NCBI GenBank assembly: GCA_950097015.1
Contig: CATNEN010000009.1
Span: 310,001 to 374,000, forward strand
DNA from: Macrostomum hystrix
Lineage: Eukaryota; Animalia; Platyhelminthes
DNA length: 64,000 bases
Direction: 5' to 3'
The notes under the pieces are model-generated. The model made no database searches. It was not told where the DNA came from and saw only the letters and a list, made by a program, of their open reading frames with translations. The position numbers and the translations under genes were made by a program. Positions 1-64,000 of the stretch are shown piece after piece (the stretch's first letter is position 1; every line of letters starts with the position of its first letter).

Positions 1-3000
1 TTACTGTGAGATTCTGCATACTGAGAGATTCTGCATACTGAGAGATTCTGCTTACTGAGAGATTCTGCTTACTGAGAGATTCTGCTTACTGAGAGATTCT
101 GCTTACTGAGAGATTCTGCTTACTGAGAGATTCTGCTTACTGAGAGATTCTGCTTACTGAGAGATTCTGCTTACTGAGAGATTCTGGTTACTGAGAGATT
201 CTGGTTAATGAGAGATTCTGGTTAATGAGAGATTCTGCTTACTCAGAGATTCTGCTTACTGAGAGATTCTGCTTACTGTGAGATTCTGCTTACTGAGAGA
301 TTCTGCTTACTGTGAGATTCTGCTTACTGTGAGATTCTGCTTACTCAGAGATTCTGCTTACTGAGAGATTCTGCTTACTGAGAGATTCTGCTTACTGAGA
401 GATTCTGCTTACTGTGAGATTCTGCTTACTCAGAGATTCTGCTTACTGAGAGATTCTGCTTACTGAGAGATTCTGCTTACTGAGAGATTCTGGTTACTGA
501 GAGATTCTGGTTAATGAGAGATTCTGGTTAATGAGAGATTCTGCTTACTCAGAGATTCTGCTTACTGAGAGATTCTGCTTACTGAGAGATTCTGCTTACT
601 GAGAGATTCTGCTTACTGAGAGATTCTGCTTACTGAGAGATTCTGCTTACTCAGAGATTCTGCTTACTCAGAGATTCTACTTACTGAGAGATTCTGCTTA
701 CTGAGAGATTCTGCTTACTGAGAGATTCTGCTTACTGAGAGATTCTGCTTACTGAGAGATTCTGCTTACTGAGAGATTCTGCTTACTGAGAGATTCTGCT
801 TACTGAGAGATTCTGCTTACTGAGAGATTCTGCTTACTGAGAGATTCTGCTTACTGAGAGATTCTGCTTACTGAGAGATTCTGCTTACTGAGAGATTCTG
901 CTTACTCAGAGATTCTGCTTACTGAGAGATTCTGCTTACTGAGAGATTCTGCTTACTGAGAGATTCTGCTTACTGAGAGATTCTGCTTACTCAGAGATTC
1001 TGCTTACTCAGAGATTCTGCTTACTGAGAGATTCTGCTTACTGAGAGATTCTGCTTACTGAGAGATTCTGGTTACTGAGAGATTCTGGTTAATGAGAGAT
1101 TCTGGTTACTGAGAGATTCTGCTTACTCAGAGATTCTGCTTACTGAGAGATTCTGCTTACTGAGAGATTCTGCTTACTGAGAGATTCTGCTTACTGAGAG
1201 ATTCTGCTTACTGAGAGATTCTGCTTACTGAGAGATTCTGCTTACTGAGAGATTCTGCTTACTCAGAGATTCTGCTTACTGAGAGATTCTGCTTACTGAG
1301 AGATTCTGCTTACTGAGAGATTCTGCTTACTGAGAGATTCTGCTTACTGAGAGATTCTGCTTACTGAGAGATTCTGGTTAATGAGAGATTCTGCTTACTG
1401 AGAGATTCTGCTTACTGAGAGATTCTGCTTACTGAGAGATTCTGCTTACTGAGAGATTCTGCTTACTGAGAGATTCTGCTTACTGAGAGATTCTGCTTAC
1501 TGAGAGATTCTGCTTACTGAGAGATTCTGCTTACTCAGAGATTCTGCTTACTGAGAGATTCTGCTTACTGAGAGATTCTGCTTACTGAGAGATTCTGCTT
1601 ACTGAGAGATTCTGCTTACTGAGAGATTCTGCTTACTGAGAGATTCTGCTTACTGAGAGATTCTGCTTACTCAGAGATTCTGCTTACTGAGAGATTCTGC
1701 TTACTGAGAGATTCTGCTTACTGAGAGATTCTGGTTAATGAGAGATTCTGCTTACTGAGAGATTCTGCTTACTGAGAGATTCTGCTTACTCAGAGATTCT
1801 ACTTACTGAGAGATTCTGCTTACTGAGAGATTCTGCTAACTGTGAGATTCTGCTTACTCAGAGATTCTGCTTACTCAGAGATTCTGCTTACTCAGAGATT
1901 CTGCTTACTGAGAGATTCTGCTTACTGAGAGATTCTGCTTACTGAGAGATTCTGCTTACTGAGAGATTCTGCTTACTGAGAGATTCTGCTAACTGTGAGA
2001 TTCTGCTTACTCAGAGATTCTGCTTACTGAGAGATTCTGCTTACTGAGAGATTCTGCTTACTGAGAGATTCTGGTTACTGAGAGATTCTGGTTAATGAGA
2101 GATTCTGGTTAATGAGAGATTCTGCTTACTCAGAGATTCTGCTTACTGAGAGATTCTGCTTACTGAGAGATTCTGCTTACTCAGAGATTCTGCTTACTGA
2201 GAGATTCTGCTTACTGAGAGATTCTGGTTAATGAGAGATTCTGCTTACTGAGAGATTCTGCTTACTGAGAGATTCTGCTTACTCAGAGATTCTACTTACT
2301 GAGAGATTCTGCTTACTGAGAGATTCTGCTTACTCAGAGATTCTGCTTACTCAGAGATTCTGCTTACTGAGAGATTCTGCTTACTGAGAGATTCTGCTAA
2401 CTGTGAGATTCTGCTTACTCAGAGATTCTGCTTACTCAGAGATTCTGCTTACTGAGAGATTCTGCTTACTGAGAGATTCTGCTAACTGTGAGATTCTGCT
2501 TACTCAGAGATTCTGCTTACTCAGAGATTCTGCTTACTGAGAGATTCTGCTTACTGAGAGATTCTGCTTACTGAGAGATTCTGCTTACTGTGAGATTCTG
2601 CTTACTGAGAGATTCTGCTTACTGAGAGATTCTGCTTACTGAGAGATTCTGCTTACTGAGAGATTCTGCTTACTGAGAGATTCTGCTTACTGAGAGATTC
2701 TGCTTACTGAGAGATTCTGCTTACTGTGAGATTCTGCTAACTGTGAGATTCTGCTTACTCAGAGATTCTGCTTACTCAGAGATTCTGCTTACTGAGAGAT
2801 TCTGCTTACTGAGAGATTCTGCTAACTGTGAGATTCTGCTTACTCAGAGATTCTGCTTACTCAGAGATTCTGCTTACTGAGAGATTCTGCTTACTGAGAG
2901 ATTCTGCTTACTGAGAGATTCTGCTTACTGAGAGATTCTGCTTACTGAGAGATTCTGCTTACTGAGAGATTCTGCTTACTGAGAGATTCTGCTTACTGAG

Positions 3001-3268
3001 AGATTCTGGTTAATGAGAGATTCTGCTTACTGAGAGATTCTGCTTACTCAGAGATTCTGCTTACTCAGAGATTCTACTTACTGAGAGATTCTGCTAACTG
3101 TGAGATTCTGCTTACTCAGAGATTCTGCTTACTCAGAGATTCTGCTTACTGAGAGATTCTGCTTACTCAGAGATTCTGCTTACTCAGAGATTCTGCTTTC
3201 TGGGAGATTCTGCTTACTCAGAGATTCTGCTTACTGAGAGATTCTTCTGAATGTGAGATTCTTCTTAC
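1..3268. repeat. 17-bp minisatellite (consensus CTGAGAGATTCTGCTTA), ~190 copies, truncated by the window start
   Basis: 17-nt periodicity read directly. Recurrent variants: CTCAG/CTGTG for CTGAG, GGTTAATG, GCTAACTG. Degenerates near 3240-3268. Confidence 0.97.
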
Positions 3269-3308
3269 GGCAGCATAAGACGACAGTTAGGGAGTTAAGT
3301 ACTCAGCA

Positions 3309-3368
3309 GTGAGTGCTCAGAAGTGAGTGCTCAGAAGTGAGTGCTCAGAAGTGAGTGCTGAGAAGTGA
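3309..3368. repeat. 14-bp tandem repeat (GTGAGTGCTCAGAA) x~4
   Basis: Read directly. Confidence 0.85.
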
Positions 3369-5090
3369 TTGTTTTGTGTAGAAGACTATTGAATACCGCC
3401 AGTGCACTTAATTAGATTTTTTTTTTTAAAAAGACGGCACTGCCTGCCGATTGCAGGCCGCAATGATCCAGGAGCACCTGGGTGGGAGGCAGACTTAAGC
3501 AGACTCGCCGCTCGCTCAGCAACACAGCGGGAAGCTGGCGAGGGACTGAGAGGGGCGGAGTCGGCCATCCCAGCAGGGATGCTCATTTGCCATGCTCCAG
3601 TTGGGAGAAAATGAGATTTGGATTGAGGAAAAATCAAATGACACAGAAACCTCAGCAAGGCCTTGAGACTCAATTTAGAGGAAAGAACTAATGGAAATAA
3701 TAGAGAAAATTATTAACAGAAATATTGCAGAATAAACTTACTAAGTGCTCTTGTCTTATAGCGAACTTAACTGCTACACGTGCTTGAGCAGCCAGGTCTG
3801 ACTTGAAATTAAATTTTCTGAAAGGAGTTTAAGCCACGCAGTGGTTGTGAAAGTTTTCTAGGCTCGATCGCCTCTACTGAGCCGAGTAGGCAGGTGGCAA
3901 ATCAGAAACTTAATGTGAGATTTGCGCGAATTCTCGGCTATTCGTGTCTTATTGCAGGACAATCTGTAATGCACTCTCCTGACACTGAACAGACTTTCTC
4001 TCATACCAAGTAGACACAGCGGGCAATGCTTATTTTTAGAATTTAACCGGCTCATTACACTCAGACGGACAATAAGCAACTAGATGCTCTTTTTAGAGCC
4101 GTATGGGAGCCTCATCTGATTATCTTTTCAGTTCGTAGAACTAAAATAATAATTTCTCTCCGAATTCACAGAAATCACAGAAATGAGCTGTGATATGCCT
4201 AATACGCGATTCAGTATTGCACAAAATGAACTTATTTGAAAGCCGCACATTTGAGTCTCATAACTAATGGAGAAACAAGTTTCCAGTTTGTGTTAGCAAC
4301 CCAAATTCTTTAAAATGAAAGTTGCACATAAATATTGATTTTAAACAGCACAATATTGTTCTACGGTGAGCTGAAATGCCTTCTATCCAGATGCCATACC
4401 CAAGAACTTTATTTCAAGTTATGATTTCAGAGTTGCGCTGTCCATTCACAAAACTCTTTCCCTTGCTCGGTGCATGATGGACCAAAATTAGCCACAAGGT
4501 ATGTCAAAAGCGACCTCTGGTCCTTTCACAAATACGAGTAGAAGCCCAAGTCAGGGCAATCTTCAGTGCATATTCAGTACATGTACTTGAGTACTTGAGT
4601 ACGCCATCAATAAAACAGAATAAGAACGCTAAGTTGAAATGACATAAGATGATATGATATGATATGATATGCCTTTGATTGCCGTCACTGCACATTCCTT
4701 TTATGCCTGCTGCTAGCACTGCCGTCAGTGTTATTTGTTAGCAAGGAGAAACGTGCTGATTGGTATTTATAACTAATCGATATCTAAAGTAATTGGCTTT
4801 TCACATAAGGTCAGCCAAGGGGCTTGAGATAAGCCTTTCATCAGCAACAGATAAGCTAAACATAAAAGAGCTTGCAGATGCGAAATGCAGTGGAAGGCAT
4901 GCATGCTGAACTGTGACAAGTGAGATGTAGGCCGAAGCTTTTGGCGATTCTAACGCCCGCTAATCACGAGTCCTGACCATGTGCCATATTGGAACATGAG
5001 GCTCAACAACACTGGACCCTTTGCGGCCGCCACACTCGGCACTCCTAACTGACGGATTTTGAAGCCCCTGGCGTCGCAACTCGTTCAGCT

Positions 5091-7408
5091 TTAGTCTGAT
5101 TTAGTCTGATTTAGTCTGACCCAGTCTGATTTAGTCTGATTTAGTCTGACCCAGTCTGATTTAGTCTGACCCAGTCTGATTCAGTCTGACCCAGTCTGAT
5201 TTAGTCTGACCCAGTCTGATTTAGTCTGACCCAGTCTGATTTAGTCTGACCCAGTCTGATGTAGTCTGACCCAGTCTGATTTAGTCTGACCCAGTCTGAT
5301 TCAGTCTGACCCAGTCTGATTTAGTCTGACCCAGTCTGATGTAGTCTGACCCAGTCTGATTTAGTCTGATTTAGTCTGACCCAGTCTGATTTAGTCTGAT
5401 TTAGTCTGATTTAGTCTGATTTAGTCTGATTTAGTCTGACCCAGTCTGATTCAGTCTGACCCAGTCTGATTTAGTCTGACCCAGTCTGATGTAGTCTGAC
5501 CCAGTCTGATGTAGTCTGACCCAGTCTGATTTAGTCTGACCCAGTCTGATTTAGTCTGACCCAGTCTGATTTAGTCTGACCCAGTCTGATTCAGTCTGAC
5601 CCAGTCTGATTTAGTCTGACCCAGTCTGATTCAGTCTGACCCAGTCTGATGTAGTCTGACCCAGTCTGATGTAGTCTGACCCAGTCTGATTTAGTCTGAT
5701 TTAGTCTGATTTAGTCTGACCCAGTCTGATTTAGTCTGACCCAGTCTGATTTAGCCTGACCCAGTCTGATGTAGTCTGACCCAGTCTGAAGTAGTCTGAC
5801 CCAGTCTGATTTAGTCTGACCCAGTCTGATTTAGTCTGACCCAGTCTGATTCAGTCTGACCCAGTCTGATGTAGTCTGACCCAGTCTGATGTAGTCTGAC
5901 CCAGTCTGATGTAGTCTGACCCAGTCTGATTTAGTCTGACCCAGTCTGATTTAGTCTGACCCAGTCTGATGTAGTCTGACCCAGTCTGATGTAGTCTGAC
6001 CCAGTCTGATTTAGTCTGATTTAGTCTGATTTAGTCTGACCCAGTCTGATTCAGTCTGACCCAGTCTGATGTAGTCTGACCCAGTCTGATTTAGTCTGAC
6101 CCAGTCTGATTTAGTCTGACCCAGTCTGATTTAGTCTGACCCAGTCTGATTTAGTCTGACCCAGTCTGATTTAGTCTGACCCAGTCTGATTCAGTCTGAC
6201 CCAGTCTGATGTAGTCTGACCCAGTCTGATGTAGTCTGACCCAGTCTGATGTAGTCTGACCCAGTCTGATTTAGTCTGATTTAGTCTGACCCAGTCTGAT
6301 TCAGTCTGACCCAGTCTGATGTAGTCTGACCCAGTCTGATTTAGTCTGACCCAGTCTGATTCAGTCTGACCCAGTCTGATTTAGTCTGACCCAGTCTGAT
6401 TTAGTCTGACCCAGTCTGATTTAGTCTGACCCAGTCTGATTCAGTCTGACCCAGTCTGATGTAGTCTGACCCAGTCTGATGTAGTCTGACCCAGTCTGAT
6501 TTAGTCTGACCCAGTCTGATTTAGTCTGACCCAGTCTGATTCAGTCTGACCCAGTCTGATGTAGTCTGACCCAGTCTGATTTAGTCTGACCCAGTCTGAT
6601 GTAGTCTGACCCAGTCTGATGTAGTCTGACCCAGTCTGATTTAGTCTGACCCAGTCTGATTTAGTCTGACCCAGTCTGATTCAGTCTGACCCAGTCTGAT
6701 GTAGTCTGACCCAGTCTGATTTAGTCTGACCCAGTCTGATGTAGTCTGACCCAGTCTGATTTAGTCTGACCCAGTCTGATTTAGTCTGACCCAGTCTGAT
6801 TTAGTCTGACCCAGTCTGATTTAGTCTGACCCAGTCTGATTTAGTCTGACCCAGTCTGATTCAGTCTGACCCAGTCTGATGTAGTCTGACCCAGTCTGAT
6901 GTAGTCTGACCCAGTCTGATGTAGTCTGACCCAGTCTGATTTAGTCTGATTTAGTCTGACCCAGTCTGATTCAGTCTGACCCAGTCTGATGTAGTCTGAC
7001 CCAGTCTGATTTAGTCTGACCCAGTCTGATTTAGTCTGACCCAGTCTGATTTAGTCTGACCCAGTCTGATTTAGTCTGACCCAGTCTGATTTAGTCTGAC
7101 CCAGTCTGATTCAGTCTGACCCAGTCTGATGTAGTCTGACCCAGTCTGATGTAGTCTGACCCAGTCTGATTTAGTCTGACCCAGTCTGATTTAGTCTGAC
7201 CCAGTCTGATTCAGTCTGACCCAGTCTGATGTAGTCTGACCCAGTCTGATTTAGTCTGAGCCAGTCTGATGTAGTCTGACCCAGTCTGATTTAGTCTGAC
7301 CCAGTCTGATTTAGTCTGACCCAGTCTGATGTAGTCTGACCCAGTCTGATTTAGTCTGACCCAGTCTGATTTAGTCTGACCCAGTCTGATGTAGTCTGAC
7401 CCAGTCTG
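5091..7408. repeat. 10-bp minisatellite with a 20-bp higher-order unit (TTAGTCTGAC CCAGTCTGAT), ~230 monomers
   Basis: Invariant AGTCTGA core every 10 nt; variation almost confined to the flanking bases (TT/TC/GT/CC). Confidence 0.97.
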
Positions 7409-7610
7409 GACGAGTCCGACCGATTAAGTATTACCGATTCAGGACGATTACTTACCCCTACTGTATTTTATACAGCATCGATGAGCCTTTAAGGCCCAGT
7501 TCTTTGGACATGAGAATTGTGAGCTGCCCTAAAGGCAACTTAAACACACAGACTCCAAACAAGGCTAGATAACTGAAGATTGCGGATAGACACAAAAGAA
7601 ATTCTTAAAA

Positions 7611-7916
7611 TATAAATAGCAATGACGGAGTTCATGGCTTCATGAGCAGGTTGTGGCAGCCAGTCTGAACAGCCCAGAGAAGCGAAGCGAAAACTCGTCG
7701 ACTGGCATCTATAAATAGCAATGACAGAGTTCATGGCTTCATGAGCAGGTTGTGGCAGCCAGTCTGAACAGCCCAGAGAAGCGAAGCGAAAACTCGTCGA
7801 CTGGCATCTATAAATAGCAATGACAGAGTTCATGGCTTCATGAGCAGGTTGTGGCAGCCAGTCTGAACAGCCCAGAGAAGCGAAGCGAAAACTCGTCGAC
7901 TGGCATCTATAAATAG
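7611..7916. repeat. 99-bp tandem repeat x3, each unit starting TATAAATAG
   Basis: TATAAATAG at 7611, 7710, 7809 and 7908; intervening units near-identical. Confidence 0.92.
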
Positions 7917-8162
7917 TGCTGACTTAATCTGGGCAGGCTAATATAATTCCAGGACTTGTTGCGCCTTTTAAGACTTCCCCCAAAAACAATTTCAGGTTAA
8001 ATAGTTCTCAGTAGCTGCGGTTTCAGTAGCCTGTTTGAGTACGCTTTCGCTTCGATTCTGTCTGGTTGGTTAGCATAAGTTAGAGAACAAAAGTTTGCAG
8101 TTTTCAGAACTGTGGATTGTACTTCATTCACCATCGCTCAACCAACCTCAAACCATTCATAG

Positions 8163-9190
8163 ATGAAGCAATCGATGCGGATGTCTGTGCTGCTGGCTGT
8201 GACGCTCCTGAGCTTCTTCGCACGCTGCGGTGCTGCCGAGTCGGTCGCGGACTCGCTGAATACCGCTTGCAGCTCCATTGTCAATGGCGAGATCCCAGAA
8301 GCCCGAGATGTCAGCGGCCACGTGCTAGCAGCCGCGATGCACCTGTCGAAGGCGCTGGGCATTGAGTTCTCGGCCTGCTCGGTCACCGAAGAAGGCAGGC
8401 AGTTTGAACTGGCCTTCAGGAGGAGGGAGGAATTTCTGGCACTGAGCTGCAAGCTGAGCGGCAGCGACGAACTCAGAAATGCGACCGAGATCGGTGTGGA
8501 GTGCGAGTTCCCCGGAATAGAAATTGCTAAAAGAGAAGAGACCGCACTGTTAGAGGTAGGTGTTCGCACTGCTTGACGCCAGATTCTCAATAACCAGATA
8601 CATCCGGGAAACAATGCGTTCACACAAGCGCTCTTGAAGCACCTCACGAAAAAATCAGCAATGAAATTCTCTCGATGCGCCCTCAACGACAATAATGAGG
8701 TAGAAATGTCTATGGAGAGCTACGGCACGAAATTCATCGACGCAGTGATATCGTTTCTGGGCACCTTGAAAATCTCTGTAAAGTACAACATTCCCAAAGA
8801 ACTGGAAGACAAGTGGCTGCGAAACTATTCAGATAGTGCAGGTGAGCCTATGAGTAGCAAAAGCAGTTTGTGTGTGACTAAATGTACTAGAAGTACATTC
8901 TTCTATTTAGCGAATGGTTCCTTTCCCCTTTTAGACTGGCTGATGCACTCAGACGAACTGTGAGAGATGTCAGCTAAGCCGCTGATGCACTCAGACGAAC
9001 TGTGAGACATGTCAGCTAAGACGGTGATGCACTCAGACGAACTGTGAGACATGTCAGCTAAGCCGGTGATGCACTCAGACGAACTGTGAGACATGTCAGC
9101 TAAGCCGGCTCAGGGCCTGACGCGACCGAAAGCGCCGCGCAAATAAACAGTTATTCAAGCCAGAGTTTACATGTACGAGCGAAGCTATAA
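8163..9190 (+). CDS. Orphan secreted protein, spliced. Exons 8163-8555 and 8598-8841; possible last exon 9114-9190 (weak)
   Basis: N-terminal signal peptide (MKQSMRMSVLLAVTLLSFFARCGAA). ORFs 8163-8576 and 8634-8963 are in the same frame, separated by one TGA. That TGA lies in a predicted 42-nt intron (GAG|GTAGGT, CTTGAC branch-like motif, AACCAG|ATA). Strong donor CAG|GTGAGC at 8842. No family recognised. Confidence 0.6.
8938..9108. repeat. 42-bp tandem repeat x~4 in the putative intron
   Basis: Unit GATGCACTCAGACGAACTGTGAGACATGTCAGCTAAGCCGGT. Confidence 0.9.
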
Positions 9191-10081
9191 GCCTATTTAC
9201 TGAGTGACAGCTGCTGTGAATCAACGAAGCTATAAGCCTATTTACTGTGTGACAGCTGCTGTGAATCAGCGAAGCTATAAGCCTATTTACTGTGTGACAG
9301 CTGCTGTGAATCAGCGAAGCTATAAGCCTATTTACTGAGTGACAGCTGCTGTGAATCAGCGAAGCTATAAGCCTATTTACTGAGTGACAGCTGCTGTGAA
9401 TCAGCGAAGCTATAAGCCTATTTACTGAGTGACAGCTGCTGTGAATCAGCGAAGCTATAAGCCTATTTACTGTGTGACAGCTGCTGTGAATCAGCGAAGC
9501 TATAAGCCTATTTACTGTGTGACAGCTGCTGTTAATCAGTGAAGCTATAAGCCTATTTACTGAGTGACAGCTGCTGTGAATCAGCGAAGCTATAAGCCTA
9601 TTTACTGTGTGACAGCTGCTGTGAATCAGCGAAGCTATAAGCCTATTTACTGAGTGACAGCTGCTGTGAATCAGCGAAGCTATAAGCCTATTTACTGTGT
9701 GACAGCTGTTGTGAATCAGCGAAGCTATAAGCCTATTTACTGTGTGACAGCTGCTGTGAATCAGCGAAGCTATAAGCCTATTTACTGTGTGACAGCTGCT
9801 GTGAATCAGCGAAGCTATAAGTCTATTTACTGAGTGACAGCTGCGCTGTGAATCAGCGAAGCTATAAGCCTATTTACTGAGTGACAGCTGCTGTTAATCA
9901 GTGAAGCTATAAGCCTATTTACTGAGTGACAGCTGCTGTGCATCAGCGAAGCTATAAGCCTATTTACTGAGTGACAGCTGCTGTGAATCAGCGAAGCTAT
10001 AAGCCTATTTACTGAGTGACAGCTGCTGTGAATCAGCGAAGCTATAAGCCTATTTACTGAGTGACAGCTGCTGTGAATCAC
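9178..10081. repeat. 45-bp minisatellite x~20
   Basis: Unit CAGCGAAGCTATAAGCCTATTTACTGAGTGACAGCTGCTGTGAAT; GAAGC recurs at 9181 and 9226. Confidence 0.96.
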
Positions 10082-10376
10082 GCCTCCTCTTTCCATTGCG
10101 CTTTAACTTCTCGTGTTTTGAGCCTTCCCCGCTCACCCCTGCCTTGAGTCGTATTCTCTCACCTCCAAGTCTCGTGATTGGCTGTCCCCCCTTCTGCTGT
10201 CACCCACCCCCGCTGCCACCCTTAAGGCTCATTCAAAGTATCATCTAATTACAGTTTTTTGTGTACATTGGTGCACAGGATGTACAATCGGGATTTTTAG
10301 CCTCGCTTGATCTAATATCGACAAGCCTTTACCCTGTGCTTTATCCATGCAAGTCGATCGCATTTGCCATTATTGA

Positions 10377-10414
10377 AAAGGCCGTCTCTTTCTGCGAAGA
10401 CTCAATTTTGAGCA
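10377..10414 (+). pseudogene. Degenerate spliced-leader (SL)-like sequence
   Basis: 10384-10408 reads GTCTCTTtCTGCGAAGACTCAATTT. This matches 24/25 nt of the Macrostomum lignano SL as recalled from memory (CGGTCTCTTACTGCGAAGACTCAATTTATTGCATG). The terminal ATG and following GT donor are absent. Needs database confirmation. Confidence 0.45.
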
Positions 10415-10632
10415 AAAAACTAGAGTGAATTCTTAAAGGACCAACTAACAAACAAAAACAGTCAGTAAAAAGAAGACAAGTGAGTTGACAAGCCGGAGCT
10501 ACATGCCAAAACTAATCGTGTTTCGCCTTTTTGTCATTTTGTAACTTGGTTTCAGTGCTGAAACATTCAGCCAACAGGGCCTGTGACATCGTGCTGCCCG
10601 CGGCTGTTGGCCTTTTGCAAAGTGGGGAGTAA

Positions 10633-11632
10633 GGAGTGATTGATCATTGGAATGTGGAACTGAGGAGTGATTGATCATTGGAATGTGGAACTGAGGAGTG
10701 ATTGATCATTGGAATGTGGAACTGAGGAGTGATTGATCATTGGAATGTGGAACTGAGGAGTGATTGATCATTGGAATGTGGAACTGAGGAGTGATTGATC
10801 ATTGGAATGTGGAACTGAGGAGTGATTGATCATTGGAATGTGGAACTGAGGAGTGATTGATCATTGGAATGTGGAACTGAGGAGTGATTGATCATTGGAG
10901 TGTGGAACTGAGGAGTGATTGATCATTGGAATGTGGAACTGAGGAGTGATTGATCATTGGAGTGTGGAACTGAGGAGTGATTGATCATTGGAGTGTAGAA
11001 CTGAGGAGTGATTGATCATTGGAATGTGGAACTGAGGAGTGATTGATCATTGGAATGTGGAACTGAGGAGTGATTGATCATTGGAGTGTGGAACTGAGGA
11101 GTGATTGATCATTGGAATGTGGAACTGAGGAGTGATTGATCATTGGAGTGTGGAACTGAGGAGTGATTGATCATTGGAGTGTAGAACTGAGGAGTGATTG
11201 ATCATTGGAATGTGGAACTGAGGAGTGATTGATCATTGGAATGTGGAACTCAGGAGTGATTGATCATTGGAGTGTGGAACTGAGGAGTGATTGATCATTG
11301 GAGTGTGGAACTGAGGAGTGATTAATCATTGGAGTGTGGAACTGAGGAGTGATTGATCATTGGAGTGTGGAACTGAGGAGTGATTAATCATTGGAGTGTG
11401 GAACTGAGGAGTGATTGATCATTGGAATGTGGAACTGAGGAGTGATTGATCATTGGAATGTAGAACTGAGGAGTGATTAATCATTGGAGTGTGGAACTGA
11501 GGAGTGATTGATCATTGGAGTGTGGAACTGAGGAGTGATTGATCATTGGAATGTGGAACTGAGGAGTGATTGATCATTGGAATGTGGAACTGAGGAGTGA
11601 TTGATCATTGGAATGTGGAACTGAGGAGTGAT
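10633..11632. repeat. 31-bp minisatellite x~32
   Basis: Unit GAGGAGTGATTGATCATTGGAATGTGGAACT. Confidence 0.96.
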
Positions 11633-12308
11633 TTGGGCAATGAAATTGTTGAAATGATGAATAAGCCTGCTATTTACCAAATAAAAGCATGCTGTTAGTT
11701 TGTGATCATTTGCAACGATAATATAAATAAAAAGTAGAGCACATTGCTTAATCGTATATTTGCTAGCTGCATAAAAACGGGCTAGAATTGAGAGAAACAA
11801 AGCAGAAGGTGAACATTGGCAAGCGCGCTGTTGCTTAAAAGGCATGGAATTGCGGACTCATTGACTACATATGGATTCCGAATGTACATTGTTAGTGCAG
11901 TATAGTTTCCAGAATAATATTAACAAAAGCACCGAGGTGGCTAAAATAGCCGATCCATGAAATTCGCAAAGCAGTTTTCACTGATTTGGCATTGCTTTGT
12001 GGACAACTTTGCATTCAGCAGACGTCATGGCAATATTGAATATAAGGCTAGAAATTGTACGTAAAGGTGTGCAAAGTTAAACAGCACTTGGTGCAAAGAG
12101 ACTAGAAAGCAGCTGCGAGATTCGGCCTAAGCAAAAAACTCCCAACCAAAAATAGCTGGAATGCAGCAAAAGCAAATCAAATTTGAACCCGGGTGTTACC
12201 ATAGACATTCACGAATATTACAATGCAGAAAAGTGTTTAGTGAGATCGCCGTCAACAGGAGCACAGGGCAAATGAAGACAGTCCGCACCGACCCTGTACT
12301 CACTGACT

Positions 12309-13625
12309 TAGCCTGCTCAAACTTGTCATGACCCAGCCTGCTCAAACTTGTCATGACCCAGCCTGCTCAAACCTGTCATGACCCAGCCTGCTCAAACCTG
12401 TCATGACCCAGCCTGCTCAAACCTCTCATGACCCAGCCTGCTCAAACCTGTCATGACCCAGCCTGCTCAAACCTGTCATGACCCAGCCTGCTCAAACCTC
12501 TCATGAACCAGCCTGCTCAAACCTGTCATGACCCAGCCTGCTCAAACCTGTCATGACCCAGCCTGCTCAAACCTGTCATGACCAAGCCTGCTCAAACCTG
12601 TCATGACCCAGCCTGCTCAAACCTGTCATGACCCAGCCTGCTCAAACCTGTCATGACCCAGCCTGCTCAAACCTGTCATGACCCAGCCTGTTCAAACCTG
12701 TCACGACCCAGCCTGCTCAAACCTCTCATGACCCAGCCTGCTCAAACCTGTCATGACCCAGCCTGCTCAAACCTGTCATGACCCAGCCTGTTCAAACCTG
12801 TCACGACCCAGCCTGCTCAAACCTCTCATGACCCAGCCTGCTCAAACCTGTCATGACCCAGCCTGCTCAAACCTGTCACGACCCAGCCTGCTCAAACCTC
12901 TCATGACCCAGCCTGCTCAAACCTGTCATGACCCAGCCTGCTCAAACCTCTCATGACCCAGCCTGCTCAAACCTGTCATGACCCAGCCTGCTCAAACCTG
13001 TCATGACCCAGCCTGCTCAAACCTCTCATGAACCAGCCTGCTCAAACCTGTCATGACCCAGCCTGCTCAAACCTGTCATGACCAAGCCTGCTCAAACCTG
13101 TCATGACCCAGCCTGCTCAAACCTGTCATGACCCAGCCTGCTCAAACCTGTCATGACCCAGCCTGCTCAAACCTGTCATGACCCAGCCTGTTCAAACCTG
13201 TCATGACCCAGCCTGCTCAAACCTGTCATGACCCAGCCTGCTCAAACCTCTCATGAACCAGCCTGCTCAAACCTGTCATGACCCAGCCTGTTCAAACCTG
13301 TCACGACCCAGCCTGCTCAAACCTCTCATGACCCAGCCTGCTCAAACCTGTCATGACCCAGCCTGCTCAAACCTGTCACGACCCAGCCTGCTCAAACCTC
13401 TCATGACCCAGCCTGCTCAAAACTGTCATTACCCAGCCTGTTCAAACCTGTCACGACCCAGCCTGCTCAAAACTGTCATGACCCAGCCTGCTCAAAACTG
13501 TCATAACCCAGCCTGTTCAAACCTGTCACGACCCAGCCTGCTCAAACCTGTCATGACCCAGCCTGCTCAAACCTGTCATGACCCAGCCTGTTCAAACCTG
13601 TCACGACCCAGCCTGCTCAAACCTC
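12309..13625. repeat. 25-bp minisatellite x~52, directly 3' of the Ig gene stop codon
   Basis: Unit CAGCCTGCTCAAACCTGTCATGACC; explains the periodic ORFs at 12753 and 13253. Confidence 0.96.
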
Positions 13626-13642
13626 AAAAGATACAGTTGAGT

Positions 13643-15635
13643 TCAGACTCGGACAGGCAGCTGCCGCGTCCTTCTCATTATAAGCCGGTTGAAGTCGTCA
13701 ACATTGTCCCCAGCTTCGTCTTCTGCCGCCTCGTCATTCGCGTCGGCCTGCTGACAGAAGATTGTGAAGCCGAGGCCGGCAAGCAGCAGCGCCAAGACGG
13801 AGGCAGCGGAAGCTGCGGCCACTTCACCCTGCGTCAGTGGGTACTGAATGAAGGGCTCTGCGGAGGTGAGGAGGTACAGCCCCTGTTTACACAGTGCTCA
13901 CAACAAGCATGGTATCATCGAATTCGAAGCGCTGCTGATGCAACACTCACCTGGGCAGAGCGCATACAAATCCGCGGACTCGTCGCCCACTTCGCAGCGA
14001 AGACGGAGCCGGCCACGGACGCCGGCAGCGGAGCAGTTGAGCAGCTCAGCCTCTTCAGCGGGCGCGCGCAATAGCGGGTCGCCGCCGCACTGGCCACTGC
14101 CGTTGACAATCGTACGAAGCAGAGCCCAGCCATCGGGGGACAGCAGGATTCCGCCGACTGCGCGAATCCGAGGCCGCATAGAAGGGTAAGAGCAGGTGGA
14201 GCGACAGGTGAGTCGCAGGCCACCGCCAACGCTGGTCAGATCAAAGGGCGCCGCAAGGCTGCCGTTGCCGCGAAGCCGCGCAGTGGTCGAAGCGGAGACA
14301 GCGGTGAACGAGCGGATGCGGGCGGGCACTGGAGGGCGGATTGAGTTCGAAAGGCTTTGGAGATTAATTTGCCAATACACTGACTGTCTGATGCGCCATT
14401 CTCTGACTGTCTGATGTGATATGCACTCACTGACTGTCTGATGTCGCGATATTCATTCACTGACTGTCTGATGTGATATGCACTCACTGACTGTCTGATG
14501 TGATATGCACTCACTGACTGTCTGATGTGATATGCACTCACTGACTGTCTGATGTCGTGATATGCACTCACTGACTGTCTGATGTGATATGCATTCACTG
14601 ACTGTCTGATGTGATATGTATTCACTGACTGTCTGATGTGATATGCATTCACTGACTGTCTGATGTGATATGCACTCACTGACTGTCTGATGTGATATTC
14701 ATTCACTGACTGTCTGATGTGATATGCATTCACTGACTGTCTGATGTCGTGATATGTATTCACTGACTGTCTGATGTGATATGTATTCACTGACTGTCTG
14801 ATGTGATATGTATTCACTGACTGTCTGATGTGATATGTATTCACTGACTGTCTGATGTGATATGTATTCACTGACTGTCTGATGTCGTGATGTGCATTCG
14901 CTGACTGTCTGATGCGCCATTCTCTGACTGTCTGATGTGATATGCACTCACTGACTGTCTGATGTGATATGCACTCACTGACTGTCTGATGTGATAGTGA
15001 TATGCACTCACTGACTGTCTGATGTCGCGATATGCATTCACGGACTGTCTGGTGTGCATTCACAGACTGTCTGATATGCCATTCACTGACTGTCTGATGT
15101 CGTTATGTGCCATTCACTGACTCTCTTATGTCGTGATGTGCATTCACTGACTGTCTAATGGGCCTACCAACTGACTACACTGTGCATCTCTACTCTCCTG
15201 TAGGAGTAATGTTTCTAAAAACAGTACATTAAGAGAACACTTACTGGTAGCATTGAGAAACAGAGAGCTGCTGCTGGTGGCATATTTGCATAGCCAGTGC
15301 CCACGGTCTGTCCACTGCACACTTTTGATAGATAGCACAAACTGAGTTGCTAGGCTATGGTTTGGGTTATTGCACCACATTGAGCGATGCTTGCTAGCCT
15401 GGTATGGTAGGCAAAATTCAGCAAAATCGTTTTTATTGAAATGCCAATAAACTGAGTGGCGCAGCAGTGTCCTATTGCCACCAATAACCACATGGCAAGT
15501 GAGATTGACAGGACTACCAACAGAGACTATATTTGGACTGGCAGATATGCTAATGTTAAAGCCATGGCAGACAGGCTCCAGTGTAGCCACTACTAGCAAA
15601 AGTAGAACCAGGGCAGCATTGGCTGTATCAAACAT
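13643..15635 (-). CDS. Immunoglobulin-superfamily type I membrane protein, ~327 aa. Exons 15635-15245, 14328-13951, 13857-13643
   Basis: Signal peptide MFDTANAALVLLLLVVATLEPVCHG. Ig domain with VNLTC, VYW and DRGHWLC. Second Cys-containing Ig-like region (LRLTC, LRLRC). Hydrophobic segment AAASAASVLALLLAGLGFTIFC, then acidic tail and stop. Donors GTAAGT (15244) and GTGAGT (13950); all junctions phase 1 and frame-consistent. Confidence 0.8.
14378..15152. repeat. 27/30-bp minisatellite filling intron 1 of the Ig gene
   Basis: Unit CACTGACTGTCTGATGTGATATGCACT, with a 3-nt insertion variant. Confidence 0.95.
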
Positions 15636-17734
15636 TGCAAATGCTGAAAAATTGACAGACAATATTATCATTTTTAATATATAACAATATTAAAACACAA
15701 AGCATTATCTATTGCAAAACTTAGATGTATTATTTCTGTAGCTGCAGCCTACAATAGCTATAACTTTAGTAAATATATATTTTGTATTAAACAATAATCC
15801 ACAAGCAAAGTAGGCTTACTACCTACTGGCTACTGCATGTTAGGGAAGCTAAGATCCTACTTAGTGTTTCTGTCCTATCCTAAATTGAGATGGCAGAAAG
15901 AAAAGCAAAGGCCTAATCTATTCAAATGATCATATACAACTAAACCAAGCAATAAATATTCATAATTCAAATTAGGCATAGCTATAGGTAATAGACATTT
16001 GCCCATTTGTTTAGAGATGCAAAATGGCTCAATAATCTAGCTAGCCCAATATATATGTACATATATTTACTTTTTAAAACATCAAGGAACAAATGTCCAT
16101 ACAAATGACTCACTAAAGCTAAAAGCTAAAACAGGAAAAGAGGAATTGGGGGCAGTGAAGATAGGCCTAATGTATAGGGATGTATAGGCCTATTAAATAG
16201 GCCTGATGTTTCAGAAGCTAACTATGCATAGAATGCTATGCAAGTGCATTTTGTTCTATACTATTGAAATTAGTCCTTAGGACAGTTGGTAAGACATTAT
16301 CATCCAAAAGTCAAATTGCTTAGAATGAATAACTAAGAATACAAGAATAGCTACAATAACAATAAAATTATTAAAAGTTTTATTTCAATATTAAATAGTT
16401 AGCTGGTTAGCTTAGCTGGTTAAATATTTTTTCATAATAATATTTATGAGTAGTTAGACTGTTGCTGCTAGTTTATTGCTAGCTTAAATAAAGAAAGGAC
16501 TAAATTATTAAATAGAGTTCTTGAATTCATTGGTGAATATTGGTGAAATATAAGTTATATATCTAGGATATAGCTGCATACAGCATATCTAACGACTGTT
16601 AAATACAAAGCAACAGAAGAGCATTCAGAAAAGAAGCTCAAACCATGAATAGGTAACAAGCCCAGTGGATGTTATCTGGCTTTTCTGCTGGCCTTGAAAT
16701 AGTTCAATATCATTTTTACTTATCATTGATTTTCGCTAGAACTGGCTCTGTTGAAACAAAAATAATTAAACTCTAGTTTAAAATCATAATATATTAAGAG
16801 TATTTTACTAGAAGAGACGAGCCGACAGCTAGCATAACCTAAATTTAACAGGCTTTGAAGTACTGGTCAAAATCTATGCTTTTTTCTCTTTGTCTTCGTG
16901 CTCATGACATGAGTAACCCACCTATTCTAAAAATAGAAGTAGTATTTTATTGTGAGATTCCTGTTTGCACTAATCATTTAACTCAAAGAACAATTATATT
17001 TTAAATTTTTAATACCTTGCTCTAATTGTAAACTGATGTCATTTTAATCCCCAAATACTTGTTAATGTATATTACGCCGAAGAAGCCGGAATCCGAATCA
17101 GCTGACGAACGACGAACGAATCCACTATACTAAAAATGAAATGCTTGCTTGCTTGCTTGGTTGCTTGCTTGTAATTGATTTTCTTCCGAACGGCTCAACC
17201 GATTTTCACCATTTCTTCACCAAAAGATGCCAAATATGGGGACAATTTTACACGTATTTTTATTAAGCTAAATTCCATTGCCAAGGGGATTAAATATTCG
17301 AAAAACATGATTTTTTCAAAGGTCAAACCATCTTGGCCTATTGAGAATTTTATTACTCACTGCCGCTGAATTAGAATTGCATCGTCAAATTGCGCAACAC
17401 CCCCTCGCTGATTGAATTTGAAGCCTGCACTCTGGAGACAAATTGGAAATAAATGTACACAACCAACCGCGAGACTGAGTGTACTCTATTTTCTTACTTC
17501 ATTGTACAAAGCCAGAACTTTGAGAATTCATTTTATAAGGCTGATTTCTGCACCCACTAACCAACAGTCGGAATAGCCGATGTGTAGGCACTAGGAATAC
17601 GTTAGGCTAGGCTAGGGTTCGATTCTGCACTGCGTCAAATCATTTAGACTAATTTTCAGCCAGTAGTGATTGAAGACTATTTTATATTATTTTTTTCATT
17701 TCGTAAATAAAATATCATAAATCATAGCACACAG

Positions 17735-20700
17735 GCTAAACCAGAGTTTGAATCATGGCTAAACCAGAGTCTGAATCATGGCTAAACCAGAGTCTGAATC
17801 CTGGCTAAACCAGAGTCTGAATCCTGGCTAAACCAGAGTCTGAATCATGGCTACACCAGAGTCTGAATCATGGCTAAACCAGAGTCTGAATCCTGGCTAA
17901 ACCAGAGTCTGAATCCTGGCTAAACCAGAGTCTGAATCATGGCTACACCAGGGTTTGAATCATAGCTAAACCAGAGTTTGAATCATAGCTAAACAAGCGT
18001 CTGAATCATGGCAAAACCAGAGTTTCAATCATGGCTAAACCAGATTTTGAATTATGGATAAACAAGTGTCTGAATCATGGCTAAACCAGAGTTTGAATCA
18101 TGGCTAAATCAGAGTCTGAATCATGGCTGAACCAGAGTCTGAATCATGGCTAAACCAGAGTCTGAATCCTGGCTAAACCAGAGTCTGAATCCTGGCTAAA
18201 CCAGAGTCTGAATCATGGCTACACCAGAGTCTGAATCATGGCTAAACCAGAGTTTGAATCATGGCTAAACCAGCGTCTGAATCATGGCTAAACCAGAGTT
18301 TGAATCATGGCTAAACCAGAGACTAAATCATGGCTACACCAGGGTTTGAATCATAGCTAAACAAGCGTCTGAATCATGGCAAAACCAGAGTTTCAATCAT
18401 GGCTAAACCAGATTTTGAATTATGGATAAACAAGTGTCTGAATCATGGCTAAATCAGAGTCTGAATCATGGCTGAACCAGAGTCTGAATCATGGCTAAAC
18501 CAGAGTCTGAATCATGGCTACACCAGAGTCTGAATCATGCCAAAACCAGAGTTTTAATCATGGCTAAACCAGAGTTTGAATCATGGCTAAACAAGCGTCT
18601 GAATCATGGCTAAAGCAGAGACTAAATCATGGCTACACCAGGGTTTGAATCATGGCAAAACCAGAGTTTTAATCATGGCTAAACAAGCGTCTGAATCATG
18701 GCTAAACCAGAGTTTGAATCATGGCAAAACCAGAGTTTCAATCATGGCTAAACCAGAGTTTGAATCATGGCTAAACAGGCGTCTGAATCATGGCTAAACC
18801 AGAGACTAAATCATGGCTACACCAGGGTTTGAATCATGGCTAAACCAGAGATTAAATCATGGCTACACCAGGGTTTGAATCATGGCTAAACCAGAGATTA
18901 AATCATGGCTAAACAAGCGTCTGAATCATGGCTAAACCAGAGTTTGAATCATGGCTAAACAAGCGTCTGAATCATGGCTAAACCAGAGACTAAATCATGG
19001 CTACACCAGAATTTGAATCATGGCTAAACCAGAGACTAAATCATGGCTACACCAGGGTTTGAATCATGGCTAAACCAGAGTTTGAATCATGGCTAAACCA
19101 GAGACTAAATCATGGCTACACCAGGGTTTGAATCATGGCTAAACCAGAGACTAAATCATGGCTACACCAGAGTTTGAATCATGGCTAAACCAGAGACTAA
19201 ATCATGGCTACACCAGAGTTTGAATCATGGCTACACCAGAGTCTGAATCATGGCTAAACCAGAGTTTGAATCATGGCTAAACCAGCGTCTGAATCATGGC
19301 TAAACCAGAGTTTGAATCATGGCTAAACCAGAGACTAAATCATGGCTACACCAGGGTTTGAATCATAGCTAAACCAGAGTTTGAATCATAGCTAAACAAG
19401 CGTCTGAATCATGGCAAAACCAGAGTTTCAATCATGGCTAAACCAGATTTTGAATTATGGATAAACAAGTGTCTGAATCATGGCTAAACCAGAGTTTGAA
19501 TCATGGCTAAATCAGAGTCTGAATCATGGCTGAACCAGAGTCTGAATCATGGCTAAACCAGAGTCTGAATCATGGCTACACCAGAGTCTGAATCATGCCA
19601 AAACCAGAGTTTGAATCATGGCTAAACCAGAGTTTGAATCATGGCCAAACAAGCGTCTGAATCATGGCTAAACCAGAGACTAAATCATGGCTACACCAGG
19701 GTTTGAATCATGGCAAAACCAGAGTTTTAATCATGGCTAAACAAGCGTCTGAATCATGGCTAAACCAGAGTTTGAATCATGGCAAAACCAGAGTTTCAAT
19801 CATGGCTAAACCAGAGTTTGAATCATGGCTAAACAAGCGTCTGAATCATGGCTAAACCAGAGTTTGAATCATGGCTAAACAAGCGTCTGAATCATGGCTA
19901 AACCAGAGTTTGAATCATGGCTAAACAAGCGTCTGAATGATGGCTAAACCAGAGACTAAATCATGGCTACACCAGGGTTTGAATCATGGCTAAACCAGAG
20001 ACTAAATCATGGCTACACCAGGCTTTGAATCATGGCTAAACCAGAGACTAAATCATGGCTACACCAGAGTTTGAATCATAGCTAAACAAGCGTCTGAATC
20101 ATGGCTAAACCAGAGTTTGAATCATGGCTAAACCAGAGTTTGAATCATGGCTAAACCAGAGTTTCAACCATGGCAAAACCAGAGTTTGAATCATGGCTAA
20201 ACCAGAGACTAAATCATGGCTACACCAGGGTTTGAATCATGGCTAAACCAGAGACTAAATCATGGCTACACCAGAGTTTGAATCATAGCTAAACAAGCGT
20301 CTGAATCATGGCTAAACCAGAGTTTGAATCATGGCTAAACAAGAGTTTGAACCATGGCTAAACCAGAGTCTGAATCATGGCTAAACCAGAGTTTCAATCA
20401 TGGCTAAACCAGAGTCTGAATCATGGCTAAACAAGCGTCTGAATCATGGCTAAACCAGAGACTAAATCATGGCTACACCAGGGTTTGAATCATGGCAAAA
20501 CCAGAGTTTTAATCATGGCTAAACAAGCGTCTGAATCATGGCTAAACCAGAGTTTGAATCATGGCAAAACCAGAGTTTCAATCATGGCTAAGCCAGAGTT
20601 TGAATCATGGCTAAACAAGCGTCTGAATCATGGCTAAACCAGAGACTAAATCATGGCTACACCAGGGTTTGAATCATGGCTAAACCAGAGATTAAATCAT

Positions 20701-21040
20701 GGCTACACCAGGGTTTGAATCATGGCTAAACCAGAGTTTGAATCATGGCTACACCAGAGTTTAAATCATGGCTAAAGCAGACTTTAAATCATCACAGCGT
20801 CTGAATCATGGCTAAACCAGAGTTTGAATCATGGCTACACCAGAGTTTAAATCATGGCTAAAGCAGACTTTAAATCATCACAGCGTCTGAATCATGGCTA
20901 AACCAGAGTTTGAATCATGGCTAAATTAGAGTTTGAAACATGGTAAAACGAGAGTTTGAATCATAGCCCACCAGGGTTTAAAACATGGCGAAACCTGAGT
21001 TTGAATCTTGGCTAACCCAGCGTTTGAAAAATCAACGTCA
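17735..21040. repeat. Helitron-internal 23-bp minisatellite (TGGCTAAACCAGAGTTTGAATCA); equivalent arrays in all six copies
   Basis: 23-nt periodicity. Other arrays at ~22755-26060, 27775-31080, 32763-35470, 37565-41340 and 43012-47045. Confidence 0.95.
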
Positions 21041-21047
21041 ACTGGGG

Positions 21048-22065
21048 AGTCATCATCAAAATGGGGATCAAGGTAAACTGGAGGATAATCGTCAACTGGA
21101 GGATTTTGGTTAACTGGGGGATAATTGTCAACTGGGGGATCATTGTCAACTGTGGGATCATTGTCAACTGGGGGATCATTGTCAACTGGGGGGTAATGGT
21201 CAACTGGGGGATAATTGTAAACTGGGGAATCATCATAAACTGGGGATCATCATCAACTGGGGGATCATCATCAACTGGGGGATCATTGTCAACTGGGGGG
21301 TAATGGTCAACTGGGGGATAATTGTCAACTGGGGGAATCTTCATAAACTGGGGATCATCATCAACTGGGGGATCATCATCAACTGGGGGATCATTGTCAA
21401 CTAGGGATCATTGTCAACTGGGGGATCATTGTCAAATGGGGGATCATTGTCAACTGCGGGATCATTGTAAACTGGGGGATCATTGTCAACTGGGGGATCA
21501 TTGTCAACTGGGGGATCATGGCCAACTGGGGGATCATTGTGAACTGGGGGGATCATTGTCAACTGGGGATCATCATCAACTGGGGGATCATTGTCAACTG
21601 GGGTATCATTGTCAACTGGGGGATCATTGTCAACTGGGGGATCATTGTCAACTGGGGAATGATTGTCAACTGGGTAATCATTGTCAAGGGGGGATCATTG
21701 TCAACTGGGGGGGAATTGTCAACTGGGGGGATCATTGTCAACTGGGGGATCATTGTCAACTGGGGGAACATTGTCAACTGGGGGATCATTGTCAACTGGG
21801 GGATCATTGTCAACTGGGGGGAACATTGTCAACTGGGGGATCATTGTCAACTGGGGGGATCATTGTCAACTGGGGGATCATTGTCAACTGGGGGAACATT
21901 GTCAACTGGGGGATCATTGTCAACTGGGGGATCATTGTCAACTGGGGGGATCATTGTCAACTGGGGGAACATTGTCAACTGGGGGATCATTGTCAACTGG
22001 GGGAACATTGTCAACTGGGGGATCATTGTCAACTGGGGGAAAATTGTAGCTTAAAAAAGCTGAAA
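21048..22065. repeat. Helitron-internal 18-bp G-rich minisatellite (TGGGGGATCATTGTCAAC); equivalent arrays in all six copies
   Basis: Source of the LGDHCQ / WGIIVN / GGSLST pseudo-ORFs. Other arrays at ~26068-27085, 31088-32105, 35496-36893, 41343-42325 and 47057-48315. Confidence 0.95.
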
Positions 22066-22140
22066 ATACAGCTGCTAAAAAGTATATACAAGACGAATTA
22101 AAAATATTTCTGCTCCCCGATGGGGGGCAAAACATGCTAG

Positions 22141-25100
22141 TCCACTATACTAAAAATGAAATGCTTGCTTGCTTGCTTGGTTGCTTGCTTGTAATTGATT
22201 TTCTCCCGAACGGCTCAACCGATTTTCACCATTTCTTCACCAAAAGATGCCAAATATGGGGACAATTTTACACGTATTTTTATTAAGCTAAATTCCATTG
22301 CCAAGGGGATTAAATATTCGAAAAACATGATTTTTTCAAAGGTCAAACCATCTTGGCCTATTGAGAATTTTATTACTCACTGCCGCTGAATTAGAATTGC
22401 ATCGTCAAATTGCGCAACACCCCCTCGCTGATTGAATTTGAAGCCTGCACTCTGGAGACAAATTGGAAATAAATGTACACAACCAACCGCGAGACTGAGT
22501 GTACTCTATTTTCTTACTTCATTGTACAAAGCCAGAACTTTGAGAATTCATTTTATAAGGCTGATTTCTGCACCCACTAACCAACAGTCGGAATAGCCGA
22601 TGTGTAGGCACTAGGAATACGTTAGGCTAGGCTAGGGTTCGATTCTGCACTGCGTCAAATCATTTAGACTAATTTTCAGCCAGTAGTGATTGAAGACTAT
22701 TTTATATTATTTTTTTCATTTCGTAAATAAAATATCATAAATCATAGCACACAGGCTAAACCAGAGTTTGAATCATGGCTAAACCAGAGTCTGAATCATG
22801 GCTAAACCAGAGTCTGAATCCTGGCTAAACCAGAGTCTGAATCCTGGCTAAACCAGAGTCTGAATCATGGCTACACCAGAGTCTGAATCATGGCTAAACC
22901 AGAGTCTGAATCCTGGCTAAACCAGAGTCTGAATCCTGGCTAAACCAGAGTCTGAATCATGGCTACACCAGGGTTTGAATCATAGCTAAACCAGAGTTTG
23001 AATCATAGCTAAACAAGCGTCTGAATCATGGCAAAACCAGAGTTTCAATCATGGCTAAACCAGATTTTGAATTATGGATAAACAAGTGTCTGAATCATGG
23101 CTAAACCAGAGTTTGAATCATGGCTAAATCAGAGTCTGAATCATGGCTGAACCAGAGTCTGAATCATGGCTAAACCAGAGTCTGAATCCTGGCTAAACCA
23201 GAGTCTGAATCCTGGCTAAACCAGAGTCTGAATCATGGCTACACCAGAGTCTGAATCATGGCTAAACCAGAGTTTGAATCATGGCTAAACCAGCGTCTGA
23301 ATCATGGCTAAACCAGAGTTTGAATCATGGCTAAACCAGAGACTAAATCATGGCTACACCAGGGTTTGAATCATAGCTAAACAAGCGTCTGAATCATGGC
23401 AAAACCAGAGTTTCAATCATGGCTAAACCAGATTTTGAATTATGGATAAACAAGTGTCTGAATCATGGCTAAATCAGAGTCTGAATCATGGCTGAACCAG
23501 AGTCTGAATCATGGCTAAACCAGAGTCTGAATCATGGCTACACCAGAGTCTGAATCATGCCAAAACCAGAGTTTTAATCATGGCTAAACCAGAGTTTGAA
23601 TCATGGCTAAACAAGCGTCTGAATCATGGCTAAAGCAGAGACTAAATCATGGCTACACCAGGGTTTGAATCATGGCAAAACCAGAGTTTTAATCATGGCT
23701 AAACAAGCGTCTGAATCATGGCTAAACCAGAGTTTGAATCATGGCAAAACCAGAGTTTCAATCATGGCTAAACCAGAGTTTGAATCATGGCTAAACAGGC
23801 GTCTGAATCATGGCTAAACCAGAGACTAAATCATGGCTACACCAGGGTTTGAATCATGGCTAAACCAGAGATTAAATCATGGCTACACCAGGGTTTGAAT
23901 CATGGCTAAACCAGAGATTAAATCATGGCTAAACAAGCGTCTGAATCATGGCTAAACCAGAGTTTGAATCATGGCTAAACAAGCGTCTGAATCATGGCTA
24001 AACCAGAGACTAAATCATGGCTACACCAGAATTTGAATCATGGCTAAACCAGAGACTAAATCATGGCTACACCAGGGTTTGAATCATGGCTAAACCAGAG
24101 TTTGAATCATGGCTAAACCAGAGACTAAATCATGGCTACACCAGGGTTTGAATCATGGCTAAACCAGAGACTAAATCATGGCTACACCAGAGTTTGAATC
24201 ATGGCTAAACCAGAGACTAAATCATGGCTACACCAGAGTTTGAATCATGGCTACACCAGAGTCTGAATCATGGCTAAACCAGAGTTTGAATCATGGCTAA
24301 ACCAGCGTCTGAATCATGGCTAAACCAGAGTTTGAATCATGGCTAAACCAGAGACTAAATCATGGCTACACCAGGGTTTGAATCATAGCTAAACCAGAGT
24401 TTGAATCATAGCTAAACAAGCGTCTGAATCATGGCAAAACCAGAGTTTCAATCATGGCTAAACCAGATTTTGAATTATGGATAAACAAGTGTCTGAATCA
24501 TGGCTAAACCAGAGTTTGAATCATGGCTAAATCAGAGTCTGAATCATGGCTGAACCAGAGTCTGAATCATGGCTAAACCAGAGTCTGAATCATGGCTACA
24601 CCAGAGTCTGAATCATGCCAAAACCAGAGTTTGAATCATGGCTAAACCAGAGTTTGAATCATGGCCAAACAAGCGTCTGAATCATGGCTAAACCAGAGAC
24701 TAAATCATGGCTACACCAGGGTTTGAATCATGGCAAAACCAGAGTTTTAATCATGGCTAAACAAGCGTCTGAATCATGGCTAAACCAGAGTTTGAATCAT
24801 GGCAAAACCAGAGTTTCAATCATGGCTAAACCAGAGTTTGAATCATGGCTAAACAAGCGTCTGAATCATGGCTAAACCAGAGTTTGAATCATGGCTAAAC
24901 AAGCGTCTGAATCATGGCTAAACCAGAGTTTGAATCATGGCTAAACAAGCGTCTGAATGATGGCTAAACCAGAGACTAAATCATGGCTACACCAGGGTTT
25001 GAATCATGGCTAAACCAGAGACTAAATCATGGCTACACCAGGCTTTGAATCATGGCTAAACCAGAGACTAAATCATGGCTACACCAGAGTTTGAATCATA

Positions 25101-27160
25101 GCTAAACAAGCGTCTGAATCATGGCTAAACCAGAGTTTGAATCATGGCTAAACCAGAGTTTGAATCATGGCTAAACCAGAGTTTCAACCATGGCAAAACC
25201 AGAGTTTGAATCATGGCTAAACCAGAGACTAAATCATGGCTACACCAGGGTTTGAATCATGGCTAAACCAGAGACTAAATCATGGCTACACCAGAGTTTG
25301 AATCATAGCTAAACAAGCGTCTGAATCATGGCTAAACCAGAGTTTGAATCATGGCTAAACAAGAGTTTGAACCATGGCTAAACCAGAGTCTGAATCATGG
25401 CTAAACCAGAGTTTCAATCATGGCTAAACCAGAGTCTGAATCATGGCTAAACAAGCGTCTGAATCATGGCTAAACCAGAGACTAAATCATGGCTACACCA
25501 GGGTTTGAATCATGGCAAAACCAGAGTTTTAATCATGGCTAAACAAGCGTCTGAATCATGGCTAAACCAGAGTTTGAATCATGGCAAAACCAGAGTTTCA
25601 ATCATGGCTAAGCCAGAGTTTGAATCATGGCTAAACAAGCGTCTGAATCATGGCTAAACCAGAGACTAAATCATGGCTACACCAGGGTTTGAATCATGGC
25701 TAAACCAGAGATTAAATCATGGCTACACCAGGGTTTGAATCATGGCTAAACCAGAGTTTGAATCATGGCTACACCAGAGTTTAAATCATGGCTAAAGCAG
25801 ACTTTAAATCATCACAGCGTCTGAATCATGGCTAAACCAGAGTTTGAATCATGGCTACACCAGAGTTTAAATCATGGCTAAAGCAGACTTTAAATCATCA
25901 CAGCGTCTGAATCATGGCTAAACCAGAGTTTGAATCATGGCTAAATTAGAGTTTGAAACATGGTAAAACGAGAGTTTGAATCATAGCCCACCAGGGTTTA
26001 AAACATGGCGAAACCTGAGTTTGAATCTTGGCTAACCCAGCGTTTGAAAAATCAACGTCAACTGGGGAGTCATCATCAAAATGGGGATCAAGGTAAACTG
26101 GAGGATAATCGTCAACTGGAGGATTTTGGTTAACTGGGGGATAATTGTCAACTGGGGGATCATTGTCAACTGTGGGATCATTGTCAACTGGGGGATCATT
26201 GTCAACTGGGGGGTAATGGTCAACTGGGGGATAATTGTAAACTGGGGAATCATCATAAACTGGGGATCATCATCAACTGGGGGATCATCATCAACTGGGG
26301 GATCATTGTCAACTGGGGGGTAATGGTCAACTGGGGGATAATTGTCAACTGGGGGAATCTTCATAAACTGGGGATCATCATCAACTGGGGGATCATCATC
26401 AACTGGGGGATCATTGTCAACTAGGGATCATTGTCAACTGGGGGATCATTGTCAAATGGGGGATCATTGTCAACTGCGGGATCATTGTAAACTGGGGGAT
26501 CATTGTCAACTGGGGGATCATTGTCAACTGGGGGATCATGGCCAACTGGGGGATCATTGTGAACTGGGGGGATCATTGTCAACTGGGGATCATCATCAAC
26601 TGGGGGATCATTGTCAACTGGGGTATCATTGTCAACTGGGGGATCATTGTCAACTGGGGGATCATTGTCAACTGGGGAATGATTGTCAACTGGGTAATCA
26701 TTGTCAAGGGGGGATCATTGTCAACTGGGGGGGAATTGTCAACTGGGGGGATCATTGTCAACTGGGGGATCATTGTCAACTGGGGGAACATTGTCAACTG
26801 GGGGATCATTGTCAACTGGGGGATCATTGTCAACTGGGGGGAACATTGTCAACTGGGGGATCATTGTCAACTGGGGGGATCATTGTCAACTGGGGGATCA
26901 TTGTCAACTGGGGGAACATTGTCAACTGGGGGATCATTGTCAACTGGGGGATCATTGTCAACTGGGGGGATCATTGTCAACTGGGGGAACATTGTCAACT
27001 GGGGGATCATTGTCAACTGGGGGAACATTGTCAACTGGGGGATCATTGTCAACTGGGGGAAAATTGTAGCTTAAAAAAGCTGAAAATACAGCTGCTAAAA
27101 AGTATATACAAGACGAATTAAAAATATTTCTGCTCCCCGATGGGGGGCAAAACATGCTAG
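22141..27160 (+). mobile_element. Helitron copy 2 (subfamily A, 5020 bp)
   Basis: ORF-track entries recur at exactly +5020 (e.g. 18606/23626, 21322/26342). Confidence 0.9.
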
Positions 27161-30100
27161 TCCACTATACTAAAAATGAAATGCTTGCTTGCTTGCTTGG
27201 TTGCTTGCTTGTAATTGATTTTCTCCCGAACGGCTCAACCGATTTTCACCATTTCTTCACCAAAAGATGCCAAATATGGGGACAATTTTACACGTATTTT
27301 TATTAAGCTAAATTCCATTGCCAAGGGGATTAAATATTCGAAAAACATGATTTTTTCAAAGGTCAAACCATCTTGGCCTATTGAGAATTTTATTACTCAC
27401 TGCCGCTGAATTAGAATTGCATCGTCAAATTGCGCAACACCCCCTCGCTGATTGAATTTGAAGCCTGCACTCTGGAGACAAATTGGAAATAAATGTACAC
27501 AACCAACCGCGAGACTGAGTGTACTCTATTTTCTTACTTCATTGTACAAAGCCAGAACTTTGAGAATTCATTTTATAAGGCTGATTTCTGCACCCACTAA
27601 CCAACAGTCGGAATAGCCGATGTGTAGGCACTAGGAATACGTTAGGCTAGGCTAGGGTTCGATTCTGCACTGCGTCAAATCATTTAGACTAATTTTCAGC
27701 CAGTAGTGATTGAAGACTATTTTATATTATTTTTTTCATTTCGTAAATAAAATATCATAAATCATAGCACACAGGCTAAACCAGAGTTTGAATCATGGCT
27801 AAACCAGAGTCTGAATCATGGCTAAACCAGAGTCTGAATCCTGGCTAAACCAGAGTCTGAATCCTGGCTAAACCAGAGTCTGAATCATGGCTACACCAGA
27901 GTCTGAATCATGGCTAAACCAGAGTCTGAATCCTGGCTAAACCAGAGTCTGAATCCTGGCTAAACCAGAGTCTGAATCATGGCTACACCAGGGTTTGAAT
28001 CATAGCTAAACCAGAGTTTGAATCATAGCTAAACAAGCGTCTGAATCATGGCAAAACCAGAGTTTCAATCATGGCTAAACCAGATTTTGAATTATGGATA
28101 AACAAGTGTCTGAATCATGGCTAAACCAGAGTTTGAATCATGGCTAAATCAGAGTCTGAATCATGGCTGAACCAGAGTCTGAATCATGGCTAAACCAGAG
28201 TCTGAATCCTGGCTAAACCAGAGTCTGAATCCTGGCTAAACCAGAGTCTGAATCATGGCTACACCAGAGTCTGAATCATGGCTAAACCAGAGTTTGAATC
28301 ATGGCTAAACCAGCGTCTGAATCATGGCTAAACCAGAGTTTGAATCATGGCTAAACCAGAGACTAAATCATGGCTACACCAGGGTTTGAATCATAGCTAA
28401 ACAAGCGTCTGAATCATGGCAAAACCAGAGTTTCAATCATGGCTAAACCAGATTTTGAATTATGGATAAACAAGTGTCTGAATCATGGCTAAATCAGAGT
28501 CTGAATCATGGCTGAACCAGAGTCTGAATCATGGCTAAACCAGAGTCTGAATCATGGCTACACCAGAGTCTGAATCATGCCAAAACCAGAGTTTTAATCA
28601 TGGCTAAACCAGAGTTTGAATCATGGCTAAACAAGCGTCTGAATCATGGCTAAAGCAGAGACTAAATCATGGCTACACCAGGGTTTGAATCATGGCAAAA
28701 CCAGAGTTTTAATCATGGCTAAACAAGCGTCTGAATCATGGCTAAACCAGAGTTTGAATCATGGCAAAACCAGAGTTTCAATCATGGCTAAACCAGAGTT
28801 TGAATCATGGCTAAACAGGCGTCTGAATCATGGCTAAACCAGAGACTAAATCATGGCTACACCAGGGTTTGAATCATGGCTAAACCAGAGATTAAATCAT
28901 GGCTACACCAGGGTTTGAATCATGGCTAAACCAGAGATTAAATCATGGCTAAACAAGCGTCTGAATCATGGCTAAACCAGAGTTTGAATCATGGCTAAAC
29001 AAGCGTCTGAATCATGGCTAAACCAGAGACTAAATCATGGCTACACCAGAATTTGAATCATGGCTAAACCAGAGACTAAATCATGGCTACACCAGGGTTT
29101 GAATCATGGCTAAACCAGAGTTTGAATCATGGCTAAACCAGAGACTAAATCATGGCTACACCAGGGTTTGAATCATGGCTAAACCAGAGACTAAATCATG
29201 GCTACACCAGAGTTTGAATCATGGCTAAACCAGAGACTAAATCATGGCTACACCAGAGTTTGAATCATGGCTACACCAGAGTCTGAATCATGGCTAAACC
29301 AGAGTTTGAATCATGGCTAAACCAGCGTCTGAATCATGGCTAAACCAGAGTTTGAATCATGGCTAAACCAGAGACTAAATCATGGCTACACCAGGGTTTG
29401 AATCATAGCTAAACCAGAGTTTGAATCATAGCTAAACAAGCGTCTGAATCATGGCAAAACCAGAGTTTCAATCATGGCTAAACCAGATTTTGAATTATGG
29501 ATAAACAAGTGTCTGAATCATGGCTAAACCAGAGTTTGAATCATGGCTAAATCAGAGTCTGAATCATGGCTGAACCAGAGTCTGAATCATGGCTAAACCA
29601 GAGTCTGAATCATGGCTACACCAGAGTCTGAATCATGCCAAAACCAGAGTTTGAATCATGGCTAAACCAGAGTTTGAATCATGGCCAAACAAGCGTCTGA
29701 ATCATGGCTAAACCAGAGACTAAATCATGGCTACACCAGGGTTTGAATCATGGCAAAACCAGAGTTTTAATCATGGCTAAACAAGCGTCTGAATCATGGC
29801 TAAACCAGAGTTTGAATCATGGCAAAACCAGAGTTTCAATCATGGCTAAACCAGAGTTTGAATCATGGCTAAACAAGCGTCTGAATCATGGCTAAACCAG
29901 AGTTTGAATCATGGCTAAACAAGCGTCTGAATCATGGCTAAACCAGAGTTTGAATCATGGCTAAACAAGCGTCTGAATGATGGCTAAACCAGAGACTAAA
30001 TCATGGCTACACCAGGGTTTGAATCATGGCTAAACCAGAGACTAAATCATGGCTACACCAGGCTTTGAATCATGGCTAAACCAGAGACTAAATCATGGCT

Positions 30101-32180
30101 ACACCAGAGTTTGAATCATAGCTAAACAAGCGTCTGAATCATGGCTAAACCAGAGTTTGAATCATGGCTAAACCAGAGTTTGAATCATGGCTAAACCAGA
30201 GTTTCAACCATGGCAAAACCAGAGTTTGAATCATGGCTAAACCAGAGACTAAATCATGGCTACACCAGGGTTTGAATCATGGCTAAACCAGAGACTAAAT
30301 CATGGCTACACCAGAGTTTGAATCATAGCTAAACAAGCGTCTGAATCATGGCTAAACCAGAGTTTGAATCATGGCTAAACAAGAGTTTGAACCATGGCTA
30401 AACCAGAGTCTGAATCATGGCTAAACCAGAGTTTCAATCATGGCTAAACCAGAGTCTGAATCATGGCTAAACAAGCGTCTGAATCATGGCTAAACCAGAG
30501 ACTAAATCATGGCTACACCAGGGTTTGAATCATGGCAAAACCAGAGTTTTAATCATGGCTAAACAAGCGTCTGAATCATGGCTAAACCAGAGTTTGAATC
30601 ATGGCAAAACCAGAGTTTCAATCATGGCTAAGCCAGAGTTTGAATCATGGCTAAACAAGCGTCTGAATCATGGCTAAACCAGAGACTAAATCATGGCTAC
30701 ACCAGGGTTTGAATCATGGCTAAACCAGAGATTAAATCATGGCTACACCAGGGTTTGAATCATGGCTAAACCAGAGTTTGAATCATGGCTACACCAGAGT
30801 TTAAATCATGGCTAAAGCAGACTTTAAATCATCACAGCGTCTGAATCATGGCTAAACCAGAGTTTGAATCATGGCTACACCAGAGTTTAAATCATGGCTA
30901 AAGCAGACTTTAAATCATCACAGCGTCTGAATCATGGCTAAACCAGAGTTTGAATCATGGCTAAATTAGAGTTTGAAACATGGTAAAACGAGAGTTTGAA
31001 TCATAGCCCACCAGGGTTTAAAACATGGCGAAACCTGAGTTTGAATCTTGGCTAACCCAGCGTTTGAAAAATCAACGTCAACTGGGGAGTCATCATCAAA
31101 ATGGGGATCAAGGTAAACTGGAGGATAATCGTCAACTGGAGGATTTTGGTTAACTGGGGGATAATTGTCAACTGGGGGATCATTGTCAACTGTGGGATCA
31201 TTGTCAACTGGGGGATCATTGTCAACTGGGGGGTAATGGTCAACTGGGGGATAATTGTAAACTGGGGAATCATCATAAACTGGGGATCATCATCAACTGG
31301 GGGATCATCATCAACTGGGGGATCATTGTCAACTGGGGGGTAATGGTCAACTGGGGGATAATTGTCAACTGGGGGAATCTTCATAAACTGGGGATCATCA
31401 TCAACTGGGGGATCATCATCAACTGGGGGATCATTGTCAACTAGGGATCATTGTCAACTGGGGGATCATTGTCAAATGGGGGATCATTGTCAACTGCGGG
31501 ATCATTGTAAACTGGGGGATCATTGTCAACTGGGGGATCATTGTCAACTGGGGGATCATGGCCAACTGGGGGATCATTGTGAACTGGGGGGATCATTGTC
31601 AACTGGGGATCATCATCAACTGGGGGATCATTGTCAACTGGGGTATCATTGTCAACTGGGGGATCATTGTCAACTGGGGGATCATTGTCAACTGGGGAAT
31701 GATTGTCAACTGGGTAATCATTGTCAAGGGGGGATCATTGTCAACTGGGGGGGAATTGTCAACTGGGGGGATCATTGTCAACTGGGGGATCATTGTCAAC
31801 TGGGGGAACATTGTCAACTGGGGGATCATTGTCAACTGGGGGATCATTGTCAACTGGGGGGAACATTGTCAACTGGGGGATCATTGTCAACTGGGGGGAT
31901 CATTGTCAACTGGGGGATCATTGTCAACTGGGGGAACATTGTCAACTGGGGGATCATTGTCAACTGGGGGATCATTGTCAACTGGGGGGATCATTGTCAA
32001 CTGGGGGAACATTGTCAACTGGGGGATCATTGTCAACTGGGGGAACATTGTCAACTGGGGGATCATTGTCAACTGGGGGAAAATTGTAGCTTAAAAAAGC
32101 TGAAAATACAGCTGCTAAAAAGTATATACAAGACGAATTAAAAATATTTCTGCTCCCCGATGGGGGGCAAAACATGCTAG
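27161..32180 (+). mobile_element. Helitron copy 3 (subfamily A, 5020 bp)
   Basis: ORF-track entries recur again at +5020 (28646, 31362). Confidence 0.9.
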
Positions 32181-35100
32181 TCCACTATACTAAAAATGAA
32201 ATGCTTGCTTGCTTGCTTGGTTGCTTGCTTGTAATTGATTTTCTCCCGAACGGCTCAACCGATTTTCACCATTTCTTCACCAAAAGATGCCAAATATGGG
32301 GACAATTATACACGTATTTTTATTAAGCTTAACTTTATTGCTAAAGGGATTAAATATTCGAAAAACATGATTTTTCAAAGGTCAAACCACTCACTGCCAC
32401 TGAATTAGAATTGCATCGTCAAATTGCGCAACAACCCCTAGCTGATTGAATTTGAAGCCTGCACTCTGGAGACAAATTGGAAATAAATGTACACAACCAA
32501 CCGCGAGACTGAGTGTACTCTATTTTCTTACTTCATTGTACAAAGCCAGAACTTTGAGAATTCATTTTATAAGGCTGATTTCTGCACCCACTAACCAACA
32601 GTCGGAATAGCCGATGTGTTAGGCACTAGGAATAAGTTAGGCTAGGCTAGGGTTCGATTCTGCACTGCGTCAAATTATTTAGACTAATTTTCAGCCAGTA
32701 GTGATTGAAGATTATTTTGATTTATTTTTTTCATTTCGTAAATAAAATATCATAAATCATAGCAAACCTGAATTTGAATCATGGCAAAAATAGAGCTTGA
32801 ATCATGGCTAAACCAGCGTCTGAATCATGGCTAAACCAGAGTTTGAATCATGGCTAAACCAGAGTTTGAATCATGGCTAAACCAGAGTTTGAATCATGGC
32901 TAAACCAGAGTTTGAATCATGGCTAAACCAGAGTTTGAATCATGGCTAAACCAGAGTTTGAATCATGGCTAAACCAGAGTTTGAATCATGGCTAAACCAG
33001 AGTTTGAATCATGGCTAAACCAACGTTTGAATCATGGCTAACCTAGAGTCTGAATCATGGCTAAACCAGAGTCTGAATCATGGCTAAACCAGAGTTTGAA
33101 TCATGGCTAAACCAGAGCTTGAATCATGGCTAAACTGGAGTCTGAATCATGGCTAAACCAGAGTCTGAATCATTGCTAAACCAGAGTTTGAATCATGGCT
33201 AAACCAGAGCTTGAATCATGGCTAAACTGGAGTCTGAATCATGGCTAAACCAGAGTCTGAATCATTGCTAAACAAGAGTTTGAATCATGGCTAAACCAGA
33301 GTTTGAATCATTCTAAACCAGCGTTTGAATCATGGCTAAACCAGAGTTTGAATCACGGCTAAACCAGAGTTTGAATCATGTCTAAACCAGAGCTTGAATG
33401 ATGGCTAAACCAGTGTTTGAATCATGGCTAAAGCATAGTTTGAATCATGGCTAAACCAGAGTCTGAATCATGGCTTAACCAGAGTTTGAATCATGGCTTA
33501 ACCAGAGTTTGAATCATGGCCAAACCAGAGTTTGAATCATGGCTCAATCAGAGTCTAAATCATGGCAAAACTGGAGTCTGAATCATGGCTAAACCAGAGT
33601 CTGAATCATTGCTAAACCAGAGTTTGAATCATGGCTAAACCAGAGCTTGAATCATGGCTAAACTGGAGTCTGAATCATGGCTAAACCAGAGTCTGAATCA
33701 TTGCTAAACAAGAGTTTGAATCATGGCTAAACCAGAGTCTGAATCATGGCTAAACCAGAATTTAAATCATGGCTAAACCAGAGTCTGAATCATGGCTAAA
33801 CCAACGTTTGAATCATGGCTAACCTAGAGTCTGAATCATGGCTAAACCATAGTCTGAATCATGGCTAAACCAGAGTTTGAATCATGGCTAAACCAGAGCT
33901 TGAATCATGGCTAAACTGGAGTCTGAATCATGGCTAAACCAGAGTCTGAATCATTGCTAAACCAGAGTTTGAATCATGGCTAAACCAGAGCTTGAATCAT
34001 GGCTAAACTGGAGTCTGAATCATGGCTAAACCAGAGTCTGAATCATTGCTAAACCAGAGTTTGAATCATGGCTAAACCAGAGTTTGAATCATGGCTAAAC
34101 CAACGTTTGAATCATGGCTAACCTAGAGTCTGAATCACGGCTAAACCAGAGTTTGAATCATGTCTAAACCAGAGCTTGAATGATGGCTAAACCAGTGTTT
34201 GAATCATGGCTAAAGCATAGTTTGAATCATGGCTAAACCAGAGTCTGAATCATGGCTTAACCAGAGTTTGAATCATGGCTTAACCAGAGTTTGAATCATG
34301 GCCAAACCAGAGTTTGAATCATGGCTAAATCAGAGTCTGAATCATGGCAAAACTGGAGTCTGAATCATGGCTAAACCAGAGTCTGAATCATTGCTAAACC
34401 AGAGTTTGAATCATGGCTAAACCAGAGCTTGAATCATGGCTAAACTGGAGTCTGAATCATGGCTAAACCAGAGTCTGAATCATTGCTAAACAAGAGTTTG
34501 AATCATGGCTAAACCAGAGTTTGAATCATTCTAAACCAGCGTTTGAATCATGGCTAAACCAGAGTTTGAATCACGGCTAAACCAGAGTTTGAATCATGTC
34601 TAAGCCAGAGCTTGAATGATGGCTAAACCAGTGTTTGAATCATGGCTAAACCAGAGTCTGAATCATTGCTAAACCAGAGTTTGAATCATGGCTAAACCAG
34701 AGTCTGAATCATGGCTAAACCAGAGTTTGAATCATGGCTAAACCAGAGTTTGAATCATGGCTAAACCAGAGTCTGAATCATGGTTAACCTAGAGTCTGAA
34801 TCATGGCTAAACCAGAGTTTGAATATTGGCTACACCAGAGTTTAAATCATGGCTAAAACAGAGTTTGAATCATGGCTAAAGCAGACTTTAAATCATCACA
34901 GCGTCTGAATCATGGCTAAACCAGAGTTTGAATCATGGCTAAACCAGAGTCTGAATCATGGCTAAACCAGAGTCTGAATCATGGCTAAGCCAACGTTTGA
35001 ATCATGGCTAACCTAGAGTCTGAATAATGGCTAAACCAGCGTCTGAATCATGGCTACGCCAACGTTTGAATCATGGCTAAACCAGAGTCTGAATCATGGC

Positions 35101-36985
35101 TAAACCAGCGTCTGAATCATGGCTAAACCAGAGTTTGAATCATGGCTAAACCAGAGTTTGAATCATTGCTAAACCAGAGTCTGAATCATGGCTAAACCAG
35201 AGTCTGAATCATGGCTAAGCCAACGTTTGAATCATGGCTAACCTAGAGTCTGAATAATGGCTTAACCAGAGTTTGAATCAAGGCGAAACCAGAGTTTGAA
35301 TCATGGCTTAACCAGAGTTTGAATCATGGCTAACCTAGAGTCTGAATAATGGCTTAACCAGAGTTTGAATCATGGCTAAATTAGAGTTTGAATCATGGTA
35401 AAACGAGAGTTTGAATCATAGCCCACCAGGGTTTAAAACATGGCGAAACCTGAGTTTGAATCTTGGCTAACCCAGCGTTTGAAAAATTTGAAACGTCAAT
35501 TGGGGAGTCATCATCAAAATGGGGATCAAGGTAAACTGGGGGATAATCGTCAACTGGAGGATCTTGGTAAACTGGGGGATAATTGTCAACTGGGGGATCA
35601 TTGTCAACTGGGGGATCGTTGTGAACTGGGGGATCATTGTCAACTAGGGGGTAATGGTCAACTGGGGGATAATTGTCAACTGGGGAATCATCATAAAATG
35701 GGGGATCATGGTCAACTTGGGGATCATTGTCAACTGGGGGATCATTGTCAACTGTGGGATCATTGTCAACTGGGGGATCATTGTCAAATGAGGGATCATT
35801 GTCAACTGGGGGATCTTTGTCAACTGGGGGTTCATTGTCAACTGTGGGATCATTGTCAACCGGCGGGATCATTGTCAACTGTGGGATCATTGTCAACTGG
35901 GGGATCATTGTCAACTGGGGGATCATTGTCAAGTGGGTGATCATCATCAACTGGGGGATCATTGTCAACTGGGGGAACATTGTCAACTGGAGGAACATTG
36001 TTAACTAGGGATCATCATCAATGAGGAGACTTCATCAACTGGGGGATCATTGTGAACTGGGGGATCTTTGTTAACTGGGTGTTCATTGTCAACTGGGGGA
36101 TCATTGTCAACTGGGGGATCATCGTCAACTGGGGGATCATTGTCAACTGGAGGAACATTGTTAACTAGGGATCATCATCAATGGGGAGACTTCATCAACT
36201 GGGGGATCTTTGTTAACTGGGGGATCATTGTCAACTGGGTGATCATCATCAACTGGGGATCATTGTCAACTGGAGGAACATTGTTAACTAGGGATCATCA
36301 TTAATGGGGAGACTTCATCAACTGGGGGATCATTGTGAACTGGGGGATCTTTGTTAACTGGGGGATCATTTTCAACTGGGGGATCATTTTCAACTGGGGG
36401 ATCATCATCAACTGGGGGGATCATTGCCAACTGGGGAATCATTGTCAACTCGGTGATCATCATCAACTGGGGGATCATTGATAACTGGGGGAACATTGTC
36501 AACTGGAGGAACATTGTTAACTGGGGATCATCACCAATGGGGAGACTTCATCAACTGGGGGATCATTGTGAACTGGGGGATCTTTGTTAACTGGGGGATC
36601 ATTGTCAACTGGGGGATCATTCTCAACTGGGGGATCATTGTCAACTGGGGGATCATTCTCAACTGGGGGATCATTGTGAACTGGGGGATCTATGTCAACT
36701 GGGGGATCATTGTCAACTGTGGGATCATTGTCAACTGGGGGATCATTGTCAAATGGGGGATCATTGTCAACTGGGGGATCGTTGTCAACTGGGGGTTCAT
36801 TGTCAACTGGGGGTTTATTGTCAACTGGGGATCATCGTCAACTGGGGGATCATTGTCAACTGGGGGATCATTGTCAACTGGGGGTTCATTGTAGCTTTAA
36901 AAAGCTGTAAATTTAGCTGCTAAAAAGTCTATACTAGACGAATTAAAAGTATTTCTGCTCCCCGAAGGGGGGCAAATCTTGCTAG
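32181..36985 (+). mobile_element. Helitron copy 4 (subfamily B, 4805 bp)
   Basis: Same termini. ~25-nt deletion in the 5' part (AAACC^ACTCAC). 3' end reads GTAGCTTTAAAAAGCTGTAAAT...CTAG. Confidence 0.88.
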
Positions 36986-39900
36986 TCCACTATACTAAAA
37001 ATGAAATGCTTGCTTGGTTGTAATTGATTTTCTCCCGAACGGCTCAACCGATTTTCACCATTTCTTCACCAAAATATGCGAAATATGGGCAGAATTTTAC
37101 ACGTATTTTTATTAAGCTTAACTCCATTGCTAAGGGGATTAAATATTCGAAAAACATGATTTTGTCAAAGGTCAAACCATCTTGGCCTATTGAGAATTTT
37201 AACTCACTGCCACTGAATTAGAATTGCATCGTCAAATTGCGCAACAACCCCTAGCTGATTGAATTTGAAGCCTGCACTCTGGAGACAAATTGGAAATAAA
37301 TGTACACAACTGAGTGTACTCTATTTTCTTACTTCATTGTACAAAGCCAGAACTTTGAGAATTCATTTTATAAGGCAGATTTTTGCACCCACTAACCAAC
37401 AGTCGGAATAGCCGATGTGTAGGCACTAGGAATAAGTAAGTCTAGGCTAGGGTTCGATTCTGCACTGCGTCAAATCATTTAAACTAATTTTTAGCCAGTA
37501 GTGATTGAAGATTATTTTAATTTATTTTTTTCATTTCGTAAATAAAATATCATACATCATTGCAAATCTGAGTTTGAATAATGCAAAAATAGAGTTTGAA
37601 TCATGGCTAAACCAGAGTCTGAATCATGGCTAAACCAGATTCTGAATCATTGCTAAACCAGAGTTCGAATCATTGCTAAAACTGAGTTTTAATCATGGTT
37701 AAACAAGAGTCTGAATCATAGCTAAACCAGAGTCTCAATCATGGCTAAACCAGAGTCTCAATCATGGCTAAACCAGAGTTTGAATCATAGCTAAACCAGA
37801 GTCTGAATCATGGCTAAACCAGAGTCTGAATCATAGCTAAACCAGAGTCTGAATCATGGCTAAACCAGAGTCTCAATCATGGCTAAACCAGAGTTTAAAT
37901 CATTGCTAAACCAGAGTTTGAATCATGGCTAAACCAGAGTGTGAATCATGGCTAAACCATCGTTTGAATCATGACTAAACCAGAGTTTGAATCATAGCTA
38001 AACCAGAGTCTGAATCATGGCTAAACCAGAGTCTCAATCATGGCTAAACCAGAGTTTGAATCATTGCTAAACCAGAGTTTGAATCATGGCTAAACCAGAG
38101 TGTGAATCATGGCTAAACCAGAGTTTGAATCATGGCTAAACCATCGTTTGAATCATGGCTAAACCAGAGTTTGAATCATGGCTAAACCAGAGTTTGAATC
38201 ATGGCTAAACCATCGTTTAAATCATGGCTAAACCATTGTTTGAATCATGGCTAAACCAGAGTTTGAATCATGGCTAAACCAGAGTTTGAATCATGGCTTA
38301 ACCAGAGTTTGAATCATGGCTAAACCAGAGTCTGAATCATGGCTTAACCAGAATTTAAATCATGGCTAAACCAGAGTCTGAATCATGGCTTAACCAGAGT
38401 CTGAATCATGGCTAAACCAGAGTCTGAATCATGGCTAAACCAGAGTCTGAATCATGGCAAAACTGGAGTCTGAATCATGGCTAAACCATAGTCTGAATCA
38501 TGGCTAAAATAGAGTCTGAATCATGGCTAAAATAGAGTCTGAATCATGGCTAAACCAGAGTCTGAATCATGGCTAAAATAGAGTCTGAATCATGGCTAAA
38601 CCAGAGTCTGAATCATGGCTAAACTAGAGTCTGAATCATGGCTAAACCAGAGTCTGAATCATGGCTAAACTAGAGTCTGAATCATGGCTAAACCAGAGTC
38701 TGAATCATGGCTAAACTAGAGTCTGAATCATGGCTAAACCAGAGTCTGAATCATGGCAAAACTGGAGTCTGAATCATGGCTAAACCATAGTCTGAATCAT
38801 GGCTAAACCATAGTCTGAATCATGGCTAAACCAGAGTCTGAATCATGGCTAAACCAGAGTCTGAATCATGGCTAAACCAGCGTCTGAATCATGGCTAAAC
38901 CAGAGTCTGAATCATGGCTAAACCAGCGTCTGAATCATGGCTAAACCAGAGTTTGAATCATGGCTAAACCAGAGTTTCAATCATGGCTAAACCAGCGTCT
39001 GAATCATGGCTAAACCAGCGTCTGAATCATGGCTAAACCAGAGTCTGAATCATGGCAAAACTGGAGTCTGAATCATGGCTAAACCATAGTCTGAATCATG
39101 GCTAAACCATAGTCTGAATCATGGCTAAACCAGAGTCTGAATCATGGCTAAACCAGAGTCTGAATCATGGCTAAACCAGCGTCTGAATCATGGCTAAACT
39201 AGAGTCTGAATCATGGCTAAACTAGAGTCTGAATCATGGCTAAACCAGCGTCTGAATCATGGCTAAACCAGAGTTTGAATCATGGCTAAACCAGAGTTTC
39301 AATCATGGCTAAACCAGCGTCTGAATCATGGCTAAACCAGAGTTTGAATCATGGCTAAACCAGAGTTTCAATCATGGCTAAACCAGCGTCTGAATCATGG
39401 CTAAACCAGCGTCTGAATCATGGCTAAACCAGAGTCTGAATCATGGCAAAACTGGAGTCTGAATCATGGCTAAACCATAGTCTGAATCATGGCTAAACCA
39501 TAGTCTGAATCATGGCTAAACCAGAGTCTGAATCATGGCTAAACCAGAGTCTGAATCATGGCTAAACCAGCGTCTGAATCATGGCTAAACCAGAGTCTGA
39601 ATCATGGCTAAACCAGCGTCTGAATCATGGCTAAACCAGAGTTTCAATCATGGCTAAACCAGAGTTTCAATCATGGCTAAACCAGCGTCTGAATCATGGC
39701 TAAACCAGCGTCTGAATCATGGCTAAACCAGAGTCTGAATCATGGCAAAACTGGAGTCTGAATCATGGCTAAACCATAGTCTGAATCATGGCTAAACCAT
39801 AGTCTGAATCATGGCTAAACCAGAGTCTGAATCATGGCTAAACCAGAGTCTGAATCATGGCTAAACCAGCGTCTGAATCATGGCTAAACCAGAGTCTGAA

Positions 39901-42416
39901 TCATGGCTAAACCAGAGTCTGAATCATGGCTTAACCAGAGTTTGAATCATGGCTAAACCAGAGTCTGAATCATGGCTAAACCAGAGTTTGAATCATGGCT
40001 AAACCAGAGTCTGAATCATGGCTAAACCAGAGCCTGAATCATGGCTAAACCAGAGTCTGAATCATGGCTAAACCAGCGTCTGAATCATGGCTAAACCAGA
40101 GTTTGAATCATGGCTAAACCAGAGTTTGAATCATGGCTTAACCAGAGTTTGAAACATGGCTAAACCAGAGTCTGAATCATGGCTTAACCAGAATTTAAAT
40201 CATGGCTAAACCAGAGTCTGAATCATGGCTTAACCAGAGTCTGAATCATGGCTAAACCAGAGTCTGAATCATGGCTAAACCAGAGTCTGAATCATGGCAA
40301 AACTGGAGTCTGAATCATGGCTAAACCATAGTCTGAATCATGGCTAAAATAGAGTCTGAATCATGGCTAAAATAGAGTCTGAATCATGGCTAAACCAGAG
40401 TCTGAATCATGGCTAAAATAGAGTCTGAATCATGGCTAAACCAGAGTCTGAATCATGGCTAAACTAGAGTCTGAATCATGGCTAAACCAGAGTCTGAATC
40501 ATGGCTAAACTAGAGTCTGAATCATGGCTAAACCAGAGTCTGAATCATGGCTAAACTAGAGTCTGAATCATGGCTAAACCAGAGTCTGAATCATGGCTAA
40601 ACCAGAGTTTGAATCATGGCTAAACCAGAGTTTGAATCATGGCTTAACCAGAGTTTGAATCATGGCTAAACCAGAGTCTGAATCATGGCTTAACCAGAAT
40701 TTAAATCATGGCTAAACCAGAGTCTGAATCATGGCTAAACCAGAGTCTGAATCATGGCTAAACTAGAGTCTGAATCATGGCTAAACCAGAGTCTGAATCA
40801 TGGCTAAACTAGAGTCTGAATCATGGCTAAACTAGAGTCTGAATCATGGCTAAACCAGCGTCTGAATCATGGCTAAACCAGAGTTTGAATCATGGCTAAA
40901 CCAGAGTTTCAATCATGGCTAAACCAGCGTCTGAATCATGGCTAAACCAGAGTTTGAATCATGGCTAAACCAGAGTTTCAATCATGGCTAAACCAGCGTC
41001 TGAATCATGGCTAAACCAGCGTCTGAATCATGGCTAAACCAGAGTCTGAATCATGGCAAAACTGGAGTCTGAATCATGGCTAAACCATAGTCTGAATCAT
41101 GGCTAAACCATAGTCTGAATCATGGCTAAACCAGAGTCTGAATCATGGCTAAACCAGAGTCTGAATCATGGCTAAACCAGCGTCTGAATCATGGCTAAAC
41201 CAGAGTCTGAATCATGGCTAAACCAGAGTCTGAATCATGGCTTAACCAGAGTTTGAATCATGGCTAAACCAGAGTCTGAATCATGGCTAAACCAGAGTTT
41301 GAATCATGGCTAACCCAGCGTTTGAATCATTGCTAAACCAGAACTGGTGGATAATCGTCAACTGGGGGATCATGGTAAACTGGGGGATAATTGTCAACTG
41401 GGGGATCATTGTCAACTGGAGGATCATTGGCAACTGGGGGATAATTGTCAACTGGGGGATAATTGTCACGGGGAAACATCACCAAATGCGGGATCATAAT
41501 CAACTAGGGGATCATTGTCAACTAGGGGATCATGTTCAACTGGGGGAACATTGTCAACTGGGATCACCATCAATGGGGGATCATAGTCAACTGAGAGATA
41601 ATTGTCGACTGGGGGATAATCGTCAACTGGGGGATCATGGTCAACTGGAGGATCATTGTCAACGGGGGGATAGTTGTCAACTGGGGGATAATTGTCAACT
41701 GGGGGATCATTGTCAACTGGGAGATCATTGTCAATGTCAACTGGGGGATCATTTTCAACTGGGGATCATTGTCAACTGGTGGTTCATCATCACCCGGAGG
41801 ATCATTGTGAACTGGGGGGATCATTGTCAACTTGTTGATCATCATCAACTGGGGGATCATTGTCAACTGTGGGAACATTGTCAACTGGGGGAACGTTGTC
41901 AACTGGAGATTATCATCAATGGGGAGTCATCATTAACTGGGGGATCATTGTCAACTGCGTGATCATCATCAATTGGGGGATTATTGTCAACTCGGGGATC
42001 ATTGTCAGCTGTGGGAACATTGTCAACTGGGGATCATCATCAATGGGGAGTCATCATTAACTGGGGGATCATTGTCAACTGCGTGATCATCATCAATTGA
42101 GGGATTATTGTCAACTGGGGGATCATAATCAACTGCGTGATCATCATCAATTGAGGGATTATTGTCAACTGGGGGATCATAATCAACTGCGTGATCATCA
42201 TCAATTGGGGGATTATTGTCAACGGGGGGATCATTGTCAACTGGGGGATCATTGTCAACTGGGGGATTATTGTCAACTGGGGGATCTTTATCAACTGTGG
42301 GATCATTGTCAACTGATCATTGTAGCGTAAAAAGGCTGAAAATGCAGCTGCTAAAAAGTGTATACTGGACGAAATCAAAATATTTCTGCTCCCCGAAGGG
42401 GGGCAAAACTTGCTAG
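36986..42416 (+). mobile_element. Helitron copy 5 (subfamily C, 5431 bp)
   Basis: Same termini. Shorter CTTG microsatellite, private deletion near 37310, different 23-bp/18-bp array junction, distinct 3' end. Confidence 0.88.
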
Positions 42417-45400
42417 TCCACTATACTAAAAATGAAATGCTTGCTTGCTTGCTTGCTTGGTTGCTTGTAACTGATTTTCTCCCGAACGGCTCAACCAATT
42501 TTCACCATTTCTTCACCAAAAGATGCCAAATATGGGGACAATTTTACACGTATTTTTATTAAGCTTAACTTTATTGCTAAAGGGATTAAATATTCGAAAA
42601 ACATGATTTTTCAAAGGTCAAATTCAAAGGTCAAACCACTCACTGCCACTGAATTAGAATTGCATCGTCAAATTGCGCAACAACCCCTAGCTGATTGAAT
42701 TTGAAGCCTGCACTCTGGAGACAAATTGGAAATAAATGTACACAACCAACCGCGAGACTGAGTGTACTCTATTTTCTTACTTCATTGTACAAAGCCAGAA
42801 CTTTGAGAATTCATTTTATAAGGCTGATTTCTGCACCCACTAACCAACAGTCGGAATAGCCGATGTGTTAGGCACTAGGAATAAGTTAGGCTAGGCTAGG
42901 GTTCGATTCTGCACTGCGTCAAATCATTTAGACTAATTTTCAGCCAGTAGTGATTGAAGATTATTTTGATTTATTTTTTTCATTTCGTAAATAAAATATC
43001 ATGAATCATAGCAAACCTGAATTTGAATCATGGCAAAAATAGAGCTTGAATCATGGCTAAACCAGCGTCTGAATCATGGCTAAACCAGAGTCTGAATCAT
43101 GGCTTAACTAGAGTTTGAATCATGGCTAAACCAGAGTCTGAATCATGGCTAAACCAGCGTCTGAATCATGGCTAAAGCAGAGTTTGAATCATGGCTAAAC
43201 CAGAGTCTGAATCATGGCTTAACCAGAGTTTGAATCATGGCTAAACCAGAGTTTGAATCATGGCTAAACCAGAGTTTGAATCATGGCTAAACCAGAGTTT
43301 GAATCATGGCTAAACCAGAGTTTGAGTCATGGCTAAACCAGAGTCTGAATCATGGCTAAACCAACGTTTGAATCATGGCTAACCTAGAGTCTGAATCATG
43401 GCTAAACCATAGTCTGAATCATTGCTAAAATAGAGTCTGAATCATGGCTAAACCAGAGTCTGAATCATGGCTAAACCAGAGTCTGAATCATGGCTAAACT
43501 AGAGTCTGAATCATGGCTAAACCAGAGTCTGAATCATGGCTAAACTAGAGTCTGAATCATGGCTAAACCAGAGTTTGAACCATGGCTAAACCAGAGTTTG
43601 AATCATGGCTAAACCAGCGTCTGAATCATGGCTAAACCAGCGTCTGAATCATGGCTAAACCAGAGTTTGAATCATGGCTAAACCAGAGTTTGAATATTGG
43701 CAACACCAGAGTTTGAATCATGGCTAAACCAGCGTCTGAATCATGGCTAAACCAGAGTTTGAATCATGGCTAAACCAGAGACTAAATCATGGCTAAACCA
43801 TCATCATCAGCATGGCTAAACCAGAGTTTGAATCATGGCTAAACCAGAGTTTGAATCATGGCTAAACCAGAGTTTGAATCATGGCTAAACCAGAGTCTGA
43901 ATCATGGCTAAACCAGAGTTTGAATCATGGCTAAACCAGAGTCTGAATCATGGCTTAACCAGAGTTTGAATCATGGCTAAACCAGAGTTTGAATCATGGC
44001 TAAACCAGAGTCTGAATCATGGCTAAACCAGCGTCTGAATCATGGCTAAACCAGAGTTTGAATCATGGCTAAACCAGAGTCTGAATCATGGCTTAACTAG
44101 AGTTTGAATCATGGCTAAACCAGAGTCTGAATCATGGCTAAACCAGCGTCTGAATCATGGCTAAAGCAGAGTTTGAATCATGGCTAAACCAGAGTCTGAA
44201 TCATGGCTTAACCAGAGTTTGAATCATGGCTAAACCAGAGTTTGAATCATGGCTAAACCAGAGTTTGAATCATGGCTAAACCAGAGTTTGAATCATGGCT
44301 AAACCAGAGTTTGAGTCATGGCTAAACCAGAGTCTGAATCATGGCTAAACCAACGTTTGAATCATGGCTAACCTAGAGTCTGAATCATGGCTAAACCATA
44401 GTCTGAATCATTGCTAAAATAGAGTCTGAATCATGGCTAAACCAGAGTCTGAATCATGGCTAAACCAGAGTCTGAACCATGGCTAAACCAGAGTTTGAAT
44501 CATGGCTAAACCAGCGTCTGAATCATGGCTAAACCAGCGTCTGAATCATGGCTAAACCAGAGTTTGAATCATGGCTAAACCAGAGTTTGAATATTGGCAA
44601 CACCAGAGTTTGAATCATGGCTAAACCAGCGTCTGAATCATGGCTAAACCAGAGTTTGAATCATGGCTAAACCAGAGACTAAATCATGGCTAAACCAACA
44701 TCATCAGCATGGCTAAACTAGAGTTTGAATCATGGCTAAACCATCATCATCAGCATGGCTAAACTAGAGTTTGAATCATGGCTAAACCAGAGTTTGAATA
44801 ATGGCTACACCAGAGTTTGAATCATGGCTAAACCAGATCTTGAATCATGGCTAAACTAGAGTTTGAATCATGGCTAAACCAGAGTCTGAATCATGGCTAA
44901 ACCAGCGTCTGAATCATGGCTAAAGCAGAGTTTGAATCATGGCTAAACCAGAGTCTGAATCATGGCTTAACCAGAGTTTGAATCATGGCTAAACCAGAGT
45001 TTGAATCATGGCTAAACCAGAGTTTGAATCATGGCTAAACCAGATCTTGAATCATGGCTAAACTAGAGTTTGAATCATGGCTAAACCAGAGTCTGAATCA
45101 TGGCTAAACCAGCGTCTGAATCATGGCTAAAGCAGAGTTTGAATCATGGCTAAACCAGAGTCTGAATCATGGCTTAACCAGAGTTTGAATCATGGCTAAA
45201 CCAGAGTTTGAATCATGGCTAAACCAGAGTTTGAATCATGGCTAAACCAGATCTTGAATCATGGCTAAACTAGAGTTTGAATCTTGGCTAAACCAGAGTC
45301 TGAATCATGGCTAAACCAGCGTCTGAATCATGGCTAAAGCAGAGTTTGAATCATGGCTAAACCAGAGTCTGAATCATGGCTAAACCAGAGTCTGAATCAT

Positions 45401-48400
45401 GGCTAAACCAGAGTTTGAATCATGGCTAAACCAGAGTTTGAATCATGGCTTAACCAGAGTTTGAATCATGGCTAAACCAGAGTTTGAATCATGGCTAAAC
45501 CAGAGTTTGAATCATGGCTAAACCAGAGTTTGAATCATGGCTAAACCAGAGTTTGAGTCATGGCTAAACCAGAGTCTGAATCATGGCTAAACCAACGTTT
45601 GAATCATGGCTAACCTAGAGTCTGAATCATGGCTAAACCATAGTCTGAATCATTGCTAAAATAGAGTCTGAATCATGGCTAAACCAGAGTTTGAATCATG
45701 GCTAAACCAGATCTTGAATCATGGCTAAACTAGAGTTTGAATCTTGGCTAAACCAGAGTCTGAATCATGGCTAAACCAGCGTCTGAATCATGGCTAAAGC
45801 AGAGTTTGAATCATGGCTAAACCAGAGTCTGAATCATGGCTAAACCAGAGTCTGAATCATGGCTAAACCAGAGTTTGAATTATGGCTAAACCAGAGTTTG
45901 AATCATGGCTAAACCAGAGTTTGAATCATGGCTAAACCAGAGTTTGAATCATGGCTAAACCAGAGTTTGAATCATGGCTAAACCAGAGTTTGAATCATGG
46001 CTAAACCAGAGTTTGAGTCATGGCTAAACCAGAGTCTGAATCATGGCTAAACCAACGTTTGAATCATGGCTAACCTAGAGTCTGAATCATGGCTAAACCA
46101 TAGTCTAAATCATTGCTAAAATAGAGTCTGAATCATGGCTAAACCAGAGTCTGAATCATGGCTAAACCAGAGTCTGAATCATGGCTAAACTAGAGTCTGA
46201 ATCATGGCTAAACCAGAGTCTGAATCATGGCTAAACTAGAGTCTGAATCATGGCTAAACCAGAGTTTGAACCATGGCTAAACCAGAGTTTGAATCATGGC
46301 TAAACCAGCGTCTGAATCATGGCTAAACCAGCGTCTGAATCATGGCTAAACCAGAGTTTGAATCATGGCTAAACCAGAGTTTGAATATTGGCAACACCAG
46401 AGTTTGAATCATGGCTAAACCAGCGTCTGAATCATGGCTAAACCAGAGTTTGAATCATGGCTAAACCAGAGACTAAATCATGGCTAAACCATCATCATCA
46501 GCATGGCTAAACTAGAGTTTGAATCATGGCTAAACCATCATCATCAGCATGGCTAAACTAGAGTTTGAATCATGGCTAAACCAGAGTTTGAATAATGGCT
46601 ACACCAGAGTTTGAATCATGGCTAAACCAGAGTCTGAATCATGGCTAAACTAGAGTTTGAATCATGGCTAAACCAGAGTTTGAATAATGGCTACACCAGA
46701 GTTTGAATCATGGCTAAACCAGAGTCTGAATCATGGCTAAACCAGAGTTTGAATCTTGGCTAAACCAGAGTTTCAATCATGGCTAACCCAGCGTTTGAAT
46801 CATGGCTAAACCAGAGTTTGAATCATGGCAAAAACCGAGTTTCAATCATGGCTAACCCAGCGTTTGAATCATGGCTAAACCAGAGTTTGAATCATAGCCA
46901 ACCAGAGTTTGAATCTTGGCTAAACCAGAGTTTGAATCATAGCCAACCAGAGTCTGAATCATGGCAAAACGAGAGTTTGAATCATAGCCCACCAGGGTTT
47001 AAAACATGGCGAAACCTGAGTTTGAATCTTGGCTAACCCAGCGTTTGAAAAATCAACGTCAACTGGGGAGTCATCATCAAAATGGGGATCATGGTGAACT
47101 GGGGGATCATGGTAAACTGGGGGATAATTGTCGACTGGGGGATCATTGTCAACTGGGGGATCATTGTCAACTGGGGGATCATTGTCAACTGGGGGATCAT
47201 TGTCAACTGGGGGATCATTGTCAAATGGGGTATCATTGTCAACTGGGGGATCTTTGTCAACTGGGGGTTCATTGTCAACTGGGGGTTCATTGTCAACTGG
47301 GGGATCATTGTCAACTGGGGGATCATTGTGAACTGAGAGATCATTGTCAACTGGGGGGTAATGGTCAACTGGGGGATAATTGTCAACTGGGGAATCATCA
47401 TCAACTGGGGATCATCATCAACTGGGGGATCATTGAGAACTGGGGGATCTTTGTCAACTGGGGGATCATTGTGAACTGGGGGATCTTTGTCAACTGGGGG
47501 ATCATTGTATACTGTGGGATCATTGTCAACTGGGGGATCATTGTCAACTGGGGGATCATTGTCAACTGGGGGATCGTTGTCAACTGGGGGGTCATTGTCA
47601 ACTGGGGGAACATTGTCAACTGGAGGAACATTGTTAACTAGGGATCATCATCAATGGGGAGACTTCATCAACTGGGGGACCATTGTGAACTGGGGGATCT
47701 TTGTTAACTGGGGGATCATTGTCAACTGGGGGATCATTCTCAACTGGGGGATCATTGTCAACTGGGGGATCATTTTCAACTGGGGGATCATCATCAACTG
47801 GAGGATCATTGTCAACTGGGGGATCATTGTCAACTGGGGGATCATTGTCAACTGGGGGATCATTGTCAACTGGGTGATCATCATCAACTGGGGGATCATT
47901 GTCAACTGGGGGAACATTGTCAAATGGAGGAACATTGTTAACTGGGGATCATCATCAATGGGGAGACTTCATCAACTGGGGGATCATTGTGAACTGGGGG
48001 ATCTTTGTTAACTGGGGGATCATTGTCAACTGGGGGATCATTGTCAACTGGGGGATCATTTTCAACTGGGGGATCATCATCAACTGGGGGATCATCATCA
48101 ACTGGGTGATCATTGTGAACTGGGGGATCTTTGTCAACTGGGGGATCATTGTCAACTGTGGGATCATTGTCAACTGGGGGATCATTGTCAAATGGGGGAT
48201 CATTGTCAACTGGGGGATCGTTGTCAACTGGGGGTTCATTGTCAACTGGGGGTTCATTGTCAACTGGGGGATCATTGTCAACTGGGGGATCATTGTCAAC
48301 TGGGGGTTCATTGTAGCTTTAAAAAGCTGTAAATTCAGCTGCTACAAAGTATATACTAGACGAATTAAAAGTATTTCTGCTCTCCGAAGGGGGGCAAAAC

Positions 48401-48407
48401 TTGCTAG
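42417..48407 (+). mobile_element. Helitron copy 6 (subfamily B', 5991 bp)
   Basis: Shares the 5' deletion and 3' diagnostic bases with copy 4. Hairpin GCTCTCCGAAGGGGGGC + CTAG. Confidence 0.88.
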
Positions 48408-50187
48408 TCCAATTAGCTATGTTTGTTGATGTAAAGAGTGTATAGAAATAAATAAGCTAGAATGTAAAATATTTTTGCCACAATCCCAATCACTCTAATT
48501 ATAATCTCCGCATTGTTGGATATTATGATATTATTACTAGACATTCCATACACTTACAGACTGCTGACTCTGAAATCCCATTCTGAGTTCCCTGAAACCC
48601 GATTTTGAGATCTGTTGCAATCACATTGTGAATACTATAGAAGTGGAATCCAATTTTGATTTCACCGAAGTAATATTCTAAATGACTGAATTCTATGGAA
48701 CTTGTTATATTTGATTGAAAATGAGTTATTTTAGGCCTAATTTAAGCAAGCACTGCACCTAATTTACTAAGAAATGAATAAATGACAACTCATAGGCCTA
48801 GTCTCAATCGATTGCTACTTTGTAGCAGCTACACAACTTGAGTGGCCTGTTGAGGCAGACTTCAAATATTCAAGAATGACAATTATTTCTTGAATACAAT
48901 TTTTATCTGTACAACAGATAAAGCAACAGATTTTTTATCTGTACAACAGTTGCTGTACAACAAAAAGTCAAAAACAACAAAATATGCTGTTAGTGTCACA
49001 ATTCATGCTTCATAGAGTCTGGGCACAAACAAAGGCCACAATGCCAGCAGAGTCCAAGGCGCCAGCGTTAGACAGTAGTATGGGCAGTTGGATTTGGTGT
49101 GGTTAATGTGGCCTGCCAACAGGAGTAGCCAAAGTTGCAGCAATTCACTTGGATAGGCCAGGCTGGCGCAGTGATGTGCTCATTGCTGCATTGCAGCAGG
49201 ATGGGCAGAATTGTCTCCTTGTTGGCTATGGGCCTAGTGTCACCAAAGGATGTGCCATAGCCCACAGCCCTCTGGAAATTATTATTACTATTATTATACT
49301 AATTAGTCATTTTTGTTCAAATCAATATTGCCTTGACATGCCTTGCTTTAATCCTTTAGGCCTAGGCCTAGTATGATTGCTTCTATATACTAGGACCTAA
49401 TTAATTAAATATATAATATACATTAACAATCTTAAATGTATTGTTTATTTTTATGATACTTATCATGACCATTAAGTTCAATGTTACTATCTGTATCTAT
49501 TCTACTTATGGCATGAGGAGGAGTATAAAAGTGCTTAGGCCCTATAGTATAGTCTATAGTATATATTTAAGCTATGAATGTATATTGTATCATTCACAAT
49601 ATAGCATGGCATCTGCAAATTTTAAGCCAAGTCTTGACTCTCAAGCATAACAAAAGGAGTTGAGGTATGAAACTGATAAAAAATGATCAGTAGCTAGAAC
49701 TAGAACTAAACTAGAAGCAAGTCAGTATTATATGTAGGCTTTCTTTAGAAAGTATTGTTTCAGTGCTTTGAATATATTGCAATCTAAGGGTTTTGCTTAT
49801 ATAGCTAACTGTTAGCTCTGTTAGAACTGTTAGTTCTTTCAATAACATTTTCATTAGCTGAAACTCTGTAGAGTCTAGTAGAGTCTGTTCAGTCCTCAGG
49901 GTATGGAGCCAAGGACAGTAGAAGAAACTATACCTCATTGCTTAGCAAAAAAGAGCAATGTGCTACCTCTGCCGCAACTAGTAATGAATCCATTTCCACT
50001 TCGATATCGCCCACAATTGCCCACAATCAGACAAAAACAAAGAAGACCATAATAAAATCAACAGGGACTGTCCTAATTATGCATTAACTTTGACAGTACT
50101 CTGAGAATTTAGTTTTGCAAATTGGGATAACACATCATTTATGGATGGTTTCAATCCAGTCACAACTGCCACTATTAAAAGTGCCAC

Positions 50188-50313
50188 CTGCTATCACTGT
50201 ATTGGAATCTGCTATCACTGTATTGGAATCTGCTATCACTGTATTGGAATCTGCTATCACTGTATTGGAATCTGCTATCACTGTATTGGAATCTGCTATC
50301 ACTGTATTGGAAT
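50188..50313. repeat. 21-bp tandem repeat x6 upstream of GID8
   Basis: Unit CTGCTATCACTGTATTGGAAT. Confidence 0.92.
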
Positions 50314-50420
50314 CAGTGCGGCCTGCCAACCTGCAATTCCAGCGCATTCGCCTTGGAATTCGACACCTGGCGCCGGCCGAGCCCGCGTCCACCCTGCCAG
50401 CGACTGCCACCATAACCTCA

Positions 50421-52565
50421 ATGGCTTCCACCGCGACCCCTGCAGCTGCTCAGGGCCGCGACTGCCAGCCCGACCAATGGCTGGCCTCGCTAGCGAATCG
50501 GAGCCTGGGCTCCGAAGAGGATCTGAACCGGCTGCTTCTTGACTACCTGCAGCAGCAAGGCCACCTGGAAGCTGCTGAGGCCTTTCGACAGGAGGCGCGT
50601 GGACTGCCAGCTACCGCAAGCAGCAAAGAGCCTTCTGCTGCCTCTGACGTTGCCGAACTGCGGCGCCGGATTCGGGAGGCTGTTCAGGTGATTTCCGGCA
50701 GTAGCCTGTACTGTGAGGGCTGTGGGAGGCTGTTCAGGTGATTTCCGGCAGTAGCCTGTACTGTGACGGCTGTGGGAGGCTGTTCAGGTGATTTCCGGCA
50801 GTAGCCTGTACTGTGAGGGCTGTGGGAGGCTGTTCAGGTGATTTCCAGCAGTAGCCTGTACTGTGAGGGCCGTGGGAGGCTGTTCAGGTGATTTCCAGCA
50901 GTAGCCTGTACTGTGAGGACTCTGGGAGTCCATACTTTCTGTAGACCCTGGATTCGGGCTTCTGTAGTAAACTCCAGGCATTCTGTAGGCCCTGGATTCA
51001 AGCTTATGTAGTAGACTCCAGGCATTCTGTAGGCCCTGGATTCAAGCTTATGTAGTAGACTCCAGGCATTCTGTAGGCCCTGGATTCAAGCTAATGTAGT
51101 AGACTCCAGGCATTCTGTAGGCCCTGGATTCAAGCTTATGTAGTAGACTCCAGGCATTCTGTAGGCCCTGGATTCAAGCTTATGTAGTAGACTCCAGGCA
51201 TTCTGTAGGCCCTGGATTCAAGCTTATGTAGTAAACTCCAGGCATTCTGTAGGCCCTGGATTCAAGCTTCTGTAGTAGACTCCAGGCATTCTGTAGGCCC
51301 AGGATTCGGGCTTCTGTAGTAGACTCCAGGCATTCTGTAGGCCCTGGATTCGGGCTTCTGTAGTAGACTCCAGACATTCTGTAGGCCCTGGATTCGGGCT
51401 TCTGTAGTAGACTCGAGGCATTCTGTAGGCCCTGGATTCGGGCTTCTGTAGTAGACTCCAGGCATTCTGTAGGCCCTGGATTCGGGCTTCTGTAGTAGAC
51501 TCCAGACATTCTGTAGGCCCTGGATTCAAGGTTATGTAATAGACTCCAGGCATTCTGTAGGCCCTGGATTCAAGGTTATGTAGTAGACTCCAGGAATTCT
51601 GTAGGCCCTGGATTCAAGCTTCTGTAGTAGACTCCAGGCATTCTGTAGGCCCTGGATTCAAGCTTCTGTAGTAGACTCCAAGCATTCTGTAGGCCCAGGA
51701 TTCGGGCTTCTGTAGTAGACTCCAGGCATTCTGTAGGCCCTGGATTCGGGCTTCTGTAGTAGACTCCAGACATTCTGTAGGCCCTGGATTCAAGTTTATG
51801 TAGTAGACTCCAGACATTCTGTAGGCCCTGGATTCGGGCTTCTGTAGTAGACTCCAGGCATTCTGTAGGCCCTGGATTCAAGCTTATGTAGTAGACTCCA
51901 AGCATTCTGTAGGCCCTGGATTCGGGCTTCTGTAGTAGACTCCAGGCATTCTGTAGGCCCAGGATTCGGGCTTCTGTAGTAGTAGTGCCAGTAGCCGTGC
52001 CAGTTTGCTGGATTCACAACTTTGCCATGCCCTATCTCTGCAGTCCGGCCGCGCTGACGAAGCTGCCGACATGCTGGAGGCCGCCCGTCCAGGCCTGCTG
52101 GCTTCTCGTCCTGGCCTGGAGTTCAGCCTGCGCCTTCAGCAACTGCTGGAGCTTGTGCGGTCTGGCCGTGCGGCGGAGGCGCTGGATCTGGCGCAGGCTC
52201 GGTTGGCACCGCTGGCGGAAGTGCTGCCTGAACGCCTGGCTGACCTTGAGGAGGCCATGGCCCTGCTTGCTTTCGAGCGACCAGCTGAGTCGGCCGCATT
52301 CGGCCACTGGCTTGGACAGGGCCAGCGGCGTCAGCTGGCCGGCTTGATGGACGCAGCCATCGTCGGGGTCGATGCTGGCGACAGCAGCGCGGATGAAGAC
52401 GGCGCTTCAGTTGCCCAGTGCCGGCTGGACTACCTGCTCCGGCTGCTGCTGTGGTCGCAGGACCGCCTGTACAAGACCGGGGTTCGATTCCCACGCCTCA
52501 CCGATCTTGCTGGTGCCGGCTTCGACGACGCATCGTCGGCGGCGGCCGGTGACGGTTCGGTCTGA
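50421..52565 (+). CDS. GID8: GID8/TWA1 CTLH-complex subunit (LisH-CTLH-CRA), ~262 aa. Exons 50421-50687 and 52044-52565
   Basis: LisH (DLNRLLLDYLQQQGHLEAAEAFRQE), CTLH (RRRIREAVQ/SGRADEA...LQQLLELVR), CRA (LEEAMALLAFERP) and the GID8-type C-terminus (LLRLLLWSQ...FPRLTDL). Phase-0 intron CAG|GTGATT...CTCTGCAG|TCC. Confidence 0.88.
50674..50923. repeat. 50-bp tandem repeat x5 spanning the GID8 exon 1/intron boundary
   Basis: Unit GGGAGGCTGTTCAG|GTGATTTCCGGCAGTAGCCTGTACTGTGAGGGCTGT; donor copies at 50688, 50738, 50788, 50838 and 50888. Confidence 0.93.
50930..51985. repeat. 44-bp minisatellite x~24 in the GID8 intron
   Basis: Unit AGACTCCAGGCATTCTGTAGGCCCTGGATTCAAGCTTATGTAGT. Confidence 0.95.
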
Positions 52566-53064
52566 TTCGCTGGGAGTTCAGTTGGCTCATTTATTATTGT
52601 ATTTGATCCAGATGTTAGTGAGCTGTGAGATCTCCCAGCTCCGAATTGAATTCTTACCGCGAACTTTCTGCGCCTGAGGAGTTGTGAGAGAGCCGTGCAA
52701 CATTCTGATTCTAACTGACTGCCAACTTCGCTGCTATCAGGCAGTGTGCATTTGTCCAGTTTCTGCTCCGGTCACTTGCTTAACACTGAAGCAATATTCC
52801 TAACTTGTGTGGGACATTGCAGCTGCTGTGTGACCTGATGAGCCTCTTGCATTGCATATTTCCAACTTCCCAATCTTTCACTCACAGTTTTACATTCGCA
52901 GTAATTAATGCGGTATGATACCAATTCAAATACATGCTTGACCATTGCGTATAACCTCATTTCCTACTACGGCTATGGCGTGTTTGCCAGCAATATTCCA
53001 TTCGACACTTATTGCTCAGGGAAACTCAGAAAATGTTTTAGAAATGAAATTTCAGAAGCAGGAC

Positions 53065-54488
53065 AGGACTTCAGGAACTTTGATTTGAGAAACTGGACTT
53101 CAGGAACTGGGATTTGAGAAACTGGACTTCAGGAACTGGGATTTGAGAAACTGGACTTCAGGAACTGGGATTTGAGAAACTGGACTTCAGGAACTGGGAT
53201 TTGAGAAACAGGACTGGAATTCAGGAACTGGGATTTGAGAGACTGGACTTCAGAAACTGGGATTTGAGAGACAGGACTTCTGGAACTGGGATTTGAGAGA
53301 CTGGACTTCAGGAACTGAGATTTAAGAAACAGGACATGAATTCAGGAACTGGGATTTGAGAGACAGGACTTCTGGAACTGGGATTTGAGGAACAGGACAG
53401 GACTTCTGGAACTGGGATTTAAGAAACAGGACATGAATTCAGGAACTGGGATTTTAGAAACAGGACATGAATTCAGGAACTGGGATTTTAGAAACAGGAC
53501 ATGAATTCAGGAACTGGGATTTTAGAAACAGGACATGAATTCAGGAACTGGGATTTTAGAAACAGGACATGAATTCAGGAACTGGGATTTAAGAAACAGG
53601 ACATGAATTCAGGAACTGGGATTTTAGAAACAGGACATGAATTCAGGAACTGGGATTTGAGAAACAGGACAGGACTTCTGGAACTGGGATTTGAGAAACA
53701 GGACATGAATTCAGGAACTGGGATTTGAGAAACAGGACATGAATTCAGGAACTGGGATTTTAGAAACAGGACATGAATTCAGGAACTGGGATTTGAGAGA
53801 CAGGACTTCAGGAACTGGGATTTAAGAAACAGGACATGAATTCAGCAACTGGGATTTGAGAGACAGGACTTCTGGAACTGGGATTTGAGAGACAGGACAT
53901 GAATTCAGGAACTGGGATTTGAGAAACAGGACTTCAGAAACTGGGATTTAAGAAACAGGACATGAATTCAGGAACTGGGATTTGAGAGACAGGACTTCTG
54001 GAACTGGGATTTAAGAAACAGGACATGAATTCAGGACATGGGATTTGAGAAACAGGACATGAATTCAGGAACTGGGATTTGAGAGACAGGACTTCTGGAA
54101 CTGGGATTTAAGAAACAGGACATGAATTCAGGAACTGGGATTTGAGAGACAGGACTTCTGGAACTGGGATTTAAGAAACAGGACATGAATTCAGGTACTG
54201 GGATTTTAGAAACAGGACATGAATTCAGGAACTGGGATTTGAGAAACAGGACATGAATTCAGGAACTGGGATTTGAGAGACAGGACTTCTGGAACTGGGA
54301 TTTAAGAAACAGGACATGAATTCAGGAACTGGGATTTGAGAGACAGGACTTCTGGAACTGGGATTTGAGAAACAGGACATGAATTCAGGAACTGGGATTT
54401 GAGAGACAGGACTTCAGGAACTGGGATTTAAGAAACAGGACATGAATTCAGCAACTGGGATTTGAGAGACAGGACATGAATTCAGGTA
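53065..54488. repeat. Composite 29/34-bp minisatellite between GID8 and the SYNCRIP-like gene
   Basis: Units (A/T)GGACTTCAGGAACTGGGATTTGAGAAAC and AGGACATGAATTCAGGAACTGGGATTTTAGAAAC interspersed. Confidence 0.93.
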
Positions 54489-54548
54489 CTTAAGGCTTTG
54501 ATGAGAAAAGTAAAATTTCTCCATGTTGCGTCTTCTGCACACTTTCAG

Positions 54549-57500
54549 TCGAGCTGCCCAGAGAACTCAGCCAGTGCGGGCAGTGATGGCCCGGATACCA
54601 CCGACTATGCCTCTCGCCTGACCGACCAGGGGGTCGAGGCGCTGGCGGCCTGCCGGCTTGCCGAGCTGCTTCGAGCCGGCCGCCTTGCCTGGTCGGAGCT
54701 GAACAGTGAGACCTTCGCTGTGGTTAGCGGTTCTGGCTTTCCCGAAACGGCGTTGATCAACGCTCTGAAAGAGTTTGAAGAGGCTGCCGACGGCCTGCCG
54801 CCTGGCTTGGCGCGGACTGTCGCGCTGAACTGCGCACTAAACGCCTGGCGGGAGTCAGCAGTAGGGCCCGTAAGTTAATCTCATTCGTAAGATACGATAC
54901 TGCTGAAAAATCTGTTTAGTTGGTCTGGTCAAGTGCGTACTGCAAGTAGTATTGCCTGCTTACTCGAGAGCCTTCATGCCGCACTTGCCACAGTAGACTG
55001 GTCAAGTGCGTACTGCAAGTAGTATTCCTGCTTACTCGAGAGCATTCATGCCGCACTTGCCACAGTAGACTGGTCAAGTGCGTACTGCAAGTAGTATTGC
55101 CTGCTTACTCGAGAGCCTTCATGCCGCACTTGCCACAGTAGACTGGTCAAGTGCGTACTGCAAGTAGTATTGCCTGCTTACTCGAGTGCCTTCATGCCGC
55201 ACTTGCCACAGTAGACTGGTCAAGTGCGTACTGCAAGTAGTATTGCCTGCTTACTCGAGAGCCTTCATGCCGCACTTGCCACAGTAGACTGGTCAAGTGC
55301 GTACTGCAAGTAGTATTGCCTGCTTACTCGAGAGCCTTCATGCCGCACTTGCCACAGTAGACTGGTCAAGTGCGTACTGCAAGTAGTATTTCCTGCTTAC
55401 TCGAGAGCATTCATGCCGCACTTGCCACAGTAGACTGGTCAAGTGCGTACTGCAAGTAGTATTGCCTGCTTACTCGAGAGCATTCATGCCGCACTTGCCA
55501 CAGTAGACTGGTGAAGTGCGTACTGCAAGTAGTATTTCCTGCTTACTCGAGAGCATTCATGCCGCACTTGCCACAGTAGACTGGTCAAGTGCGTACTGCA
55601 AGTAGTATTGCCTGCTTACTCGAGAGCCTTCATGCCGCACTTGCCACAGTAGACTGGTCAAGTGCGTACTGCAAGTAGTATTTCCTGCTTACTCGAGAGC
55701 CTTCATGCCGCACTTGCCACAGTAGACTGGTCAAGTGCGTACTGCAAGTAGTATTGCCTGCTTACTCGAGAGCCTTCATGCCGCACTTGCCACAGTAGAC
55801 TGGTCAAGTGCGTACTGCAAGTAGTATTGCCTGCTTACTCGAGAGCCTTCATGCCGCACTTGCCACAGTAGACTGGTCAAGTGCGTACTGCAAGTAGTAT
55901 TTCCTGCTTACTCGAGAGCATTCATGCCGCACTTGCCACAGTAGACTGGTCAAGTGCGTACTGCAAGTAGTATTGCCTGCTTACTCGAGAGCCTTCATGC
56001 CGCACTTGCCATAGGGCCAGGCGGCGCCAAGGGGTCCTAGCGAGGCTTCCCTGAAGCGCCTGTTGCAGCGAACCGGCTTCAGCCACGAGGTCACCGCGGG
56101 GCAGCGCCGCTACGGGCCACCACCGGGCCGCCAGCGCGAGCCGCCGCCCCCGCCCAGCTGTGAGGTGTTTCTCGGCCGCCTGCCGCCCGATGCCTTCGAG
56201 GACTCTCTGGTGCCGCTTCTAGAGGAGGCCGGCCCGCTGTTCGACCTGCGCCTCCCCATCGAACCTGCAACTGGCTTCAACAGAGGCTTCGCCTTCGCCC
56301 TCTTCACCTGCCCAGGCGATGCTGCCCGTGCCGCCGAGCTGCTTAACGGCCGCTTCATCGACGATCGGCGCCGCGACTCGCAGCCGCTGCAGGTGCAACC
56401 TGTGGCGCCAACCGGCCGCCTGCTCGTTAGCGACCTGCCGAAGCTGATGACAGTCGGAGAGATCAGGTGTGGCTATCTGCCTGCCTGCCTGCCTGGCTGT
56501 CTGTCATCTGACTGTCTGTCTGTTATTTGTTGGTACCAAGTTGATTGCAAAACTGATTGATTGCAATTTCAGGTCGAAATTCGAGGCCGCCGGACTTGTT
56601 GGCCTCACTGCAGTTGTCTGCTACGGCGCGCCCGCTGCGATCTCATCGGTGCCATCAGGAACGTCAGCAAATCCTGGATCTTCGCAGTCAGCTGCGAGCA
56701 ACCGTGGCTTCTGCTTCCTAGAATTCGCTAGCCACGCGGACGCTGCTGCCGCTAAAAAGCGCCTGCTCAAGGACCGCGGCAGCTCCGTATTTTCTGACGG
56801 GACCAGCATCTGCGTGGACTGGGCCGACCCAGTTGAAGAGGTTTGTGTGGCGTCATGCTTTTGTTTATTTCTTTCTAGCTAAAGTTGCGAGTTCGAGTCC
56901 TGTTAAATGCATACTAAAGCCTGCATGAAAACTAAGCTTTCTTTAGGTATAAAGTGAAGCTGTTATCATCACCAATCGTTTTTAATTCTTATTTCTGCTA
57001 GGAGGATCGGGAGATGCTTAGCCAGCTGAGAATGGTGCTCATCCGCGGTCTCGCTCCAGCTTTCACCGAGGCTGACCTGCGACGGCGGCTCGCCCCTTTC
57101 GGTCCGATAGACAGCGTGACGCGAACCCGCGACCTTGGTATGGCCTGCTTTCGCCGACGAGAGGACGCACTTCGTGCCGTGGCGGAACTGGATGGCGTCG
57201 AAAATCTCGAAGTCAGCCTCGCCAGGAGGCAAGCCATGCCGCAGCAGCACCAGCCTTCTGGCCTCCTTCCACAGCCACCATGTCAGCGGCCGCCGCCGCT
57301 TGTGCCGCCACCTCAGCAGCAGTTTCGGCAGCCATCGCCTCTAATGCCGCCCACTCAGCAACAGCGTCAGAAGCCTCCGCCCCTTGTTCAGCCACCTCAG
57401 CAACAGCGTCAACAGCCTCCGCCGCTTTTACAGCCGCCTCAGCAGCGGCGTCAGCAGCCTCCACCGCTAGTTCAGCCACATCACCAACAGCGTCAGCTGC

Positions 57501-57718
57501 CTCTGTCCCTAGCACCTCCATATCAGCTGCAGCGTCAGCAGCCACTGTCTCTTCTACATCCTTTTGATTATCGTGAACAGCAGCAGCTAATGCAATGGCA
57601 GCCGTCTCAGCTAGGCATCCTGCAGCTGATGCCAGGCGGTTTCCAGTTAAAGCGGCCAAACGGCGGCGGAGGTGACGGCGGTGCATTTAGCGGCAATAAG
57701 CGGCCCAGAAACTTATAA
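54549..57718 (+). CDS. SYNCRIP: Divergent hnRNP Q/R (SYNCRIP-like) RNA-binding protein. Exons 54549-54869, 56015-56466, 56573-56840, 57002-57718; start codon unresolved
   Basis: N-terminal acidic/NURR-like region. GPSEASLKRLLQRTGFSHEVTAGQRRYGPPP matches the hnRNP Q/R linker. RRM1 EVFLGRLP...FEDSLVPL...NRGFAF; RRM2 NRGFCFLEFASH...VDWADP; RRM3. P/Q-rich tail. Splice phases 0, 2 and 0 are consistent. Confidence 0.85.
54925..56014. repeat. 73-bp minisatellite x~15 filling an intron of the SYNCRIP-like gene and ending at its 3' splice site
   Basis: Unit CTGGTCAAGT...CCGCACTTGCCACAGTAGA; last copy ends CTTGCCATAG at the acceptor (56014). Confidence 0.95.
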
Positions 57719-58880
57719 TTTATCAGTTGCCTGGTGCATTTGCTGTGTTAATTAAGTTACCCTTGATTGACCTGTTCATTTGTACGAGTGTTAAATAGTT
57801 ATCTGTAAGTATACTGACACTTTATCACCTGACGAAGTGTATTTTTAGGAGAAATGAGTTTCATTTAATTAAAATTTATTATCAATAATTTTTTATATTA
57901 TTAATTTTATAAGCTTATGAAGTCCATTTTATAACTGACTCCATATTTACTGTTAAAGAAACAACTAGTGCAATAACAATAAGGAATCGCATGACAGGTC
58001 ACATTTCATAAATATCTGTGGCGCTGAGACAACGATGCAGCATACATGTGCGTACATTCACACAACAAGTTCTGTGCTGTAAGGAATTAAACATATAGTC
58101 AAACGTGCATCTGTAAATCAGCTATACGGTTACAATCTACTAGAGATGACGCTAGAGAAACCGCGTGGGTCATGGAGTATTTGGGGAAATGCAATGAGTT
58201 ACTAAAAAAACATTTAGCGAGACATTTGCAAACTACACTACTCGATGCAGCACAATAGGGACATGAGGCGAATACAATAGATAACAATAGCTCGTGGGGC
58301 AGAGAATCGAAAATAAATCACAATTAATTACAAGAAGCGACAGAAAAGCGGTAAAACGGGCAGGCAATGTCAATTGATCACAGTGAACAGTTAAAAACAA
58401 AAGCCACAGTTACAAAGATAAAAAGCAAACAGCTGCAGACTAGAATACAAGTAGACAGAAGCTTGCAACTGTACAAGTCAATCGAACGGATCCACTAAAA
58501 ATATTTTACAGGGCAAAGTTGGGCTCTCCGACAAGGAGGAATGGCTCGAGAAACAGTTACAAGCGGACGAATACAAAAAACTTGAAGTCGGGATAAAAAT
58601 ATTTCTACTGAAAAATAATTTTGAGGTTCGATTCACCTTAGCAGCTGCGCATCGCAAATCTGCAGTTTCTCACTGAGATCACATGGTGCATGGAAAGTGA
58701 CATGAAAATAGCATAATAAGCCTTATAAGGCTTCAATGTAAACAATCAGATAAAGTACTGTTTAATCTTTGCGCTGATATGGACTCATTAGTTTTAGAGA
58801 ATAAGAACAGAGTCTAATGTAAATTCTGCACTGAGAGCTGACGGCATCAGCCAGGTGAGCTCGGCGCCTCCAAGGTCATT

Positions 58881-61800
58881 TCAGGCCCGCAGGTGCACAT
58901 AGGCATTGGGCACCGACTGCTGGTGCAGCATTGGGATCTGCTCCTCCATCTGCTTCTGCAGCGAGGCATTCGCTGCGGCGGTGGCACCTGCTGCCTGCGG
59001 CTGGATGGTACTGGCCGAGGAGAATGCCGAGCTGGAGTCGCCGGACCGGTCTGGCAGGCTGACGGTGACAGCGGAGTCTCCGGGCTGGCCATTGTGATAC
59101 CAGCTGGCGCTGCGGAAGTCGGCCCGCAGTTCTGGGTGCTGGTCGATATAGGCGAGCAGGCCCAGGAAGGAAGCCCTCTGCTTGGGCTTCTGGGCCCAGC
59201 AGCGAGCCATGAGGTCGGCCAGGAAATCCGGGCAGTCGTCTGGCGGCTCCAGGGTCTTGCCGGACTTCACCATGTTCAGCACCTCCTCGTTGCTGCGTCC
59301 ATTGAAGGGCTGGGAGGCGAGACTGGCGATCTCCCACAGCACCACGCCGTAGGACCAAACATCGCTGGCGGTGGTGAACACACCGTCCCTGAGGGACTCA
59401 GGAGCCATCCAGCGGACTGGAAGCGGCGCCTGGCCCTCCTTCTTGTAGTAGTCCGAGTAGTACACGTCGCGGGTCATACCGAAGTCTAGGTATGGGTCGG
59501 GGAGTGGAGTGTGAAGTCTATGAGTCTATAAAAATAGAATCAGCAGTTATTTCAATCATTTCCCCCTTTCAAGCTCCGCTATCAAAATAACCGTTGGCTG
59601 TCAGTGATGCATAAGATACCAGTCCCGAAACACTGAGACACTAACCGCCAATCTTGACCGTGTAGTTGGCTGTGACCATACAGTTCCTGGCGGCCAGGTC
59701 TCGGTGAATGTACTTCTTGGTCTCCAGGTAGTACATGCCGTCAGCAATCTGGGCACACCAGAGCACCAGCCGATCGCGGCAGTAGACGGACCTGGCCGGG
59801 CTGTCGCAGTCGGGCCGCATTTGTCGCAGGCAGTTCTTCAAGTCTCCGTTGTCCATCAGCTCCATGAGCACCAGGATGGGAACGTTCTCGGACACTACAC
59901 CGATGAGGCGGACGACGTGGGCGCACTGTCGGAACTTCTTCATGTGGGTGGCCTCCTGCGAGAATAAGAGCATTGATACTCAACTGATACTACTCACTTA
60001 CAGCCTTGTTAGTAGTTTAAAAGGAAATGTCTGGACACAATGCAGAACCTGCAGAAACTCGTGCCGCTCTCGCATAGTGGCCTTATCGTTGACGCTCTTC
60101 ACAGCCACAGGGACGTCCTCAGACTGGCCAATGTAGCGGGCGGCCGGGGTGTTCAGCGAGCGCACCAGGCCGCGGTAGACTCGGCCAAAGGAGCCGGTGC
60201 CCAGGCGGTCCGTCAGATTGTAGCTCACCTGGTCGCGGGGCACCTCCCACTCATCGGGCTCGTATGTGTAGCTCCAGTAGTCCGGGTTCTCATTCACCAC
60301 AGTCTTCTCCCTGCTGCGCCGCCTGTAGGTCAGCCAGCCAATCACGGCCACCAGGGCGCCTAGCAACAGCATGGCAATCAGCAGCACTCCGGCCAGGGTG
60401 TCAGCAGTCAGGCCGGCCAGGCGTGCGGGCCGCCGGATGGTCATGGCCACCGAGGGACTCCAGTCACCTGGCTGAAACAGCGACACGGCCCGCACCCGGA
60501 CCAGGTAGTCACCTTCGGGCACAGACTTCAGCAGGGTGCCACCCATCAGCTGCCGCCGTTGCAGCTGGCTCTCGGTTATAGACAGCGACGAATCGCTGCG
60601 ATTAGCTGCGGCCGTGAAGGACTCACGCTGCTGCTGTTGTGGCTCCTGAAGAAGTTACCCAGGAATGGTAGACCGTGCTATATTACTATCCAAGTGTCTA
60701 CATTGCCATCCAAGTGTCCACCCTGCCATATTTAAGTGTCTATGTCTACCCTGCCATCCAAGTGTCTACCCTGCCATCCAAATGTCTATTTAAATAAGCT
60801 GCATTGAAATAAGCTGAGGCTAGCACAGTCGGCTCACATCAGCGGAGAGCTGGTGTCGCTGTCCCCTGTTCAGCCACTCCTGGAAGGACACGCAGTGGTA
60901 CTGCCAGCTGCGGTGGCTCTCAGTCTTGTACTCCACTTCGTAGTAGATGACAGCTCCGTTGGGCGACGCCGGCTGGCGCCAAAGAAGCTGGAAGTCGGCG
61001 GAGTAGGCAGACGGCGCAGCTGGCCCCACCGTCAGCGACTTGGCGGGGATTCTGTCGGCGTCAGCTTCCGCCCGTGTGCGGCGCATGATACGAGCAGGGT
61101 TTGAGCACAGGTGCAGCGTGGTTCGGTACTGCGGGTGCCGGAACTCGTCCAGACAGGCCACAAGCTGGAATTCAGAGGCCGGCATCGTTCGAGTGCAGTC
61201 ACTCAGTTCCTGACACAGCACTCAGTTCCCATTCTGACACAGCACATAGTTCCCATTCTGACACAGCACTCAGTTGCCAGTCTGACACAGTACTCAGTTC
61301 CTGACGCAGCACTCAGTTCCTGACACAGCACTCAGTTCCCATTCTGACACAGCACATAGTTCCCATTCTGACACAGCACTCAGTTGCCAGTCTGACACAG
61401 TACTCAGTTCCTGACGCAGCACTCAGTTCCTGACACAGCACTCAGTTGCCAGTCTGACACAGCACTCAGTTCCTGACGCAGCACTCAGTTGCCAGTCTGA
61501 CACAGCACTCAGTTCCTGACGCAGCACTCAGTTGCCAGTCTGACGCAGCACTCAGTTCCTGACGCAGCACTCAGTTGCCAGTCTGACACAGCACTCAGTT
61601 CCTGACGCAGCACTCAGTTGCCAGTCTGACACAGCACTCAGTTCCTGACGCAGCACTCAGTTGCCAGTCTGACGCAGCACTCAGTTCCTGACGCAGCACT
61701 CAGTTGCCAGTCTGACACAGCACTCAGTTCCTGACACAGCACTCAGTTGCCAGTCTGACACAGCACTCAGTTGCCAGTCTGACACAGCACTCAGTTGCCA

Positions 61801-62403
61801 GTCTGACACAGCACTCAGTTGCCAGTCTGACACAGCACTCAGTTGCCAGTCTGACACAGCACTCAGTTGCCAGTCTGACACAGCACTCAGTTGCCAGTCT
61901 GACACAGCACTCAGTTGCCAGTCTGACACAGCACTTAGTTTTCTAATGAGCATAGAACGCACCATGAGCTCATAGGAGGTGAAGCGCTTGAGGTTTGTGA
62001 CAGTGTAGTGAGTTCCGCGCACAATGGTGTAGCCCTCAGCCAGACCGCGGGTGTCCTGCGGTACAACGGCATCGACAATGTCCTGATGGCACTTCACCTC
62101 TGGACAGTCGCTGGGCTTGGCTTCCGGAGGACTTGTGCTAGCTGTCGCATGATCCTTGGCCTTCGCCGACGAAGTCGCCTTCGCCTGAGCGGCTTTGCTG
62201 TTATCAGTCGATGGGCCGAGGCCCAGAGGATCCATGGTAGTGGAGGTCTGCGCCATTCCTGAATCCAGCGGCACCGTAAATGAGCCGAGTAGAGACGAGG
62301 CGTTGCGACGGCCGAGGCGGCTGGACCGGAAGCGGCGCGAGAAGTTGCCGTGCAGCATCCGCATGGAGTCCGACTCGGGTCTGCGGGGGACAACGCTGAG
62401 CGG
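58881..62403 (-). CDS. InR: Insulin-receptor-family receptor tyrosine kinase, 3' portion. Exons 62403-61963, 61164-60838, 60645-60049, 59955-59646, 59485-58881; possible exon 63112-63064; 5' exons lie beyond the window
   Basis: Basic cleavage-like stretch (RRFRSSRLGRR), FnIII segments, TM helix, juxtamembrane NPDY, GTGSFGRV, VAVK, HRDLAARN, DFGMTRDVYYSDYY, LPVRWMAPESL. GT-AG junctions are frame-consistent. Confidence 0.92.
60690..60790. repeat. Degenerate ~20-bp tandem repeat in an InR intron
   Basis: CCCTGCCATCCAAGTGTCTA-like units. Confidence 0.7.
61200..61937. repeat. 24/19-bp composite minisatellite in an InR intron
   Basis: CAGCACTCAGTTGCCAGTCTGACA alternating with CAGCACTCAGTTCCTGACG. 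Confidence 0.94.
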
Positions 62404-62469
62404 CTAAGTATGCTGCGGGAATTGGAGAACTGTGGCACAAGAGTACGGATTACTGCACGAATGATGCTG

Positions 62470-62850
62470 ATTAGGGTGGAAGGACGCGGATTAGGGCGGA
62501 AGGACGCGGATTAGGGTGAATGGACGCGAATTAGGGTGAATGGACGCGGATTAGGGTGAATGGACGCGGATTAGGGTGAATGGACGCGGATTAGGGTGAA
62601 TGGACGCGGATTAGGGTGAATGGACGCGGATTAGGGTGAATGGACGCGGATTAGGGTGAATGGACGCGGATTAGGGTGAATGGACGCGGATTAGGGTGAA
62701 TGGACGCGGATTAGGGTGAATGGACGCGAATTAGGGTGAATGGACGCGGATTAGGGTGAATGGACGCGGATTAGGGTGAATGGGCGCGGATTAGGGCGGA
62801 AGGACGCGGATTAGGGTGAATGGACGCGGATTAGGGTGGAAGGACGCGGA
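62470..62850. repeat. 20-bp minisatellite containing TTAGGG, ~19 copies
   Basis: Unit GGATTAGGGTGAATGGACGC. Confidence 0.94.
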
Positions 62851-63464
62851 TAAAAGCGGGTTGGAGGCGGGTGGATAAGGATGTGATGGTAAATTAGTTA
62901 ATTAGTTAATTAGGTAAATTAGGACGGTAAGAAGGCGGATTAGAGTAAAAGGAGACGGCCACAGAGATTCAGCATAAAGGACCCACAGAAACAAGACCGA
63001 CTGGAACATATGAGGCCAATGCGGCAGATTTGCAAGCTAGGTGGCTGCCGATTCGGCACTCACAATGAGCCCGCACCGAGTCCTGAAGTCCTCACTGAAG
63101 TACATTCTCCCCCTACAGAGCTTTAAACAGGCAGGGAACTAAGGTGAGAATCGGAGCAGGTGTATCTGGCCTCACTTTGACTATCCTTCACACCCTGACC
63201 TGCCCACGCAAGGAAGAAAATTTAGACTAGAAAACTCGAGGCCTATTCGGCGAGCACAATTTCTTCCTCTTGACTCGCACAGCCTACAGTCTTTTATCCC
63301 TTTGATCTCAGAGATCTCAGAGAGCTAGGCTAGGTCGGGAACTGCAGCTAGGCTGGAAACTAATAGCTGACGGTGACACCTGCCAGTGCGAACAGCTCAC
63401 AACTGCTATTACCTCAGCTGCAGTGCAAATGACTAGAAAAGCAAGGAAAACTGCAGTTTATCCA

Positions 63465-64000
63465 CAACCCAGACCACAGCCCAGACCAGCCCAAAGCCCA
63501 CAGCCCAGACCAGCCCACAGCCCAGACCAGCCCAAAGCCCACAGCCCAGACCAGCCCAAAGCCCACAGCCCAGACCAGCCCAAAGCCCACAGCCCAGACC
63601 AGCCCAAAGCCCACAGCCCAGACCACAGCCCAGACCAGCCCAAAGCCCACATCCCAGACCAGCCCAAAGCCCACAGCCCAGACCAGCCCAAAGCCCACAG
63701 CCCAGACCACAGCCCAGACCAGCCCAAAGCCCACAGCCCAGACCACAGACCAGACCAGAGACCACAGCCCAGACCACAGCCCAGACCACAGCCCAGACCA
63801 GACCACAGCCCAGACCAGCCCAAAGCCCACAGCCCAGACCAGCCCAAAGCCCACAGCCCAGACCACAGACCAGACCAGAGACCACAGCCCAGACCACAGC
63901 CCAGACCACAGCCCAGACCAGAGACCACAGCCCAGACCACAGCACAGACCACAGCCCAGACCAGACCACAGCCCAGACCACAGCACAGACCACAGACCAG
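63465..64000. repeat. C/A-rich 12/24-bp minisatellite (CCCAGACCACAG / CCCAGACCAGCCCAAAGCCCACAG), running to the window end
   Basis: Read directly; source of the GLWS/AVGF pseudo-ORFs on the minus strand. Confidence 0.93.

Follow-up and report, generated by a model that had tools for sequence, protein, structure and literature searches.

Head-to-tail Helitron units in a satellite-like 31-kb block of the Macrostomum hystrix genome and the flank motif of their family

Helitrons with internal satellites and head-to-tail Helitron arrays have been described from bats, maize, other plants, frogs, cnidarians, ciliates, and oysters (PMC2267711, PMC5876387, PMC12001565, PMC13085455, PMC12628747). The head-to-tail pairs and arrays of bat (Helibat) and maize are those of Pritham and Feschotte 2007, as cited by Du et al. 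2008 (PMC2267711), and the tandem Helitron arrays of plant centromeres, in which the elements are often truncated, are credited to Xiong, Dooner and Du 2016 in PMC12628747 and PMC5876387. Helitron-like elements with internal tandem repeats include Drosophila DINE-TR1, the oyster Cg170 carriers, and Xenopus Heli2Xen (PMC12001565); the LTS-satellite-RTS elements of Paramecium (PMC13085455) and the subtelomeric Helitron arrays of Hydractinia (bioRxiv 10.1101/2024.11.21.624632) are further examples. Head-to-tail Helitron trains, named in the initial annotation of the DNA studied here as known satellite precursors, are already published for several groups, and they are common in the M. hystrix genome.

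The window, a stretch of 64,000 nucleotides of M. hystrix contig CATNEN010000009.1, contains a 31-kb satellite-like block of six Helitron units on the same strand with zero spacer (Table 1). By exact-match search of the window, the 20-nt 5' end was found at the six unit starts on the + strand, with 0 matches on the - strand. The sequence TCCACTATAC is the start of all six units and of 265 genomic copies, and ...GGGGGGCAAA(A/T)C(A/T)TGCTAG lies directly upstream of each of the last five starts. The units of 4.8-6.0 kb with 5' TC, subterminal hairpin, and 3' CTAG that had been annotated were recovered, with sizes of 4805-5991 bp. Their spacer-free fusion was confirmed at all five internal joins, which are exact CTAG|TC junctions; CTAG ends all six units, the sixth at 48407. 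Over their 5 kb, units 2 and 3 show 100% identity and unit 1 is one base different, so that the six units represent only four distinct sequences and a single junction, copied, accounts for those among units 1-3, which do not count as independent events. These three units stem from recent local copying or from an effect of assembly. The block is bordered by A at 17120 and T at 48408, and no direct repeat of 2-8 nt was found flanking 17121-48407, as originally described. A target site duplication (TSD) read from TCCA at both ends of the array was rejected, as solo copies preceded by TCC/CCA have unrelated 3' flanks.

Each unit has a head of about 610 bp and a tail of about 100 bp, with mean column identity of 92% in the head and tail alignments. 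A 23-bp array (about 114-167 copies per unit) is followed by an 18-bp array (43-65 copies per unit) according to Tandem Repeats Finder, and the two jointly represent 79-83% of each unit. The units are non-autonomous, as besides the minisatellite there are only the 610-bp head and the 100-bp tail, and long ORFs are located inside the repeats only. The GC-rich 3' hairpin has an 8-bp stem and a 3-nt loop, lies 11 nt from the end, and has a folding energy as DNA of -6.6 kcal/mol (z -1.9). As neither an Rfam scan nor a tRNA scan of the window gave a match, the tRNA-like GGTTCGATTC stretch of the head does not qualify as a recognisable tRNA or SINE. The window also holds Ig, tyrosine-kinase, RRM, and LisH/CTLH exons, of an animal-type genome.

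Table 1. Coordinates of the array, its units, and their parts in the window
Feature	Position	Strand	Remarks
Whole six-unit non-autonomous Helitron array, one insertion site	17121..48407	+	six 5' ends, five exact CTAG|TC junctions, A/T flanks, no TSD
Unit 1, 5020 bp	17121..22140	+	one base off unit 2 (unit position 65)
Unit 1 head	17121-17733	+	
Unit 1 23-bp minisatellite	17734-21028	+	
Unit 1 18-bp minisatellite	21037-22040	+	
Unit 1 tail hairpin	22111-22129	+	tail closes with terminal CTAG
Unit 2, 5020 bp	22141..27160	+	identical to unit 3
Unit 3, 5020 bp	27161..32180	+	identical to unit 2
Unit 4, 4805 bp	32181..36985	+	18-bp array 35521-36892; lineage common to unit 6 and tandem copies on contig C30
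Unit 5, 5431 bp	36986..42416	+	18-bp array 41342-42315; separate lineage, minisatellite interior nearest C30, C7, and C32 copies
Unit 6, 5991 bp	42417..48407	+	23-bp array 43002-47049, 18-bp array 47058-48314
Unit 6 hairpin	48378-48396	+	one stem mismatch
Right flank TCCAATTAGCTAT	48408..48420	+	T at +1, first four bases as in the element's start, GCTA at +9

The block is almost certainly a train of six non-autonomous canonical Helitrons, the identity first proposed for it. The termini 5' TC and 3' CTRR (here CTAG) are present in all six units, and terminal inverted repeats (TIRs) are lacking, the 5' end and the reverse-complemented 3' end agreeing at 4/30 positions. Nearly the whole canonical (Helitron1) set of features is supported: TC, CTAG, hairpin, no TSD, no TIRs, dispersed copies with unrelated flanks, and a RepHel partner. 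A Helentron/Helitron2 assignment (asymmetric TIRs, hairpins at both ends, TT or T(T/C) insertion) was rejected for want of a TIR; the 5' 50 nt do not fold (-0.7 kcal/mol), and position -1 is mostly occupied by A or by the G of CTAG. The base at +1 after the 3' end is T in 12/12 sampled ends and in about 94/100 of the 12-mer matches listed, and the remainder fits the chance rate. At the non-junction 5' flanks genome-wide (n=55), the base at -1 is A in 25, T in 12, C in 11, and G in 7. This family prefers an A|T insertion site but is not bound to it: T stands after every sampled 3' end, and A precedes only about 45% of the non-junction copies.

The family is scattered over the 220-Mb genome, with at least 265 matches of the 5' 24-mer and at least 534 of the 3' 31-mer; the reversed patterns, used as controls, gave 0 matches each. 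Twelve arrays or solo copies with unrelated flanks have a 3' flank that always begins with T, and show a TSD in no case. Two copies of equal length (4496 bp) occupy different loci. The three-level repeat of two minisatellites per unit, units of about 5 kb, and a 31-kb array stands as annotated, but "unusual" overstated it, as both minisatellites are present in every dispersed copy too. Exact higher-order periods are seen in further arrays of the family, such as one of 8710 bp that occurs three times on contig C14 and a 4902/4773/5078-bp series that repeats on C1.

The search for an autonomous RepHel partner with the same termini returned five putative copies of 13.6-20 kb, identified from the coordinates of pattern and family matches, with the 5' 24-mer, the Rep (HUH) family PF14214, the PIF1-type helicase family PF05970, and the 3' terminus in order on one strand. 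The copy at C1:10163711-10177944 has the 5' 24-mer, Rep (PF14214, E 3e-43), PIF1 (E 1e-37), and the exact 3' 31-mer in this order on one strand, and its head is 94% identical to that of the window over 600 bp. The Rep and PIF1 matches of the autonomous copies are intron-split, and the PIF1 matches include one in-frame TAA.

The array is composite, as other contigs carry closer relatives of each of units 4, 5, and 6. In a maximum-likelihood tree of 38 heads, with origins counted on well-supported branches, the six units require at least three origins. Units 1-3 were placed together with a copy from contig C38 (97/89) and units 4 and 6 with C30 copies (99/97), while unit 5 is elsewhere in the tree. 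Units 4, 5, and 6 also differ in head indels, and each has 23-44% of the 60-mers of its minisatellite interior in common with copies on other contigs, but at most 12% with each other. The minisatellite interiors are fast-evolving.

Solo and tandem copies both exist, and about a third of the family 3' ends genome-wide adjoin another Helitron start, so the three-level repeat is less unusual than annotated. The sequence TC-N7-CTAA follows 145 family 3' ends, and in nearly every case it marks a genuine Helitron start; at least six types of start are represented. T and a base other than C follow 278 family 3' ends. Among these flanks CTAA begins at +6 to +10 in 166/278 (60%), with the mode at +8, as against 16 (6%) at +16 to +20 in the same 278 flanks, taken as an offset control. 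The flank motif T-N(4-8)-CTAA resembles the element's own start, T-CCACTATA-CTAA, though imperfectly, since the spacing is mostly +8 in the flanks and +10 in the start. Part of the motif could reflect old, unrecognised Helitron starts instead of naive targets. The right flank of the window array is a loose match to the family motif, with CTAT and not CTAA. Two sister heads, 0.4% apart, are located directly upstream of two different Helitrons, and their sister is solo at T-TTTTTG-CTAAAA. Composite transposition of a heterodimer (TCCACT unit and TCTAAT unit) to two loci was rejected here, as the downstream partners are different elements.

The train is proposed to have formed in two ways, by serial insertion and by a recent triplication of one unit. 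RepHel-coding copies, with both termini in common, would mobilise the units in trans, and copies of at least three sublineages would have inserted successively at one place, although no empty or partly filled allele was seen. The transposase of the family would prefer to cut just before a T with CTAA 6-7 bases further on. Since the motif is downstream of the cut, insertion would leave it intact; as it survives and is present in every resident Helitron start, occupied sites and resident starts would stay targets, and each new hit would yield an exact CTAG|TC junction. One 5020-bp unit would very recently have become three, through unequal crossing-over or as a rolling-circle multimer. From the flank counts, serial insertion presumably took place at start-like targets, with Rep reading the flank motif and the motif causing the stacking. 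Taken as a whole, this account is rather probable. The narrower claim has even chances of being right: targets would be selected by the family for their likeness to its own left end (optional TCC, cut, T, 6-7 bases, CTAA), and trains would be a direct and predictable product of transposase specificity, not of rolling-circle multimers.

The three identical 5020-bp units could be an artefact of assembly, with a true unit number lower or higher, and this is unlikely but not negligible. Units 2 and 3, which are 80% minisatellite, are hard for any assembler at full identity over 5 kb; unit 1 has a private base change, further arrays of the family also contain exact multi-unit repeats, and megabase contigs suggest long accurate reads, although none of the three points is decisive. 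It is improbable that the array or parts of it were built elsewhere and moved as a composite by a transposase that passed over the inner terminators and stopped at the last. Helraiser is documented to read through its terminator (PMC4778049) and the whole block has one A...T site without TSD; on the other side, no second copy of the same unit order occurs among the sampled loci, and the different downstream partners of the sister heads, one test case, favour separate insertions. Local growth from one founder element or dimer, through unequal crossing-over or slippage during replication as in an ordinary macrosatellite, is very improbable for the array. It would fit the near-identity of units 1-3 and the exact higher-order periods of the C14 and C1 arrays, but it explains neither units 4-6, with their nearest relatives on other contigs, nor the junctions between different Helitron families elsewhere. 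A macrosatellite formed by unequal crossing-over alone, in which the units are mutual closest relatives, holds only for units 1-3, as there are at least three head lineages. Integration of the whole array as one concatemer, from repeated rolling-circle rounds on a circular intermediate, has hardly any probability left. In its favour, Helraiser circles are closed by CTAG|TC, tandem Helitrons are classically explained by concatemers (PMC4778049, PMC5876387), and units 1-3 are identical save one base; against it, a single circle would give identical units, and units 4, 5, and 6 differ in head indels, lineage, and minisatellite interiors. For units 1-3 only, the multimer reading is viable.

As an example of a minisatellite-bearing transposon family that makes up a satellite-like block of 31 kb, the locus is clean and exact to the base. 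The genome-wide counts are the result worth retaining, with a third of the 3' ends at Helitron starts and 60% of the rest before the motif against 6% in the control; closely related copies upstream of unrelated resident Helitrons are also noteworthy. If the motif is a target rule of the transposase, hundreds of natural junctions would be available for the study of Helitron Rep targeting and pile-up. Target mimicry, if true, would amount to a target rule that is defined by sequence and goes further than the A|T dinucleotide, and for this family it would decide between tandem replication and consecutive insertion, the two sides of the 2007-2008 debate.

Bacterial HUH single-strand transposons such as IS608 and IS91 likewise make no target duplication, but they are prokaryotic and have another protein architecture, with no fused helicase in IS608. 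Work by Barabas et al. in 2008 reportedly tied the target selection of IS608 to the sequence read at its own end. The same target logic is proposed here for the T-N6/7-CTAA preference, as a mechanistic analogy only. IS608 is known to integrate site-specifically (PMC5876387).

The DINE-TR1, Cg170, Heli2Xen, Paramecium, and Hydractinia elements are like the family of the window in having conserved termini around minisatellites of varying copy number, and in being carriers and seeds of satellite DNA. Several of them are of Helentron/Helitron2 types with terminal inverted repeats, whereas this family has canonical ends and two minisatellites side by side. The plant centromere arrays, as summarised in the citing papers, also form satellite-like blocks of head-to-tail Helitron units, but a single 3' end typically goes with many 5' ends there, for which aberrant rolling-circle replication is the explanation given; in the window no unit lacks either terminus, and the units are of different sublineages. 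The closest match is with the bat and maize pairs and arrays as related by Du et al., which have the same exact CTAG|TC junction, with a G|T boundary in place of A|T, and the same two competing explanations, rolling-circle tandem copies and consecutive insertion. Compared with what is given there, the window differs in its six units of about 5 kb, and its family in having about a third of its ends in junctions and a measurable downstream flank motif as a possible cause of stacking.

The six-unit array and its exact CTAG/TC junctions, proposed in the initial annotation, were borne out. The 20-nt string beginning at 17121 occurs exactly six times in the window, always on the plus strand, and the starts of units 2-6 each follow CTAG directly, abutting an upstream ...CTCCCCGA(A/T)GGGGGGCAAA(A/T)C(A/T)TGCTAG with no gap. 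The same terminal sequence closes unit 6 at 48407. The array is bounded by A on the 5' side and T on the 3' side, and no direct repeats of 2-8 nt flank it. The 3' hairpin, 11 nt from the end, has an 8-bp stem and a 3-nt loop, with one stem mismatch in unit 6. Every unit carries a 23-bp array (about 114-167 monomers) followed by an 18-bp array (about 43-65 monomers) according to Tandem Repeats Finder; together they make up 79-83% of the unit, so the description of the units as mostly two minisatellites also holds. The aligned heads (left ends of about 610 bp) and tails (right ends of about 100 bp) have a mean column identity of 92% and few indels. Units 2 and 3 have the same sequence, from which unit 1 departs at one base.

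Non-coding sequence at 1-16000 and 50000-64000 consists almost entirely of other minisatellites, in which no termini of the array family were found. The interval between the LisH and CTLH/CRA exons is taken up by a 50-mer repeat together with a minisatellite of 44-bp period (50937-51982) and looks like an intron that is almost wholly tandem repeat.

Coordinates of features in the window and of putative autonomous copies on other contigs
Feature	Location	Strand	Remarks
Minisatellites	1-16000, 50000-64000		17-mer x192, 20-mer x117, 45-mer x20, 31-mer x32, 25-mer x53, 27/54-mer, 44-mer x24, 34/63-mer, 73-mer x15, 24/43-mer, 20-mer x19
Ig-domain exon	15144-15671	-	
Helitron unit 1	starts 17121	+	5020 bp
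Helitron unit 2	starts 22141	+	5020 bp
Helitron unit 3	starts 27161	+	5020 bp
Helitron unit 4	starts 32181	+	4805 bp
Helitron unit 5	starts 36986	+	5431 bp
Helitron unit 6	starts 42417	+	5991 bp
LisH exon	about 50517-50597	+	within 50115-52565
CTLH/CRA exon	52005-52565	+	E 2e-19
RRM protein gene	56063-57718	+	
Tyrosine kinase gene	58881-60546	-	
Putative Rep/PIF1 copy	C1:10163711-10177944		14.2 kb; first 600 bp 94% identical to window head
Putative Rep/PIF1 copy	C1:3511283-3531437		
Putative Rep/PIF1 copy	C1:10780544-10799369		
Putative Rep/PIF1 copy	C7:6741448 to about 6758011		
Putative Rep/PIF1 copy	C29:5629316 to about 5615700	-	

The initial annotation had called for a search for dispersed copies with the family's termini. 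In the genome (220 Mb, 42 contigs), where the window occupies C9:310001-374000, 265 matches to the 5' 24-mer (at most 1 mismatch) and 534 to the 3' 31-mer (at most 2 mismatches) were found, and the reversed-pattern controls gave 0 in both cases. Fourteen dispersed loci were examined across 10 kb; the 12 with a legible terminal 3' end include solo copies and arrays with unrelated flanks, have T right after the terminal CTAG, and revealed no TSD. The elements are 2.7-6.7 kb long, the variation being due to minisatellite copy number. Both minisatellites are present in all copies compared, including a sister subfamily with start TCTAATATAC, and comparison of the element's two ends revealed no inverted repeats. 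The array itself lies between A and T without TSD, and the sampled 3' flanks begin with T; A at -1 was found in only 25 of 55 non-junction 5' flanks (T 12, C 11, G 7). At locus L036, an identical 30-nt flank with the TCCACT head occurs at positions 101 and 2391, 2290 bp apart; as the host flank is shared, this is a local duplication and not a transposition event.

In a maximum-likelihood tree of 38 heads, well-supported branches trace the six units to no fewer than three origins. Units 1-3 cluster with a copy on contig C38 (97/89), units 4 and 6 with tandem copies on C30 (99/97), unit 6 being nearer to these than to unit 4, and unit 5 is placed among other copies. Sharing of 60-mers in the fast-evolving minisatellite interiors agrees with the tree: unit 4 has 23% in common with a C30 copy versus 12% with unit 6, unit 5 has 41-44% in common with copies on C30, C7, and C32, and unit 6 has 35% in common with a C38 copy. 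By the head tree and the interiors, the array is thus neither a single concatemer nor the product of one founder amplified in place; units 1-3 alone have the look of recent local copying, of a multimer, or of an assembly effect. Elsewhere, the family's train at C14:695492-720881 repeats an exact 8710-bp period three times with two alternating units, and that at C1:25816478-25848518 repeats a 4902/4773/5078-bp series. These exact higher-order periods indicate block duplication within trains.

Stacking is common genome-wide. There are 145 ends of the form AAAACTTGCTAG followed by TC-N7-CTAA and a further 278 AAAACTTGCTAG ends followed by T and a non-C base, so about one third of the ends lie in exact head-to-tail junctions. 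Of 100 listed among the 145, 95 lead into recognizable Helitron starts, which represent at least six types (about 53 TCCACTATAC, 25 TCTAATATAC, 7 TCTTATATAC, the remainder rarer types), and CTAG directly precedes 45 of the 100 5' ends listed. Three sister heads are found at loci L013, L014, and L019 (L013 and L014 are 0.4% apart). One is solo (...gatcca/...CTAG/TTTTTTGCTAAAAAA), and each of the others sits immediately upstream of a TCTAAT-type Helitron, a different one in each case. Such a pattern would be expected of independent insertions onto resident starts; alternatively, the partners may have inserted downstream of the heads. A 337-bp mini-Helitron with start TCTAATATAC (L044:164-500, L035:4136-4480), in L044 exactly joined to a TCCACT head, ends with a different hairpin (GCTACCC-AGA-GGGTAGC) and final GGCAGCTAG, and thus represents a second terminator type with the same kind of start.

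CTAA begins at +6 to +10, most often at +8, in 166 of the 278 non-junction 3' flanks (60%), while at the control offset of +16 to +20 it was found in only 16 of the 278 (6%). The sequence between T and CTAA and beyond CTAA is diverse, so the motif-bearing flanks are not parts of one and the same repeat. In the start of the element itself, T-CCACTATA-CTAAAA, the CTAA is found at +10. Among the 5' flanks, TCC directly precedes the start in 10 of the 55 non-junction flanks, versus roughly 1.5% expected. It may represent start letters displaced by insertions inside a resident start, or it may be an upstream part of the target motif. Several of these flanks have TCC(A/T) two or three times before TCCACT (e.g., C1:1343853, C1:16694296, C3:370895). 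Similarity to the left end TCC-ACTATA-CTAA is seen in empty sites as reconstructed, for example gtcc/TACATTGCTAAT and ctcc/TAAAAAATCTAAAG. We infer that Rep recognizes one short sequence both in targets and in its own left end. Lying 3' of the cut, the motif survives insertion, and resident Helitron starts carry it too; together this would yield trains with exact CTAG/TC junctions.

Profile searches gave 67 matches to Rep (PF14214) and more than 160 to PIF1 (PF05970) genome-wide. An autonomous RepHel partner with the family's termini, also sought after the initial annotation, has five candidate loci by the coordinates of the matches, with the 5' 24-mer, Rep, PIF1, and the family 3' terminus in this order on a single strand. 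A Rep exon of a related lineage with a common 3' terminus matches PF14214 at 2e-51, and the match does not continue beyond the QKRG motif, as would be the case at an intron. Directly upstream of the 14.2-kb copy lies another Helitron's 3' end without its last base (C1:10163699-10163733, ...CAAAACTTGCTA/TCCACT); this junction is imperfect. A different, apparently intron-less lineage (C38:19323713-19332731 and C38:28197590-28200184) has open frames of 1702-1840 aa spanning Rep and PIF1, and two of its copies are in tandem, 6424 bp apart.

Exact CTAG/TC Helitron pairs are known from bat and maize; both explanations of their origin, rolling-circle tandem copies and consecutive insertion, were debated at the time, and Du et al. 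preferred the latter since the paired elements were not alike (PMC2267711). Tandem Helitron arrays have been cited in support of rolling-circle transposition (PMC5876387), and CTAG/TC circles are real intermediates (PMC4778049). Internal satellites were described in Helitrons/Helentrons of Drosophila, oysters, Xenopus, Paramecium, and Hydractinia (PMC12628747, PMC12001565, PMC13085455, bioRxiv 10.1101/2024.11.21.624632). Given these earlier trains and satellite-bearing Helitrons, the array belongs to an already known phenomenon, here well documented; for the flank-motif statistic alone, no earlier description was found. For comparison, the targets of Helraiser revealed only A/T together with AT-richness, which was most pronounced 3' of the insertion (PMC4778049); the family described here has a downstream enrichment of CTAA.
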